Shown: positions 1 through 64,000, counted from the stretch's first letter. The stretch: 64,000 bases of DNA from Mobula birostris (GCF_030028105.1 NC_092392.1:6588613-6652612), one strand, 5' to 3'. Notes: generated by a model not told the origin, from the letters alone. Program-made: numbers and translations.

Positions 1-1889
1 TAACCTTTCATCTTTCAGACTAAGTGTTGATGCTCTCTACACCACGACTTCTGAATGCAGAAGTTCGAACACAAGAAAATCAGCAGATGCTGGAAACTGC
101 CCATCACCTCCCTCTGGCGCTCCTCCCCTTCCGTGCTCTTCTACCCTCTCCTGTCAGACTCCCCGTCCTCCAGCCCTTTATCTCTTTCACCAATCAACTT
201 CCCAGCTTCACCTCTCACCCCGTTTCACCTATCACCCACCACCTTGTACTTCTTCCTCCCCTCCCCCCACCTCCTTACTCTGACTTCTCAGCCTTTTCCT
301 AGTCCTGATGAAGGGTCTTGACCCAAAACCTCGACTGTTTACTCTTTTCCACAGATGCCGCCTGACTTGCTGAGTTCCTCCAGCTTTTTGAATGCTGAAG
401 TTGCTTTCCCATTGTACTGCTGTCTCTAATATCACACATGTAACAATGTACATCCTCGATATCCACTGCACCCTGTGTAGACAACATCACTCACCTCAGC
501 TCTAATCCAATTCCACAACCTGCACACTTTCAAGGACTCTACAACTCAAATTCGCAGTATTACCTTTATTTGAACAATTTGTTTTCTTTTACACATTTGA
601 GGTTTGTCAGTCTTTATGTACAGTTTTTCATAAATTCTACTGTATATTTTGCTGTAAACATCTGCAGGAAAATGAATCTCAAGGTGGTTGTGGTGATCTC
701 ATCACAATGTGATGCTGACGCTTTCTAAGGCATTGGTCAAACCACCCTTGAAGTATTGTGAACAGATATCGAAGAATGCCACCTTATCTAAGGAAGGATG
801 TGCAGGCATTGGAGATGGTCCGGAGGAGGTTCATGAGAAATGAAAGGGTTAACATACGAGAAGCGCTTGATGGCCCTGGGTCTGTACTCACTGGAGTTTA
901 GAAGAATTAGGGTGGATGCCATGAAACCTATTAAATATTGAAAGCCCAAGATAGAGTGGACATAGAGTGGTCCTATAGCGGGGAGTCTAGGACCAGACAG
1001 CCAGACTCAGAATGGAATGACATCTTTTACACAGAGATGAGGAGGAATTTCTTTCGCCACAGGGCGGCGAAGACCCTGACCTGCAGTTACACACTGACTA
1101 CAGTTCTTTGCGGGAATGGGACCCACTCTCAGGGTTTCACGACTGGCCGTTATTCGGCAAGGGCTCAGCCTAAGAGCTCAGCTTGCCTTTGGAGGGCCGA
1201 GGTTTCGTGGCTCTGGAGATGGGGTGGAGAGATCGGAGGTCGGTGTCTGGGCAGGAGATCGGTGTATCGTGGGAGTCAGAAGATCTAAGGCTGTGTGCCC
1301 AGAGACCCGAGATCTTTGGGCACAGAGCTTGGAAAAAGCCACACAACAGACTTTTAACATCGTAAACCAGCGAGTTGTTTGTTATGCCTCCCCACTCGCT
1401 GGGGAAATGGAGACACCCCTTCCTCCCTTATTAATGAGAGAGAGAGCCTGTGGAATGTTGAATACTGGGTGAACGAGTAGTCTTTGGGGTAACTGCAAGT
1501 CTGTGTCTTTGCTGTTGCTTTGCTCACACTTGAGTGCTCAGTGGCGAGTGCCAATGTTTTTTTTTGCTGGTGAGGGGAGGGGGGATTGTTGCTTGCTGCC
1601 GCTCATACATGGGACGGAGGGGAGCTGGGGGGGGGACTTTGGGGGTTCTAACATTTAACTGTCATTCATTCTTTGGGACACTCCTCTGGACAGTTGCAAA
1701 GAAAAAGCATTTCAGGATGTATATTATGTACATTTCTCTGACATTAAATGTACCGTTGAAACTGTGGAATTCATTGGCACAGGCAGCTGTGAAGGCCGTC
1801 ATTGAGTATATTTAAAGTGGAGGTTGATAGATTCTTGATTAGGAAGGGCATCAAAGATTATAGGGAGAAGGCAGAAGAATGGGGTTGAG

Positions 1890-2290
1890 AGGGATAGAGA
1901 GGGAGCTAGGGCTTTACTCTTTGGAGAGAAGGAGGATGAGAGGAGACATGATAGAGGTGTACAAGATATTAAGAGGAATAGATAGAGTGGATAGCCAGCG
2001 CCTCTTCCCCAGGGCGCCACTGCTCAATACAAGAGGACATGGCTTTAAGATAAGGGGTGGGAAGTTCAAGGGGGATATTAGAGGAAGGTTTTTTACTCAG
2101 AGAGTGGTTGGTGCGTGGAATGCACTGCCTGAGTCAGTGGTGGAGGCAGATACACTAGTGAAGTTTAAGAGACTACTAGACAGGTATATGGAGGAATCTA
2201 AGGTGGGGGCTTATATGGGAGGCAGGGTTTGAGGGTCAGCACAACACTGTGGGCCGAAGGGCCTGTACTGTGCTGTACTATTCTATGTTC
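1890..2290 (+). mobile_element. Young CR1 3' end
   Basis: 'LGLYSLERRRMRGDMIEVYKI'; nearly identical to 23487-23880. Confidence 0.9.
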
Positions 2291-2591
2291 TAAATCAGCC
2301 ACGATGGAATGGCGGAGCAGACTGAATGGGCCAAGTGGCCTAATTCTGTTCCCATGTCTATTGGTCTTATGGTCTTAAGAAAGTGAATCTCAAGATAGTA
2401 AATGGTGAATTATACATACTTAAATATTACATTTACTTTGAATTCTGTTCACTCCTGGACACCTCTGCCACTCTCCCCACCAATTCTATGACCCAACCTC
2501 TGACCTGCTGCTCTGGGCCCTGCATTGATGGTTACAGCCCGACAGGCCCTGGGATCTTTCCCTGCTCTGTACAAGTATACTGATGACAAAC

Positions 2592-2762
2592 CTCTGGCTT
2601 GTGCCAGTCGAAGCAGTGCGTTTGGAAATACTCCACCGCAGCGCGGTAGTTCTCCCGCTCCGTCAGGTGTAACTTGGCGGTGAGCACACGGTCAGCCTGT
2701 TCGGAGGAGTCGGTGGCCAGAATCACAATCTGCCGCACAGCCTGTACGATCTGCTCTCTCAC
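2592..2762 (-). CDS. lgmn: Legumain (asparaginyl endopeptidase) prodomain/LSAM exon
   Basis: Acceptor gtggtgttgcag|GTG and donor GAG|gtttgt; 171 nt, phase 0-0. VREQIVQAVRQIVILATDSSEQADRVLTAKLHLTERENYRAAVEYFQTHCFDWHKPE is colinear with mammalian legumain ...IEKSVRKIVSLL...HFRTHCFNWHSP (from recall). Confidence 0.85.
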
Positions 2763-3411
2763 CTGCAACACCACACATCTGTTAGTCACTCCCCGAACGC
2801 CTGGGAAGGAATGATTATTCTCCCACTCAGAACCAGGTTCAGTATCACTGACGTATGCCATACAATATTGTTTTGTGGCAGCAGTATATTGCAGGGCAAA
2901 AAACTATTATAAAGCGCAAAATAGGAACAGTGAGGTAGTTTTCTAAAATCTGTTGGGAGAAGGAAACACACGGTCCCTAAAGCATTGAGTGTGTGTCTTC
3001 AGGTCCCTGTATCTCCTCCCTGATGGTAGCAATGAGAAGAGGGTATGTGATCCACTTGGATGATGAGGATCCTCGCTGCCTTTGAATTTATCCTCAATAG
3101 TGGTAAGGCTTATGCTGGCTGAGACGACAGCATTCTGCATCTTTTGATCTTGTGCACTGGAGCCTCCCGATCAGGCAGGGATGCAAGGAGTACGATTGCT
3201 GTCCATGGTATATTACAGACACTTGCTACAGTCTTTGGCAACAGAGCAAATCTCCTCAAGCACCTCATGAAGTAGAACCACTTTATGATCGCATTAACGT
3301 GCTGAGCTCAGGATCGATCCCAGTGAGATTCCGAAACCCAGCAACTTGAAACTGGTTTTCCCAAAAACCATGAAGTCGTCCTGGGAGCAGGTGCCCCATT
3401 TGACAGCAGAG

Positions 3412-6400
3412 TCACCCTGCACTGCAGTAAACCTGTCTGTACCACACTAACTGTGATCACCTGTATTGTAGTAAACCTGTCTGTACCACACTCACTGTGA
3501 TCACCTGTACTGCAGTAAACCTGTCTGTACCACACTCACTGTGATCATCTATACTGTAGTAAACCTGTCTGTACCACACTCACTGTTTAACACCTGTATT
3601 GCAGTAAACCTGTCTGTACCACACTCACTGTGATCACCTGTACTGTAGTAAACCTGTCTGTACCACACTAACTGTGATCACCTGTATTGTAGTAAACCTG
3701 TCTGTACCACACTCACTGTGATCACCTGTACTGCAGTAAACCTGTCTGTACCACACTAACTGTGATCACCTGTATTGTAGTAAACCTGTCTGTACCACAC
3801 TCACTGTGATCACCTGTACTGTAGTAAACCTGTCTGTACCACACTCACTGTGATCACCTGTACTGTAGTAAACCTGTCTGTACCACACTCACTGTGATCA
3901 CCTGTACTGTAGTAAACCTGTCTGTACCACACTCACTGTGATCACATGTACTGTAGTAAACCTGTCTGTACCACACTCACTGTGATCACCTGTATTGCAG
4001 TAAACCTGTCTGTACCACACTCACTGTTTAACACCTGTACTGCAGTAAACCTGTCTGTACCACACTCACTGTGATCACCTGTATTGCAGTAAACCTGTCT
4101 GTACCACACTCACTGTGATCACCTGTATTGCAGTAAACCTGTCTGTACCACACTCACTGTGATCACCTGTACTGTAGTAAACCTGTCTGTACCACACTCA
4201 CTGTGATCACCTGTATTGCAGTAAACCTGTCTGTACCACACTCACTGTGATCACCTGTACTGTAGTAAACCTGTCTGTACCACACTCACTGTGATCACCT
4301 GTACTGCAGTAAACCTGTCTGTACCACCCTCACTGTGATCACCTGTATTGTAGTAAACCTGTCTGTACCACACTCACTGTGATCACCTGTATTGTAGTAA
4401 ACCTGTCTGTACCACACTCACTGTTTAACACCTGTATTGCAGTAAACCTGTCTGTACCACACTAACTGTGATCACCTGTATTGCAGTAAATCTGTCTGTA
4501 CCACACTCACTGTGATCACCTGTATTGCAGTAAATCTGTCTGTACCACACTCACTGTGATCACCTGTATTGCAGTAAACCTATCTGTACCACACTCACTG
4601 TGATCACCTGTACTGCAGTAAACCTGTCTGTACCACACTCAATGTGATCACCTGTATTGCAGTAAACCTGTCTGAACCACACTAACTGTGATCACCTGTA
4701 TTGTAGTAAACCTGTCTGTACCACACTCACTGTGATCACCTGTACTGTAGTAAACCTGTCTGTACCACACTCACTGTGATCACCTGTATTGTAGTAAACC
4801 TGTCTGTACCACACTGTCATCACCTGTATTGCAGTAAACCTGTCTGTACCACACTCACTGTTTAACACCTGTATTGCAATAAACCTGTCTGTATCATACT
4901 CACTGTGATCACCTGTATTGCAGTAAACCTGTCTGTACCACACTCACTGTGATCACCTGTATTGTAGTAAACCTGTCTGTACCACACTCACTGTGATCAC
5001 CTGTACTGTAGTAAACCTGTCTGTACCACACTCACTGTGATCACCTGTATTGTAGTAAACCTGTCTGTACCACACTTACTGTGATCACCTGCACTGCAGT
5101 AAACCTGTCTGTACCACACTCACTGTGATCACCTGTATTGTAGTAAACCTGTCTGTACCACACTCACTGTGATCACCTGTACTGTAGTAAACCTGTCTGT
5201 ACCACACTAACTGTGATCACCTGTATTGTAGTAAACCTGTCTGTACCACACTCACTGTGATCACCTGTATTGTAGTAAACCTGTCTGTACCACACTCACT
5301 GTGATCACCTGTACTGTAGTAAACCTGTCTGTACCACACTCACTGTGATCACCTGTATTGTAGTAAACCTGTCTGTACAACACTTACTGTGATCACCTGC
5401 ACTGCAGTAAACCTGTCTGTACCACACTCACTGTGATCACCTGTATTGTAGTAAACCTGTCTGTACCACACTCACTGTGATCACCTGTACTGTAGTAAAC
5501 CTGTCTGTACCACACTAACTGTGATCACCTGTATTGTAGTAAACCTGTCTGTACCACACTCACTGTGATCACCTGTACTGTAGTAAACCTGTCTGTACCA
5601 CACTAACTGTGATCACCTGTATTGTAGTAAACCTGTCTGTACCACACTCACTGTGATCACCTGTACTGTAGTAAACCTGTCTGTACCACACTCACTGTGA
5701 TCACCTGTACTGTAGTAAACCTGTCTGTACCACACTCACTGTGATCACCTGTATTGCAGTAAACCTGTCTGTACCACACTCACTGTGATCACCTGTATTG
5801 CAGTAAACCTGTCTGTACCACACTCACTGTGATCACCTGTACTGTAGTAAACCTGTCTGTACCACACTCACTGTGATCACCTGTATTGCAGTAAACCTGT
5901 CTGTACCACACTCACTGTGATCACCTGTACTGTAGTAAACCTGTCTGTACCACACTCACTGTGATCACCTGTACTGCAGTAAACCTGTCTGTACCACCCT
6001 CACTGTGATCACCTGTATTGTAGTAAACCTGTCTGTACCACACTCACTGTTTAACACCTGTATTGCAGTAAACCTGTCTGTACCACACTAACTGTGATCA
6101 CCTGTATTGCAGTAAATCTGTCTGTACCACACTCACTGTGATCACCTGTATTGCAGTAAATCTGTCTGTACCACACTCACTGTGATCACCTGTATTGCAG
6201 TAAACCTATCTGTACCACACTCACTGTGATCACCTGTACTGCAGTAAACCTGTCTGTACCACACTCAATGTGATCACCTGTATTGCAGTAAACCTATCTG
6301 TACCACACTCACTGTGATCACCTGTACTGCAGTAAACCTGTCTGTACCACACTCAATGTGATCACCTGTATTGCAGTAAACCTGTCTGAACCACACTAAC

Positions 6401-8905
6401 TGTGATCACCTGTATTGTAGTAAACCTGTCTGTACCACACTCACTGTGATCACCTGTACTGCAGTAAACCTGTCTGTACCACACTAACTGTGATCACCTG
6501 TATTGTAGTAAACCTGTCTGTACCACACTCACTGTGATCACCTGTACTGTAGTAAACCTGTCTGTACCACACTCACTGTGATCACCTGTATTGTAGTAAA
6601 CCTGTCTGTACCACACTGTCATCACCTGTATTGCAGTAAACCTGTCTGTACCACACTCACTGTTTAACACCTGTATTGCAATAAACCTGTCTGTATCATA
6701 CTCACTGTGATCACCTGTATTGCAGTAAACCTGTCTGTACCACACTCACTGTGATCACCTGTATTGTAGTAAACCTGTCTGTACCACACTCACTGTGATC
6801 ACCTGTACTGTAGTAAACCTGTCTGTACCACACTCACTGTGATCACCTGTATTGTAGTAAACCTGTCTGTACCACACTTACTGTGATCACCTGCACTGCA
6901 GTAAACCTGTCTGTACAACACTCACTGTGATCACCTGTATTGTAGTAAACCTGTCTGTACCACACTCACTGTGATCACCTGTATTGTAGTAAACCTGTCT
7001 GTACCACACTCACTGTGATCACCTGTATTGTAGTAAACCTGTCTGTACCACACTTACTGTGATCACCTGCACTGCAGTAAACCTGTCTGTACCACACTCA
7101 CTGTGATCACCTGTATTGCAGTAAACCTGTCTGTACCACACTCACTGTGATCACCTATACTGTAGTAAACCTGTCTGTACCACACTCACTGTTTAACACC
7201 TGTATTGCAATAAACCTGTCTGTATCATACTCACTGTGATCACCTGTATTGCAGTAAACCTGTCTGTACCACACTCACTGTGATCACCTGTATTGTAGTA
7301 AACCTGTCTGTACCACACTCACTGTGATCACCTGTATTGTAGTAAACCTGTCTGTACCACACTTACTGTGATCACCTGTATTGCAGTAAACCTGTCTGTA
7401 CCACACTCACTGTGATCACCTGCACTGCAGTAAACCTGTCTGTACCACACTCACTGTGATCACCTGCACTGCAGTAAACCTGTCTGTACCACACTCACTG
7501 TGATCACCTGTATTGCAGTAAACTTGTCTGTACCACACTAACTGTGATCACCTGTACTGTAGTAAACCTGTCTGTACCACACTCACTGTGATCACCTGTA
7601 CTGCAGTAAACCTGTCTGTACCACACTAACTGTGATCACCTGTACTGTAGTAAACCTGTCTGTACCACACTCACTGTGATCACCTGTATTGCAGTAAACC
7701 TGTCTGTACCACACTCACTGTGATCACCTGTACTGCAGTAAACCTGTCTGTACCACACTCAATGTGATCACCTGTATTGCAGTAAACCTATCTGTACCAC
7801 ACTCACTGTGATCACCTGTACTGCAGTAAACCTGTCTGTACCACACTCAATGTGATCACCTGTATTGCAGTAAACCTGTCTGAACCACACTAACTGTGAT
7901 CACCTGTATTGTAGTAAACCTGTCTGTACCACACTCACTGTGATCACCTGTACTGCAGTAAACCTGTCTGTACCACACTAACTGTGATCACCTGTATTGT
8001 AGTAAACCTGTCTGTACCACACTCACTGTGATCACCTGTACTGTAGTAAACCTGTCTGTACCACACTCACTGTGATCACCTGTATTGTAGTAAACCTGTC
8101 TGTACCACACTGTCATCACCTGTATTGCAGTAAACCTGTCTGTACCACACTCACTGTTTAACACCTGTATTGCAATAAACCTGTCTGTATCATACTCACT
8201 GTGATCACCTGTATTGCAGTAAACCTGTCTGTACCACACTCACTGTGATCACCTGTATTGTAGTAAACCTGTCTGTACCACACTCACTGTGATCACCTGT
8301 ACTGTAGTAAACCTGTCTGTACCACAATCACTGTGATCACCTGTATTGTAGTAAACCTGTCTGTACCACACTTACTGTGATCACCTGCACTGCAGTAAAC
8401 CTGTCTGTACCACACTCACTGTGATCACCTGTATTGTAGTAAACCTGTCTGTACCACACTCACTGTGATCACCTGTACTGTAGTAAACCTGTCTGTACCA
8501 CACTAACTGTCATCACCTGTATTGCAGTAAACCTGTCTGTACCACACTCACTGTGATCACCTGTATTGCAGTAAACCTGTCTGTACCACACTCACTGTGA
8601 TCACCTATACTGTAGTAAACCTGTCTGTACCACACTCACTGTTTAACACCTGTATTGCAATAAACCTGTCTGTATCATACTCACTGTGATCACCTGTATT
8701 GCAGTAAATCTGTCTGTACCACACTCACTGTGATCACCTGTATTGTAGTAAACCTGTCTGTACCACACTCACTGTGATCACCTGTACTGTAGTAAACCTG
8801 TCTGTACCACACTCACTGTGATCACCTGTATTGCAGTAAACCTGTGTGTACCACACTCACTGTGATCACCTGTATTGTAGTAAACCTGTCTGTACCACAC
8901 TAACT
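3412..8905. repeat. 44-bp minisatellite array (~125 units) in the legumain intron
   Basis: Consensus cacctgtactgtagtaaacctgtctgtaccacactcactgtgat; period 44 (e.g. cacctg at 3811 and 3855); recurrent variant units. Confidence 0.98.
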
Positions 8906-8993
8906 GCGATCATCTGCTGTATCCTTGCCAGTTCCTGATAAGTGAGGACGTTTCTTGTGTGAGCCAGTGGGGGAAACAAGCCCGCCCTGTTAC

Positions 8994-9135
8994 CTTGAGG
9001 AGATGGTCCAGGTCTTTCTGCAGCTTTTCCTTCTGCTCCAGATCTGTCGCAGCTTTGATCCTGTTCTGAAGGATGACAACGGGTACATCGCACTGTGGCA
9101 CAGCTTCCATTCCTGCCATCTGACACTGGTTCTGC
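8994..9135 (-). CDS. lgmn: Legumain activation-peptide exon (5' boundary uncertain)
   Basis: DVPVVILQNRIKAATDLEQKEKLQKDLDHLLK aligns without gaps to legumain [32 protein letters not shown]; donor CTCAAG|gtaaca is phase 0, matching the 2592-2762 exon. Best acceptor is ttttcttgttttggcacctgctgcag at 9136; upstream homology (FVS*FKG) is out of frame. Confidence 0.75.
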
Positions 9136-9236
9136 CTGCAGCAGGTGCCAAAACAAGAAAAGTTTGCCCTTTGAACTATGACACAAAGCTCTCCTACTCC
9201 AAGCGAGCCACACAGAAAGTCAAAGTAAAATTATCA

Positions 9237-9675
9237 GCAAGGCACACTTATGAGAATAGGTTGAGTGAACTCGGCCTTTTCTCCTTGGAGCGACGGAGGA
9301 TGAGAGGTGACCTGATAGAGGTGTATAAGATGATGAGAGGCATTGATCATGTGGATAGTCAGAGGCGTTTCCCCAAGGCTGAAATGGCTAGTACGAAAGG
9401 GCATAGTTTTAAGGTGCTTGGAAGTAGGTACAGAGGAGATGTCAGGGATACGTTTTTTTACGCAGAGAGTGGTCAGTGTGTGGAATGGGCTGCTGGTGGC
9501 AGTGGTGGAGGTGGAAAAGTTAGGGTCTTTTGAGAGACTCCTGGATGGCTACATGAAGCTTAGAAAAATAGAGGGCTATGGGTAAGCCTAGGTAGTTCTC
9601 AGGTAGGGACATGTTCGGCACAGCATTGTGGGCCGAAGGGCCTGTATTGTGCTGTAGGCTTTCTATGTTTCTATT
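9237..9675 (+). mobile_element. CR1 3' end next to the legumain exon
   Basis: 'LGLFSLERRRMRGDLIEVYK'. Confidence 0.88.
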
Positions 9676-12600
9676 TCAACTTCAGATTCATTTTCTTGCA
9701 GGCATTCATAGTAGAACAGAGAAGTACAATAGAAACGATGAAAAACTACCCTCAAAGACTGGCAAATAACCAATGCACAAAAGGAGATAAATTGTGTAAA
9801 TTAAGAGTAAGTGAATAAATATTACTGAGAACATGAGTTGTAGAGCCCCTGAAAGTGAGTCCGTAGGTTGTGGAGTCAGTTCAGAGCTGAGCTGGGTGAG
9901 GTTATCCACGCTGGTTCAGGTGCCTGACGCTTGAAGGGTAATAACCGTTCCTGAACCTGGTGCTGTGGGACGTTCGGCTCCTGTACCTCCTGCCTGATGC
10001 TGGTAGCAAGCCGGAACTGGGCCTGGGTCATGGGGGCTCTGGGTGACGTTTGCTGCTCTCTTCTGCAGTGCCGTCTGGGCAGCAGTGGGCCACAGTTGGG
10101 GGGAGGGAGTTGTTGGAGGCCTCACTATCAGGAGACAACACAACACAACACACGATCGGATAAGGAATATAACTAATAGCCGAGGGGCCATTGTGGTTCG
10201 TTTTGCTGCTTAGGCTTTCTTGAGCTCAGGACCAGCCCAAGTACTTTACAGTTACTGTAGCACCTTGTGAAGCAAAGCGATGTTTTAACGTGGGGACCAA
10301 GGCACTGTTCAGATTTGGATTATTTATTATCACGTGTACATCAAAATACACAGTGAAATGCAGCTTTTATTTTCTTGCTCTTCAGCACCAGATGCCATAA
10401 GCAGCAAGGAAGGAGGTAGCTGGGATTCTGATTGAGATCTCTGAATCTTTGTTAACCACAGTTGAGATGCCACACACTGGGGGATTAGGAGAGCAGCAGG
10501 GATAGGCAAGGTCAGTGAGCGGTGAGGAACTTGTAGCAGAAAGTTATGAGGAGCAGGATTTATGTACATTTGTATGAGCAAGGGTAGATCAGCGACAGTC
10601 AGAATGGAAAATCCTGTCACCTTGAGCTGATTGAGTGTTTTGAGGAGACAGCTAAGCAGATTGATAGACATTGTCAACTGCCTTTTTAAAATCCGTATAG
10701 ACATGGTCTGGGGTGGTAAGCTGGACCAGAAGGTTAAGTACATTGGATCCAAAGTGAGTTAATGAATTCCATTCAAAATTAGAAAGCAGGTGGTGGCGGG
10801 AAGATGCCTTGCTGATGGGAAATGTGATCAGTGGTGTACAACAGGGAGCCTTGCTGTCTATGATATATATTGACAACCTAGATGTTGTAGGAAAAGGAAA
10901 ACTCTGGTTTTAAACCTCCGCTGCCTTGCGACCATAAACATGGGAAAGGCTTCGGGAGTAAACCCTGAGGAAGAAATCCGGAGCTGGAGTTCCTAACGCA
11001 GTTTGATGTTGTTTACAACTTCAGTCTGGTGACCTCTGCGACGACACAGTCCACCAGAGGCACAAACCCATGACCTCCTGGGATCCACGGCTGTTGTTGT
11101 GGCAAGATTGATCTAAAATCAAAACAATTGCCACCAGCCTGCGATCTCAGATGCAGCTGTTACCTTTGTGTGACTCACCCTCAGATTCAATGAATGATAC
11201 TGCAGAGTCCAATTCCTTACTTTGATTCCTTTATGAGCAATTAGCAAACATATAATCTTGAAGCGATATGAAATGGCATTAAGTGGTCAGCAAAGATGAC
11301 CTCCGCAGTGCCAAACTACAAACTGCCAAGAAACAAGCATGAATACGTAACTTATTCCCTTCGCTTTTAGCATGCCCCCAGTCACGTGACTAGTTACCAA
11401 AATAAAGGCACAGCGCAGGATAATGTGGGCGGCTCCTACAGACGTGAACGTAGGAAATGTGAATAGGAGGTCTGCAGATGAAATGAAAATTGACGGTGTT
11501 AGAAACAGCAAGAAAGGCTGCCCAAAGCTACAGAGATATATTGTTCAGTGCAAAGTCAAGTAGAGCATTGCTCGATGAAATTTAATCTTGCAAAGTGCAA
11601 GGTTGGGCAATCAAGCAGGGCCAGTACATGTACGGTGAATGGAAGGTCACACAGTAATGTGGATGAACAGAGAGGCCTTGAGGTTCACGTCCATGGTTCC
11701 CAGAAAGTGGCAACACTGGTGGATAGGGTGATGAAAGAGGCATATGACATTTGTTTTCATAGGCTGGGTGACAGAACATAAAAATCAGGATCTCCCCCAA
11801 CAGCTGCTGCTTGGTTAGAAGATGTAATGTTTTTCCTGAAATTAGAAAAGATTAAGTTCACTTTGAGGGGGTCTGTGAAAAAGTTCTATTCGAAATGGGG
11901 ACCTTTCTTATCATATTTTGGGAGTTTTAAGGAATCACCTACTAGTTGAGGGCATTTGATTGTACTTGGGAAGTTGCCTCCCATTTAACACGCTTATAAT
12001 TTACCTCACAGGGTGGTTGATGAATTGTAAATATGAGTGTATTTTGGATCATCTGACATGTTGCAGATGTGTGTGAGCCATTGTCTTGAAGTAGTGTGGG
12101 GGTATGGTTGTGAAATGTCTGTACTTGTATTTGTGAATTGTTATGTTGTAAATATATTAGCTGCCATGATATGTTCGGGGAGGGTGGGTGGGGGCAGTTT
12201 TGTTTGGGGGTACGATATGAAAGCAAAATGGAGGAAAATGTAATTCATTATATATTCTGTATTGTGTCATTCCTTCAATAAAAAAGTCAGGATGTTACAG
12301 TATATGGCAACAATAGATCGATAGATAGACATACTTTATTGATCCCGAGGGAAATTGGGTATAGACACGGATATAGACACAATAAGACACGGATTAGACT
12401 TCACATGAAGTATTCTGTCCATTAAATGATGGAGTGGGGTTAAGGAGAATACAGAGGAGATTCACTGGAAGTCTTTGGATACAGGGACAAGGTGGATGGG
12501 CTGGGCTGGGTTTCCCTGGAGCAAAGGACACAGAGGGCTGATTTGTGAGAGGTATGTACATTTTTTTTAAAAAGGCACAGATAGAGTGGATATTCAGAAT

Positions 12601-13639
12601 CTTTTTCCCATGATATGGGTATCAAAATTAAGATAGCATAGGTGTAGTTGAGAGGAAAGAGTTTTACAGGGGATCTGAGGGAAACTTGTTTTGCACAGAG
12701 TGGTTAATATCTGTATCTCAGGTATAATCACTATGTTTCAGAAACATTTAGACAAATGTTTGAATTTGCAAGGCAGAACAGGAAACGGACCTAATTAGAG
12801 CAAATAGGATGAATGGAATGGTCGACATTTATGTGGTAGATCAAAGGGTCTTTCTCTGCACCATACAGTACATGCCGTATTGGTTTTTCAAGAATCGAGA
12901 AGAGATATGGGGAAAAGTATTGTCAAAGGTAAGCCAAAAGCTATTGCCTGTGGTGCCGGGAAGCAAGCAATGAGCCTGCTCAGCCGACCGACCTCTCGGT
13001 GGGTGAGCCTTCTGGACAGAGTGACCACAGCTCTCGGACCATTAGCATAGCCTTGGACAGGGTTAGCAGCAGACAGAATAGCAGAGTATTTAATTGGGGG
13101 AGGGTGAATTAGGCAGGAACTTGGGACCATAAATTGGGAACAAATGTTCTCACTGGAAATGTGGAAGCTGTTTTGGGAATTCTTGCATCAGGTTCTGGAT
13201 ATGTTTGTCCCAGTCGGCAGGGAAAGGATGGTCCAGTGAAATGTTGGAAACTATTGTTTATTTATTCATACTTTTTATAAGATTTGTATTTTTTAAACCA
13301 ACTCGTATTTTTCACATTCATTGGCAGAAAGCAGTATAGCAGCTAAACTAATGGTTTATCATCTTTCTCATTTTTTCATTGGCCAATTATTAGCACATTA
13401 CACACATGATGTAATTGTTTAAATTATCTAGCCTATTAACTAATTTATCACTAACTAAGGAATTTTCTTTATCTTACCTATAAAAGTGATAAATTTTTCA
13501 GAAGCACTCTCTTTTCTTGCTTTTATTCCTTTGTCTTAAATGCCTCAGCATTAATTCCCTCCTCAGCATCATTTCTCAGCTCTTTATTTAGAAGAACTCT
13601 AATGCAAGGTCATACACTCTGGTAGTAGAAATAAATGTG

Positions 13640-15440
13640 CAGACTATTTTCTAAACAGGGTGAAAATCGAAAAATCTGAGCTGCAAAGGGTCTTGGGAGT
13701 CTTTGTACAGAACACCCGAAAGGTTAACTTGCAGGTTGAATCAGTGGTGAGGAAGGCAAATGCAATGTTAGCATTCATTTCAAGTGGTCTAGAATACAAG
13801 AGCAAGGATGTGATGTTGAGGCTTTATAAGGCATTGGTGAGGCCTCACATTGAGTATTGTGAACAGTTTTAGAAAAGATGTGCTGGCATTGGAGAGGGTT
13901 CAGAGGAGCTTCACAAGGATGCTTCCGGGAATGAAAGGGTTATCATGAAGAATGTTTGATGGCTTTGGGTCTGTACTTGCTGGAATTCAGAAGGATGAGG
14001 GGGATCTCATTGAAATCTTCCAAATGTTGAAAGGCCTAGACAGAGACAAGGATTTTTCCCATGGTGGGAGAATCTAGGACAAGAGGGCCTCAAGATAGAG
14101 GGGCACCCTTTCAAAACAGAGATGTGGAGAAATTCCTTTAGTAAAGGGTGGTGAATTTGTGGAGTTTGTTGCCATCTGCAGCTGTGGAGGCCAGCTCGTT
14201 GGGTGTATTTAAGGCAGAGATTGATAGGTTCTTGATTGGACATGGCATCAAAGGTTACGGAGAGAAGGCTGGAAACTGGGGTTGAGGAGGAGGAAAAAAA
14301 AAGGATCAGCCATGATTGAATGGTGGAGCAGAACTCAATGGGCCAAATGGCCTAATTCTGCTCCTACATCTTATGGTCTAATGACCAAAAATTGAAGAGA
14401 TCCAACAGAAGGAACCATGGTTGATAAGAGAGGTGAAACTGTTTGTCAAGAGAATCAAAATCAGTAGAAGTGTCGGAAATTTAATAAGAACATCAGGATC
14501 AAACACACTGGAGTATTATGGGATATACTCCAGGTTTACTATGGGAAGTGAGGGAAGAGACTGCAACAATGTTGGTGATGGTCTTTGTGGAGGGTCGCAA
14601 ATGTTGTTCCTTTGTTCAAGAAAGATGATAGAAATAATGCTGGGAATTGTAGACCAGCGAGTCTTACATCTGTGGTGGGCAAACTATTGGAGCGGATTCT
14701 TAAAGACAGGATTTTCGAGCATTTGGAGAAGCATAGACTAATGAGGGATTGTCAGCACAGTTTTGTCAAGGACAGGTCATGCCTTATGAGCCTGATTGGC
14801 TTTTTCTAGGAAGCGACAAAGCAAACTGAAGAAGGTAGAGCAGTGGATGTGGTGAGCATGGATTTTAGTAAGGCATTCAACAAGGTTCCCCATGGTAGAC
14901 TCATTCAGAAAGTCAGGAGGCATAGGACCCTAGGAAACTTAGCTGCGGGAATTCGGAACTGGCTTGCCCACAGAAGCAAGGAGTAGTAATAGATGGAGCA
15001 TATACTACCTGAAGGTCAGTGAAGAGTGGTGTTCTGCAGCGATCTGTTCTGGGACCCCTGCTCCTTGTGGTTTTTTATAAATAACTTAGATGAGGGAGTA
15101 GAAGGGTGGGTTGGTAGGTTGTTAGAGGACACCGAGGTTGGTGGGGTTGTGGATGGTGTCGAAGGCTGTTACAGGTGACAGGATGCAGAGCGAGGCTGAA
15201 AAGGGCTTTTCTCTTTGAGGCAAAGGAGGATGAGAGGTGACGATAGAGGTGTGTGAGATGACAAGAGGCAGAGATAGAATGTACAACCAAAGATTTTTTC
15301 CCAGGATGGAGATGGCCAATACAAGAGGGCATATTTTTAAGATTAATGGAGGAAAGTAAGGGGAGGGGGATGTCAGAGATAGGTTTCGTTTAATACTGAG
15401 AGCCGTGAATGTGCGGAACGCACTGCCAGGGATAGCGGCG
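13640..15440 (+). mobile_element. Cluster of decayed CR1 fragments
   Basis: 'LYKALVRPHIEYC', 'WRVANVVPLFKK..RPASLTSVVGK'. Confidence 0.8.
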
Positions 15441-15449
15441 GTTTTTTTT

Positions 15450-16075
15450 AAAATTTCAAAATATACTTTATTCAAAAATAAATATATACAATAAACCATT
15501 CAATACCTTTTCATCCTTTACATACGTTTCCATTATACTCAGTAAAATATCCGTGTTTATAGCCACCCACGTGGCACTCCAGTAGTTCAGCTTAGCATCT
15601 CATTGTTGAGGGGTATACTCCTCGCCCACCGACCCCTCCCACTCCCACGGGTGGAGAAACCTATACTGTGGTCCTTCCCCACCGGGCCCTTGCGGTGGCT
15701 GCACCAAGTTTCAGTGCGTCCCTCAGCACGTACTCCTGCAGCCGAGAATGTGCCGGTCGGCAGCATTCTCCCACGGACATCTCCATGTGCTGGTAGATCA
15801 CCAAGTTTCGGGCCGACCAAAGAGCGTCTTTCACCGAGTTGATGATCTGCCAGCAGCACCGGATGTTGGTCTCCGTGTGCGTCCCCGGGAACAGCCCGTA
15901 GATCAGAGAGTCCTCTGTCACGCAGGTGCTCGGGATGAAACGTGACACTAGCCCGTCCATCCTCCTCCACACCCTCTCTGTGAACTGGCAGTGTGCAAAG
16001 AGGTGGGTCACAGACTCCTCCTCACTGCAGTCCTCCCGTGGGCAGTGGGGTGCGGAGACGACATTCCGGGCGTAC
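15450..16075 (-). mobile_element. Tx1-type LINE 3' fragment nested in a CR1
   Basis: CPREDC..ESVTHLFAHC zinc knuckle, 'LIYGLFPGTHTETNIRCCWQIINSVKDALWSARN'; T-rich tail at ~15443-15480. Confidence 0.8.
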
Positions 16076-16279
16076 TACATTAGGTACACTTAAGAGATTC
16101 TTAGATGGACACGTGTAATAAAGAAAAATCTAGGGCTACGTGAGAGGGGAGGGTTACATTTATCTTGGAGTAGGTTAAAGGGTGGGCATGAAATTGTGGG
16201 CCGAAGGGACTGCACTTCGTGCTGGTAGCAGGCAGGGTGCGGGGTGTCCATTGGTCGATGTGTTCTGACATCGTAGAAC

Positions 16280-17030
16280 TATTTTGATAACGGGGTGTGA
16301 GGGAATAATGCAAAAATCAATTCGACTATTCGTAGTATGTCGGCGAAACGGAAGTAGAGAATTCTGGTCGCCACCACCCAGATGTGACACTCTCGTGACA
16401 ATGACACGTCTATCACAAGGCCGCCAGAAGGCGCAGTCGGGAGGGAACCCAGCAGCATTCCTGCCGCTTTTCAACGAAGGATTGTCGCCTAATGGGCTGG
16501 CTTTTCCAAAATGAACCGGAGAGGTCAAATTTAATCCGTGACCCTTTCGTCTGCTCGATCGGAATGGTTCGCCATGCCCCGTAGTTTTTCCAGTTAGTCC
16601 CACCCTGCCGTCCCTATCCATTAACGCTGCCGCTATTGTATTCACACACTTCATCATTCCTTTTTCCAGGGAAAAGCATGTTTCAACTCGATCTAACTTT
16701 ACATTGTTACATCCATGTTATTTCTTTCCAAGTAATCTATTGTCATCGTTTTAAAAACGAAATGTTACATATTGCGGTGCAGAGAAGGGAACAAGCTCAC
16801 CTGCTGTTTCACAAGCTCCCTGCCAGCTTCGACTTCTCACGTCCGGGGAGCAGCCTCCATTCCAACCCACAATGCACCACGCCAATAGGCTGGATAGGGG
16901 ACTTTCTGGTGACATCAACAGCTGACGACGGGACTTCAGCAGTAAATACGCTCCACTTCTGCCGCGGCTGGGAATTCCGGGGAATAATTGTACGATCGGC
17001 AACAGCCATGTTTGGAGCCAAATTTAATTC
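16280..17030. promoter_or_regulatory. CpG-island-like region, putative promoter/first exon
   Basis: CpG-rich against a CpG-poor background with no recognisable repeat; contains cggaagt (ETS-like), ccaat, aaacatggc (YY1-like, minus strand) and a minus-strand donor CAG|gtgagc near 16801. Confidence 0.55.
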
Positions 17031-17419
17031 ACCCGTTTAATTTCATGATCAACATAATGTACTTTCCTTCCGACAGAATTTATAAACGAGTCTTTACCTT
17101 GTAATAAAGGAAAATGCTGCAAACGCTCGGCAAGTCAGGCAACAACTGAGGAAAGTGAAAGAGATAACGTCCTAGATCTTATATCATTTATCTCTTTTCA
17201 CGGGAAGGTCTCAGACCTGAAGTATTAACCCTGTTTCACTTTCTAACGATGCTACCCGACCTTCAGAGAATTTCCACATCCATTTTAGTTAATACTTGGC
17301 ATTTTTACTTACCTTTGGAAGCCCTTAAAGAATGTTTCTCACTTAACTGTTCTTGCACTCTTCTTTCCTTTTTGCATCAGTCTACACTGTGGAAGAGAAG
17401 ACACTTGCAATATGCTGGA

Positions 17420-18520
17420 GGTTTGAGTGCCAGGGAACATGCAATGTGTGAAGTTACCATAACTAGAAACTGAAAGGTCTGAAGGTAGATAAGTCACCTG
17501 GACCAGATGGTGAACACCCCAGAGTTCTGAAAGAGGTGGCTGAAGAGATTGCAGAAGCATTAGTAATGATCTTTCAAGATTCACTAGATTCCAGAATGGT
17601 TCAGAAGACAGGAAAATTGCAAATGACATTCCACTCTTCGAGAAGAGAGAGAGGCAGAAGAAAGGAAACTATAGGCCAGTTAGTCTGACCTCAGTGGCTG
17701 GGAAAAAGTTGGAGTTGATTGTTAAGTATGTGGTTTTGGGGTACTTGAAGGCATATGATAAAACAGGCAAAAGTCAGCATGGTTTGTTTAAGGGAAAATC
17801 TTGCCTAACAAATCTTAGAATTCTTTGAGGAAATAACAAACAGGATAGACAAGGAAGAATCGGTGGACAGCGTGTACTTGGATTTTGAGAAGGTCTTTGA
17901 CAAGCTGCTGTATATGAGACTGCTTAAAAAGATGGTATTATGGCTCATGGTATTACAGGAATGATACTGGCATGGACAGAGCATTGGCTGATTGGCAGAA
18001 TGCAAGGAGTAGGAATAAAGGGGGCTGCCTTGAACTACTGGTGATCAACAGGGATCAATGTTGGGACTTCTTTTTACGTTGTATGTTCATGATTTCAATG
18101 ATGGAATTGATGACTTTGTGGCCAAATTTGCACTCCATATAAAGATAGGTGGAGGGGCAGGAGGCTGCAGAAAGACTTGGATAGAGTAGGAGAATGGTCA
18201 ACGAAGTGGCAGGTGGAATATAGTGTCAGTAAGTGTACGACCATGCACTTTGATAGAAAGAATAAAAATTATAGATTATTTTTGAAATGGGGACAAAATT
18301 CAAAATCCAATGAATAGTCTGACTGGAACTGCTTCATTATTGGGCAAGTGTGGTTATCCTGGAGAGGCTGCAGAGGAAATTCACCAGGATGTTTTCTGGC
18401 TTACAGAAGTTTGGTTATAATACACGATTGGATTTGTTTCCTCTGGGAAAGCATAGACTGAAAGGGGAATCTGATAGAGAAATGTAAAACTGAGTAAGTA
18501 GATATGGTAGACAGTAAGAA
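17420..18520 (+). mobile_element. Decayed CR1 RT fragment
   Basis: gataagtcacctggaccagatgg; aggccagttagtctgacctcagtg; multiple stops. Confidence 0.75.
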
Positions 18521-18729
18521 TATTTTCCTGCAGTGGGTGTAACTAAGAGATGAGATGCAGGTTGAACATAGAACAGTATATTACAGGAACAAAGTCCTTC
18601 AGCCCGTGACATTGTGCTGATCTACTTAAGCTAATGAAACCTAATTAATCCATTCTGCCTGCACATACTCAAAATTCCTTCAATCTCTGCATATACAAGG
18701 AAAATAACAATTCTACACCAACATTTAAT

Positions 18730-19445
18730 ATTCCCCCTTTGATTCCAAATCACACACTTAGAATCATTACATCTTAAAATTCTGAAGCTGAAAGAAAATG
18801 CAGTACCTGAATTAAGTATAAAATAACCAAAAAATCACCTGGTGTGAAAATGTTAAAGGATATTTATGGAATTACGTCATTGTCAGGTGGATTGCCCGGA
18901 TGAGTTGGTACACTTACCTGAGTTTGAGCAGCCCTGTTAAACTGTAAATGAAGATAAGGTGTATCAGGGCAAATATTATCACCTGTAATCTCATCCTAGA
19001 TTTAACTGGATGCAGTGAAAGGAATCCCTTCCATCAGATTGACATATCGTAGCTGCTTCTTTATGGATACAATCAGCCAAATCAATTATGTCTTCAGACT
19101 CGTCAGGTATGTGATTGCAACACTCTTTGCCTGTAACAACACATTCCCCCTTTAACTGCTGAGAAGATCTCCTTTGCATCTGATTTTTGGAGAACCATCT
19201 ATGCATTGCAACTATTTCTGTTGTTACATTCTGGAAGGCACCGGCAGCATCTTTGCTGACTCCACAACTGCATCCAAGGTCTATACAGTTAATAAAGATG
19301 TCTTCATGCAGTTGAACAATCTATTGCTGCTGAAAACTGATAGAAATAGTGCTATGGCCATACTATCCTTGCAAAGAGGCCTTGTTGGCAACGAGGCTCC
19401 TGTTCAGGGTCACTGGTGCATTAAAAGAAAATGAGATTTTCAATT
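18730..19445 (-). mobile_element. Endogenous retrovirus env (TM subunit) remnant with polypurine tract
   Basis: AFQNVTTEIVAM..QM then CVVTGKECCNHIPDESEDI (CX6CC at 19117-19143), membrane anchor MRLQVIIFALIHLIFIYSLTGLLKLR*, then aaaggggga PPT at ~18732-18740; frameshifted. Confidence 0.75.
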
Positions 19446-19509
19446 CCCAATACTGACTATCTTATAAAATGGCGGAGCAGACTCGATGGGCCGAATGGCC
19501 GACTTCTGC

Positions 19510-22210
19510 TGTTTTGTCTTATGGTCTTATCTTGCTGGCAAATGTAGAGTCTCTGGTAAATAAAACTGAAGATCTCAGAGCTGGGGGGCTGTATCAGAGG
19601 GACAGTAGGATCCTTTGTTTTACGGGATCCTGGTTAACCCCTTCCATACCTGACACAGTGATTCAGATTGATGGGTTCACTACACCATCAGGATAGGGCT
19701 GGTGAATCTCTCAAAAAGCAGAGGTGTAGGCGTGTCTCATGATCAACTCCTCTTGGTGCATAAATGTATCAATGTTGTCCCAATTCTGCTCAACAGACTT
19801 GCAATATCTCATGGGAGATTTCTGCGATCATTTTGGTAGTGGTGTACGTTCCACCTCAGGCCAATGTCAGACAGACTCCAGATGATCTGAGCAAAGTGAC
19901 CAACAGGAACAAAACAGCAGACCTTGATGCCTTTACCATCATTTTGGGGGATTTTAACCAGGTCAGGTTGAAAAACTCACTAAATTATTACCATCAACAA
20001 ATCACCAAAGGAAACAACACACTGGGCCACAATTACACCAAGATCACGAGTGCTTACTGTGATATTCCATGCCCACACTAGAAAGTCTGATCACCTGGCT
20101 GTACTTCTACTCCGAGTACAGGCAGAGACTGAAGACTGCAGCACCAGTAGTGAGGACCAAGAAGGTGTGGACAAGGGAAGCACAGGAGCGCTTTGAATTG
20201 GTGGTCTGGGCTGTATTCAGGGATTCATCTTCAAATCCGGGTGAGTATGCTGCAGCTACCAATTTCATTAAAACCTGTGTGGATGAATGTGTGCCTGTGA
20301 AAACCTGCTGTACATTCCCAAACCAAAAGCCACGGATGAACCAGGAGGTACGTTGTGTGCTGAGGGCTAGATCTGTGGCATTCAAGTCTGGTGAACCAGG
20401 TCTGTAGAAGAAAAGCAGGTATGAATTGTGGAGAGCTATTTCAAGAGCTAAGAAACAACTCTGAGCGAGACTGCAGGCGACATTGGATACACATCAACCC
20501 TGGCAGTGTTTGTAGGACATCACTTCCTAGAAAGTGAAACCCAATAGCATGAATAGCAGTGATGCCTCTCTACGAGATGAGCTCAATGTCTTCTATGCCT
20601 GCTTTGAAAGGGAGAACACAACTACAGCTGTGAAGATCCCTGCTGCACCTGGTGACCCTGTGATCTCTGTCTTAGAGGTCGTTGTTAGGCTGTTTTTTCA
20701 GAGGGTGAACCCTTGCAAGGCATCAGGCCCCAATGCATAACCTGGTAAGGCTTTGAAAACTTGTGCCAACCAACTGGTGGGAGTATTCAGAGACATTTTC
20801 AATCTCTCACTGTTACAGTGGTTAGTTCTCACCTGCTTCGAAAGGCAACGATTATACCAGTGCCCAAGAAGAGTAGTGTGAGCTGCCTTAATGACTATCA
20901 TCCAGTAAACTCATTATCTACAGTGAAGAAATGCTTTGAGAGGTTGATCATGACTAGACTGAACTCCTGCCTCAGCAAGGATCTGGACCCACTGCAATTT
21001 GCCTATCGCCACAATAGGTCTACAGCAGACGCAATCTCAATGGCTCTTCATGTGGCCTTAGATCACCTGGACAATGCAAACACCTATGACGGGTCAGAAT
21101 TTAACACTATCATTCGAACAGTCCTGATCAAAATCCACAGAACCTGGGCCTCTGTACCTCCCACTGCAATTGGATCCTTGACTTCCTAACTGGAAGACCA
21201 TAATCTGGGCGGATTGGTGACAACATCTCCTCGCTGACGAACGACACTGGTACACCTCAGTGGTGTGTGCTTAGCCAACTGCTCTACTGTCTCTATACCC
21301 ATGACTATGTGGCTAGGCACAGTTCAAATGCCATATATAAATTTGTTGATGACATGACCATTGTTGGCAGATTCTCAGATGGAGACGAGAGGGCATACAG
21401 GAGCAAGATATACCAGCTAGCTGAGTGGTGTTGCAGCAACAACCTGGCACTCAATGTCAGTAAGTCCAAAGAGCTGATACTGGACTTCAGGAAGGGTAAG
21501 TCGAGGGAACACGAACCAATCCTCATAGAGGGATCAGAAATGGAGAGAGTGAGCAGTTTCAAGTTCCTGGGTGTCAAAATCTTTGAGGATCTAGTCTGGG
21601 TCCAACATATTGATATAGTTATTTGGAAGGCAAGGCACCTAAAATACTTGAAAACTTCTACAGTTGTTCTGTCTGGTATGGGGGTGGGGCAGGGGGAGAT
21701 CTACTTCAGCAGGATCAAAAGAGGCTACAGGTAGTTGTAAAATTAGTCAGCTCCATCTTGGGTACTAGCCTTTGTAGTTTCAAAGACATCTTCAGGGGTC
21801 AGTGCCTCAGAAAGGCAGTATCCATTATTAAGGACCCCCATCACACAGAACATGTCCTCTTCTCATTGTTACCAGCAGGAAGGAGATACAGAAGCCTGAA
21901 GGGACACACCCAGTGATTCAGGAACAGCTTCTTCCTCTCTGCCGTACAATTCGTAAATGGACATTGAACTCATGAACACTACCTCACCTTTTTCTATATA
22001 TTATTGCTGTTTTTGCACTATTTTAAATTTAACTATTTAATATACATATGTATATTAAATAGTTAAATTACACACTTACCGTACTGTTATACACTTACTG
22101 TAATTGATTGATTTATTTGTTTCTATATTAAGTATTGCATTGTACTGCTGCCACTAAGTTGACAAATTTCATGACATATGCTGGTGATATTGAACCTGAT
22201 TCTGATTCTT
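19510..22210 (+). mobile_element. Rex1/Babar-type non-LTR retrotransposon, decayed
   Basis: EN 'ILLANVESLVNK..ILCFT.SWL'; RT 'IIPVPKK..LNDY.PV..CFERL..LQFAYRHNRST.DAI', 'YKFVDD'; ctgatt tail. Confidence 0.85.
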
Positions 22211-23459
22211 TCTAAAACTGCAGCAATATTTTTAATTCAGTATTATTGGTAAGACCGTAGGACACAGGAGCAGAATTAGGCCATTCAGCCCATCGAGTCT
22301 GCTCCACCATTCCATCATGGCTGATCTCGGATCCCACTCAACCAAACACACTGCCTTCTCACCATCTTTTGATGCCCTGACCAATCAAGAAACTATCAAC
22401 ATCTGCTTTAAACTTGACCTCCACCACAGTCTGTGCCAGAGCATTCTACAGATTCATTACTCCCTGGCTAAAAAAATGTCTCCTTACTTCTGTTCTAAAA
22501 GGTCACCCCTCAATTTTGATGCTGTGCCCTCTAGTTCTGGATACCCCCACCATAGAAAACACCCTCTCCACATCCACGCTATCTAGTCCTTTCAACGTTC
22601 AGTAGGTTTCAATGAGATCCCCCCTCCTGCATTCTTCTCAATTCCAGTGAATACAGGCCTAAAGCTGCCAAACACTCCTCATATGTTAACACCTTCAATG
22701 TCCTTGTGAACATCCCCTGGACTCTCTCCCATGACAACACATCCTTTCTGAGATTTGGGGCCCAAAACTGGTAGATATACAAGAATGAACAACAGCAGAA
22801 TAAACCTGTTTCTGAGCGATTGGTCATACAATCTTGCTGATGCAGTTAGGGTTTCAGTACCGTGTCCGTGTCATTAGTCTCTCCACTCCAGTGGTCCACA
22901 GGTTCCTGAGAATCGTTCATAACTCAAACCATTTGTAAGTCATAAACAGTGTGTGGGGGAGGCTCACAGAGGCAGCTGTGCTGGGGGAGCAAACAGGAGG
23001 GGGGAGACTGGTCATCAGCCGGCCTCACGTAGCTCTGCTGGCCTCAGCTTTGCTGTCTGTTGTGGCTGCAGAGTGAGAGCGGGGAGGGGAGATACATGGG
23101 ATTGCACACTTCCATCCAGCAGTACATGGTCTGTCGGTCCGACAACCGGCTGGACATTCTAGCCCAGTCAGCAAACATCCCAGGCCTGCGTCACTATCCT
23201 TCGAACACGGAGCAAAGGCATTCAACTTCGGCCCATTCTCTAATTCCTGAAAATCCCCCACATCCCTGTCTCAAAAATCCAAGCCTGAAACGCAGACTCA
23301 CCCTGTTATGTTTTGTAACTTCAAAACATAAAACTAATTCAAAGGAAAACACAGGAGTCCAAAATGTGCATCTAACTTCATGTTTACTTAAAACAAGGCG
23401 TGAACATATGTCACGAGAATTTTTAAAAATCGAGCTCAATCCAGAATGCTGCTTGGTTT

Positions 23460-23880
23460 GGAGAGTATGCATTATGATCAGAGATTAAGGGAGCTAGGGC
23501 TTTACTCTTTGGAGAGAAGGAGGATGAGAGGAGACATGATAGAGGTATACAAGATATTAAGAGGAATAGATAGAGTGGATAGCCAGCGCCTCTTCCCCAG
23601 GGCACCACTGCTCAATACAACAGGACATGGCTTTAAGGTAAGGGGTGGGAAGTTCAAGGGGGATATTAGAGGAAGGTTTTTTACTCAGAGAGTGGTTGGT
23701 GCGTGGAATACACTGCCTGAGTCAGTGGTGGAGGCAGATACACTAGTGAAATTTAAGAGACTACTGGACAGGTATATGGAGGAATTTAAGTTGGGGGCTT
23801 ATATGGGAGGCAGGGTTTGAGGGTCAGCACAACGTTGTGGGCCAAAGGACCTGTACTGTGCTGTACTATTCTATGTTCTA
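23460..23880 (+). mobile_element. Young CR1 3' end
   Basis: Same subfamily as 1890-2290. Confidence 0.9.
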
Positions 23881-24194
23881 TGTAACTCTGTGTGTCTTCA
23901 CAACACACTCAAAATGCTGGAGGAATTTTTGCCAAGCATCATCTACGGAAAAAAGTACAGTCACATTTCCAGCTGAAACCCTTCTGCAGGACTGGAGAAA
24001 AGAAGCTGAGGAGTTGATTTAAAAGGCCTGAAGAATTTTGGCTTCCTGCAGACGAGAGAAGAATAGAAGTAAAGGATGCAAAATACACAGACCAACAAAA
24101 AAACCCAAAACTGAGCCGTGTTCAAGAGCTCACAGCTTGGCATCATCTTGAACAGTAAATTAAAACACCAGTTGATGATCAATGAGTGTCAGGT

Positions 24195-27100
24195 GTTACG
24201 TAACTGGCAACAATGTATATTAATCGAGACAGGCTTTATGAAAACAACCAAACATTTATTAAACACATATAAGCGATAAGGGGAAAAAAAACAAAGGAAA
24301 ACTTTAACCGAAGGTTAAACAGCTACGCAGCCGTTCATCAACTCCACTCGGCTCTGGTTCTTAAAGCGTTAAATGCGAAAACAGTTCTTAAAGCAATACA
24401 GTCAGATATAGTTCTTAAAGTGATAACTTCGAAAGTCCAACAGTTTTACACATTCAATTGGGAGAGACTTCTCTGGAGAAAGATTTCTTCACCGACACAC
24501 CTTTACTGCTGGTTCCGTCCACAGGATTCCCGATGCCGAAAATAAACAGTTCAAATCTTTCTTTTTAAATCTTTTTATTGAATTAGTACACAAAAGGTAA
24601 ACCATGTAGAAACTAATACACTGTTGCGATATAAATTTACAAGAGATATTAATACACACAAAAAATTAGTACTAACAGTACAGTTTAGATGTAAAATAAC
24701 GACTTAATATAATACTATATTAATTTTCCATACATATCAATAAAAAGAAAAAAACCCAAAAAAAAGACCCCCCCAAAAAAACCCCACCGTGCAACTAATC
24801 TAAAAAGCAAAGCAAAGCAATGGGCTAACTAGGTATCAAGTGGACTTAAACAACTTAAAACAATCACGTCCTCAAATCCGACCTTCCATTAAAAACAGTT
24901 AAAAAGCAAGAAGGGAATGTAAATATGGGCAAAGAGAAAAAAACAATTACATTAAATGAAAATGTTGAATAAAAGATCTCCAGGTCTGTTCAAATTTAAC
25001 TGAAGTACCATAAAGATTACTTCTGATTTTCTCCAAATTTAAACATAATATCATCTGAGAAAACCAAAAAAAACATAGTTGGGGTATTAATCTCCTTCCA
25101 ATGTTGTAAAATACATCTTTTCGCCATTAAAGTAAGAAATGCAATCATTCTACGGGCTGAAGGGGAAAGATTACTGGAAATTTTAGGTAATCCAAAGATA
25201 GCAGTAACAGGATGGGGAGAAATATCTGTATTCAATACCTTTGAGATAATATTAAAAATGTCTTTCCAAAAAGTTTCCAAAGTAGGACAGGACCAAAACA
25301 TATGAGTTTTAAGGAAGCTATCTCCCCATGACATCTGTCACAAAGAGGGTTAATATGAGAATAAAAAAGAGCTAATTTATCTTTAGACATATGTGCTCTA
25401 TGAACAACTTTAAATTGAATTTGGGAATGTTTGGAACAGATAGAGGAAGTATTGACTAGTCGTAAAATATGCCCCCAGTCATCTGCCAAGATAGTAAAGC
25501 CCAATTCCTTTTCCCAATCTGACCTAATCTTATGGAATGGAGCTTTCCTAAGTTTCATGATAGTATTATAAATAATAGCCATTACACCTTTTTGACATGG
25601 GTTACAGTTAATTATAGTATCTAAAATATATGTAGGGGGTAATGTCGGAAAGGAAGAAAGTATGGTACTTAGGAAATTTCTAACTTGGAGATATCTAAAA
25701 AAGTGTATTCTTGGTAAGTTACATTTGTTAGATAATTGTTCAAAAGACATAAGGGAGCCATCTAAAAATAAATCCAAAAACCGTGATATACCCTTAGTCT
25801 TCCAAATTTGAAGGGCATGGTCTGTAGTGGAGGGGGGAAAGAATATGTTGCCTAAAATAGGAATTGCAAGCCTAAATTGATTAAGATCGAAAAATTTTCG
25901 GAATTGAAACCAAATACGTAAGGTATGTTTAACTATCGGGTTAGAAACCTGTTATGGCGTTTCAAGAAAGGAAGAGAAGAACCTAAAATGGAGCCAAGTG
26001 CATAACTTTGAGCAGATTGTAATTCCAATACTACCCATTTAGGAATGGATACTGTATCTTGGTCAAGTAACCAAAATTTCATGTGTCAAATATTAATTGC
26101 CCAATAATAGAATCTAAAGTTAGGTAATGCCAAACCTCCATCTCTCTTAGCTTCCTGTAGATGTATTCTACCCAGTCTTGGGTTTTTATTTTGCCAAATA
26201 AATGAAGAAATTTTAGAGTCAACTTTGTCAAAAAAGGATTTTGGAACAAAAATCGGTAATGCCTGAAATACATATAAAAATTTTGGCAGAATAGACATCT
26301 TAACAGCATTAATACGACCAATCAAAGTTAAATAAAGTGGAGACCATTTAAGTGGAAGTTGTGTAATGTGATCAATTAAGGGTTGGAAATTAGTCTTAAA
26401 TAAATCCTTATGTTTACAGGTAATTTTAATCCCAAGATATGAAAAATGATTATTAACCAATTTAAACGGGAGATTCTGATATAAGGGAACTTGCTTATTA
26501 ATCGGGAAAAGTTCACCCTTACTGAGATTTAACTTATAACCTGAAAAAAGACTAAATTGTGCTAATAAATCTAAAGCTGCAGGAATAGATTTTTGAGGAT
26601 TAGAAATATATAAAAGTAAATCATCAGCATAAAGTGATACTTTATGAGACTTTAAACAACGAGTTATACCAGTAATATTTGGAGATTCTCGAATCGCAAT
26701 TGCAAGAGGTTCTAATGCAATATCAAATAATAAAGGACTAAGAGGACAACCTTGTCTGGTACCTCGAAGAAGAGGAGAAAAAGAGGAAAAGAGGAAATTT
26801 AAAGAGTTAGTATGAACTGAGGCCACAGGAGAATGATATAACTATCTGATCCAGGATATAAATTTCGGGCTGAAGTTAAACATTTCAAGCACCTTAAATA
26901 AGTAAGGCCATTCGACCCTATGGAAGGCTTTTTCAGCATCTAGGGAAATGACGCATTCAGGATCATTTTGTGACAGGGTATAGACAATGTTTAACAGTGT
27001 ACGAATATTATAAAAAGAGTAACGACTTTTAATAAAACCTATTTGGTCTTCCGAGATAATATAAGGAAGTGCCTTTTCTAATCTGTTTGCTAATAATTTA

Positions 27101-30100
27101 GAAAAAATTTTAGAGTCAACATTTAATAAAGATATTGGTCTATAAAATGCACATTGAGCAGGGTCTTTATCCTTCTTTAATATTAAAGAGATTGATGCTC
27201 TATAAAAGGATTCGGGAAGTTTACCAAGTTTTAATGAGGCCTCCAGAACCCTGAATAACCAAGGGATTAATGAGGATGCAAAAAATTTATAAAATTCCGT
27301 GGTAAACCCATCAGGACCAGGAGCTTTCCCCGGGTTCATAGAAAAAATAACATTCTTAAATCAGTGGTAAAGGAAGTGCCTAACATAGAAGATATATCAT
27401 GTGAAATCTTAGGGAAATCTAGGTTATCTAAAAAGTCATACATATGTTTAGAATCTCGTGGAAACTCTGATTGATATAAAGAGGAATAAAAGTCAAAAAA
27501 GGATTGATTAATCTCAGCTTGATCAAATATCAGTTGATCTTTTTGATTATAAATCTGATTAATTTTAAATTTAGTATAGTTAGTCTTCAACTGATTAGCC
27601 AACAGTTTACCAACTTTGTCACTATGTATATAAAATTCGCTTCTTGTTTTCATTAATTGATTTGCAATCGAGGACGAAAGTAATAAACTGTGTTCTATTT
27701 GAAGTTCAGTTCTTTGTTTATACAACTTCTCAGAGGGAGCTGTAACATATTTCTTATCAATTTCCTTAATCTTGTGCACAATAACCAACTCCTCCTGCTT
27801 CAGCTTCTTCCTCAAAGCAGCAGAATACGAGATGATCTGACCACGAATATAAGCTTTAAAAGTATCCCAAAGGGTGTTCATGGATATATCCTCTGTACAG
27901 TTGATTGTAAAAAAGAGATCAATCTGTTCATTCATAAAGTTAACAAAATCCGAGTCCTGAAGCAACAGCAAATTGAAGCGCCATTGTCTTTTATTTTGTG
28001 TATTGGCCAATATTTTAATAGAAAGCTTAAGTGGAGCATGATCCGAAATGGTTATAGAGTCATATTCACATTTAACCACTGAAGAAATAAGACGAGAGTC
28101 AATAAAAAAATAATCAATTCTTGAATAGGAATGATGAACTTGTGAAAAAAAAGAAAAATCTTTTTCCTGAGGATGCAAAAAATGCCAAATGTCCGTCGAC
28201 CCGGAACCTGAGAGAAATGAATTAATCAAGGTTGCAGATTTACTGGGTAGAGTCCGTAAAGGAGCCGAACGGTCCAATAATGGGGATAAACAAGTATTAA
28301 GATCTCCACCCCAGATCAGTGAAAACTCATTCAAATTCCGGAACAAATTAAATAATGATTTATAAAATTCTAGACAGTCCAGTTTAGGAGCATAGATGTT
28401 AACCAAAACTACCTTTTTATTAAAGAATAAACCACTAACCAATAGAAATCTACCATTCGGATCCGAAATAATATCGTGTTGCACAAAAGTGATTGAGGGA
28501 TCTATAAAAATAGAAACTCCTCGAATTTTGGCGTTGGAATTCGAATGGAAGTGTTGAGCCTTCCAGAACTTAAAAAAACGTAATCTGTCCCATCTTCGCA
28601 CATGGGTCTCTTGTAAAAATAGAATATGTGCTTTAAGTCTCCAGAATACTTTAAAGACTTTTTTCCTTTTAATTGGATGATTAAGACCATTAGTATTCCA
28701 AGAGACAAAATTAATAATAGACTCCATAATCCCTAAAGTCAACCCTCAAATAAAGGAGGATTGACAATAGGTTCGACCCACGAACCCGGAAAGGGAACAG
28801 AGTAAACAAGAGATAACGGGAAAGAGAATGCGACCAATACTTCGGTAATATAAGTATCCCAAGAAGAAAGAAAGACTAAAAAGTGAAGCCACCCCCCCAC
28901 CCCGTAACCCCAAAGCTAAATCTAAGATAGACCAGCCAGAAAGAAGCGAGCACTAGAGCTACCCCCATGACTTCCGATAGACGCTCACTAAAAGAAAGTA
29001 TATATATAAAAAGATCAGCTAAAGTTATAAAACAGTAAAGGAATAAAAAAAAGTACACCAATTAAAACGAAAATGATATAATACAAAGAAAAAACAGGTA
29101 CATATAAAGAAAACCGTTAACCTACAACAGACCGTATAATTAAACAAGAAAATGAAATATTAGCATAGACTAGCCAAGAAAACTACAAAAAGTACGTTTG
29201 AAAATTACAAAGTTTAAGGCCTCCAGGGATATACATAAAATGATGCTGTGGGAATGGCCACCCAGAATCCCCAGGGAAGAAGAAAGGGATGATGCAGTTA
29301 AAAAAAAAGTTTGGCAACCATATTAATTAAACCGAAAAAAACTTTTCTGCCCTCATATAAAGCAAAAAAAAATTAAACCCAACAGATTAACTGCCTCCGA
29401 TCAAACAGAGATGATTTAATAGTGCGATTAAGATGTTGAAGGCAAGAGTTGATCCAGGTAACTCTGGGCTTCTGATGGAGAGTCGAAAAAACGGGAAGAC
29501 CTATCAGACAATCGAATCCTCAAACGTGCGGGATAAAGCAACACTGGTTTTAAATCCGTCATGTAGAATTCCGGCATCACAGATCTGTAACCGACACGTT
29601 GATCATGAATCTGTTTACTAAAATCTTCCACCAATCGAAAGTGAAGATCCGAGAAATCAATGTAACCTTTAGGTCGAACAAAGCGAAGCAGCTTCCCCTT
29701 GTCTTGAAAATAATGAAATCGTAAAATAACATGCCAAGGTTTATCTGACTTAGGCAAATATAATGGGACTCTGTGAGCCCGATCGAACAGTGGTGGTTGA
29801 TCCGGAAATAAAGTGGGAAATGAATCTTTTAAAAGTTGAGAGAAAAACTTTATAGGGTCATCAGAGTCAGCAGCTTCACGAATACCAATAATTCGAATGT
29901 TCTGCCATCACATTCTGCATTCTAAGTCAGAATTTTTAAAGGTCAGAAAGTCAAATTTTTTCTTCATTACAGTAATTGTTTCTTCAATTTTCCCCATCTT
30001 GAGTTCATTTTGTTGCGTGGATACCTGGAGATTAGATATAGCAGTCTGATGTTCCGTGATGTTTTCATTTTATCAATTTCATCGATAATTTTCTGCAGTT

Positions 30101-30829
30101 TAGTTGAAATTTCCGCACGAATCAGATCTGATATAGCTTGCATAGTTACTGCTGGTTCAATCGGAGGAGGGTCGGTAACTTTCGGTCTAACCAGAGGTTT
30201 GCCATCTTTCCCGTTCTTAGACATAGCGGACCTTAAAAGCATCCAAATATATAATTACAATCCGCTGCAAGGTATTGTAAAAATTGGTGCCTGAAAAGTT
30301 AGCTTAAATGTAGCTGATCATAGGATAAAGCTCAGAGGTAATGGAGCGAGTCAAGAACACAACTTCACTCCATCAGCTCTACCGGAAGTCTCAACAGTTT
30401 AAATCAACTGACCTTAAATTCCTTCAGAGAGAGAGAGCCTTTTTGCATGAACTCATTGCGCTATTGCAAGAGTTATTTCAATGCAGATTCTCTTCAACGA
30501 AGACTCAATAAGGTCCATCCTTTATTAAACTGCCAAAAAAAGCCAACTTCTCTCGATCCTTCACTTCGATGAATTCTTCACTCTCCCTTCAAAACTGTCA
30601 AAATTGAGTAAATTGGCACTTCCAGCCACAAATTTCCAGTTCAAATACAATATCTTGTAAGAGAACGCACCTTCTGTTTTAAAAGTGAAACTGCGTCACA
30701 AAAACAAACACGCAACAGAAACGGAGGCACAACACGTTCTACCTGGAAATCTACAAACTCAAAAACCTACTGCGTCACCTGAGTCGACCCTTATCTAGTC
30801 ATGGGGCACGTGTCATCACGTGACCTCAC
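24195..30829. mobile_element. LTR-like element (~0.8 kb) split by the L1 insertion
   Basis: Starts tgttac and ends ctcaca; non-coding; the halves are joined by the L1 TSD. No convincing TSD of its own. Confidence 0.4.
24556..30392 (-). mobile_element. Full-length L1-clade LINE, decayed (ORF1 ~29428-30242; ORF2 ~25017-28742)
   Basis: 5' end gacttccgg; ORF1 'HVILRFHYFQDK...LYPARLRI'; APE endonuclease 'SWNTNGL..QETH..SDHAPL'; RT 'RQGCPLSPLLF..LYADD'; CCHC 'CDRC..HMFWSC'; A-rich tail; TSD aacagtt(c/t)aaa at 24545-24555 and 30393-30403; several frameshifts. Confidence 0.93.
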
Positions 30830-30938
30830 AACCGGTGGGAAAATCACATCAGGTGATTTTCCAAAAGACCATTACATCATTCTCACAAAAAAAAACAGAT
30901 CTCCTTGAGCATGTAACACAGGAAAAAAACAATGGTGA

Positions 30939-31320
30939 TTATACGATAGCCTGCAAAGAAAGTGACGAAGTGGTCAGGAGCTGCACCCTACTTTCATGGA
31001 TTGGATCATTATCTGCTGCATTCTTGCTTTTCTGAAGAAGCTTGTTGATATTTGCTTTTATCTTTCCAACCTTAGCACGGGTACTTTGGTCGGGTATGCA
31101 GCTCTCATCCTCCAGGTCTTTTAAAATCGTTCTCAGTATTTTCTGAAGCCATTCCGTGTCATACTTTGGACAGGAAGAGAGCAGTTCTTCGACCTGCGTT
31201 TCAACTCGTTGTAAGAGTTCTTCATCATCTTTGATTTTAGTGATGACTTGCAGCCCACAACATGACTCCACCTGTGCAATGTTTCTCTGTGCAACATCAC
31301 TGAAGTTGTTCGCACATATA
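30939..31320 (-). CDS. Terminal exon: last LRR plus ~100-aa C-terminal helical region, stop TAA
   Basis: Acceptor ttcctgttttcag|T (phase 2); ICANNFSDVAQRNIAQVESCCGLQVITKIKDDEELLQRVETQVEELL...SLQAIV*; frame matches the preceding LRR exon. Confidence 0.85.
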
Positions 31321-32999
31321 CTGAAAACAGGAAGGAAATTATCTTTAGCAGATGCTTCAAGTGTATGTATATACAGAACTGTGTAAAAGTCTTAGGCACA
31401 TAGACAATAGACAATAGGTGCAGGAGTAAGCCATTCGGCCCTTCGAGCCAGCACCACCATTCACTGTGATCATGGCTGATCATCCACAATCAGTATCCAG
31501 TTCCTGCCTTCTCCCCATATCCCACATATAAACAGCTAAGGTGCATAGACCTTTTCACAGCTCTGTATTTGTCAACATAGAGCGGAAACCAAGTTTGTAA
31601 CTCTGGTGGGAGCAAAGGATGTTGGGAATGAATTGCCGCAGGAAGGGTGTGGCACAGGTGGCAGAGAAGGAATGCCGGGACTTTGATTACAAACAATTGG
31701 TTTATTGATCATTACAGAATGTCTCTCTGATGCTTACCACTCCCTCCCCTCTCCTTTCCCCTTTTCCCAACCATGAGTCCACTCTCCCTGCCCCCTTCTT
31801 GTTCTCAGTCCACAGTAGACAGTCCATCAGGCCTCACACAACAGTCTGTCAGGTTTATCGTTACTCACATTGACCCATGGAGTTGTTTTTTTTTGCATCA
31901 GCAGTCCAGTGCAATAATAACATTACTAACCTTAGCTATATATATGTGCCTCAGACCTTTGCACAGTACTGTAAACCAAGAATCAAGAAAACTCAGTTTT
32001 GACCACCTGTGCAAGTTGCAGTAAGGCAAGGGTTAACATAATATCTGGGCAAGGACAGATTGCAGAGAGACCAGGCAATAACGGTCTTTGAAAAGCATAG
32101 CTTCCATTATGCATAACAGATTACTGGAGCCATTTTGGCTTCCTGCAGATGAGAGAAGAATAGAACAAAAAGATGCAAAATACACAGACCAACAAAGGGA
32201 CAATTCCTTTACTAAATTCAAAGTAACATAGCTTGTAGTTTCTATTGACTTTTAACACCTGTTTTGTGAATGTTGATTGATATTGCAAGTAAAAAAATTC
32301 AAGAATACATAGTTTACCAAATGGTCAATATACACAACTGTGCCTGAATTATGTATGAAAATAGCATTTTTCTTTCCTGACTTCAGAACAGTGTAAGTGA
32401 CAAGGGTCACGCTGTTCTACTTGTGCACAAGTCAATTACAGTATGTTTAAGGAATGGGTGTGTGCCTTCAGAGGCCAGTTGATCAGTGATGACACACCTT
32501 ATTGACTTCATTGCCCAGGTCTTGATAAACTCAGAATTGTACAATGAGAGAGTGACCCATCATCCCACTGTGGCCATGCAGCCACTTCAAAACTCTATAA
32601 CCGGTCACACTTCCTGATCTTTCCAGCAAACATGTGAATCTATTGTTCACATACTTATGAATCTCGTTTGAAAAGTTGCATTAAATCTACAGAATAAACA
32701 AAAATTTCCTTGGATTTTATTTTTTCCTAAGTATTTCTGTGTCCTCTCATTCTTTGCTGCCAATAGAAACAATTCATTAACACAAGAGATCCTGCAGATG
32801 CTGGAAATCCAAAGTAACATATACAAAATGCTGGAGGAACTCCACAGCTTGGGCAGCATCTATGCAGAGGAATAAGCAGTTGCTATTTCGTCATTAGCAC
32901 TGGAAAGGAAGGGGGAAGAAGCCAGAATGAGAAGGTGGGAGAATGGGAAGGATTACAAGCCAGCAGGTTATAGGTGAAATCAGGTGTGTGGGTGGGGGA

Positions 33000-34665
33000 G
33001 AGGGGATGACGAGAGAAATTGAATTGTGTAAGGTAAAGGAAACAAGAAGGGTAGTTATGGAAAGTATGACAATTAAAGAAGAGGAAGTACTGGCACTTTT
33101 AAGGAATATAAAAGTGGATAAGTCTGCGGGTCCGGACAAGATATTCCCTAGGACCTTGAGGGAAGTTAGTGTGGAAATAGCAGGGGCTCTGACAGAAATA
33201 TTTCAAATGTCATTAGAAACGGGGATGGTGCCGGAGGATTGGCGTATTGCTCATGTGGTTCCATTGTTTAATAAGGGTTCTAAGAGTAAACCTGGCAATT
33301 ATCAGCCTGTGAGTTTGACGTCAGCGGTGGGTAAATTGATGGAAAGTATTCTTAGAGATGATATATATAATTATCTGGATAGACAAAGTCAACATGGATT
33401 TGTGCATGGAAGGTCATGTTTCACAAATCTTATTGAATTTTTTGATTAGGTTACTAAGAAAGTTGACGAGGGTAAAGTGGTGGATGTTGTCTATATGGAC
33501 TTCAGTAAGGCCTTTGACAGGGTTCTACACGGAAGGTTAGTTAGGAAAGTTCAATCGTTAGGCATTAATATGGAAGTAGTAAACTGGATTCAGCAGTGGC
33601 TAGCTGGGAGATGCCAGACAGTGGTGGTGGATAACTGTGTGTCAGGTTGGAGGACGGTGTCTAGTGGTGTGCCTCAGGGATCGGTACTGGGTCCAATGTT
33701 GTTTGTCATATACATTAATGATCTGGATGATGGGGTAGTAAATTGGATTAGTAAGTATGCAGATGATACTAAGATGGGTGGAGTTGTGGATGATGAGGTG
33801 GGTTTTCAAAACTTGCAGAGATATTTAGGACAGTTAGAAGAGTGGGCTGCAAGATGGCAGATGGAGTTTAATGCTGAAAAATGTGAGGTGCTACATTTTG
33901 GTAGAACTAATCAAAATAAGACATACATGGTAAATGGTAGGGCATTGAAGAATGCTGTAGAACAGAGGGATCTAGGAATAATGGTGCATAGTTCTCTGAA
34001 GATGGAATCTCATGTGGATAGGGTGGTGAAGAAAGCTTTTGGTTTGCTGCCTTTATTAATCAGAGCACTGGGTATAGGAGTTGGGATGTAATGTTGAATT
34101 TGTATGAGGCATTGGTAAGGCCAAATCTGGAGTATTGTGTACAGTTCTGGTCACCGAATTATAGGAAAGATGTCAATAAAATTGAGAGAGTACAGAGGAG
34201 CTTTACTAAAATGTTGCCTGGGTTTCATCTCCTAAGTTAAAGAGAAAGTTTGAACAAGTTAGGTCTTTATTCTTTGGAGCGTAGAAGGCTGAGGGGGGAC
34301 TTGATAGAGGTGTTTAAAATTATGAGGGAGATGGATAGAGTTGACGTGGTTAGACTTTTTCCATTGAGAGTGGGGAAGACTCAAACAAGCGGACATGGGT
34401 TGAGATTTAGAGGACAAAAGTTTAGGGGTAACATGAGGGGGAACTTCTTTACTCAGAGAGTGGTAGCTGTGTGGAATGAGCTTCCAGTAGAAGTGGTTGA
34501 GGCAGGTTCTATGTTGTCGTTTAAAGTTAAATTGGATAGATATATGGACAGGAAAGGAATGGAGGGTTATGGGCTGAGTGCAGGTCGGTGGGACTAGGAT
34601 AGGGTAAGAGTTCGGCACGGACTAGAAGGGCCGAGATGGCCTGTTTCCGTGCTGTAATTGTTATA
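33000..34665 (+). mobile_element. CR1 LINE 3' portion
   Basis: RT 'GVPQGSVLGPMLF.IYINDLD', 'KYADDTK', 'LGLYSLERRRLRGDLIEVFK'; CR1-type 3' end. Confidence 0.92.
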
Positions 34666-35079
34666 TGGTTATATAGATGATGGGAGGTGATAGGTGGAAG
34701 AGGTAACGGACTGAAGAAGGAAACAGTGGACCATGTGAGTTAGGGAAGAAGGAGGGGCGGCAGAGGGAGGTGACGGGCAGGCGAGGAGAAGAAGGAGTAA
34801 AAAGAGAGTCAGAATGGGGAATGGAGAAAGAGAAAAGGGGGAGAGGGGAGTTACCATAAGTTAAAGAAATCCATGTTTTGCCCTTTGTCCTCTTCAGTAC
34901 AATTTCCAAATCCACATTTTTTTTCAATTGATTACATGAAGCATGTTTCTGCTTCCAAAAGAAATACCTCATTTTTGTCAGCCACTGATAACTGAGGGTC
35001 AGTTAGAGGTTTGAGTAAAAATGCACTTTCAATCCTAGCTCCTCTCCTTCCCCCATACTTAGAAAAACACATTACAGCT

Positions 35080-35985
35080 ATAGACAATAGACAATAGGTG
35101 CAGGAGTAGGCCATTTGGCCCTTCAAGCCAGCACCACCATTCACTGTGATCATGGCACCCACAATCAGTATCTAGTTCCTGCCTTATCCCCATAACCTTT
35201 GATTCCGCCATCTTTAAGAGCTCTATCCATCTCTTTCTTGAAAGCATCCAGAGACTTGGCCTCCACAGCCTTCTGGGGCAGAGCATTCCATACATCCACC
35301 ACTCTCTGGGTGAAAAAGTTTTTCCTCAACTCCGTTCTAAATGGCCTACCCCTTATTCTTAAACTGTGGCCTCTGGTTCTGGACTCACCCATCAGCGGGA
35401 ACATGCTTCCTGCCTCCAGCGTGTCCAATCCTTTAATAGTCTTATATGTTTCAATAAGATCCCCTCTCAGCCTTCTAAATTCCAGAGTATACAAGCCCAG
35501 TTGCTCCAATCTTTCGACATATGACAGTCCCGCCATCCTGGGAATTAACCTTGTGAACCTACGCTGCACTCCCTCAATAGCAAGAATGTCCTTCCTCAAA
35601 TTTGGAGACCAAAACTGCACACAGTACTCCAGGTGTGGTCTCACCAGGGCCCTGTATAGCTGCAGAAGGACCTCTTTGCTCTTATACTCAATTCCCCTTG
35701 TTATGAAGGCCAGCATGCCATTAGCTTTCTTCACAGCCTGCTGTGCTTGCATGCTTGCTTTCAGTGACTGATATACAAGAACACCTAGATCTCCTTGTAC
35801 TTCCCCTTTTCCAAATTTCACTCCATTTAGATAATAATCTGCCTTCCTGTTCTTACCACCAAAGTGGATAACCTCACAATTATCCACATTAAACTGCATC
35901 TGCCATGTATCTGCCCACTCACCCAACCTGTCCAAGTTACCCTGCATTCTCATAACATCCTCCTCACATTTCACACTGCCACCCA
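35080..35985 (-). mobile_element. CR1 LINE 3' fragment
   Basis: 269-aa ORF 'YRALVRPHLEYCVQFWSP..LGLYTLEFRRLRGDLIETYK'. Confidence 0.92.
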
Positions 35986-36129
35986 GCTATCTCTGTATCT
36001 GTGTTACCAGTTGCTCCTTGCCTGGTGCAGAACACCACAGAGGACATGTGCAGGTATACACATGTTGACGTGGATATTTTTGAAATAAACTGCATATCAC
36101 AGGCACACACTCATCTACCAAATACTTAC

Positions 36130-36297
36130 AAGAGTTTCTGGAGAGTTGTGTTCAGTCTCAGGTACTGAATCATGTCCTCTGTGCCATCATCTGTAATCCC
36201 ATTGTCATACAAACGAAGGACTTTGAGACTATTGTTCCCTGCCAGAGCTTTCCACAAAGACCGAGCTCCTGTGGAACCAAAACAGTTTGTACCACAC
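36130..36297 (-). CDS. LRR exon (168 nt, two repeats)
   Basis: Acceptor ctgttttcag|G and donor CTCTT|gtaagt; phase 2-2; CGTNCFGSTGARSLWKALAGNNSLKVLRLYDNGITDDGTEDMIQYLRLNTTLQKL. Confidence 0.92.
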
Positions 36298-36392
36298 CTG
36301 AAAACAGAACCAAACAGCAAATATGAGTGATTACAGTTTCAAGTGAAATATGAAAAATTTTACATGAAGATTTATGTGATGAAAAATCTCAC

Positions 36393-36479
36393 GATAGCGT
36401 CTCTATTCTGCATTCTGGGTTTTGAAGGATACCACTCAAAATCTCTGCTGACTTCTCGGTCAGTTTGTTGGAGCTTATC
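36393..36479 (-). CDS. LRR exon (87 nt)
   Basis: Acceptor ttgtgttccag|G and donor CTATC|gtgaga; phase 2-2; ISSNKLTEKSAEILSGILQNPECRIETLS is a 29-aa RI-type LRR. Confidence 0.9.
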
Positions 36480-36742
36480 CTGGAACACAAGGCAATGAAA
36501 ACGATTAATTTGGAGAACTCCAGCCTCACAAACTGCTGACCGGGAGGACAGCCTGAAAATAAACACTTGGGGCACAGTCAGGAGAACGGAGATAACAAGC
36601 AATGTCTTTCTATTGTTTATAATCTTTTCTATTTATTTATAAATGAATATAATCTTCAGATGGCTATATGATTAAGAGATCCTGTTTCTGTTAGGGGGAG
36701 GGGGAGGGAAATATTTCCTACACAAATCGGATTGAATTCAAC

Positions 36743-36957
36743 CGTGCCCACACTGTGCCCGTACGCACATCCAGTGCCATTACCATAACCATACTCACAC
36801 CCGGTGCCCATACCGTACCCGTACTCGCACCCGATGCCCGTACCGTACCCGTGCTCACACCCAGTGCCCACACCGTACCCTTATACACACACCCAGTGCC
36901 CACACCGTACCCGTACTCACACCCAGTGCCTACACCGTACCCGTACACACACCCAGT
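36743..36957. repeat. 30-bp minisatellite (~7 copies) in an NLR intron
   Basis: Unit ~cacacccagtgcccacaccgtacccgtact. Confidence 0.85.
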
Positions 36958-39009
36958 CATTAATGAAAATATCTAATCAGACAGTCATGTGGTACCAACA
37001 CAAAGCACAAAAGCATGCAGACATGGTCAAGAGGTTCAGTTACAAACAACAGAAAATCTGCAGATGCCGTAAATATAAGCAACACACACAAAATGCTGGA
37101 GGAACTCAGCAGCCCAGGCAGTATCTATGGAAAAGAGTGCAGTCGATGTTTTGGGCTGAGACCCTTCAGCAGGACTGGAGAAAAGGAGATGAGGAGTCAG
37201 AGTTCGAAGGTGGAAGGTGGAGGAGGAGAAACACAAGGTGACAGGTGAAACTGGGAGGGCGAGGAGAGAAGTAAAGAGCAGGGAAGTTGATTGGTGAGAG
37301 AGATAGAAGGCTGGAGAAGGGAGATTCTAAGAGAACAGAAGGCTATGGAAGAAAGAAAAGTGAGGCGAAGCACCAGAGGGTATATAAGGAGATAAGGTGA
37401 GAGAGGGAAAAGGGGATGGGGAATGGTGAAGGAGGGGACATCACCAGAAGTTCAAGAAATCAATGTTCATGCCACCAGGTTAGAGGCTACCCAAATGGAA
37501 TATAAAGTGTTGCTCCTCCAACCTGAGTGTGGCCTCATTGCAACAGTAGAGGAGGCCATGGATGGACATGGTGGAATAGAAATGGGAAGTGGAATTAAGG
37601 TTGGTGGCCACTGGGAGATCCCATTTTTCTAGTGGAGGGTGCGTAGGTGCTTGGCACAAGGAACCTCACTCAAGTGATGATCTGCTAAATCTGAGACCAT
37701 TCTCAGATGAGTAGCTACTTATATAAAATGCCAGACCTACCAAAGAAGCGATCTGTAATCTCGATGTCTGGTTCGCCTCATTTAGCTGGTTCGGACCGGT
37801 CAGAGTTGAGAGACACAAATGTAAGGCTGGGGTGAGCAGAACCATGAAACAATGTTGGCTGTAGCCCTGTACAATGACCAGTAAGGAGGTGATCCAGGTA
37901 GGTCAGGTGACCTTGAGCCAATGGGACGGAGATCCAATGGTTCAATTGATGAGGAACACTATAAGAGGCAGGAGCTCCAAAAACACAGGAGCATTACTCT
38001 CCAGCAACCTGAGACCAGCCTTCATGGATAGGGAGGACCCCACAGACACGTGGAGATCCGGACCATGAGGAATGCCTGGCCAGCGTAGAATCCTCTCCTG
38101 ATAATACCTTTTCTCTTCATTAACTGTTCATGGAGGGTCAGGGATTTTAGTAGGGTGTAGACACATAGTTAGTTTGTGAGCCCATGTTCTTTTTAGTTTG
38201 GACAGTAAAAGTTAATTGTCAGTAAATACAGATTCTCTGTGCCTCATTCTTCATTATTACAAGGGGTGATTCTTGAAACAGTGTGATGTGAGTAGACAAA
38301 TTGCTTTGATTCAGGAATAAACGTTGAAAGAGTCCATTGCTGCTGTTCTGTTGAATGTATGGTGGGCTACGAATTACAGAAAGACCATATTCCCCAGCAA
38401 GTACATTTGCACCAGACAAAGGAAACTAGATCTTTTTATAGAGATCAATAAAGTCTTTGCAAACAGAATGTATGGCCAGAACCAAACAGAACGGTTATGC
38501 CATCAGGAATGGTCGAGGAGAGGGTTATGATTGCACCACATAACTGGTGGGGATACAGTGGAGAACAAGCCCTTCTGGCCCTTCCAGCCACACTGCCCAG
38601 TTACCCGAGCCTAATCATGGGACAATTTACAATGACCAATTCACCGACTAACTGGTGTAACCTTGGACTGTGAGACGAAACCGGATCACCTGGAGGAAAC
38701 CCACACGGAAACGGGAAGGAACATATAAACTTGCTCACTGACGGCACTGGAACTGAACTCTGAACTCTGTAATAGCATCACACTAACTGCTACGCTGCAC
38801 TGGTGGCCTGGTATTTATTGCACTGGTAGTGTCTATTACCATTGTTGCTTTGAAAAGTGGCATCACCACATGAAAGAACGGACTTTGGTCAAGACAGTGC
38901 AGAATCACCAAATTCAGGACAAAGAATGTGAACAGCATATACGCAGAGTATACAACAAAATAAATTACTGCAACTTGGGCTTAGTAGTCTTAAGAAAAGT
39001 ATTACTCAC

Positions 39010-40720
39010 AAAAGTGTTTTGCATTTGAAAAGCACATCCGTCAGCTGCTTTATCCCTTCATCACCGAGGTTACAGAGTCTCAGATCCAACTTTTCCACTG
39101 CAGAGTGTTTCAGGCAGTAATGTAAAGCAGACACGTCCAGGGGGCTCAAAGACATATTGAAAAAATCTATACACTTTACGTATGGAGACACATCAGCTGT
39201 GACATCCGGATCTTGCAATTCAAATAGACAATGCATTAAATTCAGCAATTCTGCCTTGTTAATATCCTGCTCAAGGCTGGTTTTAAACCATGTCCTGAGA
39301 GCTCTGGCTGTAGAAGGAGTGAGAGGAACTGTATAGTTCCACAAATTGCCTTCTCTTCCTGCTGTTAAGGAACCCATGAGAAACCTGGTAAAATTGTACA
39401 GCTTTTCGGTGTGTTCAGGGCGGAATGATTGCAGATAAAATTGACTCAATTGATTTTGTGGCCTCTTCCCAAAGCACCAAAGATCCAGACATTTGACCAG
39501 CTCTACAGGATCCTTATCCAGTAAGGTTGCACAATACAAAGCCGCAAATTGTTCTTTCAGCACCACGTGATGGAACTCAAAAGAACCTTCATCATTATAT
39601 TTCTTTTCCAGAACAAGATTTAAGAGGTACTTTGAAAGCAGAGATTGCTCTATTCTGTAGGCTTTCAGATCAACTGCATTCATTTCAACTTTGGCTGAAA
39701 GCAGGGTGTTGAAGGACAGTTGCCCTACCTTCAGGATGGTGTCCATAAACAATTCATACTCCAGGTCAGTCTCATCAATATCATTGGCTTTACAGTTAAT
39801 CATACAGTAAAGCAGCAATTTAAAAACCGTACTGTTTGTCATTAATGAATCTGGCTTTATTTCATAACAGTGGAAACATCTGTCCAAAATGGTGCACAGA
39901 ATGTAGCTGTTGAGGGGATTAGAAGCCAGGCATTTGATGGTCTCATTCTCCGTAATGTGCTGGTACATTATTGCTGCCTTCTCCTTTTCCGCATAAAACA
40001 TATCACAATATCTTTTCAACCTATCATTGGAAAAGCCAGTGATAATAAGATGCTGATCAAAATGGTTCTTGTTAACTTCTAACTGCTTTGCATTCCATCG
40101 GGAGGTAACCAGCACCTTTGCGTCTCGAAGGAGATGCTTGGATATAAGTTTGGAAACAAGAACGCTTACTTCAGCCACGCTGTCTAGGTTCAAATCACAA
40201 CCCAAAGAATCGCATTGAAGCTGAAAGCCAAATTCGTCAAGTCCATCCAAAATGATCAGCACATCTTGAGGGTTTTGGAGGACCTGCGTTAGGACTGATG
40301 ACAAAGGCTGGCACTGCTTCTTCAGAAGCTCCCGGAGAGTGGTCTTTCCTTTAACCTCATTTAAGTCAGAGAACTTGAGAACAATGACACAATACAACCC
40401 ATGGCTTGGATGAGATGCCCAGTCTTGCTCCATGCTGTCCACAGCCCAACTTTTCCCAACTCCTGTATCACCTACCAGCAGGATTCTCTTCGATGACTTA
40501 TCCTTCTGAAGTAAAGACAGCAGTTCTGAAACTTCCATTTCTTTTGCAATATTCAACACCCCTGCTGTGATAAGGTCACTGCCTGGGTCCTGTTTCTTTA
40601 CAGCGATGGTATTAATGGATCCGGCAAATGAATTGCTGTTCATGAATCTCTTTCGCATCACTGTGCAACATGAACGTGCTTGGTCTCTCAAGATGTATTC
40701 TTTATAATCCTGTATCACAG
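39010..40720 (-). CDS. NACHT/HD1/WHD/HD2 plus first-LRR exon of an NLR (NLRC3/NLRP-like)
   Basis: 570-aa ORF with Walker A GDTGVGKS, Walker B VLIILDGLDEF, sensor-1 VLVTSR, ITGFS, WHD FEFHHVVLKEQFAALY, HD2 LLNLMHCLFELQ and LRR LDLRLCNLGDEGIKQL. Acceptor ctctttctgtccag|CT (phase 1), donor CTTTT|gtgagt (phase 2); 1711 nt. Confidence 0.96.
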
Positions 40721-40769
40721 CTGGACAGAAAGAGACGTTTCTCAGAATTCGTCAGTTTTCTATTACAGA

Positions 40770-42390
40770 TTAACAAATGCTAAAAATGCACAAATCAGAA
40801 ATGGGCATCATTTATGACAGCAAATGCAATGCTAGCATTCATTTCAAGAGGACTACAATATTAAAAGCAAGGAAGCTAAAGTCAGATGTATTAGTATTAC
40901 AATGAAGTAAATGCTTGAGAGAGGAGTTGGCCAGAAGTGACTGGAAAAGAACACTGGCAGGGAAGACAGTAGACCAGCATTGGCTGGAATTTCGGGAAGC
41001 AATTCGGAAGACACAGGATATGTACATCCCAAAGAGAAAGAGGTATTCTAAAGGCAAGATGCCACAACTGTGGCTAGCAAGTGAAGTCGAAACCAGCATA
41101 AAAGCCAAAGAGAGGGCATATAATAAGCAAAAATTAGTGGGAATTTAGAGGATTGAGAAGCTTGGAAAAACCAATGGAAGGCAGCTAAAAAGTTATTAAG
41201 AAGATAAAGATGAAATACAAAAGTAAGCTAACCAATAATATCAAAGAGAATACCAAAAGTTTCTTCAGATACATAAAGTATAAAAGAGAGGCAAGTGTGG
41301 ATATCGGACCACTGGTAAATGATGCTAGAGAGATAGTAATGGGGGACAACAAAATGGTGGACAAACTGAATAAGTATTTTGCATCAGTCTTCACTGTGGA
41401 AGACTCCAGGAGTATGGTGGCAGTTCCAGATGTCGGGGATCATGAAGTGTGTGAAGTTACCTTAACTAGTGAGAAGGTTCTTGGGAAACTGAAAAGTCTG
41501 GAGGTAGATAATTCACCTGAATCCAGGGTTCTGAAAGAGGTGACTGAAGAGATTGTGGAGGCAGTAGTAATGATCTTTCAAGAATCACTAGATTTTGGAA
41601 TGGCTGTGGAAGACTGGAAAATTGCAAATGTCTCTCTACTCTTCAAGAAGGGAGAGAGGCAGAACAAAGGAAACTATAGGCAAGTTAAGTCTGACCTCAG
41701 TGGTTGGGAGGATGTTGGAGTCAATAATGAGGACTCGGGGTACTTGGAGGCACATGATAAACTACATTGGACTACATTGAATATAAAAGCAAGGATGTAA
41801 TATTGAGACTTTATAAAGTACTAGTGAGCCCTCACTTGGAGTATTGTGAGCAGTTTTGGGCCCTTTATCTTAGAAAGGATGTGCTGAAACTGGAGAGAGT
41901 TCAAAGAGGGTTCACAAAATGATTCCAGGAATAGACAGTTTGTCTTATGAAGAGCTTCTGATGGCTACAGGCCTGTATTCACTAGAATTCAGAAAAATGA
42001 GAGGTGACCTCATTGAAACCTATCAAATGGTGAATGGCCTTGACAGAGTGGATGTGAAGACAATGATTCCTATAGTGGGAGCTTCTAAGATCAGAGGACA
42101 CAGCCTCAGAATAGAGGTGCATCCTTTTAGAACAGAGATGAGGAGGAATTTCTTTAGAGAGTGGTGAATCTGTGGAATTCTTTGCCACAGGCAGCTGTGG
42201 AGGCCAAGTCCTTATGTATATTTAAGGCAGAGGTAGATAGATTCTTGATTGGTCAGGGCATGAGGGGATACAGGGAGAAGGCAGGAGATTGAGGCTGATA
42301 TGAAAATTGGATCAGCCCTGATGAAATGGCGGAGCAGACTCGATGAGCCAAATGGCCTAATTTTACTTCTATATCTTCTGGTCTTATGAA
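40770..42390 (+). mobile_element. CR1 LINE fragment(s), decayed
   Basis: 'LNKYFASVFT', 'EDWKIANV', 'GLYSLEFRKMRGDLIETY'. Confidence 0.85.
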
Positions 42391-42459
42391 ACCTTTCACC
42401 ATATTTGTCACCAACAGCACCAGGCTTTTCAGGGAAGAAGTCTAAATGGGAATGCAGAA

Positions 42460-42700
42460 AATGAAACTTCAGTGCAATTTGCAGTTCAGGGTTTTGTCTG
42501 CTTGAAGCATGTTCTCAACCAGCTGCATGTAGCTTGGTGCTCTGGAGTTGCCAAGAAAATCTTCAACACCCTTGAGTGCCTTCCATGTGATTTTCTCTGG
42601 TCCCACAATAAGTTCTTTGAATTGTCTGTCATTAATGATCTGTTTCATTTGTAGACCAACACAAATGCCTTCCTTAATCTTGGCATTAGTTATCCTGGGA
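42460..42700 (-). mobile_element. DNA-transposase fragment, probably Chapaev/CMC type
   Basis: 'FPRITNAKIKEGICVG.Q...FLGN.RAP.Y..LVENML'; family assignment from memory. A partial second copy lies at ~44290-44330. Confidence 0.5.
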
Positions 42701-44637
42701 AACATCTATCTCAAAAATCAAAATCCTTCGCGGAACTTGAGGGAAGAGCTAGGAGAGATGGTGCCAGTGGTTTTTGTAGACCCAGACGACTTCTTCCATT
42801 TCGTCCACGAAACAACTTATTGTTCTTATATCTTTCTTTTCTTTTCAAGGTGGCTGGGATTCTGTCGGAATCCATGATCTATAATTACAGCTCAAACTAC
42901 GGTTTTCCACAAGTGTTGGGATTTTGAACCAGCCGTGCGGCCTGGCGTTTCGATATCTCCAGGAGCAACCTGGAAGATGTGCACCATTGGGGGTGACCCC
43001 ATTCCTCGCAAATTTCGCCAAATAAAGCATCGCAGGAGACTAAAACATCAGGACAGCAGGCAGTGTGCACTACCGTCATAGTCATAATTGGTTTTCATTA
43101 CAGTTGCACCATAAATAATTCAATAGTAATAAAAACCATAAATAATTAAATAGTAATATGTAAATTACGCCAGTAAATTATGAAATAAGTCCAGGACCAG
43201 CCTATTGGCTCAGGGTGTCTGACCCTCCAAGGGAGGAGTTGTAAAGTTTGATGGCCACAGGCAGGAATGACTTCCTATGACGCTCTGTGCTGCATCTCGG
43301 TGGAATGAGTCTCTGGCTGAATGTACTCCTGTGCCCACCCAGTACATTATGTAGTGGATGGGAGAAGGCCACTGTACTCGAGTGATCCCCCTCTCTATCT
43401 CTCGATGGAGAGTGAAAGCCTGTCGGGCATCGAGCTGCAGAAGCAATGCAGAAGGTTGTAACATCAGAACAGCGAGCTGCTGGTTTCCTGCTCTCGTTGG
43501 TGCAGGAGTGATCTCTCTGTTCCTCACTGGTGAAAGCCAGCCTGTCTGAAATACCAAAGTCCTGGGTGATGGGATGTACTACATAATGTACTCTAAATCA
43601 AGGCCTGTTCAGGGGCTTTTGCTATTGGTTGCAAAGTGAGGGGTGGGAGTACCAGTGCTTCTGCTGGTACAAGTGAGGGGAGAATGGGGGGAAGAATGAG
43701 GGGGAGGGAGAGGGAAGGGTCGATGCTTCTGCTGCTTGTGTGTGAGATGGGGAGGAATTTTATCGGGTTCTGATGTTAGTCATTCATTCTTCAGGGTTTC
43801 CTGTTTCATGGATGTCTCTGCGAAGAGTATGAATTTCAGTTGCATACTGTATATGTTCTCTGATATTAAGTTGAACCATTTGCAATCTTTGTAGCTGGTG
43901 ACTGCAGATTTCATCCCTGCAGTCTTGAACCCAGTAATTCTGCTTTTGCCTCTGACAAACCCAAGTCTCTGACCAGCTCATTTAACTCAGACTGAGTTAT
44001 CAGGTGAGGCTCACTCAACATAAAGGATCAAAATCTGTATCAGTATCAGTGTCCTTTTGCATTCCTGCTCATGCATCATGGCATCTTTGTCTGCCTCCTC
44101 TGGACTCCAAGTCCCGTTTTTCTAAAATTGTCTGACCATGCAGCATTTGCCCTGCCTTACCAGGCCCTGGCATCCCTGGACAAGATAGAAAACTTTTCAG
44201 CTTACATTGTGGGCGACATTTTAATTAACCAGAATTATGAATAGGAATAACAAATTAAGGTCATTTAAAAAAAATAGTTTGTGATTTTTTTTCTCTGGTC
44301 CCACAAGAAGTTCTTTGAATTGTCTGTCAAAATTTCATGGTGATTTTTCTGATCAGCAGCCCAAAATTCCTAAGATACACCCAAAAGAATTCAGGAAGCA
44401 AAATCTTTGTTGTCCAATGTTATTCATCCGAAATGATGAAGAGATGACAAAATTCAGGGAACTTCACTTGCTGCCCTAACCCACATCCAAATGCCAGCAT
44501 CTGCTCTTTCACATCACATGGGATATTAGGACAAGCAATTTGTGAGGTCATTATAAACTCATCACTAGATGCTGAAAGACATCCATAATTTTGAAACCAG
44601 GCTGAAATTCATACCCATGTCAAGAAAGTGAAATCTT

Positions 44638-44912
44638 GGGCCGGCTGGTGGCGCAATGACATCAGCGCCGGACCCGGGAGCGGACATTCCCGGGTTCGAA
44701 ACCAGTCGGGTCCGTTCCCGAGTACGCTTTTCATCCGTGCCTGATTGAGTGTCGAGATCGCAACTCGACCTCGTAAAATAAAGGGAAAAATACTGCGAAA
44801 TGTCTGTGTGAGGAGTGGCGCGCCCCGCTGTCTCCCTCTCTCACGCCGCGCCTTGTAAAGGCATGAAAAAGACATCGTCCCGCCAACATCGCACACGCAC
44901 ACACCAAAAAAG
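44638..44912 (+). mobile_element. Young tRNA-derived SINE
   Basis: A-box tggcgcaatg, B-box ggttcgaaacc; 15-bp TSD agaaagtgaaatctt (44623-44637 and 44913-44927); CpG-rich. Confidence 0.85.
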
Positions 44913-45349
44913 AGAAAGTGAAATCTTTAAATTGTCTAGAAAACCTACATCAAATTTTCTAATTCAATTGGATATACTGGGTTCAAGTAAGGGTTAACAA
45001 GATTGTCCAACAAAGCTTTGAAAGGTTACAGGCTTTCATGTCTTAAAGAATAAATAACCACAGAATTAGTTAAGATACTGGATGTTTTCTGAAAGGAGTG
45101 TGCGTGCCTAAGCAAGTCATGGCCTTTTTAACTACTGGTCAATATATACTTCTAAACATTACTGGATTGTTAAAAATGTATATTTTGCGCCTTCTTTCTT
45201 TCAGAAGTCTTCACTTTAAACATTAATTCATTGCTTGACCATATTCTAAAACTATTAATATCACACAGCTCTATGGCTGATTATAGCAGCGGACAAGGAA
45301 ACCACATATACTGTTGTGGGTGGAAACTCTGTGCAATTCATCTCTTTAC

Positions 45350-45379
45350 CTCTTATATCGTCTCCCAGTAAATGGATCT
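45350..45379 (-). CDS. 30-nt juxtamembrane micro-exon
   Basis: Strong acceptor ctgttttttttttcag|AG and donor AGAG|gtaaag; phase 1-1; encodes (K)IHLLGDDIR(A), bridging the TM and NACHT exons in frame. Confidence 0.7.
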
Positions 45380-45959
45380 CTGAAAAAAAAACAGAATAAA
45401 GCACAAGTCAGTGTCTGCTCCTCTGAAAGCATGTTGCATTCTCTGTGGCTGGAACTGGTGGGGAGTTGTAATAACGTCAGCACATTACACTAGGCCTCTT
45501 CACCAGGATAGTGAAGTTCTGTGCCAAAGTACAATGGGCTGATGGGGCTGCAGCCTGCAACTAACGGGCTCCTGGATCAGCTGCACTGAGGACTGGCTTC
45601 GTGGCTGTGGACTCACTTTTGTGAACTTAAGTTATGAATGTTATTTGCCTACTTTATATTGTTTGCACAATTTGTTGTTTTCTGTATATTGGGTGTCTGA
45701 AGGTCTCTTTAATGGGTTCTATTGGTTTTCTTTGTTTTGTGGCTGACTGTAAAGAGACAAATCTCAAGATTACATACTTTGATAATAAATGTACTTTGAA
45801 CTTTAATTTAGCTGGGGTGAACTTAACATAAATGTTTAAATATTTGACAAGGTTTAATAGTAACGTTAGTAAGCTCTTTCAGAAGTCAAACACAATACCT
45901 GTTATGGTGACAGAAAACAAAGAACATTGTTATGTGACCTGTGTGGATCAGTATTGGAA

Positions 45960-46872
45960 GAGCCTCACCCTTTTTCCTCCAAACATAACGATGGTCATTA
46001 TGGCCAAACAGTTCAATTTTTGTTTCATCAGACCAGAGGACATTTCTCCAAAAAGTAAGATCTTTGTCCCCATGTGCACTTGCAAACTGTAGTCTGGCTT
46101 TTTAACAGTGGTTTTGGAGCAGTGGCTTCTTCCTTGCTGAGCAGCCTTTCAGGTTATGTCGATATAGGACTCATTTTACTGTGGATATAGATACTTGTCT
46201 ACCTGTTTCCTCCAGCATCTTCACAAGGTCTTTGCTGTTGTTCTGGGAACGATTTGCACTTTTCGCGCCAAAGTACATTCAACTCTAGGAGACAGAATGC
46301 GTCTCCTGCCTGAGTGGTATGACGGCTGCGTGGTCCCATGGTGTTTATACTTGCATACTATTGTTTGTACAGATGAACGTTGTACTTTCAGGCATTTGGA
46401 AACTGCTCCCAAGGGTGAACCAGACTTGACACCATTTTCTGACCTCAATCCGATAGAAAGTTTGTGGGCAGAACTGAAAAAGCGTGTGCGAGCAAGGAGT
46501 CCTACAAACCTGACTCAGTTACACCAGTTCTGTCTGGAGGAATGGAACAAAATTCCAGCATCTTACTGTGAGAAGCATGTGGAAGGCTACGCTAAATGTT
46601 TGACCCAAGTTAAACAATTTAAAGGCAATGCTACCAAATACTAACAAAGTGTATTTAAACTTCTGACCCACTGGGAAAGTGATGAAAGCAATAAAAGCTG
46701 AAATAAATCATTTGCTCTACTATTATTCTGACATTTCACATTCCTAAAATAAAGTAGTGATCCTAACTGACCTAAGACAGGGAATGTTTCCTTGGATTAA
46801 ATGTCAGGAATTGTGTAAAACTGAGTTTAAGTATATTTGGCTAAGGTGTATGTAAACTTCTGACTTCAACTG
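45960..46872. mobile_element. Sleeping-Beauty-like Tc1 transposon remnant with internal inversion
   Basis: Minus strand 'KSGSPLGAVSKCLKVQRSSVQTIVCKYKHHGTTQPS..' and 'GHNDHRYVWRKKGEA'; plus strand 'DLNPIESLWAELKKRVRAR..KGNATKY*'; TIR tgtaaacttctgacttcaactg followed by TA. Confidence 0.88.
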
Positions 46873-46974
46873 TACTTCTTCCTTTTTGGGATGTATATAT
46901 CCTGTGCCTTCCAAATTGCTTCCAGAAATTCCAGCCTTGCTGCTGCTCTGCTGTCATCCATGCCAGTGTTCTTT

Positions 46975-47670
46975 TCCAATCTGACTGGGAGATCCTGCGT
47001 CCGGTGCTCCCGATGTGGCCTTCTATATATTGGCGAGACCTGACGCAGATTGGGAGACAGTTTTGCTGAACACCTACGCTCTGTCTGCCAGAGAAAGCAG
47101 GATCTCCCAGTGGCCACACATTTTAATTCCACATCCCATTCCCATTCTGATATGTCTATCCACGGCCTCCTCTACTGTAAAGATGAAGCCACACTCAGGT
47201 TGGAGGAACAACACCTTATATTCCGTCTGGGTAGCCTCCAACCTGATGGCATGAACATTGACTTCCGCTAATGCCCCACCTCCCCCTCGTACCCCATCCG
47301 CTATTTATTTTTATACACACATTCTTTCTCTCACTCTCTCCTTTTTCCCCCTCTGTCCCTCTGACTCTACCCCTTGCCCATCCTCTGGGTTCCCCCTCCC
47401 CTTTTCCTTCTCCCTGGGCCTCCTGTCCCATGATCCTCTTCTATCCCCTTTGCCAATCACCTGTCCAGCTCTTGGCTCCATCCCTCCCCCTCCTGTCTTC
47501 TCCTATCATTTTGGATCTCCCCCCTCCCACTCCCACTTTCAAATCTCTTACTAACTCTTCCTTCAGTTAGTCCTGACGAAGGGTCTCAGCCTGAAACGTC
47601 GACTGTACCTCTTCCTAGAGATACTGCTTGGCCTGCTGCGTTCACCAGCAACTCTGATGTGTGTTGCTTC
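46975..47670 (+). mobile_element. Penelope-like element 3' part (GIY-YIG endonuclease)
   Basis: 'CGLLYIGET...GDSFAEHLRS..PVATHFNS..EEQHLIFRLGSLQPDGMNIDF'; terminal gaagggtctc..gctgcgttcaccagca motif. Confidence 0.85.
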
Positions 47671-49030
47671 AACACCCAATCCAGAATAGCTGATCCCCTA
47701 GTGGGCTCAACCACAAGCTGCTCTAAAAAGCCATCTCGTAGGAATTCTAGGAATTCCCCTTCTTGGAATCCAGCACCAACCTGATTTTCCCAATCTACCT
47801 GCATATCGAAATTCCCCATAACTATTGTAACATTGCCCTTTTGGCATGCATTTTCTATCTCTCGTTGTAACTTGTAGACTACATCCTTGCTAACATTTGG
47901 GGGTCTGTATATGACTCCCATCAGTGTCTTTTTACCCTTACAGTTCCTTAGCTCTATCCACAACAATTCAACACTTTCCGACTCTATGTCACCCCTTTCT
48001 AATGATTTAATTTTATTTTTATTATCAGAGCCACACCATCCCCCCGCCTTCCTGCCGATCCTTTTGATATAATATGTATCCTTGAACATTAAGCTCCCAG
48101 CTATAATCTTCTTTCAGCCATGATTCAGTGATGCCTACAACATCATACTTGCCAATTTGAAACAGTGCTACAAGTTCATAAACCTTATTGCATATACTGT
48201 GCACATTCAAATATAACACCTTTAGTCCTACATTCCGGCCGGCTGGGGGCATAGTGGTATCAGCACCGGACGTCGGAGTGAAGGCTCCCGAGTTCGAATC
48301 CAGCCAGCTCCCTTGCATGCTTTCTATCCGTGCTGGGTTGAGTGTCGAGCTAGCAACTTGGCCTCGTAAAAATAAGAAAGCCTGCTAAAAAAACGCCATC
48401 ATAATGGCGTCCCGATGACTCCACCCAGAGTTAAGGGCTTTCTTCTTCTTCTTCAGTCCTATATTCACCCTTGTGGATTTTGTCTGCCTTTTGTTGTAAC
48501 TCATCCTGTTGACTGTAATTTTGCCCTATGTTCAGCCTCTCCTTGCTAGGAGTCTCAGTACACATTGCCTCTGTTTGTAAACCAACTCATCTTCTGTACT
48601 ATCACTCCGATTCCCATCCCCCTGCCAAATTAGTTTAAATTTCCCCCAAACAACTCCAGCCAACCTGCCCGCAAGGGTATTGGACACCTTCTGGTTCAGA
48701 TGTAACCCATCCCTTTTGTATAGGTCATACCTTCCCCAGAAGAGATTTCAACAATCCATAAATCTGAACCCCTGCCCCCTGCACCAGTTCCTCAGCCATG
48801 CATTCACCTGCCAAATCATTCTATTCTTACCCTCACTGGCACTTGGCACAGGCAACAATCCCAAGATTACTACCCTGGAGATCCCATTTCTCAGCTTTCT
48901 ACCCAGCTCCCTAAAATCTCTCTTCAGGACCTCCTCACCTTGTCTACCTATGTCATTGATGCCAATATGTACCAACACTTCTGGCTGCTCACCCTCACCC
49001 TTGAGAATACCAAGGACATGATCCTAGACA
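47670..49030 (-). mobile_element. CR1 5' region (ORF1 esterase-like plus endonuclease)
   Basis: 'LVHIGINDIGR..VLKRDFRELG', 'KVLYLNVHSICNK..VGITESWL', 'GVIYRPPN'. Confidence 0.8.
48236..48454 (+). mobile_element. tRNA-derived SINE with (TTC)n tail, inserted in CR1
   Basis: B-box gagttcgaatcc; TSD agtccta(c/t)attc (48224-48235 and 48455-48466). Confidence 0.8.
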
Positions 49031-49275
49031 TTCCTGATCATGAACCACGGAGGCAAAATACCATGCGATTGTCTCTATCATACCCACAAAATCTTGTCTT
49101 TGTTCCTCTGTCTAAGGAATCAACTATTAACACTGCAGTCCTCTTTACCTCTCTGCTTTTCTGAGCCACAACACCAGACTCAGTGCCAGAGACCGGACCA
49201 CTGTGGATCTCCCATTGTATCTATAGTTGTACAGTTTGTGTCGCGAGTGCCCAGTTTTCTCAACATGTTACTCAC

Positions 49276-49422
49276 TTTCAAGATCTTGTTGCTTCTTGGA
49301 TTTGATTTGGAAAAGTAAAATTGCAGCTGTGATTAAAACAAACACTACTGCAGGTGGAGATCCATAATGTTGTCTTTCTGAAGCTGGACCAGTGGCATCT
49401 ATTCCATTAATCCGTGATGTAT
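49276..49422 (-). CDS. Stalk plus transmembrane exon
   Basis: Acceptor gttcttaatatcctag|AT and donor GAAA|gtgagt; 147 nt, phase 1-1, open. Translation (D)TSRINGIDATGPASERQHYGSPPAVVFVLITAAILLFQIKSKKQQDLE has a hydrophobic span followed by basic KSKK. Not in the ORF track (too short). Confidence 0.85.
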
Positions 49423-52400
49423 CTAGGATATTAAGAACAAAACCAAATGGTTAAACTGTCTCATAGGCAAAGGAGATGAAACATGATCACAAGATGTTCC
49501 ACTCAAAAAAGAGATGTATAAATGTTGATTACCTTATAGTTAAGAGAAGGATTATTAAAACCTGTCTGATAGCAGCTCAGAATCAGATTTATTATCATAT
49601 CGTGTCAAATTTGTTGTTTTGCAACAGCAGTCGAGTATAAAGACATAAACTTACTATAAATTACAATAAATAGTACAAAAAAATGAAATGGGAGTAGTAT
49701 TCATACAGACAGACATGTCTCTCTATGACCTCCTGCACTGTTACAAGAAGACCCAAAGCCAACTTAAGGAACAATACCTCACCTTCTTTCAAGGCACATT
49801 GCAGCCTTCCAGACTGTGTCCAAATTTCCAACTTTAGACAATTAACTCTTCCTCTCTGTTTATCTCAGAATTAGCCATTTCCATTTGCCATCTACGGCTC
49901 CATTTTAATTTTCTACCAGTACATTCCCGGCAGCTGGGCATGGCTGTCCTATTCTTAGCAGCACGTTACATAGACAAAGAAGCAATCCAATTCCACCTGC
50001 TTCTGTTTAACTCAGTTGTTTTCATTCCATCAGAGGAATTCTTTTTATTTTCCTCATTCCTCCCATCATTTAATGTGGATTGTTGAAAATTAACTTCCCT
50101 TCTTTCCCAGTTCTGGCAATAGTTTCAGACCTGAAACATCAGCGGTTTCCTTTCCCACAGATGATGCATGTTTCCAGCATTTCCCACTTTTATTTCACAT
50201 TTCTAGACTCTGCAGTTTTTTTTTGATGTTCATCTGAAAATCTCCCCTTTTTCAATCTACCTTACTCACAAGAAACTTAACCTTTCCTTTATGTATTAAT
50301 TCCCGACTCCCAAGCTCACTTTTGTTCCTCTTGTTGAAGGCATGTGGGAGATAATTTTACCACCTACTTCACTTCAGTCAAATCTCCTTTCACCTTTCCT
50401 TGCCCCAAGGAAAACAATCCTAACTTCTCCAGTCTAGCCTTAGATAAAAACTTCATCTCTCTCACGATTCAACATCTTAGCTCCTCAAGCAACTTCAAAT
50501 CCTCCCTAAAACTTGTCACTAGAACCAGATTCAAACTCACCATTTTATAAAGATTCAACACAGTATCCCAACTTTGCACTGCATGCTTTGATAATGAAAT
50601 GTAGGATTTTAACAGCATTACAAACCATGCTCTTAACATATTCTGGCAGTGAATGGCTCATGCTGACCTTTTTCCTGCACATCCTTTGGGTTGTGCTCTA
50701 AAGCCTCTGGTTTAGAATTTCCTTGTTCATTTGGCCAAAAGGCATCAATTCACACTTCCAAACAAGAGAAAATCTGCACATGCTGGAAATCCAAGCAACA
50801 CATGCAAAATGCTGGAGGAACTCAGCAGGCCAGGCAGTATCAATGGGAAAGAGTACAGTCTACGTTTCGTCTCAGCCCGAAATGTCGAATGTACCCAATT
50901 CACACTTCAACATATTTACATCCCTGAATTACACACTTCACTGTATGCTTTAATGTACATGTGGGAAATAAAGCCAATCATATTCAATTATATTTATTAA
51001 ATTTCATCACCTCCTCCTTGTCAACCTGTTCTGCCATTCTAACCAGCTTCTCTAATCTGGCACGAGTGCAGATACACCCAGCCCTGAGATACCAGACAAG
51101 GTCATTTGATTCCAAACAATTGGTTTATTGATCAGTACAGAATGTCTTTCTGGTGCTTTCTCCTCCCTCCCATCTCACCTCTCCCTTCTCCTTTTCCCAA
51201 CCACTCTCCCTACCCCCTTCCCACTCTGAGTCCACAAGAGACTAACATCAGAATCGGGCTTATCATTGCTTACATATGTCATGAAATTTGTTTCATTTTT
51301 CTGTGGCAGCAGAACAGTGCAATACATAATATTATTACAGTTCTGTGCAAAAGTCTTGGGCTTCCTCACTATATATATGTGCCTGCAACTTTTGCACAGT
51401 ACTGTAGATGGAATGGATAGGGCGAAGTCTCGGACTTGAGGGCACAGACTCTGAATAAAAATATGTTTCTTTAGAACAGAAATGAAAAGGATTTCTTTAG
51501 CCAGAGGACCGTTAATCTGTGGAATTCATTGTCACGGATGGCTGTGAAGCCAAGTCATTGAGTATATTTAAAGCAGAGGTTGATAGATTCATCTCTAGTA
51601 AGGATGTCAAAGGTTACGTGGAGAAGACAGGAGAATGGGGTTGAGAGGGATAATAAATCAGCCATGATGGAATGGCGGAGTAGACTCAATGGGCCAAATC
51701 GCCTAATTCTGCTCTTGGTTTATGGTCTAAAATTTACGAAGGCAACATGGTATGAAGGGATTACATGGATTTCAGTAAGGCTTTTTGACTTTTGACAAGG
51801 TCCTGTATGGTAGGAGGGTTCCGGAAGGCGAAAGAACAGAGAACCTGAAATACGTGGAGAAACTGGATCCAAGTTTGTCTCGGAGATAGGAAGCAGAGGG
51901 TAATGGGGAATGGCTGTTTCTCTGCCTGGAAAAAGATGCACTGTAGATCTTTTTGTTGGGACCTTTGTTGTTTGCAATGCATATAAATTACTTGGATGAG
52001 AATGTAGGTGATCTTATCAGAAAGTCTGCAGACAAGAAGACTGTTAAGAGTCATAGAGAGTAAAGAAGGTTTTCTAATGACAAAGAGACATAAATCAATT
52101 GGAACGTGAGTGGTGGCAGATGGACTTTAAGTGTGAGCTAATATAATTTGGGAAGTTGAACTCTAGTTGGATATATAGTAAGTGGCTGGGACCTCAGGAG
52201 TGCTGATGTCCAGAGGAGCTTCGGAATCAAGTCTATAGCTCACTCAAAGTGGTGACATAGGTGGATAGAGCATTGGGTATGCTTGTGTAGATAGTAGGAA
52301 TCTTTCCCAGGGCGGGAAGTCTGAAGCTAGCGTACAGTGAAAGGAGAAATTTAAAGGTGATCAGTCAGAGGGAGGTGGTTATGTGGAACCAGCTCCAAGG

Positions 52401-52604
52401 GTACTCGTAGAGGCATGTTCAATTATAATATCTGAAAGGCATTTAGAAAGCTACCTGGACGGGAGAGGCACAGAGGAATGTGGGCCTAATGGGACTGGTG
52501 TAGACAGACATCACAGTCGGATGGACAGCATCCTTTTCTGTATGGCGTGATCCAATGTCATTCACTCACTTTGCTTTTACTATCACACCATTTCATGCAC
52601 TCAC

Positions 52605-52952
52605 CATTTAATCTTAATTCCACAATGGTCTCAATGTATTCAGTCCCTTCTTCTTCAAATACAAAGCAGGTGTAGTTACCCACGTCGAATAATGTCACGT
52701 TTTCCAATTTTAGGCTCACATTCCCTTTGAGGAATTCCGAGTGAAACAGCTGAGTGCGGCCTCTGAACTGTGCATCCTGATGCTCTGGATGGTCCAATCC
52801 AGAGTAGAAGCTGTAAGCCACAGTGAGAGTGTCTGTCCGCTGCCACGTGATAACCAGGTTGTGCAGATTGAGGTTGGCTGCAACTGGAAAGGTGCAGGGC
52901 AACAAGACATCTTCATTCAATTTCCCATAGGACTGGGAGAAAGACCCTATAC
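52605..52952 (-). CDS. IgV-domain exon, B7 family (HHLA2/VTCN1/CD276-like); predicted ectodomain of the IgV-TM-NACHT-LRR gene
   Basis: Acceptor tttttactag|GT and donor AATG|gtgagt; 348 nt, phase 1-1, no stop. Translation (G)IGSFSQSYGKLNEDVLLPCTFP...LVITWQR...YSFYSGLDHPEHQDAQFRGRTQLF...GNVSLKLENVTLFDVGNYTCFV...VELRLN has the canonical V-set C, W and D-x-G-x-Y-x-C, plus B7-like 'QD..RGRT.LF..E...GN.SL'. Confidence 0.93.
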
Positions 52953-53049
52953 CTAGTAAAAATATCAGGAAATAAAGATATATATATTACTTGCAAATAA
53001 AGTTGGAGTTCAATAAACAATCTGGAATCTTGATCTTGAATCTCCACAC

Positions 53050-53130
53050 TTTTGCATCTTGTAAAAATAATAGAAAATAAAAAAATAAATGTATTATTTT
53101 GTGAATAAAGTTGGGCTCATCTACCTCCAT
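53050..53130 (-). CDS. Candidate start/signal-peptide exon
   Basis: ATG at 53130 in a good Kozak context (aagactATGG); MEVDEPNFIHKIIHLFFYFLLFLQDAK has an n/h/c-like layout ~100 nt upstream of the IgV exon. Donors are weak and the hydrophobic stretch comes from AT-rich sequence, so it may be chance. Confidence 0.35.
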
Positions 53131-54003
53131 AGTCTTGTGCATTAACAGATTTTTCACTATAACTTCCAGCACGTCACAAATAGCTCACTGACTTGTTTCC
53201 ATGTCCCCTGGCTCCCTGTTACACTTCTTCAGATGTTACTTTACAACGAGGGATGTTAGAGGTGAAATTAAGATTCAGATTCTTGCAGGAGACAAGTTAC
53301 TGCAAGCCTACCACATCAGCGAGTTGCTCATTGGCAGAGAAACAGAAGGAAGTGGACTTGGTGCGGACAGAGAGGTGTCGGAGGAGTCAGTCCGCGAAGG
53401 CAGTGTGCAGTCTAACAGTGAGTGAGCGTCTTAGTAGCTTCTCTTGTGATCGCAAGACCCTGCTGGACATTGCTCATGTGGAACGCTGCAAGTACAATTC
53501 ACTGATTTATTGGGTGGATGGCGGGTGAACTGTACGGATTCAGTCGTAGCGAGGATGAAATCCCAAGCCGCGGTGTCACCTGTTTACAGCCGCCCTGGAG
53601 AATTGTGCTCCACCAGAGGCAGTTCGGTGGAGCTTCCTTGCTGGCGTCAGTGCCGGCCCCCAGTGGTTGCTCAGCAGAAAACAAGTAGTATTGTGTTCGA
53701 CTGCAGACTCAGGTAACATTCACGGACTCAGGGTCTTGGATGTATTTTTTTTGTGTGACTGTATTTTACTGATATCTTATACGTGCTTGCTATCTTATTG
53801 ATACTATATGTCCATTGTGCTGTCTGTGACTGTTGGTACTGTGAGTTGCACCTTGGCCCCAGAGGAACACTGTTTTGTTTGGCTGTATTCATGTATGGTT
53901 GAATGATAATTAAACTTGAACTGAGCTGAGAATATCAGAAATGAAATTAAGATGAAAGTAAGAGAATAAATGACAACAGAATGAACAAATAAATAAAAGA
54001 AGA

Positions 54004-54120
54004 TGTGTGTGTCTGTGTCTGCATGTGTATTTGAGAGTCTGTGTGCATGTATGTGTGTGCTTGTATGTCTGTCTGCATGCGTGTCTGTGTGTGCACGTGC
54101 ATGTGCGTGCGTGCACACGT
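54004..54120. repeat. Degenerate (GT)n/(ATGT)n microsatellite
   Basis: Direct inspection. Confidence 0.85.
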
Positions 54121-55308
54121 ATTATTTTGTTGAGCAAAGGGATTACTCCTAGATCCTTGAATTACTCTAAGAACAATCACAGGAAACTTGAGTGACTTAA
54201 GGTCACCTTCCTAACTTGTAAGAATCAACCTGACAAACTTATACAAATCTCTCCACAGAGGCAACCACTCACCCATTTCAAGCTCCCTGAAGAGAACGAA
54301 CGCCAACAATATCCTCTCCAAAGTAAAATCCATTGTCCTGAAATTAAAACTAGAATGAGTTACCTATTTTAAGCATCTTCTACAAATCTTTATCAGAGCT
54401 GAGTTATGACAAATAAATAACTAAGTTAACACAGAGAGCTGTGTGTCAGGAATAACCTTTAAATACTCTTGTCCTCAGATGACTCAGGATTGTGGTGACA
54501 CTGAAGGTGAAACAGAATTTCAACACTAATGTCCACCTTCATCGAGAGGTGGCTCCCAAGGAAAAGGAAGTGACCTTCACTGTCAAAAGGCAATATTGTA
54601 GAGCAGGGCCTGTTTGGTAATGGACTTTAGATTTAAGGATTTTAATTGCAAGGTCTATCCTCTCATGTTCCAATGCATCAGTCTATGGTGACTGAAGCTC
54701 AGCCTTCAAATACATGTACACACTAGTGCTAACTACATCCTGCAGCTCAGATGTTGAGCTGTACTGGATGAGAAGAAGGTTGAATAGTTTCCAACAGCTG
54801 CTGTTTATTCGTTCCACTGTTGGTGACTTATGACACTGCTGTGAGAAACACTGGAGAGTGTTGTGGCTATAACAGGACCTTGCTTCACAGTTCACAGTGG
54901 GGTCTGTTTATGTACTGCACTGTACTGCTGCCGGAAAAAAAAACAAATTTCATGACATATATGAGTGATGATAAACCCGATTCTGATATGGGTCACTATT
55001 GTGGACCGACAGTGAGAAGGGGGCAGGGAGAGAGGTATCATGCTTGGGGAAAGAGGAGGGAGTGGGAAACACCAGGGAGACATTCTGTGATGATCACTAA
55101 AACAATTGTTAAGAATCAAATGACCTTGCCTAGTGCCTCAGGGCTGGGTGTGTCTGCACCCACACCTCCCCCCCACCCCCGAACCTGACACGCCGTCTCT
55201 GTCACCTGTCCCACACTCCTCCCGTGGTACTCCTCTCTCACCACTCTCAGCATCCTTTGCTTCTGCCAGGTTTACAAACTGGCTCTCCACTCCACGTTGA
55301 CAAATACA

Positions 55309-55372
55309 GTACTGTGCAAAAGTATTAGGCACCCTAGCTATACATATGTGCCTAAGACTTTTGCACAGTACT
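55309..55372. mobile_element. Short palindromic Tc1-like MITE
   Basis: cagtactgtgcaaaagt...acttttgcacagtactg inverted repeat; related copies at ~51338-51405 and split at ~31372/31974. Confidence 0.7.
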
Positions 55373-56559
55373 GTCCATCCAGAGGGAATGCTTTCTATGG
55401 TGCATCGGTAAAAATTGGTCAGAATTGACAGGGGCATGCTGAATTTCTTTAGTCTTCTGAGGAAGTAGAGGCGTTGGTGAGCCTCCTTGATCATGACATC
55501 AAGGAGGTTGGTAAGGACAGGCTACTTGTGATGTTCATACCTAGAATGTGAAGCTGTCAACATCAACATCATTGAGATAGAGAGGAGCAGATGCATTGCC
55601 ACCCCACCCTTCCTTCTGAAGCCAATGACCAACTCTTTTGTTGACACTGAAGGAAAGGTTGCTGTCATGACACTGTGTCACTAAGCTCTCTATGTCCTTC
55701 CTGTACTCCAACTCATCATTATTTGAGATTCGGCCCACTGCAGTGGTATCATCTGCAAATATATAGATGGGAGTTAGAACAGAATCTGACCACACATCAG
55801 GACATAGGTATCTTTACTGTCCAGATGCTTCAGAGATGAATGTAGGGTCAGGGAGATGGCATCTGCTGTAAACCTGATTGGTCTGCAGGCAAACTGCAGT
55901 GGGTCAAAGTTACGTGGAAATGTGTGCCACGACCAGCTCCTTGAAGCACTTCATGATGGAAGATGTTAGAGCCACTGGAGAGTAGTCATTAAGAGACACT
56001 ATCTTGTGCTTTTTGGGTAGTTTTGTGAGTTTCCACCACCTCCCCTTCCCCCTCCCACACTTCATTCTCTCCACCCCATTGGCCATGAAGGAATTAAAGC
56101 ATGGAAGGAAGCATTTAAATGCTTAACTGGAATCAGTCGAGGACAGTGAAAGTAGACAAACCAAGTGCCTCTGTACTTGCCACACGGTTAAAGGAATAAA
56201 GGTCGCCAATTTGTGAAATTGTTCTTCAATCTCCATTTTGTGAACTGTTTTACAAATTGGTTTTATTCAGGAATAGCTGGATCAAAGAAATTAAATGAGG
56301 CCTCTATTGATAATATGATGAACTAAAGATCTTTTCCAAGTAAGAAGCTGTTTGGGAGATGTTCTCTGGTAAGATAGAACATGCAAGTTTAAGAATAGGG
56401 TGATCTGTATCTGTCACCTGCGGGTCACTAGAGGCGAGCAACTGACTGAACTGGCTGAACAGGCTGAACTGCTCTGCTTCAGGGAAATCAAAGGGAACAA
56501 TTGAATTCATGACTTATGTTGTTGGCCTGTGTTCAACATAGTTACATTGGTGAACATGA

Positions 56560-58040
56560 GAAATTCTGCAAATACTGGAAACCCAAAGCAACACGCACAA
56601 AACGTTGGAGGAACTTAGCAGGTCAGGCAGCACGTATGGAAATAAATAAAGAGTTGACATTTTGGGCCGAGACCCTTCCCCAGGACTGGGAAGCAAGGTG
56701 GAAGACACCAGAATAAAAATATGGGAGGTTAATAGGAAGAAGGATAGAGAAAGTGATAGGTGAAGCCAGGTGGAAAAGGAAGACAAAGGGCTGGAGAGGA
56801 AGGAACCTGGTAGGAGAGGATAGTGGACCATAGGAGGAAGGGAAGGAGGAGGGGCACTAGGGAGAGGTGAGAGAGTGCGAGGGAATTTTTTTTTAATGGA
56901 AAGAGAAATTGATATTCATGCCAAAAGGTTGAAGGCTACCCAGACAGAATATGAGGAAAATCTGCAGATGCTGTAAATCTACACAAAGTACTGGAGGAAC
57001 TCAGCGGGCCAGGCAACGTCTATGGAAATGAATAAACAGTCGACGTTTTGGGCCGAAACCCTTCATTAGGACTGGAAAAAAAAGATGAGAAGTCTAAGAA
57101 GGTGGGGGAGGGGAGGAAGAAGTACAAAGTGGTTGGTGGTAGGTGAAACTGGGAGGAGGGAAGAGGTGAAGTAAGGAGGTGGGAAGTTGATTGGTGTGAG
57201 CGATAAAGGGCTAGAGAAGAGGGAATCTGATAGGAGAGGGTAGAAGACCACGTAATAAAGGAAAGGGGGAGGAACACCAGAGGGAGGTGATGGGCAGGTA
57301 AGGAGTTAATGTGAGAAAGGGAAATGGAAATGGGTAACGGTGAAGTGGGGTGGGGCAATTACCAGAAGTTTGAGAAATCGATGTACATGCCTTCAGGCTG
57401 GAGGCTACCCAGATGGAATATAAGGTGTTGCTCCTCCAACCAGTGTGTGGCCTCACCTCATCGCGGCAGGAGAGAACATCATGGACTGACATGTTGGAAT
57501 GGGAATGGGAAGTGGAATTAAAATGGGTGGCCACTGGGAGATTCTGCTTTTTCTGGTGGATGGAGCATAGGTGCTTAGTGAAGCAGTCTCCCAATCTACG
57601 TCAGGTCTCACCGATGTACAGGAAGCCACACCCCAAGCACCGGATTCAGTAGATGACCCCAAAAGACTCGCAGGTGAAGTGTCGCCTCACCTGGAAGGAC
57701 TGTTTGGGGCCCTGAATGGTAGTGAGGGAGGAGGTGTAGGGGCAGGTGTTGCCCTTGTTCTGCTGACATATAAGATGTTGCTTCTCCATCCTGAAGGTGG
57801 CCTCTCTTGGCACAAGAGGAGGCCATGGATCTACACTTCAAAACGGGAATTGGAATCAAAATACTTGGCCACCAGGTAGTCCCGCTTGTGGCAGAGGTGC
57901 TCAACGAAGCAGTCCCCCAGCTTACGACGGGTCACGCCAATGTAGAGGAGGCTACATTGAGAGCACCAAACACAACAGACGAACCCAGCAAATTCGTAGA
58001 TGAAATGCTGCCTCACCTGGAAGGACTGGTTGGGGCCCTG
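56560..58040 (-). mobile_element. Tandem Penelope-like fragments
   Basis: 'GDCFTKHL..PVATHFNS', 'LLYIGVTRRKLGDCFVEHL'. Shorter copies also occur at ~60-390, 32790-32990, 37010-37660, 50760-50880, 58630-58760 and 60550-60640. Confidence 0.8.
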
Positions 58041-58249
58041 AATGGAGGTGAGGGAGATTAGTGGGGAGGGATGAATGGACAAGCGAATCAGCCTTGGTGA
58101 ATTTTCAGAAGAGCAATGTCAAGGAGAGTTGCTAAAAGGGTGACTTACATTGGATTTTGCTCATCAGTTGGGAGGGAAACTGGCATGATGGTGGTGTGGA
58201 AAATATTGAAGAAAGTGAAAGGTATCAGAGGTTATAACTAGATTCCGGT

Positions 58250-60900
58250 GTTAGTGGAGAATGGAAATTTGGCTACACCAGACAAAGAAAAGGCAAAATG
58301 TCCATGAAACATGTTTGCAAAGATGCATGGACAAGACAATTTTGGGGATGAGTATATTAAGAGACAATAGCATATTTTGATGGAGGATGGGATAATTTGT
58401 GAGAAACAAGAGATTTTGAGAATGCCGTGATGACTTTACGTTGGCTGAACTGAAATTTGCTGTCAATAGTGCAAGTACTACAGCCCCAGGACAGGATACG
58501 GTCAGCTATCATATGCTGCAGCATCTGCCTGAGGCAGCCCCAGGGGATTTACTTGAGTTTTATACTAAGGTCTGGAAGCAAGGAATGCCCCTGGGAAACT
58601 TGTAAAGGGCTGTGGTGCTGCCTGTTGTTCAACCTGGAAATCTGCAGATGTTGGAAATCCAAGCAACACACACAAAATGCTAGAGGAACTCAGCAGGCCA
58701 GGCAGCATCTATGGGAAAGAGTACAGCTGATGTTTTGGGCTGAGACCTTTCATCTGTATCAGTATGGGTGGCAGGTTTTACAACTGGGTTTTAGGTTTTG
58801 GATTTTTTATTTGGCTGATCGTTTAGAGTAAGAGTAGGTGAAGTAGTGTCATCAGAGTTTTCAGTGGATAATGGGACTCCCCAAGATAGTGTTATTAGTC
58901 CAATATTGTTTAATCTGATAATTTTGATGGTGTTGGGCCTGGGTTTGGTTTGGCTTTACATGCTGATGATGAGGCACTGTGGAAAGGGGTCGTAATACTG
59001 CCGATGTGGGAAGGTCTGTGCGAACAGTGTCATCAGTAATGGAACAATGGTCTTTGGACTGGGGTTTTAAATTTTCTGTTTCTTTATCAAAATATATGGC
59101 TTTTACTTAGAAACATAGGGTGGATTATATTCACCTTAATTTGTAGGGACGTTTGGTGTCTAGAATTCCTGTGTTTAAATATTTGGGGTTATGGCTGGAT
59201 GCAAGATGGACTTGGAGAACACACATAAAGTTTTTAAGAGGATAAATGTAAGCAGGTCATTAACTTTATGGGCTGTGTGGCTGCGTATGACTGGGTGCTT
59301 CCAGTGGAGCTCTATTGACAATATATCATGCTTTAATGTGCACTTGTCTGGACCATGGTTGTATGACTTACGGGGAGGCAGCTCGTTCAGTTTTATATAG
59401 GTTCGGTGTCCTACAGGCCAGACACTTGGAATCTGTAGGGGAGGAATCCGGACCACACCAAAGATGCATTGGGAGTTGAGCTAGGCAAGATGCCTCTTGA
59501 CGTGCTGAGGGAAAAATTGAACCTTGCATGCTGGACTCAACATATTGATGCAGCTATAATGAAGGCAAGACAGAGGCTATATTTCATTAGGAGTTTGAAG
59601 AGATTTGCTATGTTACCATAAGCACTCGCAAATTTCTACAGATGTACCATGGAGAGCATTCTAACTGGCTGTATTACCATTTGGCATGGACTATACGGGA
59701 TCAAAGTAAGCTGCAGAGAGTTGTATACTTAGTCAGCTCTATCATGAGCACTAGTCTCCATAGTATCCAGGACATCTTCAAGTAGCAGTGCCTCAAAAAG
59801 GAGGCATCCATCATTAAGGTCTCCCATAACAAATTTCATGACATACGCTGGGGATATTAAACCTGATTCTGACTTTCATGGTAAGGTTGGAGACATTGCA
59901 TTTGACATATACAGTTTTAATGGATCGTTGGGAATATACTGGCAGAGTTGGTAAATGTTTTGGGTGGATAACTAAGGAATATGTGTGGGAATTTGCAGAT
60001 TAGCCCAACTGTGGCCTGGCCACGAGTTCCATCGTGGAAGTTACTTGGGGATAGACAGGGTCTAGTGGGTAGTCATTTATGAAAACAGTATTTATTCCTT
60101 TTTGCCCATCTTTACAGATGGTTCTAAAGACCCAGTTAGCAATCAGGTGAGCGCAGGAATATTAATGTTGAGGTGTGGAAAAGGCTGACAGATGGGTTGT
60201 CTGTCTACACAGCAGAATTTATGATCATTATCATTAGTCTGCAATGGGTTGAACAAGTTAAGCCAAGTAGAGTCGTTAATAGTTAACAAATAGTTAACAA
60301 TAGATTCTGCCTCTGTACAGCAGAGTTTAGAATCAAAGGGTTCAAAGAGACCTGATCTGTTAATGGAAGTGTATTACAATCTATTTGTCCTGGAGAGTGT
60401 GGGAATAGCTGTACAGTTTTGTTGGATACCTACACAGGTGGGTGTATTGGGTAATGAAAGGATAAATGTCACAGCAAAACAGGCATTTACTAAGGCAGAG
60501 TCAGATATTATAGTGAATATAGGAAGGTATGAAACCAAATCTTGTATTAGGTTACACACACAAAATGCTGGAGGAACTCAGCAGGCCAGGTAACATCAAT
60601 GGAGAAGAACAGAGTCGATGTTTCAAGCCGAGACCCTTAAGCAGGGTTGGTTGGGATTGGGAAATGTCAGAAATTGTGGGATAGGGGTGGGCTCGAGAGG
60701 CAGTATTACAATTTGTTTCCAACAGTTCACGGGATGAGCCTTTTGGGAAGGAATAGGAGGGAGGATGTGTGGTTGGTGAGGCTGAGGTTTGGACATGCAA
60801 TTTCCACTCCACTTGGGCAGTTGTGGGTAAGAATGGGTGTGGGTAGTGTGATTTTTGTTAAAGTCCAGGAGATAGTGGAACATGTGATCATGGTGTGTCT
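58250..60900 (+). mobile_element. I-group (Nimb/Ingi-like) LINE fossil with RT and RNase H, interrupted by other repeats
   Basis: 'FTLAELKFAV..APGQD.VSYHML', 'FTDGSK', 'FCWIPTQVGVLGNE', 'RLRFGH'. Confidence 0.65.
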
Positions 60901-61344
60901 CCAGGGGGCAGTGCTACCGGAGCTCACCAGAGCACCACTCCGGCCCCTCTAGACGGCTGGAGATGGGACTAGGTGCAGTGGATGGCCAGGACGCCTTCTG
61001 TGTCTTGTCCTGCTCTACACGTTCCACGACGCTTGCAGAGACCGCCTCCTTGACCATTGGACCTTCCGCTGGTCTCGTCCGCTCAATCCGCTGGAGTCTG
61101 TCTTCACATGCTGGGACAGACAACTCCCTATCTCACCAAGGGTTTGAGACCCGTCGGCTACCCTCACCTGGTTTAGCCGGCTTGTCGAAGCCGTTGCCCG
61201 GGGTGTGGCCGCTGTCGCATGCAAACAGCTACGGGGAGCCACAGGTGAGAGCTGAGTGCCAGGTGGGGACCAAAGGTGGACTAACCGCCCTGAAAAGGAC
61301 GCGACATGTTCCCCCACCAGAGGTGCTACCCCTCGCTGACACCC

Positions 61345-61570
61345 CGTATAGAAAGCATTAAGTGTGCGGCTAGAGGACATGTCACAGAAGCATATCCCTG
61401 TTGATGGCAAAATTACGCGTGAAAAAGCACTTAGCCTCTATGAGCACTGTTATGAGGGGGTTGAGGAGAGGGAGAGGAAGAAGTTTAAGGCTAGTAAGGG
61501 ATGGCTGGCTAGCTATGTAAAGTGCTACAGCCCCAAGAACTTAAAGATCACGGGAGAATCGACATGGCAG
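61345..61570 (+). mobile_element. Tigger/pogo (CENP-B-type HTH) transposase fragment
   Basis: 'RLEDMSQKHIPVDGKITREKALSLYE..FKASKGWL..NLKITGES'. Confidence 0.75.
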
Positions 61571-61579
61571 ATGTACTAA

Positions 61580-63440
61580 GTATCCTATTATGGAGCCGAT
61601 CAAAGCACATGCATGAAGTCTCTCAGAAAAAAAATTGTTGATCACAAACTATCAAAAGCTCACACTGCTGCTCTAGGTTTTGAAGATATAGCTAGTGAAG
61701 ATGCTCTTGGAAAATTATGTGACACCATGAATGCTTCGCATCTAAAGGCAACTTGTTCAATTTTTCGTTCTGCATATTATTTAGCTCAGAATGACAGACC
61801 ATACCCTGATCACTTTGGCTTATTGGAACTTCAAAAAAAAAAATGGTATTGACATTGGAATTGCACTGCATTCCCGCACTAGTGCTACGGAGATAATTAA
61901 TCACGTAGCCATTAATATGAAAAAGAAAATTTGCCAGCATATCAAGCAGATAAATGGCAAATTTTCTGTTCTCATTGATGAATCAACAAGCCTGAGCATT
62001 AAGACCGCCCTAATAGTTATTTGAGATGTGAAAGTGATAAGGAAGGTGATCCCCATTTTATGTTTTTAGATCTAACTGAACTGCCTGATCAGAAAGCTGC
62101 AACTATTGCTAAGCATGTATTGAACTGTTTAAATAACCATGGGTTTGATGACTCCTACTTGAAACGGAACCTTGTAGCATTTGCTAGTGATGGGGCAAGT
62201 GTAATGCTTGGTGTCAAATCTGCTGTTGCTAGAATTCTCAAGGAATATTACCCTGATGTGATGATTTGGCACTGTCTTAATCACATATTAGAATTTGCAG
62301 TAGGTGATTCGGTGAGAGAAGTTCATGGAATAAATCATTTTCAATTATTTACAGACAAATTGTACTCTGTTTACAGTAGGTCACCTCTAAATCAAAAAAA
62401 AAACTGTCTGAATGTGCTTCTCAACTAGAACAACAAATTTGCAAAATAGGCCATGTTCTGGGCACCAAGTGAGTAGCTAGCTCATTTTGAACAGTTTCAG
62501 CAGTGTGGCAAAATTATGAAGCACTGTGTTTTCATTTTGAAAAAGCAATGAAGGATGAAACAAGATCTGGGAGTGACAGAAAAACCTATGAAGGTCTGTT
62601 GAAAAGACTCTCTTCAGAACAGTTTCTATTGGTCTTAGCTCTAATGTATGACACGTAGCATGAACTTGGTTTACTGTCAAAGTCTTTACAGAAATGCACT
62701 ACTACGATTGTTTATGCAGGCAAACTGATCACTGCATGGACTGAAAGAGCAATCTGGTACAAAAACTCCAGAAGCTCAAGAGGCAGTTGAAAAGGGGAAG
62801 TTTGGAGAAATTACCTTAACAAACAACAACAAAATTGTCTCCATTAATTATCTACAGTTTCTTACCAGTCTTTTAAACAATTTGCAGCACCGTATGTTCA
62901 CGGCAACATCCTTGAAAGGTTCTCAAACTTCTAAACTTCAAAGTATGTATAAATCCCTGCTAAATGAAATGTGTGTCTTTGATAAAGATATCTGGCCTGC
63001 TGAAATACTGCCTAATTATGGAGAAGCTACAATATCGTCTCTCTGTAAGAGGTTTAAGCTTTGTTCTTCCTCTGTAATAAATGCCTTCAGAGATTATGTG
63101 GAGGATCGTGGATGCCACATCCCCCAAGATTTACGCCCATTACTGAGCTGTTCACAAGTTATTCCTATTAGTCCTGCTGAATGTGAGAGAGGATTCAGTC
63201 ACATAAACTTGATAATAACAACATGCTCAAGAATTCTCAAAAATCATATATCATCATTTATGTTGGTTAACCTCCCCATCCTCCTCTATTTCAGTGAAAT
63301 CCTGAGCCATATGTCACATCAGCAGATGACACCAGGACAAGAGTTGCTTCAGACCCCCAAACACATATTACGCCTGACCCTTTGTGGAAATTATTGTGAA
63401 ACTTCTCATTGGTGGCATTTGGTAAGTACATAATTACTTT
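61580..63440 (+). mobile_element. hAT transposase remnant (ZNF862/KIAA1586-like), frameshifted
   Basis: 'FSVLIDEST', 'AFASDGASVMLG', 'WHCLNHILE', 'PISPAECERGFS'; several frameshifts and stops. Confidence 0.85.
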
Positions 63441-63859
63441 TAAATTGGTAAAGTACATGATTATCATCTTTTTCTTTACTTGCTTGATAATTATATCTTA
63501 TGATAATTAGTGAGTTCAACCGTGCAATACTTTGTCATATCATTAAATTAAGTATTATATGTTTTATTGTACCAGTTATACACTGAAATGTAGTGATAGA
63601 CTATAATCTTGTTAATGTCTTAACTATTACAATAGTTCTGCGGAGCTCTGGAATCCATATATTTCTTTCATCTTGGTTTAATGCTTGACATTATAAGAAG
63701 CCCTTTTATATATATATATCACACCCAATTTGTGTACCTACTCGTTACATGAATGGGGCAAGGAAATTGCCCAGTGCACGAAATGAGCAAGTACACAAAT
63801 TGGGTGTGACATATATATGGAGAGGATATAGGAAATGGCAAGCATGACGGGGGGTGGGT

Positions 63860-63965
63860 GGGGGTGGTGTGTGTGTGTGTGTGAGTGAGTGAGTGAGTGA
63901 GTGAGTGAGAGAGAGAGAGAGAGAGAGTGAGTGTGAGTGTGTGAGCGTGAGCGTGCGTGTGCGAG
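63860..63965. repeat. Compound (GT)n-(GAGT)n-(GA)n microsatellite
   Basis: Direct inspection. Confidence 0.9.
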
Positions 63966-64000
63966 AGCGATTGGGTGAAGGGATTTAGAATATATGTCTA

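What the first reader, a model, noticed from the sequence alone, without database searches (positions are those of the whole stretch)
30939..52952. Predicted membrane-spanning NLR: B7-like IgV - TM - NACHT - LRR receptor
Seen: seven minus-strand exons with canonical sites and phases 1-1, 1-1, 1-1, 1-2, 2-2, 2-2, 2-stop. Their lengths (348+147+30+1711+87+168+382 = 2873 nt) give one uninterrupted ~957-codon frame. Junctions read ...VELRLN|DTSR..., ...KSKKQQDLE|KIHLLGDDIR|AVIQDYKEY..., ...CKTL|LISSNKL... No CARD, PYD or other death-fold exon is visible between the TM and NACHT exons; those introns are mostly transposon debris. Known: vertebrate NLRs are normally cytosolic with N-terminal effector domains, while B7/HHLA2/VTCN1 proteins are surface IgV(-IgC) ligands with short tails. 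Inference: exon shuffling at phase-1 introns fused a B7-type ectodomain to a STAND ATPase, so an extracellular or luminal ligand could drive NACHT oligomerisation. I do not know of a characterised vertebrate receptor with this architecture, but could not search.
Basis: partly seen in the sequence, partly recalled or inferred. Interest (0 to 1): 0.95.

Follow-up and report, generated by a model that had tools for sequence, protein, structure and literature searches.

The report
Membrane-spanning NLR with B7-like ectodomain
The manta ray, like other sharks, rays and a chimaera, has one expressed gene that joins a B7-type cell-surface immunoglobulin domain and a membrane anchor to a complete NOD-like danger sensor, a layout I found described in no paper on vertebrates, whose NOD-like receptors are taken to be soluble cytosolic proteins.

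Summary
Observation confirmed and extended. The seven minus-strand exons are real.

- **Domains:** signal peptide, B7-H3/B7-H4-like IgV, TM, conserved ExxxL[LI] motif, NACHT-WHD-HD2, about six LRRs, helical tail.
- **RNA:** contigs from 4/4 runs splice the 30-nt micro-exon to the NACHT exon. A skate cDNA contig carries the whole fusion in one ORF.
- **Distribution:** models from 19 cartilaginous-fish species fall in this clade. V-set+NACHT is confirmed in 17, including Callorhinchus.
- **Origin:** the sister clade is frog/lizard CARD-NACHT-LRR genes. The frog gene has the same 87- and 168-nt LRR exons and the same intron phases, so leader-IgV-TM exons replaced CARD exons in frame.
- **Short isoform:** a B7-like-only isoform (manta 224 aa predicted, skate 214 aa) arises by read-through of the micro-exon donor.

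Signalling direction is unresolved. I found no paper describing it. Sea-cucumber AjNLRC4 is an invertebrate analogue that lacks LRRs. The scan noted a different IgSF-TM-CARD-NLR elsewhere in this genome (s1-145040).

The parts
54273..54333 (-). It runs from the ATG at 54333 and encodes MDFTLERILLAFVLFRELEM plus the first base of a Gly codon. It ends in a phase-1 donor (GTGAGT). This is the predicted signal peptide.
   Evidence: tblastn of the Mobula hypostoma orthologue. Sequence and translation. With it the ORF equals XP_072097187.1.
52605..52952 (-). IgV exon (348 nt, phase 1-1). B7-type V-set domain with Cys40, Trp57 and Cys116, and NxS/T sequons at N98, N105, N113 and N136.
   Evidence: Pfam V-set 4e-10. 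Best solved relatives are CD276/B7-H3 3e-25, VTCN1/B7-H4 3e-18, PD-L1, MOG and BTN3A. Cys/Trp/Cys are invariant in 14 orthologues. RNA runs hold the exon but not its flanking intron.
49276..49422 (-). Stalk plus transmembrane exon (147 nt, phase 1-1). It encodes the TM helix PAVVFVLITAAILLFQI followed by KSKKQQDLE.
   Evidence: Kyte-Doolittle maximum 2.1 at aa 158-176, with a basic stretch on the C-terminal side. AlphaFold helix 161-177.
45350..45379 (-). 30-nt cytoplasmic micro-exon (phase 1-1) encoding KIHLLGDDIR. It supplies the LL of the conserved E185-x-x-x-L189-L190 acidic dileucine motif.
   Evidence: Joint 45350|40720 with GT..AG ends is seen in 4/4 RNA runs, with the whole 30 nt on the short side. 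E-x-x-x-L-L occurs in all 12 models aligned across this stretch (L189/L190 invariant, E185 at least 90%). Callorhinchus has ERAALI.
45261..45349 (-). Intron sequence read through from the micro-exon donor. It adds GKEMNCTEFPPTTVYVVSLSAAIISHRAV and a stop (ends at 45261), giving a predicted 224-aa B7-like-only isoform (signal peptide, IgV, TM, short tail).
   Evidence: Translation. A 260-nt RNA contig covers 45121-45378 at about one tenth of the main contig's depth in run X1. Five skate transcript contigs encode the analogous 214-aa product.
39010..40720 (-). Large exon (1711 nt, phase 1-2). It holds the pre-NACHT linker, the NACHT NBD (Walker A GDTGVGKS, Walker B LIILDGLDE), HD1, WHD (invariant His580), HD2 and the first LRR.
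   Evidence: Pfam NACHT 8e-23, NLRC4_HD2 1e-15, NOD2_WH. Invariant motif residues across 36 NLRs. The fold matches ADP-bound NOD2 and closed NLRP3.
36393..36479 (-). LRR exon (87 nt, phase 2-2).
   Evidence: Splice sites and frame. The exon at the same position in the frog CARD-NLR gene has the same length and phase.
36130..36297 (-). LRR exon (168 nt, phase 2-2).
   Evidence: Pfam LRR_6. The exon at the same position in the frog CARD-NLR gene has the same length and phase.
30939..31320 (-). Last coding exon (382 nt, phase 2 to stop TAA at 30941-30939). It holds the last LRR and a conserved helical tail of about 80 aa (helices 884-899, 906-920, 929-954).
   Evidence: Translation. AlphaFold model. 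The tail is 44-63% conserved between manta and skates/sharks. The frog CARD-NLR ends in a comparable acidic tail.

Best explanation
SHOWN. The window holds most of one expressed Mobula birostris gene. It has 8 coding exons, and an alternative 5' exon lies beyond the window. Its main product is a 977-aa type I membrane protein:
- a cleavable leader and one B7-H3/B7-H4-like IgV domain outside the cell or in a lumen;
- a single TM helix;
- a cytoplasmic juxtamembrane segment with a conserved acidic dileucine motif (ExxxL[LI]);
- a complete NLR switch: NACHT with intact Walker A/B, WHD with the conserved His, HD2, about six RI-type LRRs and a helical tail;
- no CARD, PYD or other known cytosolic effector domain.

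The gene is old. Models from 19 cartilaginous-fish species fall in this clade. The V-set+NACHT pair is confirmed in 17 of them, including the chimaera Callorhinchus. The gene tree follows the species tree among batoids, and the chimaera branches outside the elasmobranch orthologues.

Its nearest relatives outside cartilaginous fish are frog and lizard CARD-NACHT-LRR genes. The frog gene shares the 87- and 168-nt LRR exons and all intron phases. The gene therefore arose when phase-1 leader, IgV, TM and tail exons of a small B7/MOG-like gene replaced the phase-1 CARD and linker exons.

Read-through of the micro-exon donor gives a short IgV-TM-only isoform.

INFERRED (mechanism, about 0.4). In NLRs the C-terminal LRR/NACHT senses and oligomerises, and the N-terminal domain is the output that gets clustered. 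Here the output position is held by TM-IgV. I propose that the cytosolic LRR-NACHT detects a cytosolic or membrane-proximal cue. ATP-dependent oligomerisation would then cluster the B7-like IgV on the other side of the membrane into a multivalent ligand for a conserved partner, such as a lymphocyte receptor. This is inside-out signalling, as in butyrophilin BTN3A1. The dileucine motif would control surface versus endosomal residence.

The stated confidence refers to the whole statement including this inferred direction. The shown part alone I put at 0.95 or higher.
For: **Gene model.**
- Canonical sites, one open frame and the leader exon.
- 100% identity to XP_072097187.1.

**RNA evidence.**
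- The joint 40720|45350 is seen in 4/4 runs.
- It lies on contigs of 1.8-3.2 kb. Three of them carry 714-803 nt 5' of the NACHT exon, where 586 nt of CDS are needed.
- Three of those runs (X1-X3) hold the IgV exon without its flanking intron.
- Skate contig L001 carries the whole fusion as one 2949-nt ORF.

**Domains and motifs.**

**Conservation.**
- IgV is 54-67% identical between manta and skates/sharks, similar to the NBD at 58-73%. Signal peptide, stalk and TM are 11-45%.
- V-set+NACHT models in many species, including Callorhinchus.
- Same exon order in the bamboo-shark genome.

**Origin.**
- Trees give a chondrichthyan clade at 100 and a CARD-NLR sister clade at 97-99 SH-aLRT.
- CARD in the sister clade.
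- Frog gene exon lengths and phases.
- No CARD relic and no IgC exon in the window.

**For the inside-out direction (inference).**
- The full autoinhibited switch and the LRR are retained, whereas the characterised outside-in analogue AjNLRC4 lacks LRRs (PMC8699970).
- No cytosolic effector domain was found.
- The IgV-TM occupies the former CARD position.
- B7-family IgV domains are ligands, and butyrophilins signal inside-out (both from established knowledge).
- The IgV is under purifying selection, not diversifying.
Against: - No experiment or localisation data exist. Topology rests on hydrophobicity, the positive-inside rule and homology, not on SignalP/DeepTMHMM.
- The RNA evidence in manta is from assembled contigs, not single molecules. 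Only the micro-exon-to-NACHT joint was seen directly.
- The short isoform would display the same IgV constitutively. An inside-out signal would then have to rest on clustering or avidity alone.
- The conserved dileucine motif suggests endocytosis or endolysosomal residence, which fits a luminal sensor as well.
- The conserved C-terminal helical tail could be an unrecognised cytosolic effector.
- No counter-receptor is known.
Confidence: 0.4

Rival explanations
1. Outside-in receptor. The IgV binds an extracellular or luminal ligand, either microbial or host. Ligand-driven clustering brings the cytosolic NACHT modules together, and their oligomer starts a cytosolic response such as endocytosis, cytoskeletal change or recruitment through the helical tail.
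For: - The type I topology places the IgV outside and the NACHT inside.
- A characterised analogue works this way. Sea-cucumber AjNLRC4 binds Vibrio through extracellular Ig domains, oligomerises and drives actin-dependent uptake (PMC8699970).
- The conserved ExxxL[LI] motif would suit ligand-induced internalisation.
Against: - AjNLRC4 lacks LRRs. Here the whole ADP-locked switch with LRR, WHD His and HD2 is conserved, and clustering alone is not known to open it.
- No cytosolic effector domain is present to pass a signal on.
- The IgV is conserved like a housekeeping interface at 54-67%, not diversified like a pathogen binder.
- B7-family IgV domains are ligands rather than pattern receptors (established knowledge).
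Confidence: 0.3
2. Membrane-anchored cytosolic NLR without transmembrane signalling. The IgV-TM-dileucine module only places the NACHT-LRR on the plasma or endolysosomal membrane, as palmitoylation does for NOD1/NOD2. The NLR senses or regulates there, perhaps as a regulatory NLR like NLRX1 or NLRC3. The IgV would serve sorting or cis-interactions.
For: - The dileucine sorting motif is conserved from chimaera to manta.
- Best structural matches include NLRX1, which carries a targeting sequence instead of an effector domain.
- One sawshark paralogue isoform (P0012) has a TM and NACHT but no IgV.
Against: - The IgV is about as conserved as the NACHT, while stalk, TM and leader drift freely. A mere anchor would not need that.
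- A separate short isoform keeps exactly the IgV-TM part. This suggests the ectodomain has a function of its own.
Confidence: 0.2
3. Annotation or assembly chimera. A small B7-like gene and a separate NLR gene lie next to each other, and their frames are compatible by accident. The full-length product is not made, or only as rare read-through.
For: - A short IgV-TM-only transcript exists.
- All the 5' exons are phase 1-1, so frames would fit by chance more easily than usual.
- The manta evidence is from assembled contigs.
Against: - The micro-exon-to-NACHT joint is the only listed joint into 40720 in 4/4 runs. Its contig has about ten times the depth of the read-through contig in X1.
- A 3.3-kb skate contig holds the complete fusion ORF.
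- The NACHT exon starts in phase 1 with no ATG-bearing exon of its own and no CARD exon.
- The architecture is kept across sharks, rays and a chimaera.
Confidence: 0.02

Closest known systems
Unnamed CARD-NACHT-LRR genes of anurans and a lizard (RefSeq 'NLRC3-like' / 'NLRP12-like', e.g. Spea bombifrons P0016, Lacerta agilis P0019)
   Same: - Sister clade in the NACHT tree (97-99 SH-aLRT).
- About 30% identity over the NACHT exon and similar length, about 945 aa.
- Same NACHT-WHD-HD2-short LRR layout.
- The frog gene has identical 87- and 168-nt LRR exons and identical intron phases 1-2, 2-2, 2-2, 2-stop.
   Different: They start with a CARD exon and two small phase-1 linker exons, and have no leader, IgV or TM. 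They are soluble CARD-type NLRs. A long stem branch (1.6 substitutions per site) separates the two clades.
B7 family IgV domains: CD276/B7-H3, VTCN1/B7-H4, PD-L1; also MOG and butyrophilins
   Same: - Best solved-structure sequence matches: CD276 3e-25, VTCN1 3e-18, PD-L1 7e-13, MOG 2e-12, BTN3A1 5e-10.
- Canonical Cys-Trp-Cys and the DxGxYxC motif.
- Leader, IgV and TM on separate phase-1 exons, giving a type I topology.
- The short isoform is a plain B7/MOG-like membrane protein.
   Different: There is no membrane-proximal IgC domain. The long isoform's cytoplasmic part is an 800-aa NLR instead of a short tail or a B30.2 domain. No receptor is known.
Butyrophilin BTN3A1/BTN2A1 (IgV-IgC-TM-B30.2), as a working analogy
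   Same: A B7-type ectodomain is joined through one TM to an intracellular sensor domain. In butyrophilins the intracellular sensing event is read out by lymphocytes through the ectodomain (inside-out; established knowledge). The IgV is related by sequence.
   Different: The intracellular module here is a STAND ATPase with LRRs, not B30.2/SPRY. Inside-out signalling is only inferred here.
Sea-cucumber AjNLRC4 (Ig-Ig-TM-NACHT-TM), PMC8699970; also AjNLR-new, PMC13133943
   Same: It has extracellular Ig domain(s), a membrane span and an intracellular NACHT in one polypeptide. It is experimentally located in the membrane and oligomerises.
   Different: It is an invertebrate protein with two TM helices, no LRR and no HD2/LRR autoinhibition. 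Independent origin is inferred, not tested, because the chondrichthyan protein's nearest relatives are vertebrate CARD-NLRs and AjNLRC4 itself was not aligned here.
Anthozoan TMD-NLRs (3-5 N-terminal TM helices), PMC5094078
   Same: These are NLRs predicted to be membrane-bound through N-terminal TM segments.
   Different: They are multi-pass with no Ig ectodomain, and they are cnidarian-specific. That paper states that all other metazoan NLRs are cytosolic.
NOD2, NOD1, NLRX1 and NLRP3 (mammalian NLRs)
   Same: - The predicted fold matches ADP-bound rabbit NOD2 (Foldseek 9e-30, TM 0.60 by target) and closed NLRP3.
- NLRX1, NOD1 and NOD2 are the top AlphaFold DB hits.
- Like NLRX1 it carries an N-terminal targeting device instead of a death-fold domain, and helices after the LRR.
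   Different: Only 16-20% identity and no one-to-one orthology. None of them has a signal peptide, an ectodomain or a TM helix.

Membership tests
NLR (NACHT-LRR) family | NACHT NTPase domain with Walker A (GxxxxGK[ST]) and Walker B (hhhhDGxDE) | tested here: met
   Pfam NACHT 81.5 bits against a cutoff of 26.7. G279, G282, G284, K285 and D354, G355, D357, E358 are invariant across 36 NLRs.
NLR (NACHT-LRR) family | Winged-helix domain with the ADP-contacting His, and helical domain HD2 | tested here: met
   NLRC4_HD2 58.8 bits against a cutoff of 33.1. NOD2_WH 19 bits, below its cutoff of 23.1. His580 is invariant in 36 sequences. The fold matches ADP-bound NOD2.
NLR (NACHT-LRR) family | C-terminal ribonuclease-inhibitor-type leucine-rich repeats | tested here: met
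   LRR_6 26.6 bits for the whole protein against a cutoff of 23.4. Matches to ribonuclease inhibitor and the NLRX1 LRR. Six strand-helix repeats at 712-877 with pLDDT about 90.
NLR (NACHT-LRR) family | Soluble cytosolic protein with an N-terminal CARD, PYD, BIR or acidic effector domain (basis of the NLRA/B/C/P classes) | tested here: not met
   The N-terminus is leader plus V-set IgV plus TM. There is no CARD/PYD hit in the protein or anywhere in the window.
B7 / butyrophilin IgSF ligands | N-terminal V-set domain of the B7 type | tested here: met
   CD276 3e-25, VTCN1 3e-18, PD-L1, MOG, BTN3A. An exhaustive search gives B7-H3/butyrophilin-like multi-Ig proteins as the nearest non-NLR relatives.
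B7 / butyrophilin IgSF ligands | Membrane-proximal IgC domain after the IgV | tested here: not met
   Only one Ig exon is in the window. B7/BTN-like queries hit 52605-52952 only. The protein goes from IgV through a stalk of about 25 aa into the TM.
B7 / butyrophilin IgSF ligands | Type I membrane topology with a cleaved leader | tested here: inconclusive
   Hydrophobic leader, one TM with Kyte-Doolittle 2.1 and basic residues after it, conserved in orthologues. No dedicated predictor or experiment was available.
B7 / butyrophilin IgSF ligands | Binds a CD28-family or other lymphocyte receptor | not testable with these tools
   This needs IgV-Fc staining or a binding screen.
Echinoderm Ig-TM-NACHT receptors (AjNLRC4 type) | Extracellular Ig, membrane span and intracellular NACHT in one chain | tested here: met
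   Met by prediction only. AjNLRC4's architecture is taken from PMC8699970.
Echinoderm Ig-TM-NACHT receptors (AjNLRC4 type) | No LRR, and a second TM after the NACHT | tested here: not met
   LRRs are present. There is a single TM, with no other segment above Kyte-Doolittle 1.4.
Echinoderm Ig-TM-NACHT receptors (AjNLRC4 type) | Common descent of the fusion | not tested
The chondrichthyan clade's sister is vertebrate CARD-NLRs, which suggests independent origin.
NLRX1-like NLRs | LRR followed by a C-terminal three-helix bundle (LRRCT), with an N-terminal organelle-targeting sequence instead of an effector domain | tested here: inconclusive
   NLRX1 is the top AlphaFold DB hit (4.6e-33, 17% identity), aligned up to residue 952. 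The NLRX1 C-terminal fragment 3UN9 matches the LRR at 4e-15. The model has three helices after the LRR. The E-values are not clearly better than for NOD1 or NOD2.

The most novel reading that the evidence does not exclude
A single polypeptide links innate cytosolic sensing to lymphocyte recognition. The LRR-NACHT switch detects a cytosolic cue and, by oligomerising, turns its own B7-like ectodomain into a clustered surface ligand. That would be butyrophilin logic built on a STAND ATPase. It would have arisen at the base of cartilaginous fish, close to the origin of adaptive immunity, with a short IgV-only isoform acting as a constitutive competitor or tuner.
Probability: 0.3. Interest if true: 0.95.

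Novelty: new variant of a known kind. Interest (0 to 1): 0.78.

Why it matters
Vertebrate NLRs are defined in the literature as cytosolic sensors. They are classed by N-terminal effector domain: acidic, BIR, CARD, PYD or 'X' (PMC13133943). PMC5094078 states that metazoan NLRs outside anthozoans are exclusively cytosolic.

This gene is a counter-example in jawed vertebrates. It is conserved across cartilaginous fish, expressed and under purifying selection. A B7-type ectodomain and a TM helix sit where the CARD was.

- It would add a membrane-spanning class to vertebrate NLRs.
- It gives a dated, exon-level example of domain swapping between the IgSF and STAND families.
- It makes an open question testable in skate or catshark cells: can a NACHT switch pass information across a membrane, and in which direction?
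- If the ectodomain is a lymphocyte ligand, it would be a direct physical link between innate sensing and B7-type co-signalling.

The gene sits in RefSeq under four different misleading names: NLRP1 homolog, NLRP6-like, NLRC3-like and NOD1-like. That may explain why I found no paper on it.

Tried and rejected
- **Two-gene or chimeric model.** Rejected by the RNA joints, the skate cDNA contig and conservation.
- **Relic CARD exon or IgC exon in the introns.** None found by tblastn with four CARD N-termini and eleven B7/BTN-like proteins.
- **Other IgV+NACHT proteins among the nearest IgV relatives.** Eight long hits of the exhaustive search were scanned. All are multi-Ig B7-H3/butyrophilin-like, and none has a NACHT.
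- **Mammalian orthologue.** None. NLRX1, NOD1, NOD2, NLRP3, NLRP6 and NLRP9 all match at 16-20% identity with similar scores.
- **Neighbouring genes as donor.** No other gene is called within 10 kb either side in the manta assembly. Long ORFs (at least 90 aa) across 1-30000 are largely transposon-derived, e.g. LINE endonuclease and reverse-transcriptase ORFs.
- **N-terminal word-based search (region 1-200).** It returned only batoid orthologues and one butyrophilin, so it was uninformative.
- **Literature.** Six full-text searches found no description of a vertebrate Ig-TM-NLR. The whale-shark NLR survey does not mention it. Subscription journals are not covered.
- **Fetching manta and catshark loci as DNA.** This failed because the files were too large. 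Look-up of the 977-aa isoform failed because only the longest product is indexed.
- **First attempts at chaining the frog exons** failed on an anchor error and were redone junction by junction.
- **The search for related loci was not used.** Its collections hold no vertebrate genomes.

Full report
**1. The observation**

The seven minus-strand exons exist exactly as listed: 52952-52605, 49422-49276, 45379-45350, 40720-39010, 36479-36393, 36297-36130 and 31320-30939. Every acceptor is AG and every donor GT. The lengths are 348/147/30/1711/87/168/382 nt. The joined 2873 nt are open in one frame up to a single terminal stop.

Because the first listed exon enters in phase 1, it cannot be the first coding exon. 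tblastn with the closest orthologue located a leader exon at 54333-54273. It starts with ATG, encodes MDFTLERILLAFVLFRELEM plus one base, and ends in a phase-1 GTGAGT donor. With it the CDS is 2934 nt, or 977 codons plus stop.

[quoted passage not shown] The window is therefore giant manta DNA, and NCBI's automatic annotation already holds this exact model under a misleading name.

**2. Domain content**

- **Pfam.** V-set in the first listed exon (4e-10). NACHT (8e-23, 81.5 bits), NOD2_WH and NLRC4_HD2 (1e-15) in the large exon. LRR_6 in the following exons.
- **Membrane span.** The only strongly hydrophobic segment after the leader is PAVVFVLITAAILLFQI (aa 158-176, Kyte-Doolittle 2.1). KSKKQQ follows it, so the C-terminal 800 residues are predicted to be cytosolic.
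- **IgV.** It has the canonical Cys40, Trp57 and Cys116, and NxS/T sequons. Its best solved relatives are CD276/B7-H3 (3e-25), VTCN1/B7-H4 (3e-18), PD-L1, MOG and BTN3A. 'B7-like' is therefore correct.
- **NACHT.** Walker A (GDTGVGKS) and Walker B (LIILDGLDE) are intact. The WHD histidine (His580) is invariant in a 36-sequence NLR alignment.
- **Structure.** An AlphaFold model (pLDDT 73; LRR and tail about 85-95) shows six LRR units and three C-terminal helices. Foldseek matches ADP-bound rabbit NOD2 (9e-30), closed NLRP3, and NLRX1/NOD1/NOD2 in AlphaFold DB, all at 16-20% identity. No mammalian orthologue stands out.
- **No death-fold domain.** There is no CARD or PYD in the protein, and no relic CARD exon or second Ig exon anywhere in the window.

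**3. Is it one transcript?**

I laid the contigs of four runs, flagged 'RNA?' by the tool, on 40001-46000.
- The joint 40720|45350 (CT..AC on the plus strand, which is GT..AG on the minus strand) appears in 4/4 runs.
- The whole 30-nt micro-exon lies on its short side.
- It is the only listed joint into the NACHT exon's acceptor.
- The contigs are 3200, 2714, 3111 and 1772 nt long. They carry 803, 748, 714 and 60 nt 5' of the NACHT exon, where 586 nt are needed for leader, IgV, TM and micro-exon.

Three of those runs (X1-X3) hold 0.65 of the words of IgV exon plus or minus 100 nt. That is the exon (348/548) without its flanking intron.

Independently, a 3341-nt assembled contig from run SRR11241622 (L001) carries the skate orthologue as one uninterrupted 2949-nt ORF, from leader and IgV to the tail. 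The manta and bamboo-shark genes are split by at least five mapped introns over more than 20 kb. The skate contig is therefore cDNA.

Caveat: these are assembled contigs, not single molecules, and only one manta joint was seen directly.

**4. Conservation**

Models from 19 cartilaginous-fish species fall in this clade. V-set+NACHT is confirmed in 17:
- Batoids: Mobula birostris and M. hypostoma, Hypanus, Hemitrygon, Pristis, Narcine.
- Sharks: Pristiophorus, Heterodontus, Heptranchias, Mustelus, Scyliorhinus canicula and S. torazame, Stegostoma, Chiloscyllium.
- Chimaera: Callorhinchus milii (48% identity).
- By sequence rather than a listed Pfam hit: Leucoraja and Amblyraja. The Rhinoraja model has a conserved IgV-like N-terminus with the Ig Cys and Trp, but no listed V-set hit.
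- Rhinoptera, likewise, is in the clade but its V-set hit was not confirmed.

In the bamboo-shark genome the IgV, TM, NACHT, LRR and last exons lie in the same order on one strand over 21 kb.

Maximum-likelihood trees put all of these in one clade (100 SH-aLRT). The branching follows the species tree among batoids, while the basal shark branches are unresolved. Callorhinchus and a sawshark paralogue are unresolved at the base, outside the elasmobranch orthologue clade (97 SH-aLRT).

Between manta and skates or sharks:

| Region | Identity |
|---|---|
| IgV | 54-67% |
| NBD | 58-73% |
| LRR | 55-71% |
| Leader, stalk, TM | 11-45% |

. The ectodomain is therefore under purifying selection in its own right.

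In the otherwise variable juxtamembrane segment, E-x-x-x-L-L is present in all 12 models aligned there. L189 and L190 are invariant and E185 is at least 90% conserved. Callorhinchus has ERAALI. This matches the [DE]xxxL[LI] adaptor-binding sorting signal known from established cell biology. The LL is encoded by the micro-exon.

**5. Origin**

The sister clade (97-99 SH-aLRT) consists of frog and lizard genes annotated 'NLRC3-like' or 'NLRP12-like'. They are CARD-NACHT-WHD-HD2-short LRR proteins of about 945 aa with about 30% identity.

I mapped the Spea bombifrons gene (L003):

| Exon | Coordinates | Length and phase |
|---|---|---|
| CARD | 2001-2328 | phase-1 donor |
| linker 1 | 2689-2784 | 96 nt, 1-1 |
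| linker 2 | 3557-3598 | 42 nt, 1-1 |
| NACHT | 3913-5713 | 1801 nt, 1-2 |
| LRR | 6066-6152 | 87 nt, 2-2 |
| LRR | 6439-6606 | 168 nt, 2-2 |
| last | 6975-7290 | to stop |

. From the NACHT exon onward, the manta and frog genes have the same phases, and two exons have exactly the same length. All introns 5' of the NACHT exon are phase 1 in both. Leader, IgV and TM exons of IgSF genes are phase 1-1.

The leader, IgV, TM and tail exons of a small B7/MOG-like gene replaced the CARD and linker exons of a CARD-NLR. This happened before the chimaera-elasmobranch split. Small leader-IgV-TM proteins of this kind exist as separate genes, for example a 207-aa 'MOG-like' lungfish protein 42% identical to the IgV exon.

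**6. A second product**

Five skate transcript contigs (1.1-1.7 kb) encode a 214-aa protein. It is 95-96% identical to the skate full-length proteins through the micro-exon (the contigs come from an unidentified skate) and then ends in GSPSSLTAHSAA-stop. This is read-through of the micro-exon donor.

In manta the same read-through gives a predicted 224-aa protein with its stop at 45261. One RNA contig (45121-45378) shows the read-through at about a tenth of the main contig's depth. The gene thus makes both a plain B7-like membrane protein and the IgV-TM-NLR.

**7. Mechanism**

Shown: the architecture, its expression, its age, the intact ATPase and autoinhibition motifs, and the lack of a known cytosolic effector domain.

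Inferred: the direction of signalling. I favour inside-out (about 0.4).
- In NLRs the LRR/NACHT senses and oligomerises, and the N-terminal domain is the clustered output. Here that position is taken by TM-IgV.
- The full LRR-WHD-HD2 lock is retained. The characterised outside-in analogue AjNLRC4 has no LRR.
- B7 IgV domains are ligands.
- Butyrophilins provide a precedent for a B7-type ectodomain reporting an intracellular sensing event.

It fits the dileucine motif and the echinoderm precedent. A pure anchoring or regulatory role (about 0.2) fits NLRX1-like features, but it does not fit the strong conservation of the IgV.

**8. Novelty**

Six full-text searches found no description of a vertebrate Ig-TM-NLR. 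The whale-shark NLR survey does not mention one. The literature treats vertebrate NLRs as cytosolic.

Invertebrate membrane NLRs are known: sea-cucumber AjNLRC4 and AjNLR-new, and anthozoan TMD-NLRs. The chondrichthyan gene has LRRs and a single TM. Its relationship to the echinoderm genes was not tested. Its nearest relatives being vertebrate CARD-NLRs suggests independent origin.

The gene models are public but misnamed. The scan's notes also record a different IgV-IgC1-TM-CARD-NACHT-LRR gene on another piece of this genome (s1-145040). It did not appear among close relatives of this NACHT, so it is not a close paralogue. I could not examine it.

**Verdict:** a real new variant of a known kind, of high interest to comparative immunology. 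Its mechanism is still to be tested.

Noticed in passing
window 45261-45379 (minus strand): Read-through of the micro-exon donor gives a predicted 224-aa leader-IgV-TM-short-tail isoform. One low-depth RNA contig (45121-45378) supports it in manta. Five skate transcript contigs encode the analogous 214-aa protein (P0070 cluster).
   Followed up: partly
P0012 (Pristiophorus japonicus); P0057 versus P0059 (Amblyraja radiata): Paralogues exist. A sawshark paralogue isoform has a short N-terminus, a TM helix and a NACHT but no IgV, and branches at the base of the clade. The thorny skate has two copies on different chromosomes.
   Followed up: partly
another piece of the same genome (scan note s1-145040): The scan recorded a different membrane NLR, IgV-IgC1-TM-CARD-NACHT-LRR. 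It did not turn up among relatives of this NACHT at E<=1e-10. Cartilaginous fish may therefore have made IgSF-TM-NLR fusions more than once.
   Followed up: no
L003 (Spea bombifrons, CM049781.1) and P0015-P0019, P0220: An unnamed CARD-NACHT-short LRR-acidic tail NLR clade occurs in anurans and a lizard, annotated variously as NLRC3-like or NLRP12-like. No obvious mammalian orthologue was seen among the hits.
   Followed up: partly
window 25017-28742 (minus strand), 32943-34091 (plus), 35165-35974 (minus), 46195-46644 (plus), 47586-48318 (minus): The introns and the 3' flank are full of transposon ORFs. These include a LINE with a 468-aa endonuclease-like ORF plus reverse-transcriptase ORFs, further RT fragments, a transposase-like fragment and a LINE endonuclease fragment. 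The identifications rest on reading the ORF translations only.
   Followed up: no
window 42001-42400 and 43001-43400: RNA-run contig depth is in the tens of thousands here, against 13-89 for the NACHT exon. These are presumably highly repeated or transcribed repeat families inside the intron.
   Followed up: no
window 36656-36976: ORF translations on both strands show a repeated GYG-(T/V)GTGCEY-type unit. This looks like a minisatellite in the intron between the NACHT exon and the first LRR exon. It was not run through a tandem-repeat finder.
   Followed up: no
P0173 (Protopterus annectens, 207 aa): A small lungfish 'MOG-like' leader-IgV-TM protein is 42% identical to the IgV exon. It is an example of the kind of stand-alone gene that could have donated the 5' exons.
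   Followed up: no
beyond window end (>64000, minus strand): RefSeq isoform X1 (991 aa) adds MSDSCSNVGGRKLT from an upstream exon that is not in the window. The annotated gene range is 36.6 kb.
   Followed up: partly
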